This document shows, one piece after another, positions 1 to 61,475 of a stretch of DNA of 61,475 nt. The position numbers and the translations under genes were made by a program. The notes under the pieces were generated by a model. It was not told the DNA's origin. It saw nothing but the letters and a program-made list of their open reading frames with translations, and did not search any database. Each line of letters starts with the position of its first letter. Position 1 is the stretch's first letter. This DNA comes from Pseudonocardiaceae bacterium (GTDB taxonomy: Bacteria; Actinomycetota; Actinomycetes; Mycobacteriales; Pseudonocardiaceae): contig DATDHI010000209.1 in the NCBI GenBank assembly GCA_036521655.1, forward strand, positions 1 to 61,475, in the 5' to 3' direction.

Positions 1-594
1 CGCAGCGAACCGGATCGCAGTGTCCACGTCGATCCGGGCACCGCGTAGCTTCGCCTGCACCAGGGCGTCAGCATCCAGCCGGGCGCCGCGCAGGTCGGCG
101 CCCTCCAGCCGGGTCCCGAGCAGGCGGGCTCCGGTCAGGTCGGCGCCCGAGAGGTCGGCGCCGCGCAGGTCGGCCTGCACCAGGTTGGCCTCGGCGAGCC
201 GCAACCCGGTGAGCACCACCTCCCGCAGGTCGGCGTGGCCCAGGGCGGTGAGGCTCAGATCGACCTCGCGCAGCCTCCACGGGCGCAGCCGGCAGTCGCT
301 GATCGTGCTGCCCAGCAGGGAGCACCCTTGCAGGGCGGAGTCGGCCAGCGTGGTGCGCTGGAAGGTGCAGTTGTGGAAGGCTGTCGCGCGGTGCTCGGAG
401 GCGCCCAGATCGGCGCAGCTGAAATCGCAGCCGGTGAACCGGCAGCTACGGGTGCGCAGCCCCCGCAGGTCGGCGTCGGTGAACCGGCAGTTGACGAAGC
501 TGCGACCCTCCCACTCCTGGTCGACGAAGACTGCGTCGGTGAAGTCCGCACCGGTGAAGACAGCGTCGGCTGGCTCATCAACCGTGTCGGGCAC
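1..594 (-). CDS. mfpA: MfpA-like pentapeptide-repeat protein (gyrase-interacting DNA mimic); 3' end runs off the window
   Basis: Absent from the ORF track because there is no stop in the window. My own translation runs from GTG 594, which has RBS GAGAAGG and an in-frame TGA just upstream: VPDTVDEPADAVFTGADFTDAVF..FVNCRFTDADLRGL..SEHRATAFHNCTFQRTTL..CRLRPWRLREVDLSLTALGHADLREV..ADLRGADLSGADLTGARL..RGARIDVDTAIRFAA. It shows five-residue periodicity and is near-colinear with M. tuberculosis MfpA as I recall it. Confidence 0.75.
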   Translation of the reverse strand, partial: MPDTVDEPADAVFTGADFTDAVFVDQEWEGRSFVNCRFTDADLRGLRTRSCRFTGCDFSCADLGASEHRATAFHNCTFQRTTLADSALQGCSLLGSTISDCRLRPWRLREVDLSLTALGHADLREVVLTGLRLAEANLVQADLRGADLSGADLTGARLLGTRLEGADLRGARLDADALVQAKLRGARIDVDTAIRFAA

Positions 595-678
595 ACACCC
601 ACCTTCTCAGCCCGCCTCGACGGCCGCCGGTCGAGGCGGGCCGGGTCCCGCCGCCCAGACCGTCACCAGGCCAGACCG

Positions 679-981
679 TCACGCGGCGCAGTCCCGGCAG
701 ACCGGCCGCCCGTTGCGCTGATTGGCCAGCCTGCTGCGGTGATGCACCAAGAAGCAGCTCGAGCAGGTGAACTCATCGGCCTGCTTTGGCAGCACGCGGA
801 CGGTCAGCTCCTCCCCGGACAGGTCAGCCCCCGGCAACTCGAAGTTCTCCGCGGAGTCCGACTCGTCGACGTCGACTGCCCCGGATTGCGCCTCGTTGCG
901 TCGCGCTTTCAGCTCCTCCAACGAATCCTCGGCAAGCTCATCGGTCTCGCTCCGCCGGGGAGCGTCGTAGTCGGTCGCCAT
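679..981 (-). CDS. DUF4193 family protein
   Basis: Track ORF 679..1539 trimmed to ATG 981. MATDYDAPRRSETDELAEDSLEELKARRNE...ELPGADLSGEELTVRVLPKQADEFTCSSCFLVHHRSRLA...VCRDCA is the conserved ~100-aa actinobacterial DUF4193 pattern (Rv2699c-like position). Confidence 0.85.
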   Translation of the reverse strand: MATDYDAPRRSETDELAEDSLEELKARRNEAQSGAVDVDESDSAENFELPGADLSGEELTVRVLPKQADEFTCSSCFLVHHRSRLANQRNGRPVCRDCAA

Positions 982-1201
982 GATCTTTTCCCACCCCTGA
1001 GTCGTACGAGTCGTGCCGGAACACAACGCATAGCCACCGTGTTTTGTGCCCGTGACGTCTGTCACAATTCCAACGCTGCCGGTACGTTCAAGGCGCACCC
1101 TGCCTGTGTCTGGGCAGCGCCGAGGGGCGAGAGAGTAGCTCACCGAACCGGACAGTGCGCGGCAAATCCCACGGCGTGTCCCGCCACTAACGTTCATCGC
1201 C

Positions 1202-2314
1202 ATGACCGTCGATCCCGCGTCCACCGAGCACCGCGCCACCAGCCCCGATCGCGGCCCCGGCGACACTGTGCGCGCGGCAGCCAATCCGGCTGTCGTCGGG
1301 CCGTGGCTGGCCACGGTGCTGGCCGAGCCCTGCTGGTCGGACTGCCGGATCAGGGGAATCGGGGCCGGCCGGTCCAACCTGACCTTCCGGGTGGACAGCG
1401 CGGCCGGATCCGTCGTCCTGCGCCGGCCGCCGCTGGGCGCCATCGCCGCCACCGCGCACGACATGGGGCGCGAGCAACGAGTGCTGCGCGCGCTGGCAGG
1501 CACCACGGTGCCGGTTCCCGCGGTGTTGGCCGCGGCCACCGGGTCCGGGCCGCTGGGGGCGCCATGCTACGTGATGGAGTTCGTCGACGGTGTGGTCGCG
1601 GTCCACGACTTGCCCGCCGGCTTCGCCGACCGTCCCGAACAACGCCGCGACCTCGCGCACGGGCTGCTGGACGTGCTCGCCGCGTTGCACGCGGTGGATC
1701 CCGCGGCGGTGGGCCTGGCCGACTTCGGCCGCCCCGAGGGCTTCCTTGAGCGGCAACTGCGCACCTGGGGACGCCAGCTGGAGACCTGGGGGGACGGTCA
1801 GGACTGGCCGGCGCTCACCGCGTTGGCCGGACAGTTGCGCGCGCAGCTGCCCCATTCGGGACCGGCCGCGATCGTGCACGGTGACTACCGGATCGACAAC
1901 GTGGTGCTCGAGCCCGCCGACCCAGGCCGGGTGCGCGCCGTGCTCGACTGGGAGATGGCTACGCTGGGCGACCCGCTGGCCGACCTCGGCCTGATGATGG
2001 TCACCTGGCAGCAGGCCAACGAGGGCACGGAGATCTGGACCGCCGCCCGGGTGCTGCCGACTCCGACCGAAGTCCCGGGCTTCCCCAGCCGCGCCGAGAT
2101 CGCCGCCCACTACGCGCAGCGGTCCGGGCGCTCGATCCACGAACTCCCGTGGTACATCGCTCTGGGCTGCTTCAAGTTGGCAGTAGTTCTGGCGGGCATC
2201 CTGTCGCGAGCGCGGGCAGGTGCGCTGCCCTCCCATACGGCCACTGGAATGGAGCGGGGGATCGACCCGCTGGCGTTACTCGGTCACCACGTGTTGCAAA
2301 CAGGGCAGTACTGA
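1202..2314 (+). CDS. phosphotransferase-family protein (APH/choline-kinase fold)
   Basis: 370-aa ORF with catalytic loop IVHGDYRIDNVV and LDWEMATLGDPLADL. The N-terminus GAGRSNLTFRV is typical of ACAD10/11-type kinase domains. Confidence 0.75.
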   Translation: MTVDPASTEHRATSPDRGPGDTVRAAANPAVVGPWLATVLAEPCWSDCRIRGIGAGRSNLTFRVDSAAGSVVLRRPPLGAIAATAHDMGREQRVLRALAGTTVPVPAVLAAATGSGPLGAPCYVMEFVDGVVAVHDLPAGFADRPEQRRDLAHGLLDVLAALHAVDPAAVGLADFGRPEGFLERQLRTWGRQLETWGDGQDWPALTALAGQLRAQLPHSGPAAIVHGDYRIDNVVLEPADPGRVRAVLDWEMATLGDPLADLGLMMVTWQQANEGTEIWTAARVLPTPTEVPGFPSRAEIAAHYAQRSGRSIHELPWYIALGCFKLAVVLAGILSRARAGALPSHTATGMERGIDPLALLGHHVLQTGQY

Positions 2315-2447
2315 GCGCGCGTTACGTCAAGTGGGGGAACCCCACATCGGCCACGCTTTCGCTGGCTGCGCCGAACCCGCCCCGCCCCTAGTCTCATCGG
2401 GGTGGGCACCGTGCGGCGGGGTGTCCCGGCCAGGGAGGACGGGGGCC

Positions 2448-3158
2448 GTGGCTGCGGTTGACTTGTTCCCAGGTCGTCGGTCGAGGGGGTTTCGGGCCCG
2501 CAGGCCGGTGCGCGCGGTGCTGTTCATCCTGGTTCTCGGCCTGGTCGCCGGGCTGGTGTGGGCCAGCGTATTGCACACGCCGGGCTCCTTCGCCGACCGC
2601 TGCCAGCCGGCCGCGGAGGCCGCTGGTACTGAGGTCACCCCCGGCCACCGACTCCGCGCCGAGGACCTGGACGGCGTACCGCCAGCACCGCCCCGCCAGG
2701 TGCGGGTGCAGGTCCTCAATGCCAACGGCAAGCGCGGCGAGGCAGCGATCGTCGGTGGCAAGCTGTCCGAACTGGGGTTTGCGCCCAACGACAGACCGGC
2801 GAATGATCCCCTGCACCCTTCCTTCGACCTGCCCTGCCAGGGGGAGATCCGGTTCGGGGCCGCCGGGCAGGCCGCCGCACGGACACTGAGCTTGGTGCTG
2901 CCGTGCGCCGAACTCGTCCGCGACGTCCGGCCAGACGGCATGGTCGACCTGGCCCTGGGCACGAAGTTCACCGCGGTGCGGCCCAACAATGCGGCCAATG
3001 CGGCGCTGCAGGGCTTGGCCCGGATCGGGCAGCCGACGCCGAGCGAGTCTTCGGTCGGCGGCCTAGCCGCCCAGCCAGCGCCTCAGTCGATAACGCAGCC
3101 GGTGGCACCTGTCGTGGACCCGGACCTGTTCCGTCAGGCCCACCAGGTCCCGTGCTGA
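2448..3158 (+). CDS. LytR_C-domain membrane protein (Cei/Rv2700-like)
   Basis: Track ORF 2220..3158 trimmed to GTG 2448, preceded by GGGAGGA (2433-2439). TM segment AVLFILVLGLVAGLVWASV is followed by VRVQVLNANGKRGEAAIVGGKLSELGF. It sits next to suhB, as in mycobacteria. Confidence 0.65.
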   Translation: MAAVDLFPGRRSRGFRARRPVRAVLFILVLGLVAGLVWASVLHTPGSFADRCQPAAEAAGTEVTPGHRLRAEDLDGVPPAPPRQVRVQVLNANGKRGEAAIVGGKLSELGFAPNDRPANDPLHPSFDLPCQGEIRFGAAGQAAARTLSLVLPCAELVRDVRPDGMVDLALGTKFTAVRPNNAANAALQGLARIGQPTPSESSVGGLAAQPAPQSITQPVAPVVDPDLFRQAHQVPC

Positions 3159-3180
3159 CGGCGAGATGCTGGGGGGCGAG

Positions 3181-4005
3181 TCATACCGAGGCGGCGCCGC
3201 AGGTGACCACCAGCTCCGTCAGGGCGTCGGCGATCCCCGGTGTCGCTGCCAGCACCAGGTCTGATCCGGGCGTGGGTAGCCGGACCACGGCGCCGGCCTC
3301 CGCCGCGATGAGCGCACCCGCTGCCCAGTCCCACCGGTGCAGCCCGTGCTCAGCGAAACCGTCCAGCCAACCCGAGGCCACCGAGCACAGGTCCAGCGCC
3401 GCCGACCCCGCGCGGCGAACGTCACGAATCCTCGGCAGCATGCCAGCCACCATGGCCGCCTGCCGAGCTCGGCGCTCCGCCCGGTAGGAGAAGCCGGTAC
3501 CAATCAGCGACAGCTCCAGCTGGGTGGCCCCGCTGACCTGCAACGCAACCCCGTCGCACTCCGCTCCCCGGCCTCGGGCGGCGCTCCATAGCCGGCCGCC
3601 GGCGGGTTGCCCAACCGCGGCGGCCAGAGACTGCCCGTCCCGCTGCACCGCCACCGACACGGCGTACCAGGGCAGTCCGTAGAGGTAGTTCACCGTGCCG
3701 TCGATGGGATCGACCACCCAGCACAGGTCCCCAGCCGGCGCAGCGGTGCCCCCTTCCTCCTCACCCAGCACGGGCTCACCTGGCCGCCATTGCGCAAGCA
3801 GGCGCCGGGCCAGCCGTTCCGCCTCGGTATCCGCGGCGGTGACCACGTCGGTGGCGCTGGTCTTGGTCTGCACCTGGCCGGGCCCGGCGACCCGCATCGT
3901 GGCCCGCATCTGGGCGACGAGCTCGCCGACCTGCCGGACCACCCCCACCGCGGTGGCCCGCAGCTGATCTACGTCGTCCCCGCGCTCGCTGCCCACGCCA
4001 GCCAT
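3181..4005 (-). CDS. suhB: inositol monophosphatase family protein
   Basis: 274 aa with the IMPase signature WVVDPIDGTVNYLYGLPWYAVSVAV and GSAALDLCSVASG. Synteny with ppgK and sigA. Confidence 0.85.
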   Translation of the reverse strand: MAGVGSERGDDVDQLRATAVGVVRQVGELVAQMRATMRVAGPGQVQTKTSATDVVTAADTEAERLARRLLAQWRPGEPVLGEEEGGTAAPAGDLCWVVDPIDGTVNYLYGLPWYAVSVAVQRDGQSLAAAVGQPAGGRLWSAARGRGAECDGVALQVSGATQLELSLIGTGFSYRAERRARQAAMVAGMLPRIRDVRRAGSAALDLCSVASGWLDGFAEHGLHRWDWAAGALIAAEAGAVVRLPTPGSDLVLAATPGIADALTELVVTCGAASV

Positions 4006-4094
4006 CCGACCACACCCCGGCGGTGGGATCGGGGCTAGGGTCGAATTGCTCGCCGTCCCAGTGCGAAGCGCGGGGGGATCGAGAAAGGATACGG

Positions 4095-4865
4095 ATGGCC
4101 AGGACTCCCGGGTTCGGGGTGGACATCGGCGGATCCGGCATCAAGGGCTGCACCGTGGACCTGCGCGGCGGGTCACTGGATGACCAGCGCGTGCGCATCG
4201 CCACCCCGGAGCCCGCCACGCCTGAAGCGGTGGCCGAGGTGGTCGCGACCATCACCGGGGAGTTCGGCTGGCACGGCCCGATGGGCGTCACCTTGCCTTG
4301 CGTCGTCAAAGACGGCATTGCGCTCACCGCGGCGAATGTGGACCAGGCCTGGAAGGGCACCGACGCAGCCACGTTGTTCTCCGAGTACTGCCGGGTGCCG
4401 GTGGTCGTGCTCAATGACGCCGACGCCGCGGGGCTGGCCGAGATGCGGTTCGGGGCCGGCCGTGACTCCGACGGCCTCGTCGTACTGCTCACGTTCGGCA
4501 CCGGCATCGGAAGCGCCCTGTTCCTTGACGGGGAACTGGTGCCCAACACCGAGCTGGGCCACCTTGAGGTGGACGGAGCCGACGCCGAGCACCGGGCCGC
4601 CGCCTCGGCCCGAGACGCCGAAGCGCTGTCCTGGCCGGACTGGGCCGCCCGAGTGTCGCGCTACCTGCAGGTTCTGGAGGATCTGATCTGGCCCGATCTG
4701 ATCATCGCGGGCGGCGGGGTCAGCAAGAAGGCCGACAAGTGGTTGTCGCTACTTCAGTGCCGGACCCCGATTGTGCCAGCCGCGTTGCGCAACGACGCCG
4801 GGATCGTGGGTGCCGCCGCGGCCGCCGCAGAGGGGCGGGTTCGCGCCACGCTACGGCGCCCCTAG
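4095..4865 (+). CDS. ppgK: polyphosphate glucokinase (ROK family)
   Basis: Track ORF trimmed to ATG 4095 (RBS GAGAAAGGA). GFGVDIGGSGIKG is the ATP-binding N-terminus, and TFGTGIGSALFLDGELVPNTELGH is also present. Lies immediately upstream of sigA. Confidence 0.85.
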   Translation: MARTPGFGVDIGGSGIKGCTVDLRGGSLDDQRVRIATPEPATPEAVAEVVATITGEFGWHGPMGVTLPCVVKDGIALTAANVDQAWKGTDAATLFSEYCRVPVVVLNDADAAGLAEMRFGAGRDSDGLVVLLTFGTGIGSALFLDGELVPNTELGHLEVDGADAEHRAAASARDAEALSWPDWAARVSRYLQVLEDLIWPDLIIAGGGVSKKADKWLSLLQCRTPIVPAALRNDAGIVGAAAAAAEGRVRATLRRP

Positions 4866-4907
4866 TAGTGACCAGCTCGCTACCCGGCATAGTCGTTACA
4901 ATGGAAC

Positions 4908-6473
4908 GTGGCACCGTCCGCGAGCACCCTGGATCGCACCGCCGGAGTCCGCCAGACCACGATTTCCGGCCCTCGCTCCAGCGGCGGGCCCGCAGACGGA
5001 AGCCCGAATCTTGACCAGCGCCCGAACACCGACCGTCCCGAAAGGCCGTCCGTGGCAGCCGCAGAGCCCGCATCCCGTCGCGCCACCGCCCCGAATTCCG
5101 CGGCGGCCAAGAAGCCCCCCTCCCGCAACGGTGTAACGAGTGACGCCGACCTGGCCGCTCTTGCACCCGGTTCTGGCGCCAGGGAGGGAACCGCTGCGAC
5201 GGCGACCCGCGCGAAGACCGCCCGGAGCGGCGTTTCGCGGGCCCGCGCGAAAACCGCCAGCAGCACCGCCAAGACCGGCACAAAACCGGCAGCTGCGGCC
5301 AAGACCGACACAAGCCCGGCCACTCCGGCCGATCCTCCGGCAGGCATCGTGGCCGACGATGTCGCCGACATCGAGGGTGGGCCGGCCGCCGAGGACCTCG
5401 CCGACGTAGAGGTTGAGGTCGAGGAGATCACCGTGGACGCCGCCGAGGAGGTGGATCCGGACACCCACCGTGGCCCGGGGGCGGAGGACTTCGTCTGGGA
5501 CGAGGAGGAGTCCGAGGCGCTGCGGCAGGCTCGCAAGGACGCCGAGCTCACCGCCTCGGCGGACTCGGTTCGCGCCTATCTCAAGCAAATCGGCAAGGTC
5601 GCCCTGCTCAACGCCGAGGAGGAGGTGGAGCTGGCCAAGCGCATCGAGGCCGGGCTCTATGCCGCCGAGCGGGTGCGCCGATCCGAGGACGTCACCGAGA
5701 AGCTCTCCCCGCAGCTGCGCCGGGACCTGCGCTGGATCGTCCGCGACGGCGAGCGCGCCAAGAACCACCTGCTGGAGGCCAACCTTCGCCTCGTCGTCTC
5801 GCTGGCCAAGCGCTATACCGGCCGCGGCATGGCGTTCCTGGACCTGATCCAGGAGGGCAACCTTGGTCTGATCCGGGCGGTGGAGAAGTTCGACTACACC
5901 AAGGGCTACAAGTTCTCCACCTACGCCACCTGGTGGATCCGCCAAGCCATCACCAGGGCGATGGCCGACCAGGCGCGCACCATCCGGATCCCGGTGCACA
6001 TGGTCGAGGTGATCAACAAGCTGGGCCGTATCCAGCGCGAGCTGCTCCAGGACCTGGGTCGCGAGCCCACCCCGGAGGAGCTGGCCAAGGAGATGGACAT
6101 CAGCCCGGAGAAGGTGCTGGAGATCCAGCAATACGCCCGGGAGCCCATTTCGCTGGACCAGACCATCGGCGACGAGGGCGACTCCCAGCTAGGCGACTTC
6201 ATCGAGGACTCCGAGGCCATCGTCGCGGTGGACGCCGTCTCGTTCACGCTCCTGCAAGATCAGCTGCAGTCAGTGCTGGCAACTCTGTCCGAGCGTGAGG
6301 CCGGAGTGGTGCGGCTACGCTTCGGGCTCACCGACGGCCAGCCCCGCACGCTCGATGAGATCGGGCAGGTCTACGGCGTGACCCGGGAGCGGATCCGGCA
6401 GATCGAGTCCAAGACGATGTCCAAGCTGCGTCACCCCTCCCGCTCCCAAGTCCTACGCGACTACCTCGACTGA
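4908..6473 (+). CDS. sigA: principal RNA polymerase sigma factor (HrdB/SigA)
   Basis: Motifs [53 protein letters not shown] and the C-terminus [10 protein letters not shown]. Long Ala/Pro/acidic N-terminal extension. GTG 4908 is the longest start, and the true start is uncertain. Confidence 0.95.
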
Positions 6474-6488
6474 GCTAGGCCCGGGGCC

Positions 6489-6550
6489 GCATTCAGCGGG
6501 CTGAGCGGGGTTATGACGGGTCGGATAGCCCCGCTGAGCCCGCTGAATGC
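6489..6550. terminator. long inverted repeat between convergent sigA and GS-like genes (probable bidirectional terminator)
   Basis: 22-nt arms GCATTCAGCGGGCTGAGCGGGG / CCCCGCTGAGCCCGCTGAATGC (one mismatch) with an 18-nt loop. No clear U-tract. Confidence 0.6.
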
Positions 6551-6566
6551 GATGTGGGTGGGCGGG

Positions 6567-7925
6567 TCAGTAGCGCCAGCGGTGGGCGGCTATTACCTCG
6601 TCTAGGGGGCGGTCGGCGGCCCAGGCGGCGTCGGAGCGGCGCACTGCGAGGAAGGCGCCGAGCAACTGTTCCCCCAGCACCGCGGTGAGCCGCGTGGAGC
6701 CAATGAGTGCGGCCTCCTGCTCGGCGGGTGTGGTCGGCAGCAGCCTCAGGCCCCGGGCGGCGCGGTCCTGTTCACTCCACCCGCCAGGATCGGCCTGGAT
6801 CGGCTCGCCCGGGTCCGCACCGTCCCGCAGCCCCGCGGTGCCGGCGGCGATCACCGCGGCCAGCGCCAGGTACGGGTTGGCCGAGGCGTCGGAGACCTTG
6901 AGCTCGACGTTGGCGTGGCCAGCACCCAGCAGCTCCGAACCGGGGATGTAGCGCAGTGGTGCCTCGCGGTTCTCCACCCCCCAGAATTGGTAGGCACTGG
7001 CGAAGTAGCCGGGGCGTAACCGGCTCAGTGACGGCACGCTCGGGGCGGTGATCGCGGCCAGCGCAGGCAGGTCCCGGAGCAACCCGCCGAGCCAGCCTGC
7101 GCCGTCCGAGCCAGGCCCTTCACTGCCGGCCAGCAGATTGCGCCCACCACACCAGACCGAGGTATGCAGGTGCCAGCCGTTGCCCACGCCCTCCGCCGTG
7201 AACAGCGGTGCGAAGCAAGCCCGCAGACCGTGCGCCCTGGCCGCGGCGTGGATGGTCTGGCGGGCTAGCACCTGGCGGTCGGCGGCAGTGATCGGGTCAG
7301 ACGCGACGATGCTGAGTTCTACCTGAGCCGGCCCGTACTCAGCGTGCAGCTGGTTGACCGGCACTCCGTTGGCCGCCAGGTCGGCCAGCAGGGCGGCCAC
7401 GAACTCGTCCACTGCCAGCAGCGCGTGCGGGCTGTACGCGGGCCCCGGGTGCGCCAGCCGCGGCTCCCCGTCGGCATCACCGGAGTGGCCGGCGTGGGTG
7501 AGCACGAACTCCATCTCGTAGCCGGCCCTGATCTCCAACCCCTCGGCGGCCGCGGACTGGATCTGGGTTTCGAGAACCCCGCGCTGGTCGTAGGGCCACG
7601 GAGAGCCGTCCGCGGCGATCTGCCGCCCGGGCGCCCACGCCAGCGCGCGCTGCCCGGCGAGCCGAGTCACCCCGCGCAGCTGCGGTATCAACCGGACGTC
7701 ACCGGACGGGGTGGACAGCCCCTGGTGGGCGAAGGTGATCCCGTCGTGGGTGTCGAACACCGCGAACAGCGGGGAGACGCCGACTCCCCGCTTGGCCACC
7801 TGAGGTAGCGACTCGACCGGCACTGTCCGCGAGCGCGGGATCCCGTTGTTGTCGACCCACGTGATGGTCACCCCGACGACCCCGTTGGCCGCTAGCTCCA
7901 AGGCCAGCGCGCCCGAATCGGCCAT
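6567..7925 (-). CDS. glutamine synthetase family protein (GlnA3/GlnA4-like gamma-glutamyl ligase)
   Basis: Track ORF trimmed to ATG 7925 (RBS AGGGAGGG). GS catalytic-domain-like strings YEMEFVL, GNGWHLHTSVW and NVELKVSDASANPYLALAAVIAAG. Assignment to a non-primary GS paralogue is inference. Confidence 0.75.
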   Translation of the reverse strand: MADSGALALELAANGVVGVTITWVDNNGIPRSRTVPVESLPQVAKRGVGVSPLFAVFDTHDGITFAHQGLSTPSGDVRLIPQLRGVTRLAGQRALAWAPGRQIAADGSPWPYDQRGVLETQIQSAAAEGLEIRAGYEMEFVLTHAGHSGDADGEPRLAHPGPAYSPHALLAVDEFVAALLADLAANGVPVNQLHAEYGPAQVELSIVASDPITAADRQVLARQTIHAAARAHGLRACFAPLFTAEGVGNGWHLHTSVWCGGRNLLAGSEGPGSDGAGWLGGLLRDLPALAAITAPSVPSLSRLRPGYFASAYQFWGVENREAPLRYIPGSELLGAGHANVELKVSDASANPYLALAAVIAAGTAGLRDGADPGEPIQADPGGWSEQDRAARGLRLLPTTPAEQEAALIGSTRLTAVLGEQLLGAFLAVRRSDAAWAADRPLDEVIAAHRWRY

Positions 7926-8337
7926 GCCCGCCCTCCCTGTCCTGATCAGGCTTGTGATCAGGCTAGCGCGGCAGGGCACCTACCAGCGACTGCCGCTCCC
8001 AGGTACCTGGAGCAACCGCCGACCCACGAAGAGTCACGGAAAGAGTGAACTCAGATGGGGTAGCCTGTTGCACAGCGTATCCACGACCAGATCCTGACTC
8101 ACCCTTACGCCAGTGGAATCTCGACGCGGAGAGTGCGGTACTAGGTGCAACACGTGAGGATCGTCGCCACCGGCTCGGGAACACAGCGGGGACGGCGTTC
8201 GTCTGGAACAGTGGAGGTCTGAGATCCGATCTCAGGGTTGAGACCGGTCGGTGGGAGTGAGCACCGCAGCCGCGGTGGTCGCAACTGGTTCGACCCGGTC
8301 CGGTCGGCATGACTGGACCAGGACGGAGGGAGAAGCC

Positions 8338-8523
8338 ATGAATAGCACGCTCGTCCGCCCCGAGTTGACTGCTTCCAACCGTTGCGACCGGTGCGGCGCC
8401 GCCGCCCGCGTCCGGGCAGTGCTGCCCTCGGGTGGAGAACTGCTGTTCTGCAATCACCACGCCCGCAAGCACACGGTGAAGCTCAGGGAGCTCGCGGCGG
8501 ATATCCAGGCAAGCGAGGTCTGA
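8338..8523 (+). CDS. small conserved Cys/His protein (zinc-ribbon-like)
   Basis: ATG 8338 with RBS GGAGGGAGAAG. 61 aa: MNSTLVRPELTASNRCDRCGAAARVRAVLPSGGELLFCNHHARKH.. A perfect hairpin terminator follows. Confidence 0.65.
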   Translation: MNSTLVRPELTASNRCDRCGAAARVRAVLPSGGELLFCNHHARKHTVKLRELAADIQASEV

Positions 8524-8575
8524 CCTCGCGGCAAACCATGCGCAGCTCCCCCCAGCCCAAACCAGCGGACGTCAA

Positions 8576-8614
8576 CCGGGGCGGGACCTTCACGGTCCCG
8601 CCCCGGTTTGTCTT
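8576..8614 (+). terminator. intrinsic terminator
   Basis: Perfect 13-bp stem CCGGGGCGGGACC/GGTCCCGCCCCGG with a 5-nt loop, followed by TTTGTCTTTCC. Confidence 0.8.
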
Positions 8615-8620
8615 TCCTGC

Positions 8621-9838
8621 TCAGGACCCCGCGGTGAGGTCCGCAACGGCGTCGAGCAGCCGATCCACCTCGGCGGCGGTGGTGTAGAAGTTCACGCTGG
8701 TCCGCACCGCGCCGCCGCCCTCGTGAAGGCCCAACGCGCCGGCCAGATCCCAGGCGTAGGCGTGCCCGTGCCAGCAGTTGATCCCGCGGGCTGACAGGGC
8801 CTCGGCCACCTCGGCAGGCACCCGGCCCGCCAGCCGGAAGTACGCCGTCGGGGTGCGCTGCCGGGGTGACCCGTAGAGCGTCACGCCGGGGATGGCCTGC
8901 AAGCCTTCCAGCATCCGGTGGCCCAGCGCGTCCTCGTGCGCTACCGCAGCGTGGCGGGAGGTTGCCAGGCACTCACGCCGACTGCCGGAGGCCGCGCCGT
9001 CCAACCCGGCCAGGTGCTGCACCGCCGCGACCACGCCGGCCAGCGAGGCGAACGGGTTGGTACCCAGCTCGAAGCGCTCCGGCACAGTGTCCGGCGAGGG
9101 CAGCAGCTTGTCCGGGTGCAGCGCCTCCAGCAATCCCGGGTCGGCGGCGACGACGGCCGCCAGGTGCGGGCCCGCCCACTTGTAGGCGCTGGTGGCGTAC
9201 AGCTCCGCCCCCAAAGCGGCCAGGTCGACATGCGCGTGCGGGGCGTGGTGCACGCCGTCGACGAAGCTGACCGCGCCGACCGCCCGCGCGGCGGCCGTGA
9301 TCGCCGGCACATCGGGGCGGGTTCCGACAAGATTGGACGCCGCGGTCACCGCTACCAGCCTGGTGCGCTCGCCGAGCAGGGCACGCACCCCGTCCACCGG
9401 TAGCTCCGCCGTGCGCGGATCGACCGCTGCCGTGCGCACTGTGACCCCGGCTCGGCGCGCCGCCTGGACCCACGGCCGGACGTTCGCGTCGTGGTCGAGC
9501 TGGGTCACCACGATCTCGTCGCCGGCGCGCCAGGTGGCTTCGAGCGCGGCGGCGAAGCGGTAGGTCAGCGCGGTCATCGTAGGCCCGAACACCACCCCGC
9601 GCGGGTCGGCCGCACCGACCAGATCCGCCACTGCATGACGTGCCTGCGCCACGATCTCAGTGCCGCGGGAGCTCGCCTCGAAGGGCGCACCCTGGTTCGA
9701 CACGCCGCTGCGGTACGTCTGCGCCACCGCGTCGATCACCACCTGCGGCACCTGGGTACCCGCCGCCCCGTCCAGCCAGGCTCGCCCATCCCCCAGCGCC
9801 GGGTACTGCGCCCGCACCTCGTGCACGTCATACCCCAT
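8621..9838 (-). CDS. class-V aminotransferase / cysteine-desulfurase-like protein
   Basis: Track ORF 8621..10378 trimmed to ATG 9838 (MGYDVHEVRAQYPALG). 405 aa with LDHDANVRPW and the PLP-Lys region ATSAYKWAGPH. Confidence 0.75.
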   Translation of the reverse strand: MGYDVHEVRAQYPALGDGRAWLDGAAGTQVPQVVIDAVAQTYRSGVSNQGAPFEASSRGTEIVAQARHAVADLVGAADPRGVVFGPTMTALTYRFAAALEATWRAGDEIVVTQLDHDANVRPWVQAARRAGVTVRTAAVDPRTAELPVDGVRALLGERTRLVAVTAASNLVGTRPDVPAITAAARAVGAVSFVDGVHHAPHAHVDLAALGAELYATSAYKWAGPHLAAVVAADPGLLEALHPDKLLPSPDTVPERFELGTNPFASLAGVVAAVQHLAGLDGAASGSRRECLATSRHAAVAHEDALGHRMLEGLQAIPGVTLYGSPRQRTPTAYFRLAGRVPAEVAEALSARGINCWHGHAYAWDLAGALGLHEGGGAVRTSVNFYTTAAEVDRLLDAVADLTAGS

Positions 9839-10037
9839 GAGCCCGCGCCTCCTGCCGCCGGTAGGCAAATTGGGTCCCGCCGACGTGCCGCCCGCCGCTG
9901 CACGTGGTCGGCGCCGGAAGTCCGTCGGGAGTTGACGTGACGGCGGCAGTGGCTCAAGGGTCAGGCGTGTCAGGCTGCCGTGGGCTGTTGCGATCCGTGA
10001 ACTCGACGTTACCCACCTAAGACTGAGGAGACCTGAG

Positions 10038-10799
10038 ATGCCCCGAGAGTTCGAGCTGCGCAAGGAGATCGCCCTCCCGGCGACTCCGGAGCAGGTATGG
10101 GAGGCGATCGCCACGGGCGCCGGGCTCGCCGCGTGGTTCATGCCGATGGAGGTCAATCCCGACCGTGCCGATGTGACCGTCTGGGAACCACCGCGCCACC
10201 TCGCCATCCGGACCCCCGAAGGCGAGGACGGCTCCACCGACGCGTTCGAGTACCTCATCGAGGGCCGCGACAAGGGCAGCACCGTCCTTCGCTTCGTGCA
10301 CAGCGGCGTCCTCGGCGACGATTGGCGCGACGAGTACGAGAGCATGGCCAGCGGCGGTTGGGACATGTACCTGCACACGCTCGCGCAGTACCTCCAGCAT
10401 TTCCCCGGGCAGGCCGCTACCTACGTCGAGGCCGACGCTCCGGCCTCCTCGGCTGCGGACGACGGTTGGGCGCAGCTGGCACCGGCGCTCGGCTTGAACG
10501 ACCCGTTGGCCACCGGGAACCGGGTATACCTCGAGCTCAGCGGGCTCGCGCCGATCGAGGGTGTCGTGGACTACGTTGCCCCGGGTTTCCTCGGCGTGCG
10601 TAGCGCCGATGCGCTGCTCCGGTTCCACCACCGAACCGCGATCGGAATGCCGATCGGGGTAAGCCACCACCTTTACTCCGCGAGCGCCGATCGCGCCGCT
10701 GTGGAGAAGGCCTGGCAGGGCTGGCTCGCGCAGCTGGCACCCGCGCCCGGCGGCGTCACTCCCCTGCCCGGGCAGGACCGGCGTCATCGGACGCGGTGA
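10038..10799 (+). CDS. SRPBCC (AHSA1/START-like) domain protein
   Basis: RBS GAGGAG before ATG 10038. MPREFELRKEIALPATPEQVWEAIATGAGLAAWF is a typical SRPBCC N-terminus. The 3' end overlaps the ankyrin remnant by about 44 nt. Confidence 0.65.
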   Translation: MPREFELRKEIALPATPEQVWEAIATGAGLAAWFMPMEVNPDRADVTVWEPPRHLAIRTPEGEDGSTDAFEYLIEGRDKGSTVLRFVHSGVLGDDWRDEYESMASGGWDMYLHTLAQYLQHFPGQAATYVEADAPASSAADDGWAQLAPALGLNDPLATGNRVYLELSGLAPIEGVVDYVAPGFLGVRSADALLRFHHRTAIGMPIGVSHHLYSASADRAAVEKAWQGWLAQLAPAPGGVTPLPGQDRRHRTR

Positions 10800-11347
10800 G
10801 GCGTTCCAGGATGGCTTCGACCTCCTCATGGGCCGGGCAGCCGCCGGCGTTCTCGTGCTGGTGACGGCACCATCCCAACGGCGTGCCGTGGTACGTCGTG
10901 TCACGTCGGGCGAGATCGTCCCCGCAGGACGGGAGGTGCTGCACGCTCGCCGCCTTCCGTAGCAGGCAGCCTCGTGGAGCGCGGTGGACCCGTCCTCGTC
11001 CACCCCGTCGACGGGGAGCCGGCCGCAAGAAGCTGGTCGATCACGGCAAGCCGTTCGTGACCGGCCGCGAGCCGCAGGGCGTACACCCGATCCGGCAAGG
11101 GCATCTCGGGAGTGAGCCACCTGGTGAGGTCTCCGACCGCGGCAGCCTCCGCCACGTCATGGATCGTGGCTCCGGCCGCGACGAGGACATCGAGGACATC
11201 GGTCATACCGAACACCGCGGCGTGCCGCAGGGCGGTCCCACCGCCCTCCACCGGTGCACCGGCTTCCAGCAGTGCCTGGGTCATGGTGCCGACGCTGGGC
11301 AAGTCCGCGGGCAGGCCGAGCCGCCGGATCGCCGCTCGACGATGCAC
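10756..11347 (-). pseudogene. ankyrin-repeat protein gene interrupted by two apparent 1-nt frameshifts
   Basis: The repeats are split over three minus-strand frames. GGTALRHAAVFGMTDVLDVLVAAGA..LRLAAGHERLAVIDQLLAAG is in ORF 10901..11392. LPVDGVDEDGSTALHEAACYG is in the frame of 10017..11120. AASVQHLPSCGDDLARRDTTYHGTPLGWC is in ORF 10756..11028. The shifts fall near 11015-11025 and 10950-10962. A possible GTG start at 11347 lies 3 nt after the flavoprotein stop. Confidence 0.6.
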
Positions 11348-11349
11348 AG

Positions 11350-11907
11350 CTACGTCCGATCGATCTCCACGGCCGCCAATACGACCTGCCACGGGTACCG
11401 TGCTAGATACTTCGAGCCCTGGTGCGGCACGTGTGGTTCGTAGCCTTCCGATCCGAGCAAGACCTTCACGCCCACGTCGCGCAGTTGCTTAACACTGCGA
11501 CCGAAGGCCGGATGGGCCGCCTGAGCTGCATTGAGAAACGGCAAAGCCGCAAGGGGCAGACCAAGGCCGATGCCCTCAGTCAGCAGACCCAGGGCCAGCG
11601 TGTCGGAGATCCCAGCCGCCCACTTGTTGATGGTGTTGAAGCTAGCGCCGCCTACTACGATGGCGTCAGTTGGCGGCAACACGTCCGGCGAGCCTGGCTG
11701 CTTGTACTCCGACCGCACAGGATAGCCGGTTTGGTCTTCAAGGGCAGGCAAGTCAATGAAGCGTAGCGCCGATGGCGTGGCGATCACGAACGGTCGCCAC
11801 CCTGATGCTTGAGCCAAGGTAACCAGTTTGCCGATGTCGCGCGCCGCAGGTGTCGCACAGGTTACGATATAGAGCACCCGCTGCGGCGGTCCTTGTTGAT
11901 TGTTCAC
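11350..11907 (-). CDS. flavoprotein (HFCD / CoaC-EpiD-like FMN-binding fold)
   Basis: GTG 11907 overlaps the upstream stop (GTGA). 185 aa with RVLYIVTCATPAARDIGKLV and GGASFNTINKWAAGISDTL, which resembles the PASANT-type motif. Confidence 0.7.
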   Translation of the reverse strand: MNNQQGPPQRVLYIVTCATPAARDIGKLVTLAQASGWRPFVIATPSALRFIDLPALEDQTGYPVRSEYKQPGSPDVLPPTDAIVVGGASFNTINKWAAGISDTLALGLLTEGIGLGLPLAALPFLNAAQAAHPAFGRSVKQLRDVGVKVLLGSEGYEPHVPHQGSKYLARYPWQVVLAAVEIDRT

Positions 11908-13160
11908 ACCGCTACCCCAACCGCTCGCGCCAACCTCATGACGGCGACAATCGGGGTTAAACCACGCGGGTAACTTCGCACGAGATCGGTAATGATCTGC
12001 TTGGTTAGGTTGCGGCAGCGCACCTCGTCCGGAGCAAGTTGGTCAGCCTCAAGGAGGGTGGCGGCGGCCCGGTCGCGCTGTCCGGCCTGGAGATGCCCGC
12101 GTGTTACATCGAGCAAGTGGCTGGCTCGTCGTTCACGGGGTAGGTGCATGAGACCCCTGTGAGGAATGTCAGCAGCGGCCTCGATGACCCGGCCGCCGCC
12201 CTGCATATCCGCTAGCGCCGACACCCGGTGCACCAAGACGTTGGTGGTCCCGAACGCGGACCAATGCTCGTTGCGGTCAGTTTCCAGACGGGCAGCCACA
12301 ACTAGCGCTTCATTTTGGAGGTCACGGACGTCGGCGGCTTGGTCGAGCCGGGCAGCAGCGATGCTGCCCTTGAGGAGCAGCATGCCGTAGGCCGAGGCAA
12401 ACGCCGACCCGGCGCTGCGCAAGTGTGGTTCAAGTCGGCCTGCGGCTGACTTGACCAACTGTACCGCATCGTCACTTTGATGGGTGGCACTCAGAGCGTG
12501 CGCGACCCGCCGTGCGGCGGAGCCGATGAGCGTCAGGTCACCCGTCAGTTCGGCGATCTGGATACTGCGATCAGCTGCTACCCAGCCAAGTTGAGCATCG
12601 CCGAGCTTAAAAGCTGTTGCAGCCGTCAACTGATACGTCCAGGCCAGCCAGGTTTGCGCCTGCCGCCGATCGTCATTCTCTAGCTGCCAGACCGCCGCCT
12701 GGGCGTCGTGAATGAGATCGACCAGTAGTTGCCCGATGATCTGGTAATTGGATGCCTGGAACGCCGTCCAACCGAAACGTACTGAGCGCTCCAGCCTAGC
12801 TATGTCCGGTTCTGACAGTACATCGCTGTTGGACCGGAAGACATTAGTAATGGCATCGTAGCGACGCAAAGCATGCCGGATGGCATCGATCTCCCGATCA
12901 TCGGGACAGGCACGCTGGCGTTCGGCTTCCTCAGGATCAACGAGCACGGCAAGCGGAATATCCAGCACACTGGCAATCTGACGGAGCACCGACAGACGGT
13001 CGAGCTGCCGATCTCCTCCCCGGATCTTGTCCACCCAGCTCAGTGACTTGCCCATGCGGTCGGCGAAAATCTTGCGAGTCAGGCCACGCCGCTGCATCCA
13101 GTACAGCACCACGGTAGCCGTCTCCTGCCGCTGCGTATGGTCAGGGTCGGTCATACCCAA
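11904..13160 (-). CDS. XRE-family HTH regulator with long helical-repeat (TPR-like) C-terminal domain
   Basis: 418 aa. HTH RRGLTRKIFADRMGKSLSWVDKIRGGDRQL, followed by about 330 aa of helical repeats. Lower G+C than its surroundings. Confidence 0.75.
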   Translation of the reverse strand: MGMTDPDHTQRQETATVVLYWMQRRGLTRKIFADRMGKSLSWVDKIRGGDRQLDRLSVLRQIASVLDIPLAVLVDPEEAERQRACPDDREIDAIRHALRRYDAITNVFRSNSDVLSEPDIARLERSVRFGWTAFQASNYQIIGQLLVDLIHDAQAAVWQLENDDRRQAQTWLAWTYQLTAATAFKLGDAQLGWVAADRSIQIAELTGDLTLIGSAARRVAHALSATHQSDDAVQLVKSAAGRLEPHLRSAGSAFASAYGMLLLKGSIAAARLDQAADVRDLQNEALVVAARLETDRNEHWSAFGTTNVLVHRVSALADMQGGGRVIEAAADIPHRGLMHLPRERRASHLLDVTRGHLQAGQRDRAAATLLEADQLAPDEVRCRNLTKQIITDLVRSYPRGLTPIVAVMRLARAVGVAV

Positions 13161-13590
13161 CGCCTCTCGCCGTGTCGGTTCGCCTACCTAGCCTAACTGG
13201 ACCGCAAGCATCCACCCGGCACAACGCTAGACAGTTTGTACAGCCTCGATGCCTGCCCGGCCCGTAGGTTGCCCCACGGCCCCAGGGCCGGGTTGAGTGC
13301 TCCAGCTGGTGCGGCGTCCATCACCCCAGGACGTGTCCCCGGTTGCGCCAGTCCGACGTACCCCGGTCCTGGGTGCCATCCGGCTGGAACGACTCATAGA
13401 TGGGCTAAAGAACAAGTGCAGCACGAGGGCGACCGTGCAGGTCAGAACACCGACGACCAACATCACGGTGACGGCCCGGACCAACAGCAGCACAGCATCT
13501 GGCGCAATATCCGGCCGGGTACAGCCATGCCGCCCGGGGTGCTGGTGGCTGTGCTGATCCCACGCTGAGCAATGGTCAGGAGGAGGCCCT

Positions 13591-13848
13591 GTGATCCGGG
13601 AAGACCGGGAACTACTCCCTGAGCTAGCCCGGCTCAACGCGGACATAGCACCACTCGCCATGGGCATCATGGACGGAAGCGCCGGCGCAGCCGAACAAGC
13701 GCACTATGCCCGGCGCCTGATTGCTGCCGGCGAGCGGTTGCAGCACCGAGCCGATGAGACGGCTACAACGGCCATAGAAGGAGAGGCCCTTGCCAACGGA
13801 CCGCTTGCGCTTCCATCCTATACCGTAGAGCCTCATCGGGAGCCGTGA
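13591..13848 (+). CDS. hypothetical protein
   Basis: GTG 13591 preceded by the strong RBS AGGAGGAGG. 85 aa, helical, with no recognisable domain. Its stop overlaps the next start (GTGA). Confidence 0.5.
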   Translation: MIREDRELLPELARLNADIAPLAMGIMDGSAGAAEQAHYARRLIAAGERLQHRADETATTAIEGEALANGPLALPSYTVEPHREP

Positions 13849-14153
13849 GCGCCGTTTGGGAGACACGGTACCGACTGCTTTTAGAGCACCTTGAAGAGCT
13901 GGTCGACCAGCTCCGAAGCGAAGAGCAAATAGCGCCAGAGGCGCTCGAAGAGCAGGTGGTCCGTTTGCTTGCGGGCGTGGCCATGCTGCACAGACAGCAC
14001 CGCGTGAACAAACGGGGTCAGTGCCAATACTGCGGGTGGACGAGGTGGACATGGCGGCTCTGGCGTAGACGGCCGCAGTGCACGGTGTATCTCAGCCTCG
14101 ACTTCGTTATGAAGCAGCCCTTGAAGGTCGTGTCACGACAGTTGCTTGAGTGA
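13845..14153 (+). CDS. small Cys-motif protein (CxxC...C), paralogue of 59899..60222
   Basis: 102 aa, translationally coupled to 13591..13848. LLAGVAMLHRQHRVNKRGQCQYCGW..RRRPQCTVY aligns by eye with VIRGVLIEHEAEPGGECRTCLSAWPCPVV of the other copy. Confidence 0.5.
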   Translation: MSAVWETRYRLLLEHLEELVDQLRSEEQIAPEALEEQVVRLLAGVAMLHRQHRVNKRGQCQYCGWTRWTWRLWRRRPQCTVYLSLDFVMKQPLKVVSRQLLE

Positions 14154-14515
14154 GTGCGAAACCGCGCTACGTTCACACTGGGCTCGTTTGTGCGGGCGTT
14201 CACCTTCGGGCACGTGCGCCAACTGGTGCAGCCACGCGCCGGTTTGGGGTGGCACTGGCCGCCGCGCTGCCGCACCGTGCCGAGGCGATGACCACCAGCA
14301 AGACCAGTACTAACCTCGGACGAAGATCCTGCTTCCGTCCAAGGCTCGGCACGTTGCTGTTGGGATTCAGCCTCGACTTTCGCGAACACCGCCGCAAGGA
14401 TCGTGTCGATATCGATGGAGGGTGACACTCGATCAGCGGCGGCATTCGATAGCGCAAAAATCCGGTCGAGAGTAGGATCGACAACTATCCCCTCGTCTGA
14501 CTTTTGTGCATTCAT
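14018..14515 (-). CDS. possible anti-sigma factor remnant
   Basis: ATG 14515 has RBS AGGAG and an ATGA overlap with the sigma C-terminal fragment. The only TM-like stretch (LVLVLLVVIASA) lies in another frame (ORF 14200..14484), so this gene is probably frameshifted too. Its 3' end overlaps 13845..14153. Confidence 0.3.
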   Translation of the reverse strand: MNAQKSDEGIVVDPTLDRIFALSNAAADRVSPSIDIDTILAAVFAKVEAESQQQRAEPWTEAGSSSEVSTGLAGGHRLGTVRQRGGQCHPKPARGCTSWRTCPKVNARTNEPSVNVARFRTHSSNCRDTTFKGCFITKSRLRYTVHCGRLRQSRHVHLVHPQYWH

Positions 14516-15295
14516 AGCAGGCTCCTGACGGTCAGAGACGGCAACTGTTCGCGAGCATTGGTTTTTTCATGCCACCCCACCCCCTTCGCTAAGCTCGACG
14601 CTCGGGTGAGCGTTCTCAAACTCTCTTATCAACTCTGGCGAAAGGAGAGTCCGCAACCTTCTCATCGCCTTACTCATCCCGTCGTTACTGCTGACTTTTC
14701 AATACCTAATTGCCGCGCCACTTGCTTAACAGATAGTTCACCGAGTTTCCGGAGCTCGACAATCTGACGTTGCCCTGGAGGGAGCCCTCTGATAGCGGCG
14801 TACAGCTCTTGTCGGGCCGCTTCCGCGATGACCAACAGCTCAGGGTTCAGCTGATCAGTCAGTGATCTGTTAGACTCAGGGTCGTCCAGATAGGCGGCGT
14901 GATGCTTGCGTACCGTGTCACAGCGACGCCCGGCGTTCAGCGCTAGGTTCTGGATGGAAACGCACATAAATCCGCGCCGATGCTCATCGGGCTCCAAGAT
15001 CAATTTTTTCGGCCAATTTTTTTACGAGTACCTCGACAGCGTCGGAAAGGATGTCGTCCACAAGGTGCGGGACGCGGTTAACTGCGCAGTATCGGGTGGC
15101 TTGCCGGGTCTGGTTGAGGATGGCCGTGTAAGTCTTCCGGCGGTCGTAGCCGATGATGAGCACCTTGGCAGCGACGAGGCTGAGTCCGATGGCGATGGCG
15201 AGCAACGCGCCCCACCCATTGGGGGGCGCCATGCCTGTGACCGCTGCGAAGGTGTGGGAGAGCACGAACACCACGATGTCGGCGACAACGTCCAA
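14512..15295 (-). pseudogene. ECF-type sigma factor gene split over three frames
   Basis: Region 2, HLVDDILSDAVEVLVKKLAEK, is in ORF 14984..15295. GFMCVSIQNLALNAGRR..RGLPPGQRQIVELRKLGELSVKQVARQLGIEKSAVTT is in ORF 14674..15003. MSKAMRRLRTLL is in a third frame that ends at TGA 14512. The shift sites fall at the T6/T7 runs (15004-15023) and at CCC (14678-14680). TTG 15295 has RBS AGGAGGAGG 7 nt upstream. Confidence 0.6.
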
Positions 15296-15427
15296 CGCTC
15301 GACCTCCTCCTGCCCTCGCCGGTCACGCTCCTCACTGTGTACATGTGTGAAGCCCCCGGGTTGGTCACCCACAGCATCGACAGCTTTGAATGGTTCTCAC
15401 GCCGGGATCCGGGGCACGATCGAGGGT

Positions 15428-17176
15428 TCACTGGGCGCGGAGGTAAGCGATTCGTTCTTCGAGCTGCTCGGCGGTGGCCATTGCGGTTGGGGGGCCGCCG
15501 CAGGCGGTGCGGACCTCGGCGTGGATCGCGCCGTGCGAGTGGCCGGTGCGGTGGTGCGCCATCGCGACCAGGGTGTTGAGCTCCCGGCGCAGCCCAGCGA
15601 GACGCTCCCGCACGGTCGGTGGCCGGGCCGCAGCAGGGGCTGGGGGAGCCACCGAGACTGCGGCATGCCGGGCCGAGGCACGGTCGAGCTGCTGTTCCTG
15701 GCGCCGCCGCAGCAGCGCCCGCATCTGGTCGGGCGCAAGCAATCCGGGCAGCCCGAGATAGTCCTGCTCGTCCTCGGTGGTGGCGAAGGCAGCCGTGCCG
15801 AACGAGGAGCCGTCGTAGATCACCTGGTCCAGTTCGGCGTCGGCTCCCAGCGCGGTGAACGCGGGCTCCTGATCGCCGGGCTCGTCGCGTTGCGCGTTGG
15901 CCTGCGCGAGCAGCTCGTCGTCCCAGCCCTCCTCGGCCCGGTGAGGTGCGCCGAGCACGTGATCGCGCTGCTTTTCGAGCTCGCTGGCCAACCCCAGCAG
16001 CACCGGCACGCTGGGGAGGAACACAGTCGCGGTCTCGCCTGGCCGCCTGGCCCGGACGAAGCGGCCCACGGCCTGGGCGAAGTACAGCGGGGTGGCCGCC
16101 GATGTGGCGTAGACCCCGACCGCCAGCCGGGGGACGTCGACGCCCTCAGACACCATCCGGACCGCCACCAGCCAGCGCTCGTCGGAGTCGGCGAACGCGG
16201 CGATCCGCCGGGAGGCGGCCGGGTCGTCAGACAGCACCAGCACCGGTTCGCGCCCGGTGATGCCGGCCAGGATCGCCGCGTAAGCCCGGGCGGCGGCGTG
16301 GTCGGTGGCGATCACCAAGCCGGCCGCGTCAGGCAGGCCGCCGACCCGGAGCTGGGCGAGTCTGGTGTCGGCGGCGGCGAGCACAACGGGCACCCACTCC
16401 CCCGCTGGATCGAGCGCCGTGCGCCAGGCCCGGGCGGTGTGCTCGGCGGTGAGCGGCTCCCCCAGCCGCGCCGAGAACTCCTCCCCGGCGCTGGTCCGCC
16501 AGCGAGCCTCCCCGGAGTAGGCGAGGAACACCACCGGCCGCACCACGCCATCGGCCAGCGCCTCGGAGTAGCCGTAGGAGTGGTCAGCGGCGGAACGCAA
16601 GGCACCGGCGGCGTCCGGTTCGTAGCTGATGAACGGGATCGGCGTGTCATCGCTGCGAAACGGGGTACCGGTCAAAGCCAGCCTGCGCGCCGCCGGGGTG
16701 AACGCCTCCCGAACCCCGTCCCCCCAGCTCTTGGCGTCCCCGGCGTGGTGGATCTCGTCCAGCACCACCAGCGTGCGGCGCCCCTCGGTGCGCACCCGGT
16801 GCAGGGCCGGGTGGGCCGCGACCTGCGCGTAGGTGACCACCACGCCGTGGTAGTCGCGGGAGGTGGCCCCCACGGTGTTGCTGAACTCCGGGTCCAGCGC
16901 CAGATCCACCTCGGCGGCGGCGACCGCCCACTGGTGCTTAAGGTGCTCGGTGGGGGTGACCACCGTCACCGCGTGCACGGTCCGGTGGGCCAGCAGCTCC
17001 GCTGCCACCCGCAACGCGAACGCCGTCTTGCCCGCCCCCGGCGTGGCCACCGTGAGGAAATCCTGCGGCCCTGTGGCCAGGTAGCGCCCCAGCGCCCGGC
17101 GCTGCCAGGCGCGCAGCGGCCTACGTGCGGGAGCGGCGTCGGGGGCGGTCGCTGCAGGGTGGGACACGGCGGGCAC
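15428..17176 (-). CDS. SF2 DEAD/DEAH-box helicase (Res/SSL2-like)
   Basis: 582 aa with Walker A ATPGAGKT, DEAH-like VVLDEIHHAG, LALTGTPFRSD and VRMVSEGVDVPRL. Confidence 0.85.
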   Translation of the reverse strand: MPAVSHPAATAPDAAPARRPLRAWQRRALGRYLATGPQDFLTVATPGAGKTAFALRVAAELLAHRTVHAVTVVTPTEHLKHQWAVAAAEVDLALDPEFSNTVGATSRDYHGVVVTYAQVAAHPALHRVRTEGRRTLVVLDEIHHAGDAKSWGDGVREAFTPAARRLALTGTPFRSDDTPIPFISYEPDAAGALRSAADHSYGYSEALADGVVRPVVFLAYSGEARWRTSAGEEFSARLGEPLTAEHTARAWRTALDPAGEWVPVVLAAADTRLAQLRVGGLPDAAGLVIATDHAAARAYAAILAGITGREPVLVLSDDPAASRRIAAFADSDERWLVAVRMVSEGVDVPRLAVGVYATSAATPLYFAQAVGRFVRARRPGETATVFLPSVPVLLGLASELEKQRDHVLGAPHRAEEGWDDELLAQANAQRDEPGDQEPAFTALGADAELDQVIYDGSSFGTAAFATTEDEQDYLGLPGLLAPDQMRALLRRRQEQQLDRASARHAAVSVAPPAPAAARPPTVRERLAGLRRELNTLVAMAHHRTGHSHGAIHAEVRTACGGPPTAMATAEQLEERIAYLRAQ

Positions 17177-17239
17177 GGTACCTGCCCCGGCGGGTCCTGC
17201 TGCGCACGATCCGGCCTATGGACCATCCTGGGAGGCGAC

Positions 17240-18331
17240 ATGGATTCCGACTCCGACGCCTGCGCGGGCCCCGAGTTCGCCGTGGCCGAGCCCGCCCGCG
17301 CTGCCGAGCCTGCCAGCGACGGGCCTGCCGCTGGCGAGCGAACCCGGCGCGCCCCGATCCACCTGATCTCGCGGACCGCCAGCAGGGCCTGGGACGACAG
17401 CTTCGTCTCGATGTCCGCCCAGACGGCGTTCTGGATGACCCTGTCGCTGCCGCCCCTGCTGCTGGGGTTGCTGGGTAGCCTCGGATTCGTCGCGAGCTGG
17501 TTCGGCCCTGACACGGTCGCGGCGGCGCAGCACGAGATCCTGAACTTCAGCGCCACGGTGTTCAGCGCCGACGTCGTCAACCAGATCATCCGGCCGACGG
17601 TGACCGACATCCTCACTCGGGGGCACAGCTCGATCGTCTCGGTCGGGTTTGTGATCTCACTGTGGGCGGGCTCCTCAGCACTGGCCTCCCTGGTGGATTC
17701 AATTACGGCCGCCTACCGGCAGCACACCGTGCGCAACCCGGTGTGGCAGCGGCTGTTCGCTCTGCTGCTCTACGTGGTGGCGCTGATCGGGTCGGTGCTC
17801 GTGCTGCCGGTGACGGCGCTGGGCCCGGACCTGATCCCCGAGGTGTTCCCCGGGTCGGTCCGCTCCACGGTGGCCCAGCTGGTCAGCGTGTTCTACTACC
17901 CCGGGCTCGGCGTCCTGCTGATGGTCGGCCTGGCCACCCTGTACAAGGTTGCGCTACCCAAGAAGCTCCCATGGCACCGCGGGCTGCCCGGGGCTGTGCT
18001 GGCGATGGTGGTATTCCTGGTGACCAGCACCGGGCTGCGGCTCTACATCTCCTGGGTGACCAGCACCGGGTACAGCTACGGCGCGTTGGCAACCCCGATC
18101 GCCTACCTGCTGTTCTCGTTCTTCATCGCGATGGCGATCGTGCTGGGTGCGGAGTTCAACAGCGCGATCGAGGAAATCTGGCCGGCCCGGGCGACCCGCC
18201 GGGACCGCCGGCGCAGGCAGACGGAGAGCTTCGCAACTCGGGTTCGTGCGGACGCGACCGGCCTCGCACTGCCCCGTAACGGGGGCCGCCCTTCGGTGAA
18301 CCGTTCGGATCGCGCAGGCGAATCACGCTAG
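17240..18331 (+). CDS. YihY/BrkB-family membrane protein (Rv2707-like)
   Basis: Only the last ~363 codons of track ORF 14906..18331. ATG 17240 has RBS GGGAGG. Multi-TM: FWMTLSLPPLLLGLLGSLGF, IVSVGFVISLWAGSSA, LLFSFFIAMAIVLGAEFN. Confidence 0.8.
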   Translation: MDSDSDACAGPEFAVAEPARAAEPASDGPAAGERTRRAPIHLISRTASRAWDDSFVSMSAQTAFWMTLSLPPLLLGLLGSLGFVASWFGPDTVAAAQHEILNFSATVFSADVVNQIIRPTVTDILTRGHSSIVSVGFVISLWAGSSALASLVDSITAAYRQHTVRNPVWQRLFALLLYVVALIGSVLVLPVTALGPDLIPEVFPGSVRSTVAQLVSVFYYPGLGVLLMVGLATLYKVALPKKLPWHRGLPGAVLAMVVFLVTSTGLRLYISWVTSTGYSYGALATPIAYLLFSFFIAMAIVLGAEFNSAIEEIWPARATRRDRRRRQTESFATRVRADATGLALPRNGGRPSVNRSDRAGESR

Positions 18332-18348
18332 CGGGGTGTGCGTGCCCG

Positions 18349-19251
18349 GTGACGACCGAACAGGGGTGCGGAGTGTCCTTCGATATCGCGACCTACAGCG
18401 CCAACGCCCGCCGGGTGGTGGACGCCGACGTCGACTACACCGCCTTCGAACGCCTGCCGCTGGCCGAGGCGACGCTGCGGACGCTGCAGTACATGTCCGA
18501 CGTGGAGAGCCACACCATCTGCTACCTGCGGGACCTGCTGGTCACCCCGTCACACCAGGACCCGGAGATCACGACGTTCCTCACGATGTGGGCCTACGAG
18601 GAGTTCTGGCACGGCGAGGTGCTGGACAAGGTGCTGGCTGCGCACGGCAGGGACGTGGGCCCCGAGCGGATCCGCCGCATCCGGCTCGCCCAGGGCCGCG
18701 GCGACCGGTTCGCCCCGATCTACCAGGCACTGGCAGCCAATATTGCCGGGGACGATTTCATCGCCGTGCACATGACGTTCGGCGTGATCAACGAGTGGTC
18801 CACCTTCGCCGCCTACGGGCGGTTGCTGGCCAAGGAGGACCACCCCGAGTTGGCCAAGGTGATCGGCCGCATCCAGCGCCAAGAGAGCCGCCACGTGGCC
18901 TTCTACGGCAGCCAGGCGCGGGAGCGGCTGGAGCGGTCGCGCCCGGCCAGGCTGCTGACCCGGCTCGCGCTCCGGACCTTCTGGACGCCGGTCGGGTCGG
19001 GGATCATGCCGCGTGCCGAGACCGCATTCGTGCTGCGCTACTTGATGGGCGGTACCGACGGCGGCCGGCTGATCCGGCAGATCGACGAGAAGATCGACCG
19101 GCTGCCCGGCCTGGCCGGGCTGAACCTGGTCAGCCGCGCCGCGGCAAGCTTCGACCTCGAGCCGGGCGCCACCGGGTACGGCTCAGGTCACATCCAGCGG
19201 ATGGGGGCCCTGCTGTGGTCCCTGCTGCGCTCTCCCTCGCTGAGCCGCTGA
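18349..19251 (+). CDS. ferritin-like di-iron protein (acyl-ACP-desaturase-like)
   Basis: 300 aa with two ExxH motifs, YEEFWH and RQESRH, in helical context. Alternative start at GTG 18373. The 3' end overlaps larE by 69 nt. Confidence 0.65.
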   Translation: MTTEQGCGVSFDIATYSANARRVVDADVDYTAFERLPLAEATLRTLQYMSDVESHTICYLRDLLVTPSHQDPEITTFLTMWAYEEFWHGEVLDKVLAAHGRDVGPERIRRIRLAQGRGDRFAPIYQALAANIAGDDFIAVHMTFGVINEWSTFAAYGRLLAKEDHPELAKVIGRIQRQESRHVAFYGSQARERLERSRPARLLTRLALRTFWTPVGSGIMPRAETAFVLRYLMGGTDGGRLIRQIDEKIDRLPGLAGLNLVSRAAASFDLEPGATGYGSGHIQRMGALLWSLLRSPSLSR

Positions 19252-20085
19252 GCCGCTGAGTGAACCCGAATGGTAGGAGGCCAGGTCACCGTGTCCCGCG
19301 AGACCCGCTTGCGCGACCCGGGCCAGCAGCCCCGTCCGGGTCGCCGCCGAAACCCGGTCGAGGGCAGCCTGGTCGAGCTCTACCCGGAACCCGGAGTGGC
19401 CCAGCAGCCGGACCCGCAGGTCGCGCAGCGGCACCCGGTGCTCGGCGAGATACCCGCAGGCGGCCAGCTCGGCCCGCTCCACCAGCGCCAGCCGGTCCAC
19501 CGTCACCGGTATTCCGACCGCGATCCGGGAGGCGAGGCACGGGGTGCTCGGCTTGTCCCGGACCGCCAGATTCCAATGTCCGGCAAGCAAACGCACCACA
19601 TCCTTGGTTGCGCCCACCTCGGCGAGCGGCTCGCACACGCCGAGCTCCGCCGCTGCCCGCAGACCCGGGCGGTGAGCGGCGCGGCGGTCATCGAGGTGGG
19701 TGCCGGTGGCCACCTGGACGAACCCGCGCTGCTGCGCCAGACCGCGCACCGCGGCGAGCACGGTCTGCTTGCAGAAGTAGCAACGATCGCCGGCATTGGC
19801 CCGGTAGCCCGGGTCCGCGAGTTCGTCGGTGCGCAGCACCACCAGCTCCGCCCCGATCTGCCCGGCCACGCGGCGGGCATTCGCCAACTCGGCGCGCGCC
19901 AGGCTGGGCGAGTCAGCGATGGCGGCCAGCACTGCTCCTGCGCCCAATGCCCGCACGGCCGCAGCCAGCACCACAGCGGAGTCAACCCCTCCGGAGAAGG
20001 CCACCACCAGCCCACCCGGCCGGCCGAGCTGGCGCAGCAGCTCGAGGAGTGCTGCCGCGTCGGCAGGGGTATCCGGGGTGTGCAT
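19183..20085 (-). CDS. larE: NPN-cofactor sulfur insertase LarE (PP-loop ATPase)
   Basis: Track ORF trimmed to ATG 20085 (MHTPDTPADAAALL). PP-loop VVAFSGGVDSAV, plus GDRCYFCKQ and KPSTPCLASRI. Confidence 0.8.
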   Translation of the reverse strand: MHTPDTPADAAALLELLRQLGRPGGLVVAFSGGVDSAVVLAAAVRALGAGAVLAAIADSPSLARAELANARRVAGQIGAELVVLRTDELADPGYRANAGDRCYFCKQTVLAAVRGLAQQRGFVQVATGTHLDDRRAAHRPGLRAAAELGVCEPLAEVGATKDVVRLLAGHWNLAVRDKPSTPCLASRIAVGIPVTVDRLALVERAELAACGYLAEHRVPLRDLRVRLLGHSGFRVELDQAALDRVSAATRTGLLARVAQAGLAGHGDLASYHSGSLSGSAAQRGRAQQGPQQGPHPLDVT

Positions 20086-20142
20086 CGTCAACGATCCTCG
20101 CATGACCCGAGCAGCACCGGAGGGCGTGACATAGTCGGCACC

Positions 20143-20877
20143 GTGGTCACCCCAGCCCCGGAACCCGCCCCAGCACCACTGCGCGACCGGATCAGCGAGG
20201 TTGGCGGCATCGCCCACCTGGATCTGGACCGCAGGCGACGAACCGCCGTGCCGGAGGCCGTCTTCGCACAAGGCAAGACCGAGGAGCAGACCCGGCAGCT
20301 GCTGACCGCGCAGCGGCGCGGTGAACCCGGATTCCCGGCACTGGCCACCCGGTGCCCTGACGCGGTGCTGCAGCGGGCGCCAGCCTGGTTCCCGGCGGAG
20401 CCGGTGCTGGCAGACCCGGTCGGGCGCACCCTCATCGTCGGGCCACTACCCCTGGACCGCGGGCTCGTCGCCGTGCTCACCGGGGGCACCTCGGACCTGC
20501 CGGTGGCTCGCGAGGCCGTCGCTACCCTGCAGGCGCTCGGCGCCGGGCACCGGTTGATCGCCGACGTCGGGGTGGCGGGCCTGGCGCGGTTACTGGCGCA
20601 CCTCGACGAGCTGTCCGCGGCCGACTGCGTGATCGCCATCGCCGGTATGGAGGGCACGCTGCCCGGCGTGGTGGCCGGGCTGATCCGGGCACCTGTGGTC
20701 GCCGTGCCCACCAGCGTGGGCTACGGGGTGAGCGCCGGCGGCCACGTCGCCGCGGCGGCGATGCTCGCCACCTGCGCACCGGGGGTGACGGTGGTCAATA
20801 TCGACAACGGGTTCGGCGCGGCGGCACACGCCGTCAAGATCGTCGCCCGGGTGCACGGTGAACCCGGTGCGCAGTGA
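20143..20877 (+). CDS. larB: NPN-cofactor biosynthesis protein LarB (PurE-like NaAD carboxylase/hydrolase)
   Basis: Last 244 codons of track ORF 19270..20877, starting at GTG 20143. DLDRRRRTAVPEAVFAQGKT, LTGGTSDLPVAREA and IAIAGMEGTLPGVVAG. Divergent from larE with a 57-nt gap. Confidence 0.8.
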   Translation: MVTPAPEPAPAPLRDRISEVGGIAHLDLDRRRRTAVPEAVFAQGKTEEQTRQLLTAQRRGEPGFPALATRCPDAVLQRAPAWFPAEPVLADPVGRTLIVGPLPLDRGLVAVLTGGTSDLPVAREAVATLQALGAGHRLIADVGVAGLARLLAHLDELSAADCVIAIAGMEGTLPGVVAGLIRAPVVAVPTSVGYGVSAGGHVAAAAMLATCAPGVTVVNIDNGFGAAAHAVKIVARVHGEPGAQ

Positions 20878-20930
20878 CCCAGGTGCGTGCGATGGCCCAG
20901 GTGCGTGCGATGACCCAGGTGCGTGCGATG
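20877..20930 (+). repeat. 18-bp tandem repeat x3 at the larB/larC junction
   Basis: The unit (A/G)CCCAGGTGCGTGCGATG occurs three times head to tail, each ending in an in-frame ATG (20892, 20910, 20928). It would encode TQVRAM x3 if translated from GTG 20874. Confidence 0.9.
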
Positions 20931-22166
20931 ACTGAGCCCCGAGCGGCGTACCTGGACTGCACAGCGGGCGTGGCAGGCGACATGCTCCTCGGTGCGCTGC
21001 TCGACGCCGGTGCCGACCTCACCGCGGTACGCCGTGCGGTCGGCTCGCTGGGAGTGCCCGGTCTGGACGTCGACCTCGAGCGAACCCGGCGCTGCGGGTT
21101 GCGCTGCGCCCGGGCAGTGGTCACGACACCACCCGGGGACCAGCCGACCCGGGCGCTGTCCGAGGTGCTGGCTGCGATCGGCGCCGCGCGGCTGAGTCCG
21201 CCCGCTGCCCAGCTGGCGGCGGGCACCTTCCGGCTGCTCGCCGGCGCTGAGGCTGCGGTGCACGGCGTCCCCGCCGAGCGGGTGCACTTCCACGAGGTGG
21301 GGGCCGCCGACGCGCTCGCCGACGTCGTCGGCACCGCGGTCGCCGCGCAGCAACTGGGTCTGCTCGCCGACGGCACCGTGCTGACCTGCTCGGCACTCGC
21401 CGCCGGCAGTGGCACGGCGCGCAGCGCGCATGGGACGATCCCGGTCCCCGCGCCTGCCGTGCTGCAGATCGTGGCCGAGCGGGGTCTGTCGCTGACTGGC
21501 GGGCACCTGGCCGGGGAGCGCACCACGCCCACCGGAGCGGCCCTGGTCGCGACCCTGGCCACGCCCGGCCCGCTGCCGCCGATGGCCGTCGAGGCGGTCG
21601 GCTGTGGCGCGGGGCGCCAGGACCCCGCGGAGCAGCCCAACATCACCCGGTTGGTGATCGGCAGGCCGCTGGCGCAGGGGGCAGGGCCGGGTCCTGCCGA
21701 GCCGGTCACCGTGGTGGAGACCACCGTCGACGATCTCGACCCGCAGCTGTGGCCGCAGGTGCTGGTCGCCGTGCGCGCAGCCGGGGCGTGGGACTGCTGG
21801 ACCACGGCGACGATCGGCCGCCACGGCAGGCCCGGGCAGGTGCTCACCGCGGTGTGCGCTGACGCGGTCCGGCCGGCTGTGGTGGATGCGCTGTTCCGGC
21901 ACAGCACCACGCTGGGCGTACGGTGGGCGCATTGGCAGCGCAGCACGCTGCCGCGAACGGCAGTGCCCGTGCCGGTCGGCCCGCCCGGGGCCGAGCAGGA
22001 GATCGCCATCAAGGTTGCCGCCCGCCCGGGAGGGCAGCGGACGGCAAAGCCTGAGCTCGCTGACGCCGAGCGGGTCGCCCAGGCGCTTGGCTGGCCACTG
22101 CGCCGGGTGTACGAGGTGGCGCTGTCGGCCTACCACCGGGACCACCCCGATGGCGCGAATGACTAG
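20928..22166 (+). CDS. larC: nickel insertion protein LarC (DUF111)
   Basis: AYLDCTAGVAGDMLLGALLDAGAD is a typical LarC N-terminus. I chose the last ATG of the repeat as the start. GTG 20874 (GTGA overlap with the larB stop) is also possible. Confidence 0.8.
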   Translation: MTEPRAAYLDCTAGVAGDMLLGALLDAGADLTAVRRAVGSLGVPGLDVDLERTRRCGLRCARAVVTTPPGDQPTRALSEVLAAIGAARLSPPAAQLAAGTFRLLAGAEAAVHGVPAERVHFHEVGAADALADVVGTAVAAQQLGLLADGTVLTCSALAAGSGTARSAHGTIPVPAPAVLQIVAERGLSLTGGHLAGERTTPTGAALVATLATPGPLPPMAVEAVGCGAGRQDPAEQPNITRLVIGRPLAQGAGPGPAEPVTVVETTVDDLDPQLWPQVLVAVRAAGAWDCWTTATIGRHGRPGQVLTAVCADAVRPAVVDALFRHSTTLGVRWAHWQRSTLPRTAVPVPVGPPGAEQEIAIKVAARPGGQRTAKPELADAERVAQALGWPLRRVYEVALSAYHRDHPDGAND

Positions 22167-22193
22167 CCTCACCGGCAGCCCGAGAGGGAGGAC

Positions 22194-24536
22194 ATGACCT
22201 GCGACGAGCTCGCCGGGCGTCATGTGCTGCTCACCGGGGCCACCGGGTTCCTGGGCCAGGCGACCCTGGAGCGGCTGCTGTCCAGCTACCCGGATACCCG
22301 CGTCTCGGTGCTGATCCGGCCCCGCGGCGGGCGCAGTGCCGCCGACCGCCTGCGAGTGCTGCTACGCAAGAACGTGTTCCGCCCGCTGGGTGAGCGCCTC
22401 GGCGAGGGTGGGCTGGCCCGGCTGGTGCGCGAACGGGTCACCGTCATCGAGGGCGACCTCGGCTCGATTATGCTGCCAGGCGACCTCGACGTGGTGATCC
22501 ACGGTGCGTCCACGGTGTCGTTCGACCCGCCGGTCGACGAGGCCTTCCAGACCAACGTCGCGGGCGTGGCGACCCTCTACCAGGCCCTGGCGGGCGCCGG
22601 TGGCTCGCCGCACGTGGTGCACGTCTCCACCGCCTACGTGGCAGGCACCCGCAAGGGGGTGGTCACCGAGGCTGCCTTGGACCACGACGTGGACTGGCGC
22701 CTGGAGCTGGAGATGGCCCTGGCGGCCCGCGGGGACGTGGAGCGGGACTCCCGGCGCCCGGAGGTGCTGGCGCGGGCGCTGGCCCAAGCGGGCGAGCAGC
22801 ACGCCAAGGCGGGCCCGCAGTCCACCGCCGCCGACGCAGAGCGGCTCCGCACCGAGTGGGTCACCCGGCGGCTGGTGGACTACGGGCGTAACCGGGCGCG
22901 CTGCCTGGGCTGGCCGGACGTGTACACCCTGACCAAGGCACTGGGCGAGCGGGTCGCCGAGCAACTGTGGGCGCACGGCGGCCGCCCATTGTCGGTGGTC
23001 CGCCCGGCGATCGTGGAGAGCGCCCTGGCGCACCCGTACCCGGGGTGGATCGACGGCTTCAAGATGGCCGACCCGCTGATCATCGCCTACGGCCGGGGGG
23101 TCCTGCGTGAGTTTCCCGGGCTGCCCGACTCCGTGCTCGACGTCATCCCGGTGGACCTGGTGGTCAACGCGACGCTTGCGGCCGCCGCCCGGCCACCCTC
23201 CACCGGGCCGGCCTACCTGCACGTCAGCTCCGGGGCGAGTAACCCGCTGACCTTCCGGACCATGTACGTGCTGTGCCGGGAGTACTTCGGCAACCACCCC
23301 ATGCCCGATGGCGACCGCGGCCACATCGAGCCGCCGACCTGGCGGTTCCCCGGCAGCCAGCAGGTGGAGCTGACGCTGCGCGCCGGGGAGCGGGCCGCTG
23401 CGCTGGCGGAGAAGGTGCTGCTGGCGTTGCCGCCGTCGAAGCGATCCCAGGACTGGCTGACCAGCCTGAGCCGCCAGCAGCAGGACCTGGCCCAGCTTCG
23501 GGAGTACGCCGACCTCTACGGCGTGTACACCCGCGCCGAGGTGATCTATGACGACAGCCGGCTGCGGGAGCTGCAGGCCACGCTGCCCACCGACCGGGCC
23601 CTAGACCATGGCTTCGACCCCACCGTCATCGACTGGCGGACCTACCTGCTCGACGTGCACTGCCCGGCGATCACCGCCACGGTCCGCCGGGCGGGCCAGC
23701 GGCGGGTCCGCTCCAGCGCCGGCCGTCGCGGCGCACCGCCGTTGGAGCTGCCCGAGCGCACCGACGTGGCCGCGGTGTTCGACCTGGAAGGCACCATCGT
23801 GGCCTCCAACGTCGTCGAGTCGTATCTGTGGACCCGGCTGGCCACGCTGCCCCGCTCCGGCTGGCTGCACGAGTTCGCCGATCTGGCCCGCTGCGCCCCC
23901 CGCTACCTCTACGCCGAGCGCCGCGACCGCGGTGAGCTGCTGCGCGACTTCCTGCGCCGCTACGCGGGGGTACGGGCCGACGATCTGCGGGTGCTGGCCA
24001 CCGAGGTGCTTGGCGACGCGCTGCTGCACCGGGTGATGCCCGAGGCCACCCGCCAGATCCGCCGTCATCGGGCTGCCGGGCACCGCACCGTGCTGATCAC
24101 CGGCGCGGTCGACATGCATGTGGAGCCGCTGTCCGTGCTGTTCGACGAGGTGGTGGCCAGCCGGATGCACGAAGCCGACGGCGTGCTCACCGGATTCCTG
24201 GCCGCGCCGCCCTTGGTCGACGAGGCGCGCGCGGCGTGGCTGCGGCAGTACGCCCAGCGCAACGGCCTGCATCTGGACCGCTCCTACGCCTACGCCGACA
24301 GCTACTCCGACCGCCCGCTGCTGGAGGCCGTCGGGCACCCGCATGTGGTCAACCCGGACGGCCAGCTGTTCCGGCACGCCCGGCGACACCGCTGGGTGGT
24401 GCACCGCTGGGGTGCGCACACCGGCGGGCTGCTCGACGTGATGCTCGAGGTGGCCCGCGACGACGTTAGTGGCACTGTTCGTGGCAATGCCAGTCGCGGC
24501 CGTGTCCGTGGCCGGGCCAGGGGTGAGTGGACGTGA
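22194..24536 (+). CDS. fatty acyl-CoA/ACP reductase (NAD_binding_4 SDR) fused to a HAD-IB hydrolase domain
   Basis: 780 aa. N-terminal half: LLTGATGFLGQATLERLL, STAYVAG and YTLTKALGE (YxxxK). C-terminal part from about residue 530: AAVFDLEGTIVASN, VLITGAVD, YADSYSDRPLLEAVGHPHVVNPD. Confidence 0.8.
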   Translation: MTCDELAGRHVLLTGATGFLGQATLERLLSSYPDTRVSVLIRPRGGRSAADRLRVLLRKNVFRPLGERLGEGGLARLVRERVTVIEGDLGSIMLPGDLDVVIHGASTVSFDPPVDEAFQTNVAGVATLYQALAGAGGSPHVVHVSTAYVAGTRKGVVTEAALDHDVDWRLELEMALAARGDVERDSRRPEVLARALAQAGEQHAKAGPQSTAADAERLRTEWVTRRLVDYGRNRARCLGWPDVYTLTKALGERVAEQLWAHGGRPLSVVRPAIVESALAHPYPGWIDGFKMADPLIIAYGRGVLREFPGLPDSVLDVIPVDLVVNATLAAAARPPSTGPAYLHVSSGASNPLTFRTMYVLCREYFGNHPMPDGDRGHIEPPTWRFPGSQQVELTLRAGERAAALAEKVLLALPPSKRSQDWLTSLSRQQQDLAQLREYADLYGVYTRAEVIYDDSRLRELQATLPTDRALDHGFDPTVIDWRTYLLDVHCPAITATVRRAGQRRVRSSAGRRGAPPLELPERTDVAAVFDLEGTIVASNVVESYLWTRLATLPRSGWLHEFADLARCAPRYLYAERRDRGELLRDFLRRYAGVRADDLRVLATEVLGDALLHRVMPEATRQIRRHRAAGHRTVLITGAVDMHVEPLSVLFDEVVASRMHEADGVLTGFLAAPPLVDEARAAWLRQYAQRNGLHLDRSYAYADSYSDRPLLEAVGHPHVVNPDGQLFRHARRHRWVVHRWGAHTGGLLDVMLEVARDDVSGTVRGNASRGRVRGRARGEWT

Positions 24537-25744
24537 GTCTGGCCCTGCAGTACCACCGCTGCGTTGGGCGCTACTTCGCTGCCCGCGCGGTCAGCAGCAC
24601 CAGCGCCGGACGTCCGCTGGTGGGCGCGCTGGCCGGCAACGTGGCGCCGCTGCGGCTGGTGGAGCAGGTCGACCCGAGTCCGGCCGGGGAGTCGTGGAGC
24701 CGGGTCGAGCCGGTGCTGTCCGGGATCTGCGGCTCCGACCTCGGCCTGCTCACCGGCCGTAGCTCGCCCTACCTCGGACCCTTGACGTCGATGCCGTTCG
24801 TGCCCGGCCACGAGGTCGTCGGGCGCACCCTCGACGACCTGCCCGGCCTGCCCCAGGGCAGCCGGGTGGTGATCGACCCGGTGCTGAGGTGCGCCACGCG
24901 CGGCGTGCCGCCCTGCCCGGCCTGCATCGCCGGGGACACCAGCCGCTGCGACCACATCATCACCGGCAGGCTGGCCGCCGGGCTGCAGACCGGGTTCTGC
25001 GCCGACACCGGGGGTGGCTGGAGCCGCCGGATGATCGCCCATGCCAGCCAGCTGCACCCGGTGCCCGACCCGATGCCCGATGAGGTCGCGGTGCTGGTGG
25101 AGCCGCTGGCCTGCGCGGTGCACGCGGCACGCCGGGTCCCGGTGCCGCCAGGTGCATCGGTGCTCGTGATCGGGGCCGGCACGGTGGGACTGCTCACTGT
25201 GCTCGCGCTGCGCAGGCTCACCCCGGCCGGTGAGATCTGTGTGGTAGCCAAGCACGCCCACCAGGCCGACCGGGCACGTGAGCTGGGAGCCACCCAGGTG
25301 ATCAGCGCCGACGGGACCGCCAGGGCGTTACGCCGCAGCACCGGAGCCCTGCTGGTCGAGCCCGAGCTCGGCGCCGGCTACCTGCTCGGCGGGATGGACC
25401 TCGCCTTCGAGTGCACCGGGGGGGCGAGCGGGCTGGACACCGCGCTGCGAGCACTGCGCGCCGGGGGCACCGTGATCGCCTCGGGGATGCCCTCGGGCGG
25501 GGTGGACCTCACCCCCCTGTGGTACCGGGAACTGCACCTGGTGGGGGCCTACGCCTCGGCGGTGGGGGACGAACCCAGCCTCGGCGATTTCCCCGCGGCC
25601 ATCGCACTGGCGGGATCGGCGCCCCTGGACGGTTACGTTGACACGAAATACCCGCTGCAACGCTGGCGTGAGGCACTCGATCACGCTGCCGCGGCCGGGC
25701 GGCTGGGCAGCATCAAGGTCGTCTTCGCCCCGGGCCGAGGGTAA
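24533..25744 (+). CDS. zinc-type alcohol dehydrogenase (MDR family)
   Basis: GTG 24533 overlaps the upstream TGA (GTGA); GTG 24527 is also possible. SGICGSDLG, PFVPGHEVVG and VIGAGTVGLL. Confidence 0.8.
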   Translation: MSLALQYHRCVGRYFAARAVSSTSAGRPLVGALAGNVAPLRLVEQVDPSPAGESWSRVEPVLSGICGSDLGLLTGRSSPYLGPLTSMPFVPGHEVVGRTLDDLPGLPQGSRVVIDPVLRCATRGVPPCPACIAGDTSRCDHIITGRLAAGLQTGFCADTGGGWSRRMIAHASQLHPVPDPMPDEVAVLVEPLACAVHAARRVPVPPGASVLVIGAGTVGLLTVLALRRLTPAGEICVVAKHAHQADRARELGATQVISADGTARALRRSTGALLVEPELGAGYLLGGMDLAFECTGGASGLDTALRALRAGGTVIASGMPSGGVDLTPLWYRELHLVGAYASAVGDEPSLGDFPAAIALAGSAPLDGYVDTKYPLQRWREALDHAAAAGRLGSIKVVFAPGRG

Positions 25745-25759
25745 AGAGCAGGAGAGAGT

Positions 25760-27334
25760 GTGGGCAGACCAGGTTTCGTGCTGGACGTCGACGAGCGGAC
25801 CCCGCCGCTGCTGATGCACGAGGGGGAGGGGTTCCGGCTGGAGCGCCTGCCCATGGGCAGCCGGGTTATCTACCCACCGGACTCGCTGCCGGGCATCGTC
25901 AACCTCGAGGCCGCCATCCGGCACGCGCTGGTGCACCCGCACGGCAGCGACCCGCTGCAGCAGCTGCTGCGCCGCGGGATGCGGCTGACCATCGTGTTCG
26001 ATGATCTGTCCCTGCCGCTGCCACCGATGCGCACCCCGGACGTCCGGCAGCGAGTGATCGAGCAGGTGCTGGAGATGGCTGCCGCAGCCGGCGTCGACGA
26101 CGTCGAGCTGATCGCCGCCAACTCGCTGCACCGGCGGATGACCCCCGCCGAGCTCAAGCGCACCGTCGGTGAGCGGGTGTTCCGCGCCTTCCACCCCGGC
26201 GCCCTGCGCAACCACGACGCCGAAGACCCCGACAACCTCGCCCACCTGGGCACCACGCCGCACGGCGAGGACGTGGAGATCAACCGCCGGGCCGCCGAGA
26301 GCGACCTGGTGGTCTACGTCAACATCACGCTCACCGCGATGAACGGCGGCTCGAAGTCGGTGGCGGTGGGGCTGGCCAGCTACGCCAGCCTGCGCCACCA
26401 CCACAACGTGCACACGCTGCGGCACTCGCGCTCGTTCAACGATCCGCCGAACTCCGCGATGCACCAGTCCTACGACCGGATGGCCGATCTGATCGGTGGG
26501 CATGTGCCGGTGTTCACCATCGAGACCACGCTGAACAACAGCACCTTCCCCACCGCGTTGCGCTTCCTCACCCGCCGCGAGTGGGAGTGGAACCTCACCG
26601 ACCAGGCCGGCTACCTGGCCGTCAAGCGGAGCAACGACCTGGCCACCTCGAAGCTGCGGCACCGGATCTGGCAGTCCACCGAGGCGCCCTACGGCGTGAC
26701 CGGGGTACACGCCGGCGCGCCGAGCGAGGTGCACCCACACACCCTGGCCGCGGTGCACCGCCAGCAGCTCACCGAGGTCGACGGGCAGGCCGACGTGGCG
26801 GTCTTCGGGTTGCCCTACATCTGCCCCTACAACGTCAACTCGATCATGAACCCGATCCTGGTGATGTCCCTGGGGCTCGGTTACTTCTTCAACCTCTACC
26901 GGGGCAAGCCCATCGTCCGCCAGGGCGGGGTGGCGATCTTCTACCACCCGATGCCACCCGAGTTCCACCCGGTGCACCACCCGAGCTATATCGATTTCTA
27001 CGAGCTGCTGGCCGAGACCACCGACCCGGTGATGCTGGAGACCAAGTACGAGAAGCAGTTCGCGACCGATCCGTGGTACATCCACCTGTACCGGACCAGC
27101 TACGCCTACCACGGTGTGCACCCGTTCTACATGTGGTACTGGGGGGCGCACGCGATGCAGCACCTGGGCGACGTCATCTTCGTCGGGGGCGACCGGTCGA
27201 CCACTGCCCGGCTCGGCTTCCGCGCCGCGTCCAGCCTGGCCGACGCGCTGGAGCTGGCTTCCGGCACCGTGGGCCGCGACCCGCAGATCAGCTACCTGCA
27301 CGCCCCGCCGATGGTGCTGGCAGACGTGCGATGA
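25760..27334 (+). CDS. LarA-family (DUF2088, lactate-racemase-like) NPN-dependent enzyme, divergent 524-aa form
   Basis: RBS AGGAGAGAG before GTG 25760. RLTIVFDDLSLPLPP, ELIAANSLHRRMTPAEL and VYVNITLTAMNGGSKSVAVGL..SLRHHHN align by eye with the LarA motifs DITRP, GTHR, PHFFAGFSGGRK and the Ni-ligand His. Confidence 0.7.
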   Translation: MGRPGFVLDVDERTPPLLMHEGEGFRLERLPMGSRVIYPPDSLPGIVNLEAAIRHALVHPHGSDPLQQLLRRGMRLTIVFDDLSLPLPPMRTPDVRQRVIEQVLEMAAAAGVDDVELIAANSLHRRMTPAELKRTVGERVFRAFHPGALRNHDAEDPDNLAHLGTTPHGEDVEINRRAAESDLVVYVNITLTAMNGGSKSVAVGLASYASLRHHHNVHTLRHSRSFNDPPNSAMHQSYDRMADLIGGHVPVFTIETTLNNSTFPTALRFLTRREWEWNLTDQAGYLAVKRSNDLATSKLRHRIWQSTEAPYGVTGVHAGAPSEVHPHTLAAVHRQQLTEVDGQADVAVFGLPYICPYNVNSIMNPILVMSLGLGYFFNLYRGKPIVRQGGVAIFYHPMPPEFHPVHHPSYIDFYELLAETTDPVMLETKYEKQFATDPWYIHLYRTSYAYHGVHPFYMWYWGAHAMQHLGDVIFVGGDRSTTARLGFRAASSLADALELASGTVGRDPQISYLHAPPMVLADVR

Positions 27335-28269
27335 GCAGCCTGCGCGAGGAGTTGCGGCTGCTGCGGCACGGCCGGGACTGGCGGGGCCGGGCCCGGGTGC
27401 CGCGCTCGGCGCGGCGTTGGGCGCTCCCGGATGACGGGGACGGGTTCCCCACTGAGTGGGCCCGCACCGCTGCGGCCGGAGTGCTGCGCAGCGCCCTGCA
27501 GCGAGGCGTGCTCAAGCCGGTGACCTGGAGCCAGACCCGGCCGGTGGTGCACGGCCGGGAGTACCTGGAGAGCGTCCGCGGGCCGGCGATCTTCATCGCC
27601 AACCACTCCAGCCATCTGGACACGCCGCTGATCCTGGGTGCGCTGCCACCGCGGATCACCGAGAACCTCGCGGTCGGGGCGGCCGCCGACTATTTCTACG
27701 ACTCCCGGGCGCTGGCTGCGGTCACCACGCTGTTGTTCAACACCTTCCCGGTGGACCGGCGGGCACCGCGGCGAAGTCGCAGTCTGGCCGCCGACCTCGT
27801 CGACGAAGGCTGGAGCCTGCTGCTCTACCCGGAGGGCGGCCGCTCGGTGGAGGGCTTGCTGACCGGTTTCAAGCTGGGTGCCGCGCAACTGTGCGCGAAG
27901 AAGCGGGTGCCCGCGGTGCCGATCGCGCTGCGCGGCACGTTCGCCGCGATGCCCCGCGGCCGGCGCTGGCCTCTTCCCGGTCGGCCCCGGGTCACCGTCC
28001 GGATCGGGCGACCGCTGTGCATCAGACCGGACGAGGGGGTGCCTGATTTCCGCACCAGGCTGGTGCGCGCCGTAGCGACCCTCTGGGCGGAGGACGATCT
28101 CGGCTGGTACGGCGCCCTGAGGGCGGCTGCCGACGACTCGCTGGCGTTACCCTCGGGCGTGAGCGGCGTGCTGCCGACCACCGTGGCGGGCCAGCCTGCT
28201 GAGGGCCGCGACATGGCTCCGTGGCGCCGGATCTGGGAAGCCAGCCGCCCACCCGCCAATGACAGCTGA
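27331..28269 (+). CDS. PlsC-type (lysophospholipid) acyltransferase
   Basis: ATG 27331 overlaps the upstream TGA (ATGA). Last 312 codons of track ORF 26581..28269. HxxxxD motif IANHSSHLDTP and LLLYPEGGRS. Confidence 0.8.
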   Translation: MSSLREELRLLRHGRDWRGRARVPRSARRWALPDDGDGFPTEWARTAAAGVLRSALQRGVLKPVTWSQTRPVVHGREYLESVRGPAIFIANHSSHLDTPLILGALPPRITENLAVGAAADYFYDSRALAAVTTLLFNTFPVDRRAPRRSRSLAADLVDEGWSLLLYPEGGRSVEGLLTGFKLGAAQLCAKKRVPAVPIALRGTFAAMPRGRRWPLPGRPRVTVRIGRPLCIRPDEGVPDFRTRLVRAVATLWAEDDLGWYGALRAAADDSLALPSGVSGVLPTTVAGQPAEGRDMAPWRRIWEASRPPANDS

Positions 28270-28284
28270 CCCACCGGCTGGCAA

Positions 28285-28530
28285 TTAGCTGCCGCCCTTG
28301 GGCATGGACTCGTAGATCTCCTTGCACTCCGGGCACACCGGAGACCCGGGCTTGGGCGAGCGCGTCACCGGGAACACCTCGCCGCACAGGGCCACCACAT
28401 GCGTTCCCATCACCGCGCTCTCGGCGATCTTGTTCTTGCGCACGTAGTGGAACATCTTGGGGGTGTCGTCGCCGGTGGTGTCGGTCCCCTCTGGGCGGGT
28501 GTCGACATCAGGCAAAGTCAGCGTGCTCAC
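28285..28530 (-). CDS. DUF3039 family protein
   Basis: MFHYVRKNKIAESAVMGTHVVALCGEVFPVTRSPKPGSPVCPECKEIY is the conserved actinobacterial pattern. Start chosen at GTG 28530. Confidence 0.75.
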   Translation of the reverse strand: MSTLTLPDVDTRPEGTDTTGDDTPKMFHYVRKNKIAESAVMGTHVVALCGEVFPVTRSPKPGSPVCPECKEIYESMPKGGS

Positions 28531-28626
28531 CCACCCATGATGCCACCGCAACTACGACACGCATCCATGTGGCTGCTCAGCGGGCGGCTCCCACAACGAC
28601 AAGCATCCATGTCGCCCTTGCGGGGG

Positions 28627-28959
28627 TCAGCCTTCGATGATGGGGTGGGGGCGGGTCTCTAGCTCGCGCGTGTGGCGGGCGTGGCGGAGCTTGTTGACCG
28701 GCTCGGACTTGCGGGGGGCACGGTCGTTGGCGATGAGGACCGCCATCCAGGGCAGCGGCACGGAGAGCACGAGAAAGCCCACTGCGAGCCACCAGGTCTG
28801 GTAGAACACGCCGGCCAGGGCGAGGCAGGGGATGCGGGCACCCATCAGGATCGCGTACTTGCGCCGGCGCAGGGCGTATTGCTCCGCGTAGGAAGGTTCA
28901 GCCTCCGTGATGAGCGTAGGGACATCGCCTGAGCGGCCGTGCTCATTCGGATCTCTCAC
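28627..28959 (-). CDS. DUF3099 family membrane protein
   Basis: GTG 28959 with RBS AGGAGA 7 nt upstream. ITEAEPSYAEQYALRRRKYAILMGARIPCLALAG..LPWMAVLIANDR, with two TM segments. Confidence 0.7.
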   Translation of the reverse strand: MRDPNEHGRSGDVPTLITEAEPSYAEQYALRRRKYAILMGARIPCLALAGVFYQTWWLAVGFLVLSVPLPWMAVLIANDRAPRKSEPVNKLRHARHTRELETRPHPIIEG

Positions 28960-28973
28960 ACTGTCATCTCCTG

Positions 28974-29540
28974 CTACTTCTTGGCAGCCGCCTTCATCTG
29001 CTGCTTGTACTCTCGCACCTTGGCCAGCGACTCGGCATCGGTCACGTCGGCGGCCGATCGGTAGATGCCCTCCTCGCCGAAGGCACCTGCCACCTCGCGC
29101 CAACCCGCCGGCTGCACGCTGCGCTGCTTGCCCAGCAGCGCCACGAATATCTGTGCCTTCTGCATCCCGTAGCCCGGCAGCGCGACCAACCGATCGAGCA
29201 GCTCCTGCGCATCGGAGACATCCCGCCACAGGCCTGTCACCTCGCCGCCGTAGCCCTCGACCAGCGCCTGACAGATTTCCTGCACTCGCCTGGCCATCGA
29301 CTTGGGGTACCGGTGCAACGCCGGCGGGGTGGCGAACAGCTCCGCCAGAGCATCGGAGTCGTAGCCGGCCAGCTCGTGCGCGTCGAGGTCGTGACCCAGC
29401 CGCCGCTGCAGCTCGTAGGGTGCGGCGAAGGCCCGCTCGATCGGCACCTGCTGATCGAGAAGCATCCCGAGCAGCAGCGCGAGCGGGTCACGCTCCAGCA
29501 ACGCATCCGCGGGTGCATCCTGGCTCAGCATCATGCTCAC
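28974..29540 (-). CDS. HhH-GPD-type base-excision DNA repair family protein
   Basis: 188 aa with LLGMLLDQQVPIERAF and LVALPGYGMQKAQIFVALLGK (helix-hairpin-helix). Starts 16 nt downstream of the BGC operon stop. Confidence 0.65.
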   Translation of the reverse strand: MSMMLSQDAPADALLERDPLALLLGMLLDQQVPIERAFAAPYELQRRLGHDLDAHELAGYDSDALAELFATPPALHRYPKSMARRVQEICQALVEGYGGEVTGLWRDVSDAQELLDRLVALPGYGMQKAQIFVALLGKQRSVQPAGWREVAGAFGEEGIYRSAADVTDAESLAKVREYKQQMKAAAKK

Positions 29541-29556
29541 TGCTCGAGCTTACCGT

Positions 29557-30783
29557 TCAGGCCGCCGGCACGGTGCTGGCCGCCCGCCCCAGCGGTGGCT
29601 GGAGCCGGAAGTAGGCATCACCGAGGATCCGGCGCTGCAGCAGGCGGCTGCGATGCATGGCCCGGTAAATGGAGGTGCGCAGCAGGACCGCGGGCGGGGC
29701 GTCGAAGGTGAACATCCACTCCTGGCGCAGCTGAAGGCGGCGGGCCTTCGCCACGTCGCCCTGCCGGATGCGCTGGAATTCCCGCAGCGCCGCAGCCATC
29801 GGCTGGGAGGTCCCCAGCGCGCCGTCGACCAGTTTCGCCAGGGTCACGCCGTCGATGAGCGCGTGGTTGACGCCCTGGCCGAGGATCGGCGTCAGCGTAT
29901 GCGCCGCATCACCCACGAGGACCAGGCCCGGCCGGGACCACTGCGGCACGACCGTGGTGAAGATGTCCAGCATCGAGGTGTCCTTCCACCCGCTGATATG
30001 CGTCCGGAGCGGAGCGCTCAGCTCGGGCGCAAGCTCGTCAAGCCGCGCGTGCAGCGCACCGATTCCCTGCCGGCGCAGGTCCTTGAGCCCGCCCTTGGGG
30101 ATGTTGAAGCCGACCCGCACCGAGTCCGGGTAGGTAGGGACGAACACCGCATGCCGGCTCCCGTTCAACGCGATCCGGTAGCTGCCGGCCCATTCCACCG
30201 GGCACGGCAGCCTCAACCACACCACATCACGCGCCAGGGGCAGCATCCGGTGCTGCAGCCCCGACATGGCGAGCACCTTGCTGAAGCGGCCGTCCGCACC
30301 GACCGTGAGCTCAGCGCGGACCTCCTGGGGACCTTCGGGCCCGAGGTAGCACACACCGCGCACCACACCGCCCTCCTCGACCAACCTGGTGACGTTGGCG
30401 GGCTGGCGCAGCTCGAACCCGCCGTGCTGAGCCGCCGCGCCGGCGAGCACCCGCAGCAGGGTGGGCTGCGGTATCTCCATCGGGTACGGGCAGGCGTAGG
30501 GAAAGACATCGAAGTCCACCCGCATCGCGGTCCGGCCACCCTCGGTCATCTCCAGCCGCCGGGTGACCAGCGCACCGATGGCCGTGATCTCCTCTAGCAA
30601 CCCCAACCGGTCCAGCAACCACACCCCATCCGGTGAGATCGACTCTCCACGGAAGGACCGCTGGAAATGTGGGGCCTTCTCCAGCACCACGACCCGCCGG
30701 CCGCGGCGGGCCAGGGCCAATGCGAGAGTGAGCCCGGCAGGTCCGCCGCCGACGATGCACACATCCACGCTGGTCACATTCAT
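29557..30783 (-). CDS. FAD-dependent monooxygenase-fold protein (group A, UbiH-like)
   Basis: Track ORF trimmed to ATG 30783 (ATGA overlap with the TEII stop). DVCIVGGGPAGLTLALALARRG, GADGRFS and LVLVGDAAHTLTPILGQG. Confidence 0.8.
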   Translation of the reverse strand: MNVTSVDVCIVGGGPAGLTLALALARRGRRVVVLEKAPHFQRSFRGESISPDGVWLLDRLGLLEEITAIGALVTRRLEMTEGGRTAMRVDFDVFPYACPYPMEIPQPTLLRVLAGAAAQHGGFELRQPANVTRLVEEGGVVRGVCYLGPEGPQEVRAELTVGADGRFSKVLAMSGLQHRMLPLARDVVWLRLPCPVEWAGSYRIALNGSRHAVFVPTYPDSVRVGFNIPKGGLKDLRRQGIGALHARLDELAPELSAPLRTHISGWKDTSMLDIFTTVVPQWSRPGLVLVGDAAHTLTPILGQGVNHALIDGVTLAKLVDGALGTSQPMAAALREFQRIRQGDVAKARRLQLRQEWMFTFDAPPAVLLRTSIYRAMHRSRLLQRRILGDAYFRLQPPLGRAASTVPAA

Positions 30784-31562
30784 CGCTGGCACCTCTCTTC
30801 TTCCCCGCTGGCCAGCGGGAGACTTAGTCGGCCGAAGCCCCGGGCCGCTCCCACTACCTCGCTCACCGCGGTGAGCAGGCCCGAGCGGAGTTCTTGCACG
30901 AGGAAGTGCCCACCGTCGAGCATCCGCAGCTCGAACCGGTTCGCGGTGTACCCGCGCCAGGCCGCGAGATGCTCGTGGCTCACGAGCGGGTCCCGCATCC
31001 CACCGAACGCATAGATCGGGCATGGCAACGGCCTGCCATGAGCCGGCACCCCGCTGCGGCATACGCTCAGGTCGTCGCGCAGCCGCGCCATCAGCGGGAT
31101 GAGCCACTCCGACCGCTGCAGCAGCAGTGCCGGCAGGCCGCCGATCTCATGCAGGCGCTGTGCCAGCTCATCGTCATCGACGGCTTCGGGCACCAGCGCG
31201 GAGCACTGTACGTGCGGCGCGGCACACGCGGTGGCCAGCAGCGCCTGAGGTGGGCGGCAGCCGGCGGCCAGCCGGTGTACCGCGACGCTGTAGGCGACCA
31301 GGGCGCCCATGCTGTGCCCGAACAGGATGTGCGGCTGCTCCAGAAGCTCGGCCAGCTCACCGGCCAGCAACCGGGTCAGCTCCCCCAGGTCGCGCTGGCG
31401 AGGCTCCCGGATCCGGCTCTCCCGGCCGGGCAACTGCACGGCGCGCACCTGCACTGGCGGCCCCGGACACAACGACCGCAGCGATCCCGGCCAGTCGCGG
31501 AACGCTGATGCACCGCCGCCAGCATGATGGAAGCAGACCAGCGTGGCAGGCTCGGGGGTCAC
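30780..31562 (-). CDS. type II thioesterase
   Basis: LVCFHHAGGGASAFRDW and the nucleophile motif LFGHSMGALVAY. Start chosen at GTG 31562 (GTGA overlap with the upstream stop). GTG 31571 is an alternative. Confidence 0.8.
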   Translation of the reverse strand: MTPEPATLVCFHHAGGGASAFRDWPGSLRSLCPGPPVQVRAVQLPGRESRIREPRQRDLGELTRLLAGELAELLEQPHILFGHSMGALVAYSVAVHRLAAGCRPPQALLATACAAPHVQCSALVPEAVDDDELAQRLHEIGGLPALLLQRSEWLIPLMARLRDDLSVCRSGVPAHGRPLPCPIYAFGGMRDPLVSHEHLAAWRGYTANRFELRMLDGGHFLVQELRSGLLTAVSEVVGAARGFGRLSLPLASGEEERCQR

Positions 31563-32671
31563 GAGGCCCACCGCAGCGCCCGCCGGCTGGCCGCGCGCAC
31601 GCCGAGCAGCGCACTGAGCCCGGCACGCACCGGTGCCCGGCACTGCCGCATCCGCAACAACGACCGCGCGATCCACAGCCGGATGTCAGGTAGATGCCCA
31701 GGCGAGCCGTGCACGTCGTCGAACTCCATCAGGTCCAGCCTGCGGACGCTTCGCGACAGCAGCTCCCACTCCTGCCGCGGGATGATCTCGTCACGAGCAC
31801 TGGCCAGGTACGCCACCGGGATATCGAGGCCGGCCAGTTGCCCGTCCCGCAGCGCAAGCTCCTCCAGGTGCTCGAACAGTCCCGTACGCGGCACCCCGGT
31901 CAGGTGCGCCAGGGTGCGGGTGGTGGTCTGCGGGAGCCGCTGCCACCAGCTGCGGTCGGTGAACAACGACCGCACCGGGGCGCCGAGGGTCACCACCCCG
32001 CGCAGCCGCGGGTCCTCCAGCGCAGCGCGGATCGCCAGGTGCCCGCTGAAGCTGATCGCGACCGCGTACACCTCCTCCACCGCGACCCGCGGGGCCAGGC
32101 CATCGAGCAGCGCGGGCAGCATCCGCCAGCTGCTGGCGCCATAGCGCAGCGTGTTCTCCCCCACCGACGGCATCTCGGCGACCACGACCGCCATCCCGAG
32201 CCGCCGCGCCGCCAGCAGGAACGGGGTCCACTGCTCCTTGATGCTGACGATCCCGCCGCTGACCAGCAACAGCGGGCGAGGTTCCCGGCTCAGGCCCGCC
32301 ACCAGGCACACCACCCGGCCACCGGCCACGGGTAGCTCCCACCGGTGGATCCCGGCCTGCCCCGCGCACCACTGCTGGAAGGACTGCACGCAGGCACTGG
32401 CGGCGCGCACCCGAGCGGGGCCGTCGGGGTACGGGAACCGGGCCAGGTTGTAGTAGCGGCAGGCGGTCAGATACTGGCCTCGCTCGGCATGCCCAGCCGC
32501 CTCGGCACTCCACTCGGTGGGCCAGCATCCGGGGCCCTCGCCATCAGGGCGGTGGATACGCGCCAGCACCTCCCGGCAGCGCGCCGGCGTGATGCCCTGA
32601 GCGCGCGCGTGCAACAACACCAGATCGGACAACTCATCCAGGTAACTCTCCTCGACACGGGACAACGCCAT
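31559..32671 (-). CDS. alpha/beta-hydrolase (FrsA-like; Agg5/ChlD4-type tetronate elimination enzyme candidate)
   Basis: Track ORF trimmed to ATG 32671 (TGATG overlap). 370 aa with YAVAISFSGHLA, a GxSxG-like nucleophile elbow. Its position in the FkbH/ACP/FabH-like/E2-like cassette supports the assignment. Confidence 0.7.
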   Translation of the reverse strand: MALSRVEESYLDELSDLVLLHARAQGITPARCREVLARIHRPDGEGPGCWPTEWSAEAAGHAERGQYLTACRYYNLARFPYPDGPARVRAASACVQSFQQWCAGQAGIHRWELPVAGGRVVCLVAGLSREPRPLLLVSGGIVSIKEQWTPFLLAARRLGMAVVVAEMPSVGENTLRYGASSWRMLPALLDGLAPRVAVEEVYAVAISFSGHLAIRAALEDPRLRGVVTLGAPVRSLFTDRSWWQRLPQTTTRTLAHLTGVPRTGLFEHLEELALRDGQLAGLDIPVAYLASARDEIIPRQEWELLSRSVRRLDLMEFDDVHGSPGHLPDIRLWIARSLLRMRQCRAPVRAGLSALLGVRAASRRALRWAS

Positions 32672-33495
32672 CACACCCTCGCCGCGGTCCGGTGCGCAGC
32701 GACGCCGACGCACCAGCGGCGGCGCACGGTGGCGGTGGCGTAGTGCCAGCCAGCGCCAGCGGGCGGGGCGCTGACCACACGGGTTTCCTCGACCCGGAAG
32801 GGCAGCGCGTGCAGGTCCACCCGCAGTCCCTCGCCCAGCGCCTTGGCGTGGGCCTCCTTCAGCGTCCACAACCGGACCAGAGCGCGATGACGGTCGACCT
32901 CGGGCAGCCCCTCCAGCCAGCGGCGTTCGGAGTCGCCGCAGGCGAGGCGATCGATCCCGGTCGCGAGCAACGGCCGGTCGGCCTCCTCGACGTCCACCCC
33001 GATCCGGCCGCGCCGGCTGACCCCGACCACCAGCAGGTCACCGGTGTGGCTCAGGCTGACCTCGGCATCGGGGCCTCGCGCCACGTAAGGCCGGCCGGTC
33101 CGGTCGGCGCCCAACCGCACGGCCGACGGGCGGACACGGGGTGCATTGACACCGGGCGCCATCGCCAGCACCGCCTTCATCAACCGCCGGGAGGCCACCA
33201 GGCGGCGGCGGAACTCCACGCTGTCCGACCGCTGGTACCGCCGGTAGCTGTCGTCCAGCAGCACGCGCAGTGCACCGGCAGCCGGTGGCTGGTCGGCCCA
33301 TGCGGCGACGAACGCGTAGACCACCACGTGGCCGCGCCGGTGCAATTCCCGCGCTACCCGGGCCCACCGCGTGGCAGCCTGCGGGCGCAGCGGGCCGTGC
33401 GGGCGAGCGGCGAAGGCCTCACCGGACGGAGGGTTGGTCAGCCCGCTTGGCCGGTGCGGCAGACGAAGCACGTGCGGGGTCATCGACGAGGTCAT
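32671..33495 (-). CDS. Sfp-type 4'-phosphopantetheinyl transferase
   Basis: RIGVDVEE and WTLKEAHAKALGEG. The start is uncertain, since the longest ORF overlaps the upstream gene by 77 nt. Confidence 0.8.
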   Translation of the reverse strand: MTSSMTPHVLRLPHRPSGLTNPPSGEAFAARPHGPLRPQAATRWARVARELHRRGHVVVYAFVAAWADQPPAAGALRVLLDDSYRRYQRSDSVEFRRRLVASRRLMKAVLAMAPGVNAPRVRPSAVRLGADRTGRPYVARGPDAEVSLSHTGDLLVVGVSRRGRIGVDVEEADRPLLATGIDRLACGDSERRWLEGLPEVDRHRALVRLWTLKEAHAKALGEGLRVDLHALPFRVEETRVVSAPPAGAGWHYATATVRRRWCVGVAAHRTAARV

Positions 33496-34267
33496 CGAGC
33501 TCCTCCAAGGTCTGCTTGAGGTCGGCGAGCACGTCGGCGGCCAGTGCCCCGTCCAGCACCCGGTGGTCGAAGGTCAGCGACAGCGGCAGCAGCGGGGCGA
33601 CGCACACCTGCCCGTCCCGCACCACCGCGGCGTCCCAGATCTGGCCGAGACCGACGGTGACAGCGGTACCGCCCGAGGAGAAGAACCGGCCGACGGGGCG
33701 GTGGCCCAGTGAGCTGACCGCGACGGTGCCCATGCTGGCCTGCCGCCGGCCCAGCCGGCAGCCCAGCCCGAACGCGAGCCGGCCCACTGGCCACGGCAAT
33801 CGCTGCAGCAACCGGACCCGGCGTAGCTCGGGGATCTCCGCCACCGCAGAGTCGCGCAGCCGGTCCACGGTGCGCTGGATCTCCGCCAGGCTCGAGGCGT
33901 GCACCGCGGGCAGCACCACCGCCAGCACGGCGCGCTGACCCTCGCTGATCTTGTCCAGGGTCAGCTTCGCGTCCACCGAGGCGTACCTGACGATGCGCGG
34001 CACCAGCCGGCCGCCATAGGCGGCGTTGGCGTCAGGATGGCGGAGCAGCACCCGACCGACCGCGGCGAGCACGTAGCTGACCACCGAGTACCGCCGGCAC
34101 CCAGCGGCACCGCCGAGGGCAGCGCCGCGGTGCGCCAGCAGGCGGGTCATGTCCACCTCGGTGTCCAGGTAGACGGGGCTGGCGGCGTGCACGAACCGCA
34201 GGAAGTGCAGGGTGTGCCTGCGTTGCGCCGGCACCCGGCCCGCCTCGTTGCCTGTGGGGCGGTTCAT
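33419..34267 (-). CDS. 2-oxoacid-dehydrogenase E2-type acyltransferase (Agg4/ChlD3-like)
   Basis: ATG 34267 has an ATGA overlap with the ACP stop. 282 aa with the catalytic motif LSLTFDHRVLDGA. Confidence 0.8.
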   Translation of the reverse strand: MNRPTGNEAGRVPAQRRHTLHFLRFVHAASPVYLDTEVDMTRLLAHRGAALGGAAGCRRYSVVSYVLAAVGRVLLRHPDANAAYGGRLVPRIVRYASVDAKLTLDKISEGQRAVLAVVLPAVHASSLAEIQRTVDRLRDSAVAEIPELRRVRLLQRLPWPVGRLAFGLGCRLGRRQASMGTVAVSSLGHRPVGRFFSSGGTAVTVGLGQIWDAAVVRDGQVCVAPLLPLSLTFDHRVLDGALAADVLADLKQTLEELDDLVDDPARASSAAPAKRADQPSVR

Positions 34268-34488
34268 CGGGTCACCAGGACGCCGTGCACCTGGCGCAGG
34301 CTGCGGGACTCCAGTAGCTGCGGTACCGGCAGCCGGGCCCCGACGCTGCCCTCCAGCGCGGTCAGCAGCTTGAGCAGGTGCACGGAGTCCCACGCCACCA
34401 GGTCGTCGAAGTCGGTGTCGAGGTCTGCTGCTCCCAGCGGCAGACCCACCTCTGCCTGCACGAGGGTGAGGAAGTCGTCGATGCTCAT
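34264..34488 (-). CDS. acyl carrier protein (glyceryl-carrier candidate)
   Basis: ATG 34488 has an ATGA overlap with the FkbH stop. 74 aa with the phosphopantetheine site LVAWDSVHLLKL. Confidence 0.8.
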   Translation of the reverse strand: MSIDDFLTLVQAEVGLPLGAADLDTDFDDLVAWDSVHLLKLLTALEGSVGARLPVPQLLESRSLRQVHGVLVTR

Positions 34489-36380
34489 AATCCCGGCCAA
34501 TCGGACGTGAGGCTGATGTGGCTCACCGGTGCGGGCAGCCTGGACAGGTCGTGCTCGTAACACTCGGTCCCCGAGGCGTCCATGCCGCGGTCAGCGAACC
34601 CGTGCTGCCGGTACAGCTCACGGACTTTCTGGTTGCGGGCGCCCGGGCGGTAGCGTCCGCGCACCGCAACGGCTCCCACCCGCTGCGCGCCGCTCAGGAT
34701 CGCGTTCAGGCAGGCCGATTCAATCCCGCGTGCCAGCACCCGGCAGGAGAGCAGGAAGTTCTCGATATCGAGCACGTCGCCCTGCCAGCGCGCGAACACC
34801 GCGCCGGTGGTGCCGTGGGCGCCGAACCGGTCCGCGCAGCGGACCGCCAGCACCAGCGTGCCCGCCTCGCCCAGCATCCGCCGCACCGCGGGGCCGTCCA
34901 GCCGCTGGGTGGTCAGGTTGAACCGGTTGGTGCGTTGAGTGAGCTGCGCGAGCCGCGCCACGTCGGCCGGCGACGGCCGGAACAGCTCCACGGTCGTGTG
35001 CAGCTGCGCCAGGTAATCCGTACCCGTGCCCGCCCCGGCCCGGCAGTGCCGACGGCGGCCCTCAGCGCGGTATCTCGCCGTGCGAGCCAGATCCTCCTCG
35101 GTGACCTCCTGGGTGGCGAACCACCCATCGAGCAGCAGACGCTCGGAGTGCAGGGCCGGCTCGGCCCTTTCGATGTCGATCACCGCCACCTCGGGCAGCT
35201 CGGCGCGCACCATGTCGCGTTCGACGGGGTTGTCGTCGACGAAGACCATGCTGTCGACGCCGATTCCGAGCCTCTCGGCGAGGCGGGAGATGTTGACGGG
35301 TTTGTGCTCCCAGTTGGCGACGATCGCGACGAAGTCGTCCTCTGCCAGCGCCAGCCCGGGCATGGCGTGCAGCGCCTCGCGGACCGCGGCGTCGTCGTTC
35401 TTGGAGCAGACCGCCAGCAGGGCTCCCTGGGAACCGAGCTGCTTGACCACCCGCTGGAAGGCCTGGAAGGCCGCACCGCGGTAACCCCCGGAGGCCTCCA
35501 GGCCGTCCACCCCGTCCTCGGCGAGGACCCCACCCCACAGCGTGCCGTCCAGGTCCAGCACTAGGCACTTACGGGTCCGACCACGCACGCTGCACACCAG
35601 GTGGCCGACCTCCCGGGCGAGGCGGTGGAGCAGCGGGTCCGAGAAGCACACCCTGGCGTAGGTGGCGACGCGGGGGTCGTAAGCCCGCGGGGTGTCGCAG
35701 ATCAGCGGCTCCAGGTCGAGTATCACCATGCCGGGCCGCTCGCCCAGATCCAGCAGGTCGGCGTTGAACCGGCGCCAGGCCGCGCCCAGCGCTGCCCGGG
35801 AGCGGTAGTCGACCAGCTGGGCGGCCCAGTGCGCCGGCAGCGGGACGGTGGTGCACACCAGCGTTCCTGGCCGGTGCTGGGCCTGAGCGATCTGCGCCAC
35901 CAGTGCCGACGTCTCCTCCAGTACCGCGATCACCTCGGGGACCGTCCACGGCGTGGGGAGCTGGTCGAACACGATGTGGGCGTCGAGCAGGCAGAGGGTG
36001 ATGTCCGGCGCGCACCGGGACAGTTCGCTGTGCGGGTCGGCCAGCTCCACCGCGTACTGGCCGAAGGCACCGACCTGGGTGCGCAGCAGGAAACCGTGCC
36101 GGGCCAGGTGTGCTGCGAGCGGGGCCAGGATCGGCTCGACCGTGCAGCTGCCAGTGACCGCGATGGTCACCACCGGGGTGCTGGGGTGGGCGGCGAGTAC
36201 CTCCCCGGCGTCCAGCCGGGCCAGCACCGCCCCGGCGCGGTGCAGCCCGGCGTCGTCGAGGCCGGCGAGCAGCCCGCGGACCTGCGGGTAGGCCTGTGCC
36301 AGCATCCCGGTTGCCAGCCAGGTTCGCAGCTGGACGGCTGTAGTCTCTATGGTTTCTGCAGGCAGAGCGGTCATGACCAC
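34485..36380 (-). CDS. FkbH-like glyceryl-S-ACP synthase (HAD-IIIC)
   Basis: 631 aa with CLVLDLDGTLWGG, LLAVCSKNDD, VFVDDNP and a C-terminal GNAT-like part. Confidence 0.85.
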   Translation of the reverse strand: MVMTALPAETIETTAVQLRTWLATGMLAQAYPQVRGLLAGLDDAGLHRAGAVLARLDAGEVLAAHPSTPVVTIAVTGSCTVEPILAPLAAHLARHGFLLRTQVGAFGQYAVELADPHSELSRCAPDITLCLLDAHIVFDQLPTPWTVPEVIAVLEETSALVAQIAQAQHRPGTLVCTTVPLPAHWAAQLVDYRSRAALGAAWRRFNADLLDLGERPGMVILDLEPLICDTPRAYDPRVATYARVCFSDPLLHRLAREVGHLVCSVRGRTRKCLVLDLDGTLWGGVLAEDGVDGLEASGGYRGAAFQAFQRVVKQLGSQGALLAVCSKNDDAAVREALHAMPGLALAEDDFVAIVANWEHKPVNISRLAERLGIGVDSMVFVDDNPVERDMVRAELPEVAVIDIERAEPALHSERLLLDGWFATQEVTEEDLARTARYRAEGRRRHCRAGAGTGTDYLAQLHTTVELFRPSPADVARLAQLTQRTNRFNLTTQRLDGPAVRRMLGEAGTLVLAVRCADRFGAHGTTGAVFARWQGDVLDIENFLLSCRVLARGIESACLNAILSGAQRVGAVAVRGRYRPGARNQKVRELYRQHGFADRGMDASGTECYEHDLSRLPAPVSHISLTSDWPGL

Positions 36381-37388
36381 TCACACCCCTTCCACCGCGA
36401 ACCCGGTCCGGATCCATTTGCTCGACTCGATGGCGATGCCCAACGCCCGCTGTCCCGGCCTGATCCGCTGGGCGAGCAGGTCCAGCTGCACGAAGGGCAG
36501 TGCGTTGGCGTTGTTGCCGGTATCGGCGACACAGCTGACTTCCTCGGCGGCGTCCACCCCGAGCGCCTTGACGATGCTCGCGGTCATCCGGCCGGACAGC
36601 TGCGGCGGAAGCAGGTAGGCCAGATCCGCCATGGACCATCCGGTGCCCTCGAGCAGCAGGCGCAGGACGTCCTTGGCCATCGGTGGGACGCGCCGCTCGA
36701 TCGCTTTGTAGTCTTCGTGCACGGCCTGCTCGCCGGTGCCGGCGCCGGCGACGTTGAACCAGTTGACGACCTGGCCGGGCGGGCAACCGAGGCCGACGAA
36801 GTCGTTGACCACCAGCCGCAGCACCATGCAGGGCCGCACCTCATCGGGGGTGATCACAACAGCGCCCGCGCCGTCTCCGAAGATCACATAATTGACCAGC
36901 TCGGGGGCGGACAGTGCCGCGAAATCGCGCGCCACCAGGTGCTTGGAGCAACTGTCGGCGCCGATGACCAGCCCGGTCCGGCCGGTGGACTCGACGATCG
37001 CGGCCGCGACCTGGAGCGCTGCCACCGCGCCAGCGCAACCAGACTGCAGCTGGTAGGTGGGGACCTCGTGGATACCGAGTGCCTCGGCGACCAGGTTGAC
37101 CGTGGCCGGCATCAGGTGATCGGGAGTGGCGGTGGACAGCACCACGAAGTCCACATCGTGCGGTTCCAGGCCGGCCCTGGCCAGCGCCTGGCCCCCGGCC
37201 TGGGCGCCGAGGTCGGCCAAGGTGTGGGTGACCCGGCCGGTGGCCAGCTCGACGGCGAGGTAACGCTGCCTGGTGCCGATGAACGCCTCGATCCAGGCGG
37301 CGCTGGTGCCGAAGTGCTCGGCCATCGTGTCGTTGCCGATAGGGTCGTTGGGCAGCGCTGTCCCGGTCGCAGCGAGGTACGTGGTCAT
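36381..37388 (-). CDS. FabH-like KASIII (tetronate-forming RkD/Agg1-type candidate)
   Basis: 335 aa with active-site Cys in LQSGCAGAV and Asn in DTGNNANALPF. The HQAN His position reads LLPPQLSG. ATGA overlap with the PKS stop. Confidence 0.8.
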   Translation of the reverse strand: MTTYLAATGTALPNDPIGNDTMAEHFGTSAAWIEAFIGTRQRYLAVELATGRVTHTLADLGAQAGGQALARAGLEPHDVDFVVLSTATPDHLMPATVNLVAEALGIHEVPTYQLQSGCAGAVAALQVAAAIVESTGRTGLVIGADSCSKHLVARDFAALSAPELVNYVIFGDGAGAVVITPDEVRPCMVLRLVVNDFVGLGCPPGQVVNWFNVAGAGTGEQAVHEDYKAIERRVPPMAKDVLRLLLEGTGWSMADLAYLLPPQLSGRMTASIVKALGVDAAEEVSCVADTGNNANALPFVQLDLLAQRIRPGQRALGIAIESSKWIRTGFAVEGV

Positions 37389-40354
37389 GTCGCTCCCTTC
37401 CCGGGGGTGGGCTGGTACCGATCGAGGATGAAGCTCAGGAGGTCTTCGACGGTGGCGATGTTCTCCAGCAGATCGGCCGCCAGCAGCGGTTGCTCCAGGC
37501 CGAGGAGGTCCCGCAGCCGGTCGGTGAGCTGCACGACCATGATCGAGTCGTAGCCGAGATCCTCTTGCAGTTTGGCCGTGGGATGCAGGTCGCCGACGTG
37601 GTAGCCGCCGACGGCGGCCACCGTGGCCAACACTTGCCGGGCGAATGCGGATCCGTTGCCCCGGCCTGCCCCAGCCAGCTCCGCAGCAGCCTCCCTAGTG
37701 GCGGCTCCGGCGGCATTTTCCGGGGCGAGGGCGGAGGTGGCCGCGGTGCTGGGGTGGGCCGAGGTCCAGAAGCGCGGCCCCGGGTCGAACGCGTACCCGG
37801 GCAGCCGCAGCGGCTCGCGCTCCTGCGGTCCGTACAACTCGGCCCAGCGGGGCACCAGCCCGTCCCGATGCAGCACCGCAAGGACCTCGGCAAGCTCGCG
37901 ACCCGTGGCGGCCGGGCCTGGGCACGGTGCCAGCAGCTCCAGCCTCAGCGCTGCCGGTATCTGGCGGGCCAGCGACAGCAGCACCGACCGCGGGCCGACC
38001 TCCACCAGGTGGGTGGGCCCGCGGCTGATCACCGCTTCCAGCGCGGCGGAGAACAGCACGGGCTGGCAGACCTGCTCGGCCCAGTACCCGGCATCCATCT
38101 CCGCGCCGTGGATGAACCGTCCGCGCACCGTCGAGGCGATCGGGATAGCGGGCGCGCGGGCGGCCACCCCCGCGGCGAGCGCCCGTAACGGCTCGGCCAC
38201 GGACACCACCAGCGGTGAGTGGAATGCGTGCGAGACCGTCAGCGGTGTGCTGTGCACGCCTGCCTCGGCGAGCCCGGCGGCGATCCGGTGCACCGCGCTG
38301 TCCTCGCCGGAGATCACGACGCTGCGGGGGCCGTTCACCGCGGCGATGCCGACCCGGCGCTCTGGCTCAAGCAGCGCCTCGATGTCCCGAGCACCGGCAT
38401 GCACCGCGAGCATGCCGCCACGCTCGGGCAGCGCCTGCAGGAGGCCACCGCGACCGACCACCAGCCGGCAGGCGTCCTCCAGGGTGAGCACGCCGGCCAG
38501 GCAGGCCGCGGCGAACTCGCCGACGCTGTGGCCCACCATCGCGATCGGTGCCACGCCCAGGTCCAGCAGTGTCGCGCCGAGTGCGTACTCCACCGCGAAG
38601 AGCGCTGGCTGGGTCAGCTCGGTCCGGTGCAGCTCCTCGCCACCGTCACACAGCACCGACCGGATCGAGCGGCCCAGGTGCGGCCGCATCGCCGTATCCA
38701 CTTCGTCGAGCCTGCGGCGGTAGGGCAGGCACGCTGCCTGCAGTGCCTGGGTCATCCCCGGGTACTGCGCGCCCTGGCCGGTGAACAGCAGCGCCACCTG
38801 CGGTGGACCGGCGTCGCGCCGAGCAGCACGGTCCAGCGCTGCGTCGTTGGCCAGCATCTCCCGCAGGTAGTTCAGCAACTGATCCCGGCTGTCCACCGCG
38901 ACGGCCAACCGGTATCGCAACGTCGACTTGACCTGGTTGGTGGCGTGGCAGAATTGCGTGAGCCGCTCTTCGGGCGCCCGGCCGAGAGCCTCGGATATCA
39001 GGGCGACGTTGCGCCGCAACCCAGCACGGTTGTTCGCCGAGACCGTCAGCACACCGGTACCGCTGCGCCGGGCCGGGCGCCGCACCGCAGGCGCGCAGCA
39101 CAGCGCAACGTGCGCGTTGGCGCCACCCAGTCCGAAACTGCTCACCCCCGCCCGCACCGTCCCCCGAGGCAGCCGGATCGCTGATCGGGCCAACTCCAGC
39201 CCAGCATCGGCCAGCCGCAGTTCCGGGTTCTCGGGCGCGCTGAGCAGGCTCGACGGCAGCACCCGCCGGTCCAGGGCGAGGCAAGCCTTGATCAGGCCGG
39301 CGATCCCGGCGGCGCCCTCGGCGTGGCTGAGGTTGCCCTTGACCGAGCCCAATGCGCACGGCCTGGCCCGGTCCGCGCCGTGCAGCTCTCCCAGCGCCCG
39401 TACCTCGATCATGTCGCCGAGCCGGGTTCCGGTGCCATGGGCCTCGACGAAGGTGATGTCAGCGGGATCCACGCCGGCGCGGTGGTATGCCTGTGCCAGC
39501 ACGTCCCGCTGGGCCCACCGGTTCGGCGCGGTGATGCCGTTGCTGCGCCCGTTGGAGTTGACTGCGCTACCCTCGATCAGCGCGTAGATCATCTGGTTGT
39601 CAGCCAGCGCCTCGTCCAACCGGCGAAGCACGACGAGCCCGACGCCCTCACATCGCCCGATCCCGTCAGCGTCTGCGCTGAACGGCTTGCACCGGCCGTC
39701 GGGCGCGGACAGCCCGGACTGCGTGTAGAAGATCGACAATGCCGGGGTCAGGACGAGGTTCACCCCACCGGCGATCGCCAGGTCGCATTCACCGCTGCGC
39801 AGCGCCATGGCAGCCAGGTGCACCGCCACCAGTGATGACGAGCACGCGGTGTCCACCGCGACGCTGGGCCCCCGCAGATCCAGGTGGTAGGAGATGCGGT
39901 TGGCCGCCATGTAGTACCCATTGCCTGAGCCGCCCTGCGCGGTCATCTTGCGGAAGTCCGACAACTGCAGAGCTGCCCACTCACCGGACATGATCCCGAC
40001 GTGCACACTGGTGCGGCTGCCCGCCAGCGAGGTCGGCGGGAGCCCGGCGTCCTCCAGCGCCCGCCACGCGGTCTGCAGCACCAGCCGATGCTGCGGGTCC
40101 ATCGCGGCCGCCTCACGCGGCGAGATTCCGAAGAACTCGTGGTCGAATGCATCCTGGTCGGCCAGGAAGCCACCGAAGCGGGTATTGGTGGTCCCGGCCC
40201 GTCCGTCAGCGGCGTAGAAGTCCTCGGCACGCCAGCGCTGCTGCGGCACCGGCCCGATCCCGTCGCCACCGCGGATCAGCATGTCGAAGAACGCGTCGGG
40301 ATCCGCAGCACCCGGAAACCGGCAGTCCATCCCGACGACCGCTATCGGGGTCAA
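37385..40354 (-). CDS. single-module type I PKS (KS-AT-ACP)
   Basis: 989 aa. KS: VDTACSSSLVAVHLA, EAHGTGT. AT: GHSVGEFAA plus VSHAFHS (malonyl-type HAFH). ACP: LGYDSIMVV. TTG 40354 has a TTGA overlap with the upstream ACP stop. Confidence 0.9.
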   Translation of the reverse strand: MTPIAVVGMDCRFPGAADPDAFFDMLIRGGDGIGPVPQQRWRAEDFYAADGRAGTTNTRFGGFLADQDAFDHEFFGISPREAAAMDPQHRLVLQTAWRALEDAGLPPTSLAGSRTSVHVGIMSGEWAALQLSDFRKMTAQGGSGNGYYMAANRISYHLDLRGPSVAVDTACSSSLVAVHLAAMALRSGECDLAIAGGVNLVLTPALSIFYTQSGLSAPDGRCKPFSADADGIGRCEGVGLVVLRRLDEALADNQMIYALIEGSAVNSNGRSNGITAPNRWAQRDVLAQAYHRAGVDPADITFVEAHGTGTRLGDMIEVRALGELHGADRARPCALGSVKGNLSHAEGAAGIAGLIKACLALDRRVLPSSLLSAPENPELRLADAGLELARSAIRLPRGTVRAGVSSFGLGGANAHVALCCAPAVRRPARRSGTGVLTVSANNRAGLRRNVALISEALGRAPEERLTQFCHATNQVKSTLRYRLAVAVDSRDQLLNYLREMLANDAALDRAARRDAGPPQVALLFTGQGAQYPGMTQALQAACLPYRRRLDEVDTAMRPHLGRSIRSVLCDGGEELHRTELTQPALFAVEYALGATLLDLGVAPIAMVGHSVGEFAAACLAGVLTLEDACRLVVGRGGLLQALPERGGMLAVHAGARDIEALLEPERRVGIAAVNGPRSVVISGEDSAVHRIAAGLAEAGVHSTPLTVSHAFHSPLVVSVAEPLRALAAGVAARAPAIPIASTVRGRFIHGAEMDAGYWAEQVCQPVLFSAALEAVISRGPTHLVEVGPRSVLLSLARQIPAALRLELLAPCPGPAATGRELAEVLAVLHRDGLVPRWAELYGPQEREPLRLPGYAFDPGPRFWTSAHPSTAATSALAPENAAGAATREAAAELAGAGRGNGSAFARQVLATVAAVGGYHVGDLHPTAKLQEDLGYDSIMVVQLTDRLRDLLGLEQPLLAADLLENIATVEDLLSFILDRYQPTPGKGAT

Positions 40355-40623
40355 GAGGCTGCCTGCTCGTCGTCGGAGAGCTTCCCGTGCAGGTGACCGG
40401 CCAGCGCCGTGACGGTCGGGTAGTCCCAGGCCAGGGTGGGCTCGACGACCAGGCCCAGGTCGTCCTCGATCTCAGCGCACAGGGTCAGCGCGTACACCGA
40501 GTCCAGGCCGTACTCGGCCAGTGGGCGCGAGGGGTCGATCTCGGCAGGGTCGACCTTGAGGTATGAAGCCACTTTCCCGGTCAGCCATCGCCCGACGCTG
40601 GTTGGGCTGGGAACCGCTGTCAT
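40351..40623 (-). CDS. acyl carrier protein (starter-acyl carrier candidate)
   Basis: EYGLDSVYALTL is the phosphopantetheine site. ATG 40623 was chosen because AGGAGG lies 8 nt upstream, whereas ATG 40629 is only 2 nt from it. Confidence 0.8.
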   Translation of the reverse strand: MTAVPSPTSVGRWLTGKVASYLKVDPAEIDPSRPLAEYGLDSVYALTLCAEIEDDLGLVVEPTLAWDYPTVTALAGHLHGKLSDDEQAAS

Positions 40624-40660
40624 GATCATCGTCCTCCTGGTGTCGGGCTCGGCCGCCGGA

Positions 40661-42397
40661 TCAGGCCGCGCCGGGCAACGTCCGGGACACGAGCTCGTCG
40701 CTCAGCCCGAAGCCGCGGCGCTCGCCGGCCCGGCGCAGCAGCTCGGCGTACAGAGCGTCGTCGAGTTCGGTGGGCACTGGCGCCGGGTGCCTGCCGATGC
40801 GGTGCAGCAGCCGGCTCAACGCGGCCTGCAGCCAGGCTGTCCCGGCTGGACCGAGCTGCCCGGGGTGGTGCGTCCACACTCCAATGCAGGCCGCAGCCGC
40901 GAGCAGCGTCGCGTAGCGGTCGGTCAGCGCCAGGCTGGCCGGGCCGGCGAGCACACCGCGCTCGCCGGGCGGGATGCCGGCCGCGTCGCGGCTCAGCTCG
41001 CGCATCGCCACCACCAACTCCGCAGCGAGGGCCCCCAGCCCGGCTTCCCCACCGTGCTCGGACCGCATGGTGTCCACCGCCGCAGGCAGGGCGGCCAGCA
41101 GCGGGTCGGGCTGGGGGTTGCCCATGGGGCTGGTCGGCCCGAGCTGGTCGGGTTCCCACGGCGGCACCGGTCCGCTGGGGTCGAACAGCTCCGGTGGGGC
41201 CTCGGCAGACTCCGGCAGCGCCCGCATCAGCCCTGGCAGCTGCCGCAACACGGTCAGCTGGGAGGGCAACCCGCCGCCGAGCACGATGCCGAGCGCGGGC
41301 AAGTCGCGCATGTGCTTACCGAACACGGCGTGCTCACCCTCGCGCAGGTAGCACCTGGCGCCGAGCACGACCGCCAGGTTGTTGACCGCTTCCTCCAGCA
41401 TCAGCGGCACCAGATACTTGGTGGCGGCCGAGTACACGTCGGCGTTCACCGGTAGCAGGTGCACTGCTCGGGCCGCGGCCGTGACCAGGCAGTCGGCGAT
41501 CAGCAGGTCGGTGAACGCGCTGGCGAGCACGGCGCGGGCGTGCGAGAAGTCACCCACGCAGCGCCCGTACAGCCGGCGGGCTACCGCGAACCGGAGCACG
41601 GTGAACAGCGCGCCATCCACCATGCCCAGCCCGATGCCTGCCGCCACGCAGCGGCTGACCGGCAAGGATGGTCGTGCGACCGGCATGCCCTCACCGACCA
41701 TGCCGATCATGGCCTGCTCGGGCACCGGGCAGCTGTCGAAGGAGAGCCCGCCGATCTGGCAGCCCCGGATCCCGTCGGTCCGCCAACGGGGCAGCCGGCT
41801 CAGGCACCCGGCCGGCAGCTCGGCCAGCTGGACCAGGAGCAGGGAGTGGCTGCCACCGGACCTACTGTCCCCGATGCCGGCGACCACGACAGCGGCCTGA
41901 GCCCGGCCCGCGTTGTTGATCACCTCCTGGCGGCCGGTGAGCCGGATTTGCGGCCCGTGGCGCGCGGCGCGCAGCGCGGGCTGTCTCAAGTCCGGGCCGA
42001 TGGTGAGCTCGTGGTGTGCACCAGACACCTTGCCCCCGCCCGGTCCCCCGGCCAGTAACAGCTCAGCCAGGCGCTTGCGAGCGACCTCAGAGTCGCTCAA
42101 CCACACGGCGCTGGCCGCCATGAAAGAGTCGACGCCGTAGCCGACCCCCAGCGCAGCGTCCCGGCGGAACACCGGGCGGAGCCGGCGCACCAGTGCGTCG
42201 GTCGACTCGAGGCGGCCGCCCAGCTCGCGAGGCACGAATTCGGCGTTGGCGTTCCAGCCGTCCAGCAACCGCTCGCCGGCCGCGAAGAGCTGGCGCCGCT
42301 CGTCGTCGGCCATGATCGCGGCATGGCCGACGGGGTTGTCCGGCTGGTACGGGTCGCCGAACAACGTCTCCAGGCAAGGCGATGATTGCACGGCCAT
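40661..42397 (-). CDS. acyl-CoA/ACP dehydrogenase-like protein, apparently lacking the catalytic carboxylate
   Basis: Track ORF trimmed to ATG 42397 (TGATG overlap). 578 aa, colinear with the upstream ACAD. The catalytic-base position (canonical YEGT) reads IVLGGGL. Confidence 0.7.
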   Translation of the reverse strand: MAVQSSPCLETLFGDPYQPDNPVGHAAIMADDERRQLFAAGERLLDGWNANAEFVPRELGGRLESTDALVRRLRPVFRRDAALGVGYGVDSFMAASAVWLSDSEVARKRLAELLLAGGPGGGKVSGAHHELTIGPDLRQPALRAARHGPQIRLTGRQEVINNAGRAQAAVVVAGIGDSRSGGSHSLLLVQLAELPAGCLSRLPRWRTDGIRGCQIGGLSFDSCPVPEQAMIGMVGEGMPVARPSLPVSRCVAAGIGLGMVDGALFTVLRFAVARRLYGRCVGDFSHARAVLASAFTDLLIADCLVTAAARAVHLLPVNADVYSAATKYLVPLMLEEAVNNLAVVLGARCYLREGEHAVFGKHMRDLPALGIVLGGGLPSQLTVLRQLPGLMRALPESAEAPPELFDPSGPVPPWEPDQLGPTSPMGNPQPDPLLAALPAAVDTMRSEHGGEAGLGALAAELVVAMRELSRDAAGIPPGERGVLAGPASLALTDRYATLLAAAACIGVWTHHPGQLGPAGTAWLQAALSRLLHRIGRHPAPVPTELDDALYAELLRRAGERRGFGLSDELVSRTLPGAA

Positions 42398-44148
42398 CAC
42401 CGCAGCTCCCCATCCGGTTGCGGGCTGGAGAACAGCGACGGCGCCACTCCGCTGGCCACCTGCCGTCCCAGCACATGCAGCAGCACGTCGTGGGGCACCC
42501 GCTGGATATGCGAGGAATCGCCCAGCGCGACGAGCACCCGGGACAGGCACGCGTGCAGCCATCCGCCGTGGCACCACAGTGCAGCGGTCACACTCCCGCG
42601 CCGGGCGGCTGCGTCCCGGTTGCGCAGCCACAACAGCAGCGCGGCCGCGCCCGCCATGGCAGTGGCGAGCCTGCCAGCGAGATCGAAGGCGACCGGCGGC
42701 ATGTCGAGGCGGGCCGGCGGAAGCTGGTCCATCAACCGGTGCAGGGTGCCGACCGCGGCATCTAGGCGGCGCGCGGCGTCGGCCACGCTGTCCAGCTCGG
42801 GTTCACTACGGCGCAGCGCGGTGAGCTCCTCAACGGCCGCGGGGAGCGCCAGCAGCAGGCTGCAGCCGCGCGTGGCCACCAGCGAGAGCCGGCCGAGGTC
42901 ACCGTCGGGAAGATTTTGCGACAGCTCGCAACAGGTGCGCAACCCGGCCGCCGGCGGCCGGCCAGCCTCCCGGGCACGGACCAGCAGCGGGAACTGGCCG
43001 ATCAGAGTGGTCAGGTTGACCAGAGTGTTGCCGTCGAACAGAGACACGATCCGGTGGTCCCGCTCTACCTTGCCGAACATGCCCCCCTCGGGGCCGCCGG
43101 CCAGCAGGACGCGGGGGCCCAGCAACCGTCGCAGCCGCGCGATCATGGCCTCCGCGCGGACCGGGAGGACGTACTTGATCGCCGCCGCGATCACGCTTAG
43201 CTCCGGGGTGAGGGTCTGGATCGCGCGGCCCGCGACGACGCAGAATGCCTCGGCCAGCAGGTGGTCGGCGTAGCACTCGGCCAGCGTCGTGGCCATCCAA
43301 GGCGCCTCGAGCAGGCAGCACCCGGAGACCTCCCGGCGATCGGCGACCCGCATCGCCAGCCGCAGTGCGTGGTCGGTGCCGCCCACCGACAGCGCGGCGC
43401 ACAGCGTCCGGGTCAGCTGCAAGGCCTTGAGCACGGTCTCCAGGCCGCTGCCCTCCGGCCCGATCATGTTGGCACTGGTCACCTTCACGCGTTCCAGCCG
43501 GAACCCGCTGACGTCCACTCCCCGGATGCCGTGGGTGGGCACCTTGGGCAGCCAGCGCACGCCGCCAGCCGGTACCCGGGCCTTCTCGACGAGGAACAGG
43601 CTGAAGCCCCGGGGACCGCCCTCGTCACGGGTCCTGGCCAGCACGCACAGTGTGCTGCTGCGGATGGCGTTGTTGATCAGCCACTTCTCGCCGGTCAACC
43701 GGTACCCAATGCCGGTCCGGATGGCCCTCACCTCGCCCGCCAGCAGGTCGCTGCCGTGCTCCCGCTCGGTCAGCGCCCACGCGACCGGCTCGCCCGCGCC
43801 GATGATCGACGCCAGCCGGAGCCCCTGCGCGGCGTTGCCGGCGACCCAGACACACACCGCACCGAGGTAGCTCGCGCTGTGCCCGATCGCCACGGTGAGG
43901 TCGCGGCGGGCCAGCGCGCGCACCAGTTGTATCGAGGTGTCGTAGTCGGCCAGCCGACCGCCGTGGCGGGCCGGCACGTAGTAATGCTGCAGGCCGAAGT
44001 CCTCCAGCTGGCGGCAGATCTCGGCCGGGAACTGTTCGTCATCGTCCAGAGCGAGGCAGCGCCGGTAGCTGAAGACCGTCTGCGGGTCGCTGGGATCACC
44101 GAGGTGATGTTCCAGCCGATGCACCTCGGCCAGCGCAGGATAGGGCAT
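42397..44148 (-). CDS. acyl-CoA/ACP dehydrogenase family protein
   Basis: 583 aa with ALTEREHGSDL, LTGEKWLINNA and GPEGSGLETV. The catalytic-base position reads SLFDGNT (Asp instead of Glu). Confidence 0.8.
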   Translation of the reverse strand: MPYPALAEVHRLEHHLGDPSDPQTVFSYRRCLALDDDEQFPAEICRQLEDFGLQHYYVPARHGGRLADYDTSIQLVRALARRDLTVAIGHSASYLGAVCVWVAGNAAQGLRLASIIGAGEPVAWALTEREHGSDLLAGEVRAIRTGIGYRLTGEKWLINNAIRSSTLCVLARTRDEGGPRGFSLFLVEKARVPAGGVRWLPKVPTHGIRGVDVSGFRLERVKVTSANMIGPEGSGLETVLKALQLTRTLCAALSVGGTDHALRLAMRVADRREVSGCCLLEAPWMATTLAECYADHLLAEAFCVVAGRAIQTLTPELSVIAAAIKYVLPVRAEAMIARLRRLLGPRVLLAGGPEGGMFGKVERDHRIVSLFDGNTLVNLTTLIGQFPLLVRAREAGRPPAAGLRTCCELSQNLPDGDLGRLSLVATRGCSLLLALPAAVEELTALRRSEPELDSVADAARRLDAAVGTLHRLMDQLPPARLDMPPVAFDLAGRLATAMAGAAALLLWLRNRDAAARRGSVTAALWCHGGWLHACLSRVLVALGDSSHIQRVPHDVLLHVLGRQVASGVAPSLFSSPQPDGELR

Positions 44149-44151
44149 GGC

Positions 44152-45873
44152 TCAGCCCACCGTTCCGGTGGCCGGGACCCGCTCGTCCGTCAGCTCGGAC
44201 AGGCCCCCGTCGATAAACCGCTGGCACATGGTGCGGCGCTGCACCTTGCCGCTCGTAGTCCGGGACACCGTGCCGGGCCTGACGAACACCACCCGGGACA
44301 GATACAGGTCGAACTCGGCGCGGATGCGCGCCCTGACCGCTGCGGCCAGCTCGGGCAGCAGGATGCCGCCAAGTTGACTGCTCCGCACCTCCTGCACGAG
44401 CACGACCGGCCCGCCGGTCGCCTCGATCGTGAAGGCCGACGCCATGAGCAGTGCCGGGTGCAGGCCGGCTACGGCGCGCTCGAGGTCCTGCGGGTACAGG
44501 TTGCGGCCGTTGACGATGAGCATCTCCTTGATGCGACCGGTGACGTACAGCTGGCCCTCGAGCACCGCGCCGAGATCGCCGGTGCGCAGGAAGCCGGTCC
44601 GGCCGTCCACGGTGGCCGCCCGGAAGGTCGCCGCCGTCAGCTCGGGCTGGCGCCAGTAGCCCGCCGCGACACTGCTACCCCGCAGCCAGATCTCCCCGAC
44701 GGCACCGTCGGGAAGCACCTTGTGGCTGGCCGGGTCGACAATCTGGACCTCGGGATCCCCGCTGACCGGTCCGCTGCTGACCAACCGGCATCCAGATGTC
44801 CCCGACGGCGGCTCCACGAGCCGGTCGCGGTGCAGCGCCGCTGCATCGACGCCCCTGCTGACGACCCCTTGCCCAGCCCGACCGGTCACGTACAGCGTCG
44901 CCTCGGCGAGCCCGTAGCAGGGCACCAGCGCTGTGGGGCGCAGCCCAGCCGGCCCGAACCGAGCCAGGAACGCATCCAGAGTGTCTGCGTGCAATGGCTC
45001 CGCGCCATTGAGCATCGTGGTCATGCAGGATAGGTCCAGGCCCGCGAGCTGCTCGTCGGTAATCCGGCGGATCGCCAGGTCGAAGGCGAAGTTGGGTGCC
45101 ATCGTCGCGGTGGCTCGTAACTCACTGATCGCCTGCAGCCAGCGATATGGTCGCTTCAAGAAGTCGACCGGCGACAGGATCCCCATGGTGCAACCGGCGA
45201 ACAGGGCTTGCAGCCCTCCGATCAGCCCCATGTCGTGGTAGTGCGGTAGCCAACTGACGATCACCGAGTCCGGGCCGGTGGCCAGCGCCCGGCTGATCAA
45301 CCGCTCGTTGTGCAGCAGGTTGCCCCAGGTGATCACCACCCCTTTGGGTTCGCTGGTCGACCCGGAGGTGTACTGCAGCAGCGCCACGTCATCCGGTGAG
45401 TGCCGGACTGGCGGCGACCAGCCCGGGCTCTCGGGTAGTTCCGGGTCATCGGTGCTCTGGCAGCGCAGCAGTCCGGCCGTCCGGGCCCACCTCGACACCG
45501 AAAGGCATCTCCCCTCGGTCAGCACCAGGCTCGGTGCAGCGTCCGCGACGATCCCGGCAAGCCTGCCCACCCCGCGCCCATCGGCCTCCGGTAAGGGTGC
45601 GGGCACGGCGACCATGCCCGCGTACAGGCAGCCCAAGAGCCCGACCGTGAACTCCAGCCCTGGAGGGTGCAGCAGCAGCACCCGGTCTCCGGCGGCGGCG
45701 TCGCGTTGCAACCGGGCCCCGACCCGGCCGGCGCGGAGACTCAGTTCCCGGTAGATCAGGGAGGACCGGCCCACCTCCGGCCTGGGCTCCCGCAGGTGGA
45801 TCAACGCCGTCTTGTCGCCCTGCCTCACGGCCCACTGCTGGACGATCTCGACGAAGTCACGCTGCGGTTCCAT
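44152..45873 (-). CDS. fatty acyl-AMP ligase (FAAL/FadD-type adenylating enzyme)
   Basis: Track ORF trimmed to ATG 45873 (RBS GGGAGG). LQYTSGSTSEPKGV, FLRTGDLG and SGKVQR. It heads an operon with carrier proteins and no CoA-related genes. Confidence 0.8.
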   Translation of the reverse strand: MEPQRDFVEIVQQWAVRQGDKTALIHLREPRPEVGRSSLIYRELSLRAGRVGARLQRDAAAGDRVLLLHPPGLEFTVGLLGCLYAGMVAVPAPLPEADGRGVGRLAGIVADAAPSLVLTEGRCLSVSRWARTAGLLRCQSTDDPELPESPGWSPPVRHSPDDVALLQYTSGSTSEPKGVVITWGNLLHNERLISRALATGPDSVIVSWLPHYHDMGLIGGLQALFAGCTMGILSPVDFLKRPYRWLQAISELRATATMAPNFAFDLAIRRITDEQLAGLDLSCMTTMLNGAEPLHADTLDAFLARFGPAGLRPTALVPCYGLAEATLYVTGRAGQGVVSRGVDAAALHRDRLVEPPSGTSGCRLVSSGPVSGDPEVQIVDPASHKVLPDGAVGEIWLRGSSVAAGYWRQPELTAATFRAATVDGRTGFLRTGDLGAVLEGQLYVTGRIKEMLIVNGRNLYPQDLERAVAGLHPALLMASAFTIEATGGPVVLVQEVRSSQLGGILLPELAAAVRARIRAEFDLYLSRVVFVRPGTVSRTTSGKVQRRTMCQRFIDGGLSELTDERVPATGTVG

Positions 45874-46191
45874 GTGACCTCCCGCCTGTCCATAGACCAG
45901 CACTAGCCCAGCATCGGCCGGGCGTCTAAAGCCGATTGAGAAACGCGCCAAAGCACGGCTTATGCTGCGCTTAGGAAGAATCGAGCGACCGGCTCGTGGC
46001 GCCCGATGATCGCGCGAGGAGAGCTACACCAGACGTGCAGCGTGCGGCAGGTCGCGATACTCTTCGGCAAGCCTGGGTGGGAGGACGCGTCGCCGCGATG
46101 AGCTCTAGGGCACGACATGGAATCGTAACCATCTGGCGTGAGCGGACAGTTGGGCCCCGATAACTAGTGGTGAAGATTCGGGGCCTCTGGG

Positions 46192-47079
46192 GTGGGGGTC
46201 ACCGTGCAGTACGGCGTTTTGGGACCATTGATGGCCGTCAACGAAGACTCCGTCGCCGGGCCACGATCATGCTTGCCCAGCGCTGCGAAGAAGAAGGTGC
46301 TGCTGGCCACGCTACTGGCCAGGGCGAACCAGGTCGTACCGACCGGGCAACTGATCGAGGAGATCTGGGGTCCCGCGAAACCCCGCACTGCCAAAGCCGC
46401 ATTGCAGGTCTATGTTGCGCAGCTGAGGCAGGAGCTGGACGCCCCCGGCCAGGCTGGTGCGATCCGCACCGAAGAGGACGGCTACCTGGTGCAGGTCGGT
46501 GCGGAGGAATTCGACCTGTACCGGTTCGAGCAGCTGAGCGGATTTGGTCGTAACCATCTGCACAATGGCAGGTACACAGAGGCGTCCGTGGTGCTTTCAG
46601 CTGCGCTGGGGCTGTGGCGCGGCCCGGCCCTGCACGGTGTCGTATCCGGCCCCCTGTTGGGCATATTCGCCACCCGGCTGGACGAGATGAGGCTGGCCGC
46701 CCGCGAGATGTGTCTCGAGTCGGACCTGCACCTGGGCCGGCATCGCGATGTCGTCAGCGAGCTGTTCACGGTGGTCGCGGAGCACCCGCTGCAGGAAGCC
46801 TTCTGCCGGCAGCTCATGCTCGCGCTCTACCGCTCCGAGCGGCAGGCCGAGGCGCTACAGGCCTACCGGCGTACCCGCGACTTGCTCAACCGCGAGCTCG
46901 GCGTAGAGCCCGGGCGAGCACTGCGCCGGCTGCAGCAGGCAATTCTGACGGCCGACCGCAGCCTGGACTTCCACCCGCAGGCTGAGCCTGTTGGCCGCCA
47001 GTCCCGGGTCGATCCCAGCGGTTGGCCTCAGATGTCGACGCCGACCAGGCCCATCACCTCGGTGCGCCAGTCCTGGTAG
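46192..47079 (+). CDS. SARP-family transcriptional activator (OmpR-type wHTH + BTAD)
   Basis: VQYGVLGPLMAV, KKKVLLATLLARANQVVPTGQLIEEIWG, DLYRFEQL and QAEALQAYRRTRDLLNRELGVEPGRALRRLQQAIL. The start is GTG 46192 or 46204. Confidence 0.85.
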   Translation: MGVTVQYGVLGPLMAVNEDSVAGPRSCLPSAAKKKVLLATLLARANQVVPTGQLIEEIWGPAKPRTAKAALQVYVAQLRQELDAPGQAGAIRTEEDGYLVQVGAEEFDLYRFEQLSGFGRNHLHNGRYTEASVVLSAALGLWRGPALHGVVSGPLLGIFATRLDEMRLAAREMCLESDLHLGRHRDVVSELFTVVAEHPLQEAFCRQLMLALYRSERQAEALQAYRRTRDLLNRELGVEPGRALRRLQQAILTADRSLDFHPQAEPVGRQSRVDPSGWPQMSTPTRPITSVRQSW

Positions 47080-47594
47080 GCGGTCGCGCTGACCCGCTCC
47101 TGGGATTCCCGCTGGGTCTCCTCGTCGTCGCCCAGCGCGTACCGCACGATCTCGGAGTCGCTGCGCCGGCTGCTGACCACCTTGACCTGCACCTGCCTGC
47201 TGGCGAGCTCGGCCCTGGTGGCGTGTGCCAGCAGATGCAGCAGCGCCAGCCGGGAGCGCTGGTCGTCGGGCAGCGACACCTCGTCCGGGGTGTTGCCGGA
47301 CACCAGCACCACGATGGCACCGCGCGCCAGCACCGGGATGACCCGTTCCACTGCACTGAAGCGGGCCAGCAGGCCCGCGGACAGGAACGAGCCGACGCGC
47401 GCGACGGCGGTCTGGCCATCGGGGTGGATGGTGACCGGCAGCTGAATGTAGAAGTCGAGCCCGTCGGGACCAGGTCTGCCAGGCAGCGCCGCGGGGTTGG
47501 TGATGACCATAGGGTCGGCCCCGGCATCCTTGAGTAGCTCGGATAGCCGCTGCGCCCGGTCGGCGGAACCACTCAGCAGCCCGGTGGACGTCAT
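47028..47594 (-). CDS. hypothetical protein
   Basis: 188-aa ORF with plausible codon usage and no motif I can name. Its 3' end overlaps the SARP 3' end by 52 nt. Confidence 0.45.
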   Translation of the reverse strand: MTSTGLLSGSADRAQRLSELLKDAGADPMVITNPAALPGRPGPDGLDFYIQLPVTIHPDGQTAVARVGSFLSAGLLARFSAVERVIPVLARGAIVVLVSGNTPDEVSLPDDQRSRLALLHLLAHATRAELASRQVQVKVVSSRRSDSEIVRYALGDDEETQRESQERVSATAYQDWRTEVMGLVGVDI

Positions 47595-47872
47595 CGGACC
47601 TCCTCACCCGCGCTCACTCCGCTCCCCCGTCGGCGTGTCGTGCTCTCGTGCACGGTATGTCCGGAGGAGGTGCGCGGCGGTGAGCTGGGACCATCGTATG
47701 AGCCGCCGGCGGTGCCTGACGAGGATCCCGCGGGTTTGCCGGTGGCCGGTCCCCCAAACAGCCCCCAAACGACATCGGTGCGTCACCACGGGCTTGGCCG
47801 CGACGACTCCGGGTGAGATCCGCGCCCCACCCGAGGGGCACCCCACCCACGGGCTCGCCACACTTGTCGCCC

Positions 47873-48298
47873 ATGAGAGCGGTGGTGAGCCGGGTCACCG
47901 AAGCTGCGGTACTCGTCGACGGCCTGGTGGTCGGCGCGCTGGACGGGCCGGGGCTGCTCGTCCTGCTCGGCGTCACCCACGACGACGGGCCCGCACAGGC
48001 CGACACGATGGCCCGCAAACTGCATGAGCTGCGAATCCTGCGCGACGAGCAGTCGATCTCCGACACCGGCGCCGGGATCCTGGTGGTCAGCCAGTTCACC
48101 CTCTACGGTGCCACCCGCAAGGGTCGGCGGCCCTCGTTCACCGCAGCCGCCCGCCCGGAGCAGGCGCAACCGTTGGTCGATGAGGTAGTCACCCGGCTCC
48201 GCGCCCGCGGCGCCACAGTGGCCACCGGCCGCTTCGGCGCCACAATGACCGTGCGCAGCGTCGCAGACGGCCCCTTCACCCTGCTCCTCGACGTGTGA
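47873..48298 (+). CDS. dtd: D-aminoacyl-tRNA deacylase
   Basis: Trimmed to ATG 47873. [17 protein letters not shown].., [20 protein letters not shown] and the C-terminus GPFTLLLDV. Confidence 0.85.
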
Positions 48299-48424
48299 CG
48301 CCCTTCAAGAGCTACCAACCCGGGCGAAACCGGCCTCAAACGACTACCAACCTGAGAAGTGCCTGAGGTTCACGCAGATCCGGCACTCCGCCGGGCCGTG
48401 GTTCGTCGTGCTGTACGAGGGCCC

Positions 48425-48452
48425 GGGAACGAAATCCGGGCTCCCGACGTTG
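48425..48452 (+). promoter_or_regulatory. candidate ECF (SigE/SigH-type) promoter upstream of sigB
   Basis: GGGAAC (48425-48430), then 17 nt, then CGTT (48448-51). This matches the GGAAC-N16-18-cGTT pattern, about 105 nt upstream of the sigB ATG. Confidence 0.4.
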
Positions 48453-48557
48453 TCACGGTTATCGCCGCGGAGACCCGTTGGCTAGCCCGTGCAGCGTCGC
48501 GCGCCGACTCGGAAGCGCACCGGGTTCGGCCCGAGGATCCGTCGCAGGGAGGAACCG

Positions 48558-49532
48558 ATGACTGCCGCGCAAATCACCATTGAAGCGGATGCCAGTGCCG
48601 AGGCGGACCTGGACGCGCAGAGCCCTGCGGCCGACCTGGTCCGGGTCTACCTCAACGGTATCGGGCGCAGAGCGCTGCTGAGCGCCCAAGAAGAGGTCGA
48701 ACTGGCCAAGCGTATTGAGGCCGGTGTGTTCGCGCGGCACATGCTGGACACCGTGCCGCGGCTGTCACCGACCCGGCGCGCCGACCTGACGCGGCTGGTG
48801 CGCGACGGCCACAAGGCCAAGAACCACCTGCTCGAGGCCAACCTGCGGCTGGTGGTGTCGCTGGCCAAGCGCTACACCGGCCGCGGCATGCCCCTGCTGG
48901 ACCTGATCCAGGAGGGAAACCTGGGGCTGATCCGGGCGGTGGAGAAGTTCGACTACACCAAGGGTTTCAAGTTCTCCACCTATGCCACCTGGTGGATCCG
49001 TCAGGCCATCACCCGTGGCATGGCCGATCAGGGACGCACCATCCGGCTTCCGGTGCACCTGGTGGAGCAGGTGAACAAGTTGGCCCGGATCAAGCGGGAC
49101 CTGCACCAGCAGCTCGGCCGGGAGGCCACCCACCAGGAGCTGGCCGACGAGTCCGGCATCCCGGTGGAAAAGGTGGGTGACCTGCTGGACCACTCGCGGG
49201 ACCCGGTGAGCCTGGACATGCCGGTCGGCGCCGAGGAGGAAGCCCCGCTGGGCGACTTCATCGAGGACGCCGAGGCAACCGATGCCGAGTCAGCCGTGAT
49301 CTCGGGATTGCTGCAGGATGACCTGCGCCGGGTGCTGGCCACGCTCGAAGACCGGGAGCAGAACGTCATCCGGCTGCGCTACGGCCTCGACGACGGCCAG
49401 CCGCATACGTTGGACCAGATCGGCAAGCGCTTCGGGCTCTCCCGCGAAAGAGTGCGTCAGATCGAGCGTGAGGTCATGGCCAAGCTGCGGAACGGGGATC
49501 GTGCGGAACGGCTCCGTGCCTATGCCAGCTGA
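48558..49532 (+). CDS. sigB: principal-like (group 2) sigma factor
   Basis: ATG 48558 with [50 protein letters not shown] and [14 protein letters not shown]. No long N-terminal extension. ideR lies downstream, as in mycobacteria. Confidence 0.9.
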
Positions 49533-49726
49533 CCTATCACAACCTGGTTAACGAAATTACCGCTCGAACGGCGGCATTGACGCATGGTTGCCTGGCAGGC
49601 ACTGTCAACCCCAGACATGTGACTTTGACCACGCGACCTGGGCGGTCAACCCGCAGCGTGTCGCAGGCGACGGAAGGTCGGGCTCGTCGGGGGCGGGCCC
49701 GGCCTTCCGACTGTGGCGGGCACGGA

Positions 49727-50209
49727 TCAGCGGCCCGGCGGCGGGCCGACGGTCTGGCGCTCAAGGACGACGGTGCGGCCGCCCAACGGGGCGTCGAGCT
49801 GAGTGGCCAACGCCAGGAAACGCAGTTCCTTGGTGCACGGGCCGGACCTCGTGGTGACTTCCACCAGCGCGATGCGGACGAGCCGCGGGGTCTGCTCCCG
49901 TAGATCGGAATGCACGTAGGTGCAGCCGCCCTCCTGGCCGTAGAGTCCGAGTGCGCGGCCGTCGCCCTGGGTCCACACCAGCCGTGGGTAACCCGAGGGC
50001 AGCGCCGAGGCATCGATCTGGTCGGAGGGCAACGCGGGTGCCCCTGCGGGCGGGGTAGGCCAGTCGGGCCCAGCGATCGGTGCCACGGTGCCGGCTACCG
50101 GCGCTGGGTGCGGGTGTCCTTCGAACCCGGCCTGGTCGGGCCCGTAGGCGCACGCCCCGAGCGTACCGAGCACGGCGAAGCCAGCCACTGCGGATGCCAT
50201 CCGTCTCAT
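49727..50209 (-). CDS. lipoprotein
   Basis: MRRMASAVAGFAVLGTLGAC is a signal peptide with lipobox LGAC. 160 aa. Confidence 0.7.
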   Translation of the reverse strand: MRRMASAVAGFAVLGTLGACAYGPDQAGFEGHPHPAPVAGTVAPIAGPDWPTPPAGAPALPSDQIDASALPSGYPRLVWTQGDGRALGLYGQEGGCTYVHSDLREQTPRLVRIALVEVTTRSGPCTKELRFLALATQLDAPLGGRTVVLERQTVGPPPGR

Positions 50210-50255
50210 GTCCCACTAGACGGATGAACCAGCCCCATAGGTTGCCCTGAACCCC

Positions 50256-51407
50256 TCAGAGGCCGTGGAGGGGATAGACCGCGCGCCGGGTCTGGTCGAT
50301 CGCCCGGTCCAGCGGGGTGTCACAAGCCCCGTCCCAAGGCGACCAGCGAGGCTCGATACCGTCGGTCATCGACGCCGGCAACTGCTCGCCGCGCGCCACC
50401 GTGGCGGCATGCGCTACCCAGTCGGCGGGCACCGCGGTGTGCGGGTCCACATCGCGATCCAGCACGGTGGCCAGCAGATGCGCCCAGGAGCGCGGCACCA
50501 CCCGGAACAGGGAGTACCCGCCCCCGCCCAGCGCCAGCCAGCGCCCGCCGGCCGTCGCGTCGGCCAGCTCGGCCAACGCCCGGTGGGCGGCACGCTGACC
50601 GTCGACCGACAATGCGAGGTCGGCGAGCGGATCCTCGACATGGGTGTCCGCGCCGTGCTGGGTCACCAACACCTCGGGCTCAAATGCTCGGAGCAGGGCG
50701 GGCACCACAGCATGGAAAGCCCGTAACCACCCGTCGTCATGGGTGCCCGGTGGAAGCGGCACGTTGACAGCAGAGCCCTCGGCGCCGGGGCCGCCGATCT
50801 CGGTGGAGTCCCCGGTGCCAGGCCAGAGCGTGGCCGGGTGCTGGTGCAGCGAGATGGTCAGCACCCTGGGGTCGTCGACGAAGGCCTCCTGCACACCGTC
50901 GCCGTGATGTACGTCGATGTCGACGTAGGCCACCCGGGATATCCCACCCTCGAGCAGCCGGCGGATCGCCAGCGCACAGTCGTTGTAGACGCAGAAGCCC
51001 GAGGCGTGGTCGCGCATCGCGTGGTGCAGCCCGCCGGCGATGTTCACCGCCCGCGTTGCGCGGCCAGCGAGGATCTCGTCAGCGGCGAGCAGCGAGCCGC
51101 CGGCGACCAGCGCGGAAGCTTCGTGCATTCGGTCGAAGATCGGGTTGTCCGGGGTGCCCAGACCGTGCCCGACGTATCCGCGCGGCGCCTGCTTGACCGC
51201 GGCGAGGTAGTCCGCGGAGTGCACTGTGCACAGCTGTTCGTCGGTGGCCTGCACCGGAGCCAGCAGCTGCGCGCCGTCCAGGACGCCCAGCGACCGCGCC
51301 AACCGGATGGTGAGGTCCAGCCGGACGGGATTCAGCGGGTGCCGCCCACCGAGGTCGTAGCCAAGGAACGCCTCGTCCCAGACGACCACCGTGCGGGCTG
51401 GATTCAT
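50256..51407 (-). CDS. histone-deacetylase-family protein (AcuC-like)
   Basis: Trimmed to ATG 51407 (RBS GGAGG). GGLHHAMRDHASGFCVYND and VDIDVHHGDGVQEAF. Confidence 0.85.
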   Translation of the reverse strand: MNPARTVVVWDEAFLGYDLGGRHPLNPVRLDLTIRLARSLGVLDGAQLLAPVQATDEQLCTVHSADYLAAVKQAPRGYVGHGLGTPDNPIFDRMHEASALVAGGSLLAADEILAGRATRAVNIAGGLHHAMRDHASGFCVYNDCALAIRRLLEGGISRVAYVDIDVHHGDGVQEAFVDDPRVLTISLHQHPATLWPGTGDSTEIGGPGAEGSAVNVPLPPGTHDDGWLRAFHAVVPALLRAFEPEVLVTQHGADTHVEDPLADLALSVDGQRAAHRALAELADATAGGRWLALGGGGYSLFRVVPRSWAHLLATVLDRDVDPHTAVPADWVAHAATVARGEQLPASMTDGIEPRWSPWDGACDTPLDRAIDQTRRAVYPLHGL

Positions 51408-51447
51408 GCCTCCGGACGCTACCAAGCTGCGCCGCCGGGTTCGATCT

Positions 51448-52317
51448 CTATCCGGGGTGTGGGCCGGTGGCGACCGGCCGGTCCGAGTCGGTGCACCAGT
51501 GCGACCACGACCCAGCGTATAGCGCCGCAGGGCGCTCGGGGGCGGTTACCCCGGCAAGTTCGAGGCCGAGCAGCAGAGCAGATGCGTTGATCCCGGAACC
51601 GCAATAGACACCCACCTGCTTCCCAGCCTGCGCACCGGTGACCCCCCACCGCCGCGCGAGCTCACGCAGCCGGATTGGCGGTAGCCAGCGCCCCTGCGCA
51701 TCGGTCAGCTCGCTGAACGGCGCGTTCGACGCGCCGGGCACATGGCCGGCCCGCGAGTCCACCGGCTCGGTCACCCCGCGGTAGCGGGGCGCCGCCCGCG
51801 CGTCGAGCAACACACCAGTGCGGGCCAGCTCAGCGGCTTGGTCCGCCTCCAGCACCGGCATGCACCCGGGCCGCACCGTGATCGTGCCCGGGCGGGGTTG
51901 CGGCACCTCGACGGTCACCGGCAGCCCAGCCGCTCGCCACGCCGCAATCCCCCCGTCGAGCACCGCGACCGCAGGGTGCCCCGCCCAGCGCAGGAGCCAC
52001 CACAGCCGGGCCGCCACCGACCCGTCTGCCGCGTCGTAGGCGATCACCGGTGTGTTCGGGTGGACACCGGCGGCACGCAGGGTCGTCTGCAGCGCCGCCG
52101 GGTACGGGAGGGGGTGCCGGCCGCCCCGGCCCGGACGTCCCGCCAGATCGGTGTCCACGTCGAGGAAGATCGCCCCGGGCAGGTGGCCGACCTGGTAGTC
52201 GACCCGCCCGGATGGGCCGGTGAGCGACCAGCGCACATCTGCGACGGTGGGCGGCTCGGGGCCGGCCAGGAGGGACGCCAACTGGTGAGGCGTGACCACC
52301 GGATGCATGTCACCCAT
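51448..52317 (-). CDS. thiosulfate/3-mercaptopyruvate sulfurtransferase (tandem rhodanese)
   Basis: Only the last 290 codons of track ORF 51448..54435. GHLPGAIFLD, GHVPGASNAP and the active-site loop VYCGSGINAS. Confidence 0.8.
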   Translation of the reverse strand: MGDMHPVVTPHQLASLLAGPEPPTVADVRWSLTGPSGRVDYQVGHLPGAIFLDVDTDLAGRPGRGGRHPLPYPAALQTTLRAAGVHPNTPVIAYDAADGSVAARLWWLLRWAGHPAVAVLDGGIAAWRAAGLPVTVEVPQPRPGTITVRPGCMPVLEADQAAELARTGVLLDARAAPRYRGVTEPVDSRAGHVPGASNAPFSELTDAQGRWLPPIRLRELARRWGVTGAQAGKQVGVYCGSGINASALLLGLELAGVTAPERPAALYAGSWSHWCTDSDRPVATGPHPG

Positions 52318-52393
52318 CCTGCGCCATCCCGCCTGCACCGCCCGCAGGCCCCCGTTCGGAGCATTACCATGGCAGTAACTGAAGGAGACTGGT

Positions 52394-53089
52394 GTGAACG
52401 ATCTCATCGACACCACCGAGATGTATCTGCGCACCATCTTCGAGCTCGAGGAGGAAGGTGTGGTCCCGCTGCGGGCGCGGATCGCCGAGCGCCTCAGCCA
52501 GAGCGGGCCTACGGTAAGCCAGACGGTGGCTCGGATGGAGCGAGACGGCCTACTGACCGTGGCCGACGACCGGCATCTAGAGCTGACCGTAGCGGGCCGC
52601 AGCAGGGCGATTTCGGTGATGCGCAAGCACCGGCTGGCTGAGCGCCTGCTGGTGGATGTCATCGGCCTGGAGTGGGAGCAGGTGCACACCGAGGCCTGCC
52701 GCTGGGAGCACGTGATGAGCGAGGCCGTGGAGCGCAAGCTGTTCGCGCTGCTGGGCCACCCGACCACATCCCCGTACGGCAACCCGATCCCGGGGCTGGA
52801 CGAGCTCGGGGTCGGGGACGCTGCCGCCCCGATCGAACCTGACCTGGTCCGTCTGGACGAGGTGGCCCGACGCGGCGGCGGCACGGTAGAGGTGCGACGG
52901 ATCGCCGAGCACGTGCAGCTGGACCCGGCCATGATGGCGGACCTGCACAAGGTCGATGCGGTACCTGGCAACGTGGTGCAGGTGGCCGCCTTGGCGCGGG
53001 CAGGCCACCTGGTGGAGCTCTCCAGCGGAGGATCCACGGTCGAGGTGGATAACGCGCTCGCGCACGCGGTGCTGGGCCGTCGGCGGTGA
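52394..53089 (+). CDS. ideR: iron-dependent repressor IdeR (DtxR family)
   Basis: RBS GAAGGAG before GTG 52394. [51 protein letters not shown] and CRWEHVMS. Confidence 0.95.
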
Positions 53090-53103
53090 CTGGGCCCGAC
53101 CGG

Positions 53104-54054
53104 ATGCGACTGCTGGTCACCGGGGGTGCAGGCTACATCGGCAGTGTCTGCGCTGCGCGGCTGGTGGAAGCGGGCCACGACGTCGTGGTTCTCGACGACC
53201 TGTCCACCGGACACCTCGACGCGGTGCCGGCCGGCTGCCAGTTCGTCGAGAGGGCCGTCGAGGACGCCGGGACTGTGCTGGCCGAGGGTTTCGACGGTGT
53301 GCTGCATTTCGCGGCCCGCTCGCTGGTCGCCGAGTCGATGGCGCAGCCGCAGCACTACTGGCTGGGCAACGTGGTGGCCTCGGTGCGGCTGCTCGAGGCG
53401 ATGCGCGAGCACGGAACTCCCCGGCTGGTGTTCTCCTCCACCGCAGCCACTTACGGGGAGCCGGCGTCGGTGCCGATCACCGAGGACGCAGCCGCCCTGC
53501 CGACCAACCCCTATGGCGCGACGAAGCTCGCGATCGACCACGCCATCAGCTCTTACGCCGCCGCGCACGGCATCGCCGCGGTGAGCTTGCGGTACTTCAA
53601 CGTCGCCGGGGCCTACGGCCGGTACGGCGAGCGGCACACCGTCGAGACCCACCTCATCCCGCTGCTGCTGCAGGTCGCCCTCGGTCACCGCGAGAAGATC
53701 GCGGTGTTTGGGGAGGACTGGCCTACCCCGGATGGCACCTGCATCCGCGACTACATCCACGTGGCCGATCTCGCCGACGCCCACGAGCTGGCCCTGGAGC
53801 GGGCTGTGCCCGGCGAGCATCGGATCTACAACCTGGGCAACGGCACTGGGTTCTCGGTCCACCAGGTGGTGGACGCCTGCCGGCAGGTCACCGGTCACCC
53901 GATCCCGACCCAGTCCGCGCCGCGGCGGCCGGGCGACCCGGCCGCGCTCATCGCCTCCAGCGAGCGTGCGCGCTGCGAGCTGGGCTGGATGCCGGAGCGG
54001 GCCCAGCTGTCCTCGATCGTGACGGACGCCTGGGACTTCGCCCGCGGGGCCTGA
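53104..54054 (+). CDS. galE: UDP-glucose 4-epimerase
   Basis: [24 protein letters not shown] (YxxxK) and [12 protein letters not shown]. The longest ORF would start at 53086, overlapping the ideR stop. Confidence 0.85.
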
Positions 54055-54089
54055 TCTGCGGGCGTCGTCCGCGGGGCAGGTCACCGGCT

Positions 54090-55124
54090 TCATCGCGGAC
54101 GTCGCTTGCGGGTCCGGCGTGTGCGGTGGGGAAGCGCGGCCGCAGCGTCCTCCGCAACAGTGCGCAGCACCTCCGGTGGCAGGCCGCCATCCAGAGCGGC
54201 ACGCAGTAACCCGGACAGCGAGTGGTCCGGGCAAGCGTGCAGTGCGGCGTCCAAGGCGACACCGGCCATCGCGCCGTCCCCGCGAATGTATGCGGCCAGG
54301 GCCAGTAGCGCCGCGGGTTCGGCCCGCTCCGGCGCCGGGGTTGCTCGGACGAGAGCCAGCCAGAGTCGCTCGGCTGCGGCCGCGTCGGGACCGGTGCACC
54401 AGGGTAGGCAGGCGTCGCGCACCCGGTGGTCGCACAGCGCGGAGGCGACCTCAGCCACGAGGTTGTCGCTCAGCGTCACTTTGCCAGCGGCGGCCGCCCG
54501 GCGCAGTGTCTCCAACTGCGTAAGCCGTCGGGCCGCCAGCGCAGAACTCATGGGGTGTTCGGCGTCGGCGGCGTCCAGCAGTGCCGCCCGCCGCTGCAAC
54601 GCCGCGACATCCTCGCCGGCGAGCAGCTCGGCCATCTCCTCCCGGCTACCAAAGGTCACCGCACCCGCCGCCACCGTGGCGGCGGCCAGCGGGCTTGCCG
54701 CAGGATCAGCGACCGTGCCGGCACACAGCGGATCGTCATAACAGCGCCACTGGGCACCGCCCGCCGTCTGCGCTGTCCAGGCCGCGTGTACCACCGGGAG
54801 CCCGGCACGAGTCAGCACGTCGTCCAACGCGTTCACCAACGCTCGGTGCGGGGGGTCGCCCTCCGGGCTGGGATCACCCCCGATCACCACCAGGGCGACA
54901 CCAGTGGGTCGCTGCCTGGCGATCGGCAGCAGCAGTTGCTCGGCCAGCAGCGGCGCCTGGTCGGCGTGGACCAGGTCAGCCCGCACGGTCAGGCCCAGCT
55001 TGGTGCCGTGCAGCGCCAGCAAGACCACCGAGTCATGCGGGTGGAAGCCGAGCAGGTGCGGAACTGCGGCGATCAGCTCGGCCGGGTCGGAAAGCCGGAT
55101 GCGGCCGGCGGCGGGTGCGCTCAT
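54090..55124 (-). CDS. DUF4192 family protein
   Basis: PAELIAAVPHLLGFHPHDSVVLLAL is the family N-terminal signature. Rv2712c-like position next to ideR. Confidence 0.8.
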   Translation of the reverse strand: MSAPAAGRIRLSDPAELIAAVPHLLGFHPHDSVVLLALHGTKLGLTVRADLVHADQAPLLAEQLLLPIARQRPTGVALVVIGGDPSPEGDPPHRALVNALDDVLTRAGLPVVHAAWTAQTAGGAQWRCYDDPLCAGTVADPAASPLAAATVAAGAVTFGSREEMAELLAGEDVAALQRRAALLDAADAEHPMSSALAARRLTQLETLRRAAAAGKVTLSDNLVAEVASALCDHRVRDACLPWCTGPDAAAAERLWLALVRATPAPERAEPAALLALAAYIRGDGAMAGVALDAALHACPDHSLSGLLRAALDGGLPPEVLRTVAEDAAAALPHRTRRTRKRRPR

Positions 55125-55253
55125 GCCGTCGAAGATCCTCCCGCAGCGCCCGCGGGAAAAGTCACGTGCTGGCCAGCTGTGGATAAGAGGGGCAGCTGTG
55201 GACTACTGCCTGGCCAAGGGCGCAGCAGACCGCCGGAATGTCAGATCTGCAGG

Positions 55254-55895
55254 CTATCCTCCCGGGCCCCTGGCAAGTGGTGGCGGCTCAGCTTCGATCT
55301 GATGCGGCCGGCGGCAGACGTAGGTCACCGCGGGAGGCAGATTCCAACAGACCGTCCGGGTGGTGAGCACCTCGTCGAACACCTCGCCGAGCAGCGCTCG
55401 GAACCGCCGTGCCCGCGGCATGGGCAGCGCGTGCACGTAGGCAAGGGTCGTGAACGAACCCCCCGGACGCAGCGTGCGCGCTGTCGCCTCGACGATGGCG
55501 CGCTGCGCATGCGCGCCGATCAGTGACCAGGGCAGCCCACTGACCACCGCGTCGACCTCGGGCACGTCGTGCTCGGCGAGCAGCCGGGCCAGCTCGGCGG
55601 CGTCGCCTACCACAACCTCGACGTCGGGGAACTCCGCGCGCAGGTGCTCAGCCAGCACGGGGTCGATCTCCAGGGCCACGTGCCGCCCGCGACCGGCCAG
55701 CCGATGCTCGATAGCGGTGGTGACCGAGCCGGTGCCTGGGCCGAGTTCGACTACCACGGGCTCACCGACCCGGGGCACGATGGCCGCCAGCCGGGCCGCG
55801 AGGTGCGAGGAACTCGGCGCCACAGCTCCCACGGTGGCCGGGCTGCGCAACGCGGCGGCGAGGAATGGGGCGAGGTGTCGCGGTCCCAGCGGCAT
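55254..55895 (-). CDS. class I SAM-dependent methyltransferase
   Basis: Trimmed to ATG 55895. VVELGPGTGSVT (motif I) and VVSGLPW. Confidence 0.7.
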   Translation of the reverse strand: MPLGPRHLAPFLAAALRSPATVGAVAPSSSHLAARLAAIVPRVGEPVVVELGPGTGSVTTAIEHRLAGRGRHVALEIDPVLAEHLRAEFPDVEVVVGDAAELARLLAEHDVPEVDAVVSGLPWSLIGAHAQRAIVEATARTLRPGGSFTTLAYVHALPMPRARRFRALLGEVFDEVLTTRTVCWNLPPAVTYVCRRPHQIEAEPPPLARGPGG

Positions 55896-56051
55896 GCGCG
55901 GAAGCCTGCCCGTCCGGATGAAAAGTGTGAAATCGATCTTGGCAAACGGGGGCACGCGGCAGCGAACGGGATGGATGCGGCAGGGTGGGACGTTATCCAG
56001 GTACGCGGCCCACGTAACGGGGCCGACCGAGCCGAAGCGAGGTGGCAGTCG

Positions 56052-56957
56052 GTGACTGCCGAGTTGTACCGAATCGAAGCCGAGCCGTCGGCCTCGACGA
56101 CCCGGGTACTGGTGCACGCACTGACCGGATTCGTCGACGCCGGGCAGGCCGCAGCGCTGGCGGTGGACCACCTGCTAGCGAACCTGGAGCACCGAGTGAT
56201 CGCCACATTCGACGTCGACCAGCTGCTGGACTACCGGTCCCGCCGACCGGCGATGGTCTTCGATGGGGACCATTGGGCCGCCTACCATGCGCCCGAGCTC
56301 GTGCTGCACGAGGTGCGCGACGAGGCTGGCACCACGTTCTTGCTGCTCGCCGGTCCGGAGCCGGATCTGCAATGGGAGCGGTTCGCCGACGCGGTGCACG
56401 AGTTGGTCGAGCACTTCGGGGTAGGCCTGACGGTGGGCTTGGGCGCGGTGCCGATGGCGGTGCCGCACACCCGGCCGGTGATGCTCACGGCACACGCAAC
56501 CCGTCCCGAACTGATCTCCAGCTACCAGCGGTGGTTCGGCACCATGGAGCTACCCGGCCATGCCGGTGCCCTCGTGGAGCTGCGGCTGGGCCAGGCCGGG
56601 CACGACGCGATGGGATTTGCCGTGCACGTGCCGCACTACCTGGCCCGCATCGAGTACCCGGAATCCGCCCTGGGGCTGCTGGAGCACCTGGCCCGCTGTA
56701 CCGGACTGGACCTGCCTTTCGAGACACTGCGGCCCGCCGCGCTGCGGGTGCTGGAGGAGGTGAACGAGCGCGTCGCCCGCTCCCAGGGGAGCATGTCCGT
56801 GGTAGCCGGCCTGGAGGCGCAGTTCGACGCGGTCACGACCGAGGCCGATGGGCGCCCGCTGGCCACCGACGCCGCGTCGTTGCCCACCGGCGACGAGATC
56901 GCCGCGGAGATCGAGCGATTCCTCACCGAGCAGCAGGACGGCTCCGCCGGGAGCTGA
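56052..56957 (+). CDS. PAC2-family (proteasome-assembly-chaperone-like) protein
   Basis: Last 301 codons of track ORF 55569..56957, starting at GTG 56052. VLVHALTGFVDAGQAA, FLLLAGPEPDLQWERF and HVPHYLA. Rv2714-like position. Confidence 0.75.
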   Translation: MTAELYRIEAEPSASTTRVLVHALTGFVDAGQAAALAVDHLLANLEHRVIATFDVDQLLDYRSRRPAMVFDGDHWAAYHAPELVLHEVRDEAGTTFLLLAGPEPDLQWERFADAVHELVEHFGVGLTVGLGAVPMAVPHTRPVMLTAHATRPELISSYQRWFGTMELPGHAGALVELRLGQAGHDAMGFAVHVPHYLARIEYPESALGLLEHLARCTGLDLPFETLRPAALRVLEEVNERVARSQGSMSVVAGLEAQFDAVTTEADGRPLATDAASLPTGDEIAAEIERFLTEQQDGSAGS

Positions 56958-57150
56958 GCTGTTTCACCGTCGCAACCCGCCGGTAACCTCTGGCCACCAT
57001 CAGGTTTCCTAGCATCGCCGAAGAGCTCGGAGGTACTGAGGAGGGCCGGTGGCCCAGAGCGCGCGGCCGCCGCATCCTGGCGGGAGAGTCCTGCGGTCCG
57101 TGACAACCCCGCCGGATGACCGAGCTGCCGCATCGCTGAGTTCGGTCCCG

Positions 57151-58137
57151 ATGGTGGACACCGGGTTGCGTTTCCGCACCGTGCACGGTTACCGCCGAGC
57201 CTTCCGGATGGCGGGCGAGGGCCCGGCACTGCTGCTCATCCACGGCATCGGGGACTCCTCGGACACCTGGCGCCAGGTGATCCCCGCGCTGGCCCGCCGG
57301 CATCGGGTGATCGCTCCGGACCTGCTCGGGCATGGTGCATCGGACAAGCCGCGGGCAGATTACTCGGTGGCCGGCTACGCCAACGGCATGCGCGACCTGC
57401 TCAGCGTGCTCGGAGTGGATCGGGTCACGCTGGTCGGGCATTCACTGGGCGGTGGCGTGGCCATGCAGTTCGCCTACCAGTTCCCGGACCGCACCGAACG
57501 GCTGGTGCTGGTGTCCACCGGCGGTCTCGGCCCGGAGGTCAGCCCGCTGCTGGTGCTGGCCTCGCTGCCCGGAGCCGACCTGCTGCTGTCCTTGCTGCAG
57601 CTACCCGGTATGCGCCTGCAAGGCCAGCTGGTGGTCGCCCTGTTGCGATGGCTGGATACCGGCCTCGGAATCGACGCCGCGGATGTGATGAAGGTGTTCG
57701 ACTCACTGCCAGACCCCACTGCCCGCCGCGCGTTCCTGCGCACGCTGCGTGCCGTGGTGGACCGCCGCGGCCAGGCTGCGACGATGCTCGACCGCTGCTA
57801 CCTCACCCGCGGCATGCCAACCCTGCTGGTCTGGGGTGCACGTGACGTCATCCTCCCGCTGCACCACGCGTGGACCGCGCATCTAGCTATGCCGGGCAGC
57901 CAGCTGGAGGTGTTCGAAAGAGCTGGACACTTCCCATTCCACACCGATCCGGAGCGCTTTGTCGCTGTCCTCGAAGGCTTCCTCGCGAACTCGGCGCCGT
58001 CGACCTGGAATGCCGAGCAGTGGCGAGCGCTGCTGCGCACCGGGTCGTTGGCTGACGGTGTGACAGTGGCGACAGCCGGGCAGCGCCGGCTAGCCGAGCG
58101 CGCCCTGCGCGACGCGAGTGAGCGCAGCGCCACATGA
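57151..58137 (+). CDS. alpha/beta-hydrolase
   Basis: ALLLIHGIGDSSDTW and the nucleophile elbow LVGHSLGGGVA. Rv2715-like position. The start is approximate. Confidence 0.8.
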   Translation: MVDTGLRFRTVHGYRRAFRMAGEGPALLLIHGIGDSSDTWRQVIPALARRHRVIAPDLLGHGASDKPRADYSVAGYANGMRDLLSVLGVDRVTLVGHSLGGGVAMQFAYQFPDRTERLVLVSTGGLGPEVSPLLVLASLPGADLLLSLLQLPGMRLQGQLVVALLRWLDTGLGIDAADVMKVFDSLPDPTARRAFLRTLRAVVDRRGQAATMLDRCYLTRGMPTLLVWGARDVILPLHHAWTAHLAMPGSQLEVFERAGHFPFHTDPERFVAVLEGFLANSAPSTWNAEQWRALLRTGSLADGVTVATAGQRRLAERALRDASERSAT

Positions 58138-58283
58138 CCCGCACGGTAGGAGTATGGCCATCTGGGCCTACGGTCGGGCATGCTCAAGACATCCCCTGTG
58201 CCCGCCGCAGTGCACTAACCAGCACGGGCGCCGCCAGCACCGGCGGAGCCACCACCCGCGGGGCCACCCCCCGCGGAGGCGAA

Positions 58284-58949
58284 ATGATACACGCGATCCT
58301 TGACCACAGCGTGCGACCGCTAGCCCAGCTGGCGCTGCGCCCGTCCGTCCGTGGTGCGCACCACGTTCCGTACAGCGGACCGGTCATCCTCGCAAGTAAC
58401 CACCTGTCCTTCGTGGACAGTGTGGTGATCCCGCTGGTGCTCCCCCGCCCGGTGACCTTCCTGGCCAAAGCGGAGTACTTCGAGGGCCACGGCGTGTGTG
58501 GTTGGCTCAGCCGCCAGTTCTTCGTGGGGATGGGGCACGTGCCGGTGCATCGCGGCCACGGACGCGCCGCGTGGGAGTCGGTGCGGGTCGCGCAGGACGT
58601 GCTGGCCGCCGGTGGCGCGCTGGGCATCTACCCGGAGGGCACCCGATCGCTGGACGGCCGGCTCTACCGAGGACGCACCGGGGTCGCGCGGCTAGCCCTG
58701 CTCACCGGCGCCCCGGTAGTACCGGTCGCGCTGACCGGCACCCAGCGGGTACAACCGGTCGGCAGCCGGGTGCCCCGCCCGCATCAGGTGACCGCGCAGT
58801 TCGGCGCTCCGCTGGACTTTTCCCGGTACGCGGGCAAGCACGGAAAGGTGCCGGTGCTGCGCGCGGTCACCGACGAGATCGTCTCTGCGATCGGTGCACT
58901 GTCCGGCCAGGAATACGTCAACACCTACCACCCGGCCTCCGCAGCCTGA
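58284..58949 (+). CDS. plsC: 1-acyl-sn-glycerol-3-phosphate acyltransferase
   Basis: ATG 58284 with RBS GGAGG. ASNHLSFVDSV (HxxxxD) and GIYPEGTRS. Confidence 0.8.
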   Translation: MIHAILDHSVRPLAQLALRPSVRGAHHVPYSGPVILASNHLSFVDSVVIPLVLPRPVTFLAKAEYFEGHGVCGWLSRQFFVGMGHVPVHRGHGRAAWESVRVAQDVLAAGGALGIYPEGTRSLDGRLYRGRTGVARLALLTGAPVVPVALTGTQRVQPVGSRVPRPHQVTAQFGAPLDFSRYAGKHGKVPVLRAVTDEIVSAIGALSGQEYVNTYHPASAA

Positions 58950-59105
58950 GATTCCTGCAGCCACGTCCGCAGCTCCGGCCGGATGCCGCGCGCGCTCTGT
59001 AGAACCACTCAAAAGCCAACTACGCCGCCCGGATGGCCACGGAATAGACCCGTTCCCGGGGAAGTTTGTTGAGAGGTACACGATCTGCACAGCATGAGGT
59101 GACCT

Positions 59106-59897
59106 ATGACGGACCAACCCGAGCCCAGCAACGGCCGGATGCCGGCGCTGTATCTCAGCCACGGAGCCCCGCCCCTGGCCGACGACGCCCGCTGGACCGC
59201 GGAGCTCGCACGCTGGGCCGCCCAGCTCCCCCGGCCACAGGCCATCCTGGTGGTCTCCGCGCACTGGGAGGAAGCGCCGCTGGCGATCGGCGCCACCAGT
59301 CCGGTCCCCTTGACTTACGACTTCTGGGGCTTCCCGGCGCACTACTACGAGGTCCGCTACCCCGCGCCGGGCGCGCCGCAGCTCGCCGCCCAGGTCCGCA
59401 CCCTGATCGGCGGCGCGCAAGATTTCCCCGGCCGCGGGCTGGACCACGGTGCCTACGTGCCATTGGTCGAGATGTACCCGCAGGCCGACGTGCCTGTGCT
59501 GCAGATCTCGATGCCGACCCTCGACCCGACCCAGCTGCTGGACCTCGGCCGCCGGCTCGCCCCCTTGCGGGACGAGGAGGTGCTGCTGATCGGCAGCGGG
59601 TTCACTACGCACAACCTGCACGAGCTGGACATGAGACGGCCCGCCGATCACCAGCCACCGAGCTGGTCGGTCGAGTTCGACGACTGGGTCAACCGCGCCA
59701 CCGCAGCCCGGGACGTCGATGCCCTGCTGGACTTCGAGCGCACCGCCCCGGCAGCCCGGCTGGCACACCCCCGCACCGAGCACTTCGCGCCGCTGTTCGT
59801 CGCGCTCGGCGCGAGCATCGACAGCCTGTCCGGCGAACGGTCAGTCATCGACGGGTACTGGTACGGCCTGTCCAAGCGCTCCTGGCAGTTCGACTGA
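59106..59897 (+). CDS. class III extradiol dioxygenase (LigB/YgiD, 4,5-DOPA-dioxygenase-like)
   Basis: RBS GAGGTG. ALYLSHGAPP, VVSAHWEE, LDHGAYVPL and EHFAPLFVALGA. Confidence 0.8.
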   Translation: MTDQPEPSNGRMPALYLSHGAPPLADDARWTAELARWAAQLPRPQAILVVSAHWEEAPLAIGATSPVPLTYDFWGFPAHYYEVRYPAPGAPQLAAQVRTLIGGAQDFPGRGLDHGAYVPLVEMYPQADVPVLQISMPTLDPTQLLDLGRRLAPLRDEEVLLIGSGFTTHNLHELDMRRPADHQPPSWSVEFDDWVNRATAARDVDALLDFERTAPAARLAHPRTEHFAPLFVALGASIDSLSGERSVIDGYWYGLSKRSWQFD

Positions 59898-59898
59898 A

Positions 59899-60222
59899 TC
59901 ACCCGTCCTCGTGCGCCCGGCGGACGAGCGCCACGAACTCGCGCTCCGGATCCTTCACCAGCCCGTAGATCGTCGTGACCACCGGGCACGGCCACGCCGA
60001 GAGACAGGTCCGGCACTCACCACCGGGCTCGGCCTCGTGCTCGATCAGCACTCCCCGGATCACCATCACCAGGTCGGGGATCAGCTCGCGGGCGGCGTCT
60101 GAGTCCTGCTGGGACCAGCCGCAACACTTGCCCGCCAGGAACTCCGCCTCGTCCAGATGACCGTAGAGGTCGCTGTGCAGGAGCCGGAATGCCTCGGCCA
60201 CCACGGGTGAGTTCCCGTCCAT
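59899..60222 (-). CDS. small Cys-motif protein (paralogue of 13845..14153)
   Basis: 107 aa with VIRGVLIEHEAEPGGECRTCLSAWPCPVVTTIYGL. Divergent from the XRE/DUF397 pair. Confidence 0.55.
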   Translation of the reverse strand: MDGNSPVVAEAFRLLHSDLYGHLDEAEFLAGKCCGWSQQDSDAARELIPDLVMVIRGVLIEHEAEPGGECRTCLSAWPCPVVTTIYGLVKDPEREFVALVRRAHEDG

Positions 60223-60359
60223 CGGCTACCTCCTCGCGGTTCGGCGAGATCCGCTAGCCCGCCAACCATGAGACAACCGCTTGACCCTGGGGCATGCAAC
60301 ACCCAATCCTGCAAGTCCCTCGCCGTTAGTGCAAAATCTTGACGACGAGGGAGGTCACC

Positions 60360-61235
60360 ATGCAAGACCGTGAACCGACGATCCGCAGCCGCGAGCTGGG
60401 CGAGGGACTTCGCCGGGCGATGCAGCACGCCGGGCTGACCGGCCAGCAGGTCGCGAAGCTGCTCGACCTGTCACCGAGCTGGGTGTCCCGGCTGATCTCC
60501 GGCAAGCGCAACGTTACCGCGGTGCAGGCGTCGGCATTCCTGGCCGTCTGCCGGGCGCCGAGTGCCGAGCGTGAGCGGCTGCTGGAGCTCTGCGACGAGC
60601 AGCACACCCCGGGCTGGTTTCAGCAGCACGGCTCCCGGCTGCCCCTGCAGCTCGTGACCTTGATCGACCACGAGAACATCGCGGTGGCGATCAGCTGCTT
60701 CGTCTCGACGCTGGTGCCCGGCCTGCTGCAGACCGGCGACTACGCCCGTGCCCTATTCAATCAGGCCGGGCGGGTGCCGGCCGGCGAGATCGACGACCGG
60801 GTGGCCGCCCGGCTGGCCCGCCAGGGCCTGTTCAGCCGGGACCGTCCCGCCAGGTTCACCTTCTACCTGCACGAGTTCGTGCTGCGGCTACCGGTCGGTG
60901 GCCCGGCGGTGATGATCGATCAGTTGCAGCTGCTGGAGCGGATGTCCCGGCGGCCGTATCTCACACTGCGGGTGGTGCCGGCCGCGCTCGGCGCGCACGC
61001 CGCGACTGCGGGAGAGTTCATTCTCATGGAGTTCGCCGAGTTCAAACCGGTGGTGTACCTGGAGAGCGAGACGTCCAGCCTGTTCCTGGAGAAGCCCGTG
61101 GAGATCGCCGCCTACCAGGACATCCTCGAATCGCTGGCGCAGACCGCGCTGGGCGAGGGAGAATCGAGAGAGCTGATTGCCACCCGGGCAACCGAGCTCT
61201 CCGCGGATCGAGAGGACTATGATGCCCGCGCCTGA
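60360..61235 (+). CDS. XRE-family HTH regulator with DUF5753 domain (Scr1-type antitoxin-like)
   Basis: ATG 60360 with RBS GAGGGAGG. LTGQQVAKLLDLSPSWVSRLISGKR, plus a C-terminal domain with LRVVPAALGAH..FILMEF. Confidence 0.8.
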   Translation: MQDREPTIRSRELGEGLRRAMQHAGLTGQQVAKLLDLSPSWVSRLISGKRNVTAVQASAFLAVCRAPSAERERLLELCDEQHTPGWFQQHGSRLPLQLVTLIDHENIAVAISCFVSTLVPGLLQTGDYARALFNQAGRVPAGEIDDRVAARLARQGLFSRDRPARFTFYLHEFVLRLPVGGPAVMIDQLQLLERMSRRPYLTLRVVPAALGAHAATAGEFILMEFAEFKPVVYLESETSSLFLEKPVEIAAYQDILESLAQTALGEGESRELIATRATELSADREDYDARA

Positions 61236-61461
61236 GCCGGACAGGATTGTCTGGCACACGAGCAGCTACAGCAACGGCGCCAACGCCTGCGTCGAGATCG
61301 GCTGGCGCACCAGCAGCTACAGCAACGGCGGCGACGCCTGCGTCGAGGTCGCGCCCGCGCCGGACGCCGTGCTGGTCCGCGACTCCAAGGACCGCACCGG
61401 CCCCGCCCTCACCATCCCCACCACCGCCTGGCAAGCCTTCCTCACCACCCTCACCCGCTGA
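61219..61461 (+). CDS. DUF397 family protein with duplicated core motif
   Basis: ATG 61219 overlaps the end of the upstream gene. WHTSSYSNGANACVEIG / WRTSSYSNGGDACVEVA, then VLVRDSKDRTGPALTIPTTAWQAFL. Confidence 0.8.
   Translation: MMPAPEPDRIVWHTSSYSNGANACVEIGWRTSSYSNGGDACVEVAPAPDAVLVRDSKDRTGPALTIPTTAWQAFLTTLTR
61252..61353 (+). repeat. 51-bp in-frame tandem duplication inside the DUF397 gene
   Basis: TGGCACACGAGCAGCTACAGCAACGGCGCCAACGCCTGCGTCGAGATCGGC is followed directly by TGGCGCACCAGCAGCTACAGCAACGGCGGCGACGCCTGCGTCGAGGTCGCG. Confidence 0.85.
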
Positions 61462-61475
61462 CCTCGCGTACCCCT

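Follow-up and report, generated by a model that had tools for sequence, protein, structure and literature searches.

The locus described here raises the question of which reaction a divergent homologue of the nickel enzyme LarA could carry out in an operon whose other members, apart from the genes for the nickel-pincer (NPN) cofactor itself, point to lipid metabolism. It was analysed within a window of 61,475 nucleotides, positions 1 to 61,475 of contig DATDHI010000209.1 from a Pseudonocardiaceae bacterium, and comprises the following features:

18349..19251, plus strand: gene of a ferritin-like di-metal carboxylate protein (Pfam FA_desaturase_2, E = 3.7e-4, short of the gathering score)
19183..20085, minus strand: larE, ATP-dependent sulfur insertase for making the nickel-pincer cofactor (TIGR00268, 233.5 bits, cut-off 150)
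20086..20142, no strand: divergent intergenic region between larE and larB, delimited by the start-codon coordinates
20143..20877, plus strand: larB, NaAD carboxylase/hydrolase (NF033503, 226.6 bits, cut-off 175; Pfam AIRC)
20874..22166, plus strand: larC, nickel-inserting cyclometallase with LarC1 and LarC2 fused (Pfam Ni_insertion, 361 bits)
22194..24536, plus strand: FAR-HAD, fusion of a fatty acyl reductase and a HAD-IB phosphatase (NAD_binding_4, 164 bits; HAD, 110 bits)
24527..25744, plus strand: Zn-ADH, polyol/ketose-reductase-type Zn-dependent dehydrogenase (ADH_N and ADH_zinc_N)
25760..27334, plus strand: LarAH, LarA homologue of group 14, 524 aa (Lar_N; NF052592, 899 bits, cut-off 740)
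27331..28269, plus strand: PlsC/AGPAT-type acyltransferase (PF01553, 62.7 bits; ATG at 27331)

Profile matches thus recovered every gene from larE to PlsC that a first-pass annotation of the sequence had named. The block formed by larE together with larB, larC, FAR-HAD, Zn-ADH, LarAH and PlsC is one functional unit, and its plus-strand part is a six-gene operon, in which coordinates and sequence give junctions of -4 to +27 nt from larB to PlsC. The genes larB and larC overlap by 4 nt, the gap of 27 nt between larC and FAR-HAD contains the Shine-Dalgarno sequence GGGAGG, 15 nt with an AGGAG separate the ADH gene from LarAH, and LarAH and PlsC overlap in an ATGA. FAR-HAD and the ADH gene share a GTGA if the latter starts at GTG 24533, GTG 24527 being an alternative start; with this one proviso the junctions are those given by the first-pass annotation. 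Coordinates and start codons also bear out that larE, on the minus strand, diverges from larB-larC. The region between the two is presumed to be a shared promoter region; a scan of it for the sigma-70 consensus found no match, which carries little weight at 70% GC. Position 18349, at which the range given in the first-pass annotation begins, is where the plus-strand ferritin-like gene starts and not larE, whose 3' end overlaps this gene by 69 nt. The larE gene lies inside a minus-strand ORF (19183-20271) with an alternative ATG at 20103, while GTG 20143 is the sole start codon in range for larB.

The translation of larE contains an SGGxDS motif and a CxxC...C motif, and the latter marks LarE as a putative member of the [4Fe-4S] catalytic type, following the interpretation of such motifs in PMC9283937. 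LarC is a single 430-aa protein in which both LarC1 (171 bits, cut-off 90) and LarC2 (97.6 bits, cut-off 50) were recognised, and it also exceeds the cut-offs of TIGR00299 and NF052512. As had been remarked before, no nickel transporter, lactate permease or Crp-type LarR was present among the candidate ORFs of the 61-kb window scanned against Pfam. The presumed client of the NPN cofactor is LarAH; the window showed no other candidate for this role.

To survey the neighbourhood, 80 Actinomycetota genome loci were fetched, 74 or 75 of which had enough flanking DNA for neighbour counts. The FAR-HAD/ADH/LarAH/PlsC cassette is colinear in essentially all 80 loci: where the upstream DNA sufficed (74 loci), FAR was found in 73, HAD in all 74 and ADH in 71, and PlsC was present in every one of 75 loci with sufficient flanking DNA. 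According to the locus listing, the order is constant over Pseudonocardiales, Micromonospora, Actinomadura, Streptomyces, Frankia, Kribbella, Nocardioides and Acidimicrobiales, and besides the cassette genes no further widely conserved neighbour was detected in the related loci. A minimal Streptomyces variant consists of larEBC-HAD-LarAH-PlsC and lacks FAR and ADH. Outside Actinomycetota, these five activities are found again, differently fused and in shuffled order, in Chloroflexota as ADH, LarAH, a DAGK-type lipid kinase, a FAR-AT fusion, HAD and PlsY, and in Myxococcales MAG loci as HAD, LarAH, a FAR-Sterile-AMP-PP-AT protein and an SDR. The question posed in the first-pass annotation, whether this LarAH clade accompanies FAR-HAD, ADH and PlsC across actinomycetes, can therefore be answered in the affirmative; the neighbourhood is conserved in Actinomycetota and shuffled or fused in Chloroflexota and Myxococcota. 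Its placement of LarAH in a lipid-type pathway rather than in the metabolism of lactate or other small hydroxyacids is likewise upheld. The proposed wiring of the cofactor genes to the lipid-type operon is borne out as physical linkage, with lar genes no more than 10 kb away in 29 of 80 loci, 26 of which have all three. How these genes are placed around the cassette differs between loci, which indicates that adjacency was kept through rearrangements.

The ferritin-like gene is peripheral and lies outside the conserved cassette, a homologue being present in just 9 of the 80 related loci. Its translation has two ExxH motifs, and homologues are named "ferritin-like domain-containing protein" in the sources. 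For its AF2 model (pLDDT 85), Foldseek gave as best folds stearoyl-ACP desaturase and R2lox, which binds lipids, at a TM of about 0.5, so that, with the FA_desaturase_2 match below the gathering score, the previous designation as di-iron desaturase-like is weak.

The membership of LarAH in the LarA family is clear from both profile and structure. Residues 6-524 align to positions 1-520 of NF052592 ("LarAH_14_15_16"), Lar_N (PF09861) was matched with E = 1e-41, and the AF2 model (pLDDT 91.7) has the two-domain LarA fold; all 19 Foldseek matches with E <= 0.001 were structures of the LarA family or 4nar, a structural-genomics protein of T. maritima, with TM values of 0.77-0.84 for 9q3k and 9q3j, two LarA enzymes that have a single catalytic His. 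Residues were mapped by HMMER alignments and with Dataset S1 of Desguin et al. The lysine of GGxKS, Lys199, is paired with Lys195 of LarA_Sp and is the equivalent of the NPN-tethering Lys184 of LarA. His215, 16 residues further on as in LarA, corresponds to the Ni-ligating His200, and the two Frankia group-14 rows of Dataset S1 have K and H at these positions. Asp82 aligns with the ribose-binding Asp72 and His124 (in LHRR) with the first catalytic histidine, His108. Asp82, His124, Lys199 and His215 are invariant in our alignments A1 and A3, which cover actinobacterial members and non-actinobacterial members at 43-49% identity.

The second catalytic histidine (His174 of LarA) is absent from LarAH, the loop being four residues shorter and free of His. 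Dataset S1 has a gap at this position, and the loss of the loop or its His in groups 14 and 15 has been described (PMC12611868). The carboxylate-binding Arg75 is replaced by Leu85 (I in the two Frankia rows), and the position of Lys298 is N in the group-14 rows. Without a second His, and without the Arg and Lys that bind the carboxylate, LarAH appears unlikely to stereo-invert a hydroxyacid. This bears on the view that LarAH is an ordinary NPN-dependent 2-hydroxyacid isomerase whose substrate has a long chain or a phosphate group (a 2-hydroxy fatty acid or phosphoglycerate, for instance), with the cluster leading to hydroxy- or diol-type lipids instead of ethers. The LarA fold and the NCBIfam name "NPN-dependent hydroxyacid isomerase" agree with this view, as would the ferritin-like di-metal protein, which could be a lipid hydroxylase and flanks some loci. 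Apart from the residue replacements and the rarity of the di-metal gene, however, the purified Frankia group-14 enzyme was inactive in seven hydroxyacid assays, with lactate, hydroxyisovalerate, hydroxyisocaproate, malate, hydroxyglutarate, phenyllactate and gluconate as substrates (Desguin et al. 2020, PMC7583248), and we regard this function as improbable.

A more specific indication came from Myxococcus xanthus. Dataset S1 (PMC7583248) assigns MXAN_1529 to LarAH group 15, the sister of group 14. The genes elbA to elbE are MXAN_1531 to MXAN_1527, with elbD as MXAN_1528, and this locus-tag order makes MXAN_1529 elbC. The window LarAH is 50% identical to this protein over 387 aa (E = 7e-138). 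ElbC is listed with "unknown function" in the ether-lipid literature, and we found no paper stating that it belongs to LarAH group 15; the joining of the cofactor genes to an elb-like gene set in the window suggests that ElbC is a nickel enzyme. Genetic data reviewed in PMC9131029 connect the elbABCDE operon (MIBiG BGC0000871; Lorenzen et al. 2014, outlined in PMC9131029 and PMC13012113) with ether lipids: disruption of elbD strongly lowers both the alkyl and the vinyl type, AGPS provides a minor route, i15:0 aldehyde is detected in the wild type and is absent in elbD mutants while fatty alcohols were undetected, and after an elbB insertion that is polar on elbC, elbD achieves only partial rescue.

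We therefore consider it somewhat more probable than not, with a rough probability of 0.55, that the block is an actinobacterial, NPN-dependent ether-lipid cassette of the elb type. Against this reading, the literature consulted contained no report of ether lipids in these actinomycete genera, which its reviews of bacterial producers do not name; by our own reasoning, routine fatty-acid methyl-ester profiling would overlook such lipids. The association of LarAH with lipid genes is itself not new, as Desguin et al. 2020 (PMC7583248, Table S1) recorded co-occurrence of group 14 with AGPAT, HAD, Zn-ADH and thioester-reductase genes. What no paper found states is the link between elbC and LarAH. 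The earlier judgement that such a system had not been described is accordingly half true, given this table, the assayed Frankia member, the NCBIfam model and the ether-lipid role of the Myxococcus operon. Similarly, its expectation of some lipid product was right as to the pathway and missed the ether-lipid link, which narrows the product to a specific, testable class. Joining the nickel cofactor to elb also makes the role of the unexplained ElbC in ether-lipid synthesis testable.

The first-pass annotation had suggested stereo-inversion or a hydride shuttle on a glycerolipid, fatty alcohol or hydroxy-lipid intermediate, and of these stereo-inversion is the less likely. In such a reading LarAH would invert the C2 stereocentre of a glycerol phosphate or lysolipid (of the G3P to G1P type), giving glycerolipids of unusual configuration. 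Its partner enzymes handle substrates of the glycerol-phosphate type, and the characterised LarA enzymes are all racemases or epimerases at a carbinol carbon. Yet the deleted second His, which would be needed for reprotonation from the opposite face, is missing in all members of groups 14 and 15, and the homologous operon is connected to ether lipids and not to stereo-inverted lipids; among the readings considered, this chemistry now seems the least probable.

It is also conceivable, though improbable, that LarAH and ElbC are non-catalytic scaffold, lipid-binding or regulatory subunits, with larBCE in the vicinity serving an unrelated client. In more distant family members the Lys, the catalytic His or both have been lost, and two of these proteins (P0137 and P0155) still adjoin FAR and HAD genes, so the family role may not always be catalysis via a tethered NPN. 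Some elbD clusters lack elbC altogether: a 2026 preprint describes elb-like clusters of sponge symbionts with only elbD and elbB homologues, which means that ElbC is not linked to every elbD. These two observations also count against the reading of the block as an NPN-dependent elb-type cassette. Against a non-catalytic role, the cofactor residues are invariant in the actinobacterial, Chloroflexota and myxobacterial clades, larBCE adjoin in 29 of 80 loci with no second client visible in the window, and LarAH is the best-conserved cassette protein, with 48% identity to the proteins of the Myxococcales loci compared with 29-41% for the other parts.

The lipid-side enzymes could be assigned individually. 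In the fusion protein, FAR occupies aa 1 to about 500 and HAD-IB aa about 525-740. The FAR domain, with GxxGxxG and YxxxK motifs, aligned over aa 5-499 with the fatty acyl-CoA reductase 7eoz (E = 4e-46), and in BLASTP it shares 29% identity, along about 545 aa (E = 2e-52), with the proteins of ElbD architecture in the Myxococcales loci, the homologous part of ElbD being its N-terminal domain. The HAD domain (motif I, FDLEGT) is 38-40% identical over about 213-215 aa (BLASTP, E = 3e-44) to the 220-aa protein in the ElbB position of these loci, and PF12710 is present in both. PlsC, with the HX4D (NHSSHLD) and PEGG motifs, matched the PlsC structure 5kym (E = 2e-14) and the C-terminal AT domain of ElbD-like proteins (37-41% identity over about 135 aa). 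The nearest PDB entries of Zn-ADH are L-idonate 5-dehydrogenase, ketose reductase, sorbitol dehydrogenase and butanediol dehydrogenase, and along its entire length it shares 43% identity with the Chloroflexota ADH whose gene lies immediately before that of LarAH; we propose that it reduces a C2 ketone.

In the ether-lipid pathway envisaged here, FAR would convert an acyl thioester to a fatty aldehyde, LarAH would act as the NPN enzyme on the glycerol-phosphate backbone, Zn-ADH (ElbE in myxobacteria) would restore the C2 hydroxyl, PlsC would acylate sn-2 and HAD would remove the phosphate, leaving a 1-O-alkyl(-2-acyl)glycerol lipid. For LarAH we tentatively prefer a hydride shuttle, which taken by itself we consider less likely than not. 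His124 would deprotonate the C2-OH of sn-glycerol-3-phosphate while the C2 hydride passes to NPN; the C1-OH and the aldehyde would form a hemiacetal, loss of water would give an oxocarbenium ion, and NPN-H would return the hydride to the former aldehyde carbon. The net conversion, RCHO + G3P to 1-O-alkyl-DHAP + H2O, would be a redox-neutral "reductive etherification" that does the job of AGPS without flavin. That a separate ketoreductase is retained, Zn-ADH in the cassette and the SDR ElbE in the operon, agrees with a ketone product requiring re-reduction. We know of no precedent for this chemistry among NPN enzymes.

Within the same pathway LarAH might, with a lower probability than the hydride shuttle, have another task, namely transient oxidation at C2 of 1-acyl-glycerol-3-phosphate to the acyl-DHAP level, exchange of the C1 acyl group for a fatty alcohol made by FAR (with ADH), and return of the hydride to C2. 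Such hidden-redox logic suits NPN and resembles the chemistry of SAH hydrolase or AGPS, a single acid/base His would suffice, FAR aligns over its full length with a fatty acyl-CoA reductase of the alcohol-forming type, and the minimal Streptomyces variant shows that the trio of LarAH, HAD and PlsC can stand alone. On the other hand, M. xanthus yielded the elbD-dependent aldehyde and no detectable fatty alcohols, the near-universal polyol-type ketoreductase would be left without a necessary role, and exchange by AGPS needs a covalent flavin adduct. To our knowledge, this adduct has no NPN equivalent.

Compared with the elb operon, the cassette shares tight gene linkage, an accompanying NAD(P)H-type ketoreductase and homologues of ElbB (HAD), ElbC (LarAH) and the FAR and AGPAT domains of ElbD. 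Zn-ADH, the sole lipid-side part without an elb homologue, occupies the place of the ElbE reductase; this member of the MDR superfamily replaces the SDRs ElbA and ElbE (NAD-dependent epimerase/dehydratase family), as a Zn-ADH also does in Chloroflexota. The FAR of the window is fused to HAD and its acyltransferase is a separate gene, whereas the FAR of ElbD is fused to ACS-ACP-AT. The acyl-CoA-synthetase and ACP domains of ElbD are missing: the cassette has no AMP-binding or PP-binding domain, the nearest lying at 37-46 kb in a distinct PKS-like cluster of the opposite strand. The absence of these domains, and a Zn-ADH where ElbE is an SDR, weigh against the ether-lipid reading. Unlike elb, the cassette is linked to larB-larC, opposite larE, and occurs in Actinomycetota.

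With LarA and the characterised LarAH racemases and epimerases (Sar, Mar1/2, Hgr, Plr, GntE1/2), LarAH shares the two-domain fold (TM 0.55-0.66 query-normalised, 0.69-0.80 target-normalised), the equivalents of Asp72, His108, Lys184 and His200, and linkage to larBCE. It differs from them in being about 100 residues longer, in the deleted His174 loop, in the change of Arg75 to Leu or Ile and of Lys298 to Asn in group 14, and in a lipid gene context instead of one of organic or sugar acids. The best PDB match in both sequence and structure (phmmer E = 1e-33) is to the single-His enzymes LarA_Sp and LarA_Bw of group 17 (PDB 9q2u, 9q3k and 9q3j; PMC12611868), which likewise have about 500 aa, one catalytic His and a suspected phosphorylated non-hydroxyacid substrate. 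In these enzymes His174 is changed to Asn instead of the loop being four residues shorter, their context is glycolysis and sugar transport, and identity to the window LarAH is just 22-23%.

The peroxisomal route of eukaryotes proceeds through FAR1, GNPAT, AGPS and alkyl-DHAP reductase, followed by acylation and dephosphorylation (PMC9131029). Acyl reduction, PF01553 acyl transfer, C2 ketone reduction and phosphate removal are common to both, but the cassette is without the flavoenzyme AGPS, has a LarA-family protein in that logical slot, and may use an aldehyde instead of an alcohol as alkyl donor. A precedent for NPN-dependent movement of hydride between different carbons or molecules exists in NphT (PMC13524815), a hydride transferase with an aldo-keto-reductase fold, which is unrelated to that of LarAH and acts on sugar substrates with no link to lipids.

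The window (GC ~70%) has its closest relatives in Pseudonocardiales MAGs, in which the LarA homologue (LarAH) is 92-93% identical. Every gene named around LarAH by the first-pass annotation was confirmed with Pfam and NCBIfam, and, as it had stated, no nickel transporter, lactate permease or LarR-type regulator was present among the candidate ORFs scanned over the 61 kb. The block consists of the following genes:

18349-19251, plus strand: ferritin-like di-metal protein (Pfam hit below threshold)
19183-20085, minus strand: larE (TIGR00268)
20143-20877, plus strand: larB (Pfam/NCBIfam)
20874-22166, plus strand: larC, LarC1 and LarC2 fused (Pfam/NCBIfam)
22194-24536, plus strand: fusion of a fatty acyl reductase (FAR, NAD_binding_4) and a HAD-IB phosphatase, 780 aa (Pfam)
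24527-25744, plus strand: Zn-dependent alcohol dehydrogenase, Zn-ADH (Pfam)
25760-27334, plus strand: LarA homologue, 524 aa (Pfam/NCBIfam)
27331-28269, plus strand: PlsC-type acyltransferase (Pfam)

The six plus-strand genes from larB to PlsC look like one operon, divergent from larE, since their junctions range from -10 to +27 nt and Shine-Dalgarno sequences stand ahead of the FAR-HAD and LarAH starts. The individual junctions (-4, +27, -4 or -10, +15 and -4 nt) agree with those reported previously. A promoter and terminator scan between 18 and 29.5 kb gave no hits, which says little at 70% GC. Position 18349, taken before as the start of the block with larE, marks where the ferritin-like gene begins; this gene is convergent with larE and overlaps its 3' end by 69 nt (19183-19251). 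In the window LarE, the motifs SGGxDS and CxxC...C mark the catalytic [4Fe-4S] type and not the sacrificial type (PMC9283937). A class-V aminotransferase of the cysteine-desulfurase type, encoded 9 kb upstream (8621-10378, minus strand), could supply sulfur to such an enzyme.

Matched at full length, the window LarAH scores 899 bits (cut-off 740) with the NCBIfam model NF052592 ('NPN-dependent hydroxyacid isomerase, LarAH14/15/16 family'). The LarAH groups were defined by Desguin et al. in 2020, together with a tabulation of their gene contexts: group 14 occurs in 88% with AGPAT (COG0204), HAD (COG0560) and COG1063 and in 50% with a thioester reductase, group 15 with HAD, COG0451 and a long-chain acyl-CoA synthetase, and group 16 with AGPAT and HAD (PMC7583248). 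All three groups are tabulated there as 'unknown function', and a purified LarAH14 from Frankia was inactive in seven hydroxyacid racemase/epimerase assays (PMC7583248). The earlier claim of novelty overlooked these tables and has to be given up for the gene association, while it stands for the function. Full-text searches for nickel-pincer, LarA or lactate racemase in connection with lipids, ether lipids or acyltransferases retrieved no paper, and no report of ether lipids in actinomycetes was found in the literature surveyed.

Whether the neighbourhood is conserved had been left as a question by the first-pass annotation. Scanning the GTDB species, each represented by a single genome, yielded at least 600 matching stretches, and the best 80, fetched as loci, all belong to Actinomycetota and extend from Pseudonocardiales to Frankia, Kribbella, Nocardioides and Acidimicrobiales. 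In the locus listing of these best 80 the genes follow one order (FAR, HAD, ADH, LarAH, PlsC), and tblastn with the window proteins detected, where the flanks suffice, FAR in 73 of 74 loci, HAD in 74 of 74, ADH in 71 of 74 and PlsC in 75 of 75. The HAD motif I of the window (23754-23790) reads FDLEGT, with Glu at the Asp+2 general acid/base position; among the 75 related loci with a plus-strand HAD match, 31 share DxEGT with the window and 44 have DxDGT. The lar genes are found within 10 kb of the cassette in 29 of the 80 loci (all three in 26), placed either upstream (divergent or co-directional) or downstream (convergent), and their adjacency to the cassette has therefore survived rearrangement. 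De novo ORF clustering revealed no widely conserved neighbours beyond the cassette and larBCE, none of the other clusters occurring in more than 11 of the 80 loci.

Several Streptomyces loci are reduced. The locus of Streptomyces sp. NPDC000070 (L034, 6127-12330) has a minimal larE-larB-larC-HAD-LarAH-PlsC set without FAR or ADH, and its context resembles that of group 16 of Desguin et al.; two further loci (L029, L030) keep FAR-HAD and have no ADH, and another (L037) keeps a FAR match and has a weak, distant ADH-like hit. These variants point to HAD, LarAH and acyltransferase as a putative minimal module. A homologue of the ferritin-like gene is present in 9 of the 80 loci. The gene had been called desaturase-like, a label that can be kept only tentatively, its basis being the sub-threshold Pfam hit and folds matched at TM ~0.5 (acyl-ACP desaturase, R2lox); given this weak fold match and the 9 of 80 loci, it was rejected as a core part in the sense of a plasmanyl desaturase or aldehyde-deformylating analogue.

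The genes downstream for the thioesterase, the FAD monooxygenase and the PKS were also rejected as part of the cassette, being encoded on the other strand and separated from it by the conserved DUF3039 and DUF3099 genes; homologues of the thioesterase and the monooxygenase adjoined the cassette in none of the related loci examined. The region from 29557 to 47079 (minus strand) is a separate small PKS-type biosynthetic cluster with a SARP (BTAD) regulator gene (46192-47079, plus strand). It encodes a FAAL-like AMP-binding enzyme, two acyl-CoA dehydrogenase-like proteins, a KS-AT-ACP synthase (989 aa), a KAS III, a 631-aa unannotated ORF, a 2-oxoacid-dehydrogenase-type acyltransferase fragment, a PPTase, a FrsA-like esterase, the thioesterase and the FAD monooxygenase. 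At 57049-58949, an alpha/beta hydrolase gene overlaps a second PlsC-type gene (PF01553, 90.6 bits) by 4 nt, forming another lipid-remodelling pair unrelated to the cassette. Upstream of the block, a stretch of lower GC (~11900-17200; 0.63 versus ~0.71), maybe an inserted element, carries an unannotated ORF of 418 aa (11904-13160, minus strand) and a ResIII/DEAD helicase-like ORF (15428-17176, minus strand), and the ORF at 14906-18331 (1141 aa) is over-extended, as its BrkB/YihY match covers only the last ~310 residues.

The AF2 model of LarAH (pLDDT 91.7) matches LarA-family structures only, the best being the single-His structures 9q3k and 9q3j (TM 0.77-0.84). Residues were mapped by HMMER alignments and Dataset S1 of Desguin et al.

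Active-site residues of LarA and their equivalents in the window LarAH
Asp72, binds ribose: Asp82, retained
His108, first catalytic His: His124, retained
Lys184, tethers NPN: Lys199, retained
His200, ligates Ni: His215, retained
Arg75, binds carboxylate: Leu85
His174, second catalytic His: loop four residues shorter, without His
Lys298, binds carboxylate: Asn (group-14 rows of Dataset S1)

Asp82, His124, Lys199 and His215 are invariant in actinobacterial and in 43-49% identical non-actinobacterial members (Myxococcota and others), and the C-terminal domain has a further set of invariant His, Tyr and Trp residues. This pattern fits a predicted NPN-binding enzyme that would abstract a hydride from a carbinol; judged by its residues, LarAH is neither a two-base racemase nor a carboxylate binder. 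The lack of a His174 equivalent in groups 14 and 15 was described by Gatreddi et al. in 2025 (PMC12611868). Stereo-inversion of a lipid intermediate, one of the two reactions proposed by the first-pass annotation, is therefore unlikely, the second histidine being absent from LarAH. More distant relatives (30-41% identity) have lost Lys and/or His. Two such proteins, P0155 (locus L087, 8001-9587) and P0137 (locus L089, 8001-9602), are nevertheless encoded beside HAD and FAR genes and may be pseudo-enzymes or differ in cofactor use, which is a caveat to reading the whole family as NPN enzymes. The long LarA clade also has Asgard members with 31-34% identity, from a Lokiarchaeota MAG (L081, 8001-9539) and from Heimdallarchaeota (P0223); a link to the 'lipid divide' was dismissed, as the Lokiarchaeota neighbours are non-lipid genes (ADP-ribosylglycohydrolase, GH38 mannosidase).

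In Myxococcales, the gene of a LarAH homologue (44% identity) is immediately followed by that of a 1561-aa protein, which combines NAD_binding_4, AMP-binding, PP-binding and PF01553 domains, and then by an SDR gene; two Myxococcales MAG loci have HAD, LarAH, this megaprotein and SDR in that order. Their architecture is that of the M. xanthus ether-lipid operon, in which elbB encodes a HAD protein, elbC a protein of 'unknown function', elbD a FAR-ACS-ACP-AGPAT protein and elbE an SDR (PMC9131029). MXAN_1529 belongs to LarAH group 15 (Dataset S1, PMC7583248), and elbA to elbE correspond to MXAN_1531 to MXAN_1527, with elbD as MXAN_1528; MXAN_1529 is therefore elbC. Over 387 aa, MXAN_1529 and the window LarAH share 50% identity (E = 7e-138). 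Searches in the NPN/lipid context found no paper naming MXAN_1529, and ElbC was found in full text only in the review PMC9131029. Compared domain by domain with the Myxococcales MAG proteins, LarAH is 48% identical to the protein in the ElbC position (~520 aa, 1e-175), the HAD domain 38-40% to that in the ElbB position (~213-215 aa, 3e-44), the FAR domain 29% to the N-terminus of the ElbD-like protein (~545 aa, 2e-52) and PlsC 37-41% to the acyltransferase (AT) domain of the latter (~135 aa, 2e-21). In Chloroflexota, the order is Zn-ADH, LarAH, a DAGK-type lipid kinase, a FAR-AT fusion, HAD and PlsY, with Zn-ADH 43% and LarAH 55% identical to those of the window. That the domains occur fused in three ways, as FAR-HAD, FAR-AT and FAR-ACS-ACP-AT, is an argument for one pathway comprising these activities.

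Disruption of elbD strongly reduced alkyl and vinyl ether lipids in M. xanthus, where the ElbD route is predominant and the AGPS route minor; i15:0 aldehyde is reported as present in the wild type and absent from elbD mutants and fatty alcohol as undetected, and the way in which a fatty acid becomes an alkyl ether lipid is called unknown in the review (PMC9131029). We consider elb-type ether-lipid synthesis, with slightly better than even odds, to be the specific connection of the cassette. The lipid link and the NPN link of the first-pass annotation are both retained. In the scheme proposed here, FAR would make a fatty aldehyde, and LarAH-NPN would oxidise C2 of glycerol-3-phosphate with His124 as the base. 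The C1 hydroxyl and the aldehyde would form a hemiacetal, and after loss of water the reduced cofactor (NPN-H) would reduce the oxocarbenium ion to 1-O-alkyl-DHAP. The C2 ketone would then be reduced by Zn-ADH, whose nearest characterised relatives reduce ketones adjoining CH2OH groups, sn-2 would be acylated by PlsC and the phosphate removed by HAD. The scheme would give every conserved part a role, and it would explain the single histidine, the lost carboxylate site, the independence from AGPS and the persistence of a separate ketoreductase (SDR in myxobacteria, Zn-ADH elsewhere). An alternative is an acyl-for-alkyl exchange on a transiently oxidised lysophosphatidic acid. For the assignment as an NPN-dependent elb-type ether-lipid cassette we estimate a probability of about 0.55; the specific hydride-shuttle step of LarAH is put forward only tentatively.

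NPN enzymology and lipid biology have described the same protein family in two unconnected literatures. If the proposed scheme is true, nickel-pincer chemistry would gain lipid biosynthesis and a non-racemase reaction, that is, a new NPN reaction class, and the absence of the second histidine from the clade would be explained. Nickel-dependent ether-lipid synthesis would be predicted in many soil actinomycetes, Chloroflexota and Myxococcota, and at least about 600 species genomes (the best 80 all Actinomycetota) would represent unrecognised potential producers of alkyl glycerol ether lipids. Should the mechanism prove wrong, the pathway assignment would still define a substrate space for the LarAH14 protein, namely glycerol phosphate or DHAP derivatives together with a fatty aldehyde or alcohol. 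The window offers a concrete hypothesis for ether-bond formation in the ElbD route, namely that LarAH14/15/16 proteins, including ElbC, are the missing ether-bond-forming enzyme of the AGPS-independent aerobic bacterial route and act by a C2-hydride shuttle, a possibility to which we give rather low odds. The elb operon is the one aerobic bacterial ether-lipid operon with genetic support, and the presence of the cassette and larB-larC in one operon makes the connection between NPN and ElbC explicit: compared with M. xanthus, the window holds an elb-type cluster from a phylum new for it, whose domains are arranged in a new way and which is joined to the NPN genes.

Follow-up and report, generated by a model that had tools for sequence, protein, structure and literature searches.

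The window, the whole 61,475-nucleotide stretch of DNA analyzed here, comes from an uncultured Pseudonocardiaceae lineage, a soil actinomycete. Our data indicate that it holds a 17.5-kb island made up of 13 same-strand enzyme genes and one regulator gene. The original prediction of 13 minus-strand genes running from 45873 to 29557 held, with every gene lying at or very near its predicted position and carrying its predicted domains (Pfam, NCBIfam). On the left, the island is bordered by a backbone gene outside the cluster (28974..29540, minus strand) that encodes an HhH-GPD base-excision protein (NCBIfam TIGR03252) and starts only 16 nt past the stop of the FAD-protein gene. The HhH-GPD protein is 86% identical to its relatives over the 52 residues covered by the relatives' loci, and its gene was found in none of the cluster-bearing loci. 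On the right lies a second backbone gene outside the cluster (47028..47594, minus strand; synteny) for a conserved hypothetical protein of 188 aa, which matched no Pfam family and is 77% identical to the product of a gene 74 bp from the HhH-GPD gene in relatives L084-L086. The two flanking genes are adjacent in close relatives, and this synteny independently confirms the island borders and marks the island as a clean insertion. Both the translational coupling and the clean borders favor a single functional unit. Neither an exporter nor a resistance gene was found inside the island, which agrees with the claim made for the operon.

A gene for a SARP-family transcriptional activator (46192..47079, plus strand; Pfam BTAD E 1e-48, Trans_reg_C E 3.5e-10) lies upstream of the operon in divergent orientation, which also agrees with the original prediction. 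Its true start is probably the GTG at 46204, and the last 52 nt of its open reading frame overlap, in antisense orientation, the backbone gene at 47028-47594. Twelve related loci have SARP homologues (35-49% identity). On reading the sequence of the 318 bp that separate the SARP gene from the operon (45874..46191), a divergent intergenic (promoter) region, we found a tandem 11-nt direct repeat at 45893-45914, a weak two-copy match, and no sigma-70 consensus promoter or terminator that stands out. Nearly all gene junctions had been described as overlaps, apart from a 3-nt gap (FAAL/ACAD1) and a 31-nt gap (ACAD2/ACP1). Both gaps are present, and ATGA/GTGA overlaps join seven pairs (ACAD1/ACAD2, PKS/FabH, FkbH/ACP2, ACP2/E2, PPTase/hydrolase, hydrolase/TEII, and TEII/FAD), but FabH/FkbH do not overlap and are abutting or 6 nt apart. 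Two overlap types needed correction: the PKS gene starts with TTG (a TTGA overlap), and the PPTase gene begins inside the E2-like gene, sharing 53-77 nt with its 3' end; the PPTase start is ambiguous between 33495, 33483, and 33471 on N-terminal orthologue alignment. The longest open reading frames are too long for the E2 and FAD genes, whose true products are 282 and 408 aa.

[quoted passage not shown] Its 15 best PDB matches (E 1e-134 to 1e-68) include every named FAAL (FadD23, FadD32, FadD28, and 3pbk), the remainder bearing generic names, whereas other adenylating enzymes in the PDB reach 1e-42 at best. Judging from this ranking, the adenylating enzyme groups with solved FAALs, and Pfam, NCBIfam, and PDB agree on the predicted assignment. 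The two expected ACAD-like proteins of approximately 580 aa proved to be 583 and 579 aa long. ACAD1 (42397..44148, minus strand) has Pfam ACAD N, M, and C domains, PDB ACAD matches, and a C-terminal extension of approximately 190 aa, while its paralogue ACAD2 (40661..42400, minus strand; 30% identity) matches the Pfam ACAD C domain at 43 bits with the M domain below the cut-off. The canonical catalytic Glu is kept in neither: ACAD1 has Asp in place of the MCAD catalytic Glu, and ACAD2 has no carboxylate at either of the two known base positions of ACADs and has a degenerate GSD motif. Across all loci with the ACAD1 gene, its FDGNT motif shows at most one conservative change, and one-residue changes in the HGSD/WLINNA motifs are rare. 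The predicted free-standing ACP was also found (ACP1, 92 aa; 40351..40629, minus strand; Pfam PP-binding E 3e-16); it has the GLDS serine and is the predicted fatty-acyl starter carrier. Our scan set consisted of the 80 best related loci (L004-L083), and in 79 of them, L034 being the exception, ACP1 adjoins the ACADs.

FAAL-ACAD-ACAD-ACP is the lipid-initiation cassette of lipopeptides. In loci without tetronate genes it stands before starter condensation domains and NRPS modules, and homologous cassettes with 42-53% identity precede starter C domains in Plantactinospora and Kitasatospora. The gene order of the window is identical to that of the taromycin (Tar5/Tar6), malacidin (MlcH/MlcI), rotihibin (RthH-RthK), and friulimicin (LipB) cassettes, which likewise have two ACAD paralogues approximately 30% identical to each other (PMC9113097, PMC8552735). 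That the same cassette precedes NRPS starter condensation domains bears out the original reading of these genes as a loading and desaturating set (PMC9113097, PMC8552735). Lipopeptide systems pass the acyl-ACP to the NRPS starter condensation domain, whereas in the window it is predicted to pass to a PKS ketosynthase.

By analogy with the lipopeptide cassettes (PMC9113097), ACAD1 would act as an acyl-ACP alpha,beta (delta-2) desaturase, and ACAD2 would be a gamma,delta (delta-4) desaturase or possibly inactive in the window. At the catalytic-base position of ACAD2, the family consensus is His, present in 79 of the 80 compared loci (Asp in L034), but the window has Leu; at a second position, a Cys common to all 80 is replaced by Ser in the window. 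Codon comparison indicates that both losses are point substitutions with no frameshift. Because of these substitutions, the second desaturation may be lost in the window. It is possible, if doubtful, that one desaturation or none takes place, with ACAD2 as a non-catalytic partner of ACAD1 or inactive in this lineage and the chain 2-enoyl (or 3-enoyl) rather than 2,4-dienoyl. The missing carboxylates, the degenerate GSD motif, and the weak middle domain of ACAD2 point in the same direction, as does rotihibin, in which RthH-K include two ACADs and yet the lipid carries mainly one double bond (cis-2-decenoyl; PMC8552735). This reading has to contend with the lipopeptide clusters at large, where a single ACAD between FAAL and ACP leads to one double bond and two ACADs with approximately 30% mutual identity lead to delta-2,4 lipids, including taromycin and malacidin, whose two ACADs are of the same two paralogous types (PMC9113097). 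Furthermore, ACAD2 adjoins ACAD1 in all 80 loci (43-55% identity) and is thus under selection.

The type I PKS (989 aa; 37385..40354, minus strand) is a single KS-AT-ACP module, since Pfam detected only KS, AT, and PP-binding domains and no KR, DH, or ER domain. Its motifs (DTACSSS, EAHGTGT, NLSH, GHSVGE, HAFH, and YDS) are conserved across the family of related clusters. Given the lack of reductive domains, the PKS would make a 3-oxoacyl-ACP, and the GHSVGE/HAFH motifs mark its AT as malonyl specific, in agreement with the one malonyl-specific module originally proposed.

We found the proposed five-gene tetronate cassette to be complete and catalytically intact. The FabH-like condensing enzyme (335 aa; 36381..37388, minus strand; Pfam ACP_syn_III) is of the tetronate-forming RkD/Agg1/AbyA1 type: it matches PDB 5by7 at E 4e-97 versus 5e-32 for the best ordinary FabH, has the Cys (SGCAG), and reads LPPQLSGR where the FabH His motif would stand. 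The FkbH-like glyceryl-S-ACP synthase (629 aa; 34485..36374, start 36374/36380, minus strand) scores 275 bits for the NCBIfam TIGR01686 domain (cut-off 146.65), has a DLDGT phosphatase motif and an SCRV cysteine, and is 57% identical to its best homologue. ACP2 (74 aa; 34264..34488, minus strand; Pfam PP-binding), the predicted glyceryl carrier, has the WDS serine and an ATGA overlap at each side. The E2-like (Agg4/AbyA4-type) acetyltransferase (282 aa; 33419..34267, minus strand; Pfam 2-oxoacid_dh catalytic domain E 1.6e-19) matches PDB E2 catalytic cores, and its FDHRVLDG sequence is an HxxxDG motif conserved in the family. The AbyA5/Agg5-type lyase of the alpha/beta-hydrolase fold (371 aa; 31559..32674, minus strand) matches PDB AbyA5 (4ywf, 5no5) at E 7e-88 over residues 13-356 and has conserved SFSGH, DEIIP, and DDVHGSP motifs. 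Apart from those of the two ACAD-like proteins, every catalytic motif checked in the window is intact, and these motifs are conserved in related loci. Tetronate pathways are defined by an FkbH/ACP/FabH-like set together with the Agg4/Agg5 pair for acetylation and elimination (PMC4979870), and the tetronate reading of the cluster is well supported at the sequence level.

FkbH, a small ACP, and ACAD-like proteins all belong to the methoxymalonyl-ACP pathway as well. They occur together in the fkb pathway, in which FkbI is ACAD-like. We give next to no credence, however, to the idea that these proteins make a hydroxymalonyl- or methoxymalonyl-ACP extender for the PKS with no tetronate ring, since Pfam identified no 3-hydroxyacyl-CoA dehydrogenase (FkbK) or O-methyltransferase (FkbG), the AT motifs are malonyl type, the ACADs accompany FAAL into NRPS clusters without FkbH, and a tetronate-type FabH-like enzyme and an AbyA4/AbyA5-type pair are present.

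The same architecture was found in 52 of the best 80 related loci, at 37-73% protein identity, in Streptomyces (including Streptomyces scabiei), Kitasatospora, Actinokineospora, Microbispora, Actinocrinis, and Pseudonocardiaceae. Within this family, FAAL-ACAD-ACAD-ACP-PKS-FabH is the constant core order, and the positions of the FkbH, TEII, and FAD genes vary. As a member of a large existing family, the cluster is not a one-off. Within an open-access library of papers, we found no characterized actinomycete member or known family product. With its family widespread and no characterized member found, the cluster is a solid genome-mining lead and no surprise.

The three accessory genes of the original prediction were all recovered with Pfam: an Sfp-type phosphopantetheinyl transferase (PPTase; 32671..33495, minus strand; ACPS E 1.7e-14), a type II (editing) thioesterase (TEII, 260 aa; 30780..31562, minus strand; Thioesterase E 1e-32, GHSMG motif), and an FAD protein (408 aa; 29557..30783, minus strand; FAD_binding_3, NCBIfam PRK06185). 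The last is a class A FAD-dependent monooxygenase and a predicted tailoring enzyme. Its AF2 model (pLDDT 90.5) has Bacillus niacini FMO (TM 0.89), PqsL, and squalene epoxidase as top Foldseek matches; at approximately 400 aa it is a two-domain, UbiH/PqsL-like protein with intact GxGxxG, DG, and GDAAH motifs, and MtmOIV ranks only 22nd among its fold matches. Of the 52 family loci, 29 have a homologue, which often lies between the PPTase gene and the lyase gene. No FAD gene lies in the span fetched for the other 23 (mostly 10 kb each side, with a few shorter contigs), so the core scaffold does not depend on it.

FAD-dependent cyclases exist in tetronate pathways, and the product would pair a 5-methylidene dienophile with a conjugated diene; furthermore, an AOC-like barrel gene adjoins the related cluster of Actinokineospora iranica. 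It is nevertheless highly improbable that the FAD protein serves as a PyrE3/Tsn11-type [4+2] cyclase and that the cluster makes a spirotetronate or other Diels-Alder-cyclized product. The single PKS module leaves no long diene-dienophile tether, an AbyU/VstJ-like gene is absent from the window, and PgaE/MtmOIV-type three-domain enzymes rank low among the fold matches. We rejected a PyrE3-type cyclase assignment for the FAD protein since its fold matches are class A monooxygenases.

As predicted for the window, the RK-682 cluster (rk, Streptomyces sp. 88-682) encodes a 3-acyl-tetronate built from a once-extended fatty-acyl chain and glyceryl-ACP, with RkE as the FkbH-like protein, RkF as the ACP, RkD as the FabH-like enzyme, and RkC carrying the beta-keto thioester (PMC4979870, PMC4659471). 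Relative to this description, the window has in addition two ACADs, a FAAL and an ACP as discrete proteins, the acetyltransferase and lyase pair, and the flavin monooxygenase. The acyl chain of RK-682 is a saturated palmitoyl chain, and its 5-hydroxymethyl group is retained. Agglomerin (Agg1-Agg5, Pantoea agglomerans) and abyssomicin (AbyA1-AbyA5) share the five-gene cassette of the window, in which acetyltransferase and lyase create the 5-methylidene group (PMC4979870). The closest precedent is nostovalerolactone (nvl, Nostoc punctiforme), which combines FAAL, ACAD, type I PKS, RkD/E/F and Agg4/5 homologues, and flavin monooxygenases, and leads to a lipid-tailed product with an exocyclic methylene (PMC9324945). 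Within the open-access library, we found no other characterized cluster with such a combination. The agglomerin pathway is not known to include a dedicated PKS, FAAL, or ACADs and draws its 3-oxoacyl chain from primary metabolism; abyssomicin relies on a multimodular PKS, the AbyU cyclase, and P450s. The nvl cluster differs from the window in its cyanobacterial host, in having FAAL and a single ACAD as domains of one loading protein, in four reducing PKS modules versus one non-reducing module, and in BVMO- and MtmOIV-type oxygenases.

Rearrangement of the ring in nostovalerolactone yields an oxepane-fused delta-valerolactone. The conserved flavin monooxygenase could likewise act on the ring, altering or rearranging it, so that the window may not yield a plain tetronate as its final product. 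We regard as unlikely that the same assembly line ends in a non-tetronate product through oxidative rearrangement or ring expansion, as proposed for nostovalerolactone (PMC9324945). The FAD homologues inside 29 of the 52 family operons favor it, as does the fold, that of class A monooxygenases acting on electron-rich enol/hydroxypyridine-type rings. The nvl candidates, however, are NvlQ, a BVMO, and NvlH, which is of the MtmOIV type, in contrast to the UbiH/PqsL-like enzyme of the window. NvlH is a three-domain enzyme. The 23 loci with no FAD gene in the fetched span also speak against this outcome, as does a 58% identical homologue in S. scabiei that sits within an unrelated cluster.

Our data thus suggest that the island is probably a SARP-controlled operon for a lipid-tailed 3-acyl-tetronate, the product being predicted. 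Which substrate is used, in what order the steps run, how many double bonds form and where, and what the FAD enzyme does are inferred as follows. FAAL would adenylate a free fatty acid and load it onto ACP1, where ACAD1 would desaturate the chain at C2-C3 and ACAD2, if active, at C4-C5 to give a 2-enoyl or 2,4-dienoyl starter. The lone KS-AT-ACP module would add one malonate with no reduction, yielding a 3-oxo-enoyl-ACP, while FkbH would in parallel convert a glycolytic C3 unit to glyceryl-S-ACP2. The FabH-like enzyme would join the two thioesters by acylation and Dieckmann condensation into a 3-acyl-5-hydroxymethyl-tetronate, the hydroxymethyl group of which would be acetylated by the E2-like enzyme before the AbyA5-like lyase eliminates acetate to leave a 5-methylidene tetronate. 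The class A flavin monooxygenase may then hydroxylate or epoxidize the product, with rearrangement possible; the PPTase would prime the three carrier domains and TEII would clear misloaded ones. Points counted against this pathway are the missing canonical Glu in both ACADs, the mainly single double bond of rotihibin, the rearranged non-tetronate lactone in which the related nvl pathway ends although its cassette is the same, and the lack of an exporter or resistance gene.

It is decidedly unlikely that the island was acquired and is now silent or decaying, giving no product in its host, although the ACAD2 substitutions at family-conserved residues, a SARP reading frame that continues into backbone DNA after the loss of its own 3' end, and the missing exporter would fit such a history. 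The thirteen open reading frames are intact and translationally coupled, catalytic motifs are kept outside the two ACAD-like proteins, and the DNA-binding and BTAD domains of the SARP are complete. Furthermore, relatives of the FAD protein with 84-87% identity lie on other short contigs, which suggests that the lineage retains at least the FAD gene.

The thirteen minus-strand genes and the divergent SARP gene of the original prediction were all recovered, with the domains claimed for them. Genes in the window (G+C approximately 70%) were called by a codon-position G+C filter together with an ORF listing, domains were assigned with Pfam and NCBIfam, and starts were set by start-codon inspection. 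[quoted passage not shown] One plus-strand gene (46192-47079) encodes the SARP, which has an N-terminal OmpR-type winged helix (Trans_reg_C) and a BTAD domain. The claim that nearly all junctions overlap was borne out for most ATGA/GTGA overlaps, as were the 3-nt and 31-nt gaps; the remaining junctions need small corrections. The PKS start codon is TTG, the FabH-like and FkbH genes abut, the E2-like and FAD products are shorter than their respective longest ORFs, and the PPTase start is ambiguous, with an overlap of 53-77 nt into the E2-like gene.

We found that the five-gene tetronate cassette is complete. The FkbH protein scores 275 bits against TIGR01686 (cut-off 146.65), and its translation contains both the DLDGT (DxDxT) phosphatase motif and the SCRV cysteine. 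ACP2, whose gene overlaps that of FkbH by ATGA, has its phosphopantetheine serine in a WDS motif, and serines are present in all three carrier domains. The FabH-like protein matches PDB entry 5by7 with an E-value of 4e-97, compared to 5e-32 for the best ordinary FabH. The protein keeps the cysteine and has the FabH histidine motif replaced. Its exact sequence was found once, on a 5-kb Logan contig, and its single-sequence AF2 model (pLDDT 38) was unusable. The E2-like protein carries the HxxxDG motif as FDHRVLDG, the thioesterase has GHSMG, and the alpha/beta-hydrolase matches the solved AbyA5, the acetate-eliminating lyase of abyssomicin biosynthesis, over nearly its full length (E-value 7e-88). 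The Agg1-5/AbyA1-5 set is thus represented throughout: an FkbH protein with its motifs, a dedicated ACP, a FabH-like enzyme, an E2-like protein, and an AbyA5/Agg5-type lyase. A review notes that all sequenced tetronate clusters share FkbH, an ACP, and a FabH-like enzyme, and that the exocyclic methylene is made by Agg4/Agg5-type acetylation-elimination (PMC4979870). Given this definition, the domains, the motifs, and the matches to AbyA5, 5by7, and FAALs, the assignment of the cassette to tetronate biosynthesis is well founded at the sequence level. The alternative that FkbH serves a methoxymalonyl-ACP pathway (FkbG-K) is weak; Pfam detected neither an FkbK dehydrogenase nor an FkbG O-methyltransferase in the island.

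The tetronate genes are combined with a single malonyl-specific KS-AT-ACP module free of reductive domains, the arrangement of an RK-682-type acyl-tetronate PKS, in agreement with the original prediction. The Cys-His-His triad of the KS is intact, and the AT carries GHSVGE and HAFH, which are malonyl motifs. Furthermore, the FAAL, the free ACP, and the two ACAD-like proteins of the proposed starter module are present. Every named FAAL is found among the top 15 PDB matches to the ligase, the remainder of which are generically named, and these best-ranked structures lead all other adenylating enzymes by at least 25 orders of magnitude in E-value. NCBIfam FAAL families gave the best E-values, yet below their curated cut-offs (399 versus 775 bits). 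The ligase is therefore placed among the FAALs, apart from the acyl-CoA synthetases, and ACP1 lies downstream of it. The ACAD genes part the FAAL gene from the ACP gene, which is the published definition of a lipid-initiation cassette (PMC9113097). No condensation domain was found in the island, where the gene next to the cassette encodes KS-AT-ACP, so hand-over to a starter (CIII) condensation domain does not apply here. We examined the NRPS context of two loci that lack tetronate genes, and in both the same FAAL-ACAD-ACAD-ACP cassette precedes starter C domains of an NRPS. In Plantactinospora it is followed by a free-standing condensation domain, an ABC transporter, diaminopropionate-type genes, and NRPS modules, and in Kitasatospora by an enoyl-CoA hydratase, a condensation domain, and NRPS modules. 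The cassette is thus the initiation system known from lipopeptides. The lipopeptide lipid-loading and desaturating cassette would then be a portable module able to prime a PKS, which is useful for lipid-tail engineering.

The ACAD pair belongs to the acyl-CoA dehydrogenase superfamily, but its members are not canonical enzymes, judging from their domains and active-site residues. The N, M, and C domains of ACAD1 are all above the Pfam cut-off, while ACAD2 (40661-42400) has a C domain above and an M domain below it (24.8 versus 33.3 bits). In alignment, the two are 30% identical and have a common C-terminal extension. A catalytic Glu is absent from both proteins at the MCAD-E376 and IVD-E254 (helix-G) positions. 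At the MCAD position, ACAD1 proteins from all loci with the gene have Asp (FDGNT). In ACAD2 the residue is His for 79 of 80 compared loci and Asp for the single outlier, and in the window it is Leu. Around this site (residues approximately 372-381), the window reads VLGGG..S where related loci read G-H-A-G..C; a Cys kept in all 80 compared loci, a few residues past the His-to-Leu site, is Ser in the window. Codon comparison identified both changes as point substitutions, which rules out a compensated frameshift behind the odd motif. No close relative was found in a metagenome scan with ACAD2. There is real doubt, on these residues, whether the second desaturation still works in the lineage of the window. 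Decay of the island as a whole is a weak explanation, since all thirteen ORFs are intact and only the two ACAD-like proteins depart from the expected catalytic motifs.

To our knowledge there is no mechanistic study or published enzymology for such ACAD pairs. A single ACAD lies between the FAAL and ACP genes for friulimicin (delta-cis-3) and laspartomycin (delta-2), and two ACADs, approximately 30% identical to each other, lie there for taromycin and malacidin (delta-2,4) (PMC9113097). The simplest reading is that ACAD1 would carry out the delta-2 and ACAD2 the delta-4 desaturation. Alternatively, the two may form a ChsE-like heteromer that performs a single desaturation. We downgraded this idea because two-ACAD lipopeptide clusters yield delta-2,4 lipids (PMC9113097), and kept it as a rival because the window ACAD2 is substituted at conserved residues and because rotihibin RthH-I-J-K has the identical gene order, two ACADs included, yet cis-2-decenoate as its main lipid (PMC8552735). 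The compact system of the window would be a convenient place for an enzymology study of the pair.

We then considered how widely this architecture occurs. Relatives were collected with an alignment of both ACADs as the query and one genome per species, which gave 452 relatives, of which the best 80 loci were analyzed. Within these 80, a PKS and a FabH-like gene adjoin FAAL-ACAD-ACAD-ACP in 52 loci, tetronate genes are absent from 23, and the nine main genes (all but ACP2, PPTase, TEII, and FAD) fall within the fetched span in 35. A flavoprotein homologue occurs in 29 of the same 80, often at a site between the genes for the PPTase and the lyase. Among the members are Streptomyces scabiei, S. 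torulosus, S. neyagawaensis, S. hygroscopicus, Kitasatospora, Actinocrinis, and a Pseudonocardiaceae MAG, and catalytic motifs are conserved across the family. Microbispora sp. NPDC049125 and Actinokineospora iranica share twelve genes, in identical order, with the window. The best homologue of the window FkbH is 57% identical, which argues that the window cluster is no copy of any sequenced cluster. An open-access literature search found no description of an actinomycete cluster of this architecture and no product reported for any family member; as far as checked, the cluster consists of known parts in a combination without a characterized actinomycete member. The closest precedent comes from Nostoc punctiforme, whose nostovalerolactone cluster encodes four PKS modules alongside a FAAL-ACAD loading protein, homologues of RkD/E/F and Agg4/5, and two flavin monooxygenases (PMC9324945). 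The product of that cluster has an exocyclic methylene and an oxidatively rearranged ring (PMC9324945), so caution is due before a plain tetronate is assumed for the window.

It is possible, but on balance we think it rather doubtful, that these loci form a large conserved actinomycete "lipo-tetronate" family in which FAAL/ACAD/ACAD/ACP primes a ketosynthase instead of the usual NRPS, a conserved class A flavin monooxygenase turns a 3-dienoyl-5-methylidene tetronate into an undescribed scaffold, and ACAD1(Asp)/ACAD2(His) is a new carrier-protein-dependent delta-2/delta-4 desaturase system. If the tetronate prediction itself is right, the family would give access to small electrophilic lipid-tetronates with an exocyclic Michael acceptor and a conjugated enoyl chain. 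Among related compounds, RK-682 is reported as a phosphatase inhibitor and agglomerin as an antibiotic. Cultured members exist in Actinokineospora spp., Streptomyces scabiei, and Kitasatospora spp., so the prediction is open to test with no need for the uncultured host. The finding leaves current understanding intact.

The flavoprotein (29557-30783) contains the GxGxxG, DG, and GDAAH motifs, and its predicted model (pLDDT 90.5) is closest to the crystal structure of a Bacillus niacini flavin monooxygenase with 2,6-dihydroxypyridine (TM 0.89), followed by PqsL, squalene epoxidase, and PnpA; the comparison was made by fold and by sequence. The flavoprotein is a two-domain class A monooxygenase, with hydroxylation or epoxidation as the predicted activity. 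The cyclases PyrE3 and Tsn11 have the PgaE/MtmOIV-type three-domain fold, and a role of the flavoprotein as a [4+2] cyclase was rejected on this difference. A spirotetronate pathway, which calls for a multimodular PKS giving a distal diene and for an AbyU/VstJ or PyrE3-type cyclase, is likewise weak for the window, where we found one PKS module only, no barrel cyclase, and an FAD protein of class A monooxygenase type. AOC-like barrel proteins are [4+2] cyclases in spirotetronate pathways. The Actinokineospora iranica cluster encodes a 128-aa AOC-like barrel and a 147-aa protein directly after its thioesterase gene (15476-16302 of that locus), and the barrel gene has no counterpart in the window. 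Flavoprotein homologues were rejected as a marker of tetronate clusters, since a 58% identical homologue in an S. scabiei 87-22-like genome (3.28-3.30 Mb) lies in a different small cluster, with an SRPBCC cyclase-like protein, an MMPL transporter, a P450, two KASIII, an adenylating enzyme, and an ornithine-decarboxylase-like/carrier-domain fusion.

The analysis directly shows gene content, motifs, homologies, family conservation, and borders. From these we infer substrates, step order, double-bond number, and oxidation site, and the following pathway of seven steps is the most likely. The FAAL would load a fatty acid on ACP1, one or both ACADs would desaturate the ACP1-bound acyl chain, and KS-AT-ACP would add malonate with no reduction. 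FkbH would make glyceryl-ACP2, and the FabH-like enzyme would form a 3-acyl-5-hydroxymethyl tetronate. Acetylation and then elimination would give the 5-methylidene group, and the flavoprotein would oxidize the product. The PPTase and TEII would support the carriers, while the SARP would activate the operon.

The window is a whole metagenomic contig of an uncultured lineage, and its backbone DUF4192 protein (54090-55124) shares 80-86% identity with counterparts in soil MAGs that carry the label Pseudonocardiaceae. Exact-sequence look-ups of two further backbone proteins, IdeR and DUF3039, returned no record. In three relatives, the equivalents of a hypothetical gene (47028-47594) and an HhH-GPD gene (28974-29540) lie 74 bp apart, and nucleotide similarity of the window to its relatives ends exactly at 47028 and 29540, which places the island borders where they had been predicted. 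The 17.5 kb between 29540 and 47028 are therefore an insertion in place of the native intergenic region, and the flanking genes are backbone genes and not resistance genes. The HhH-GPD gene, 16 nt downstream of the operon, was rejected as a resistance gene since it occurs in cluster-free relatives and is absent from all cluster-bearing loci, and the gene for the 188-aa protein next to the SARP also belongs to the backbone and not to the cluster. The insertion removed the 74-bp region that in relatives precedes HhH-GPD and contains a GAGGAGG ribosome-binding site; HhH-GPD, now starting 16 nt past the FAD stop (window 29541-29556), may be expressed by read-through from the operon. The SARP ORF extends 52 nt beyond the other border (47028-47079), where it overlaps the backbone gene's 3' end in antisense, so the insertion replaced the native C-terminal tail of the SARP; both recognized domains are complete despite this. 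No tRNA, Rfam family, or integrase was associated with the island, and scans for consensus promoters and terminators returned none of note. Positions 45893-45914, which are 20-41 nt before the start codon of the FAAL gene, contain a tandem 11-nt direct repeat (TAGACCAGCAC / TAGCCCAGCAT). Its 11-nt spacing is reminiscent of SARP binding sites; as a match of two short copies, it may have arisen by chance. Past the upper border, the window (47595-47812) is without the PHA synthase (PhaC), HTH_31 regulator, and 104-aa ORF carried by close relatives, one of which has them at 17320-20243 of its locus, between the D-Tyr-tRNA deacylase and 186-aa genes.

Elsewhere on the contig, an operon of more than 7 kb (18349-27334, plus strand) is unrelated to the tetronate island. 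Its products are a ferritin/desaturase-like protein, a 535-aa protein with a C-terminal LarB-type AIR carboxylase domain, the nickel-insertion protein LarC, a 780-aa NAD_binding_4 reductase-HAD fusion, a zinc alcohol dehydrogenase, and a LarA-N-like protein, and by this content it looks like a nickel-pincer-cofactor enzyme system. The stretch at approximately 11900-16000 has a G+C of approximately 63%, compared to approximately 70% elsewhere, and may be a second foreign segment; it contains an HTH_31 protein (418 aa) and a 165-aa ORF without a family assignment, and ends inside a ResIII/DEAD helicase gene (15428-17176). The contig also carries two group 1/2 sigma-70 paralogues, at 4908-6473 (521 aa) and 48489-49532 (347 aa).
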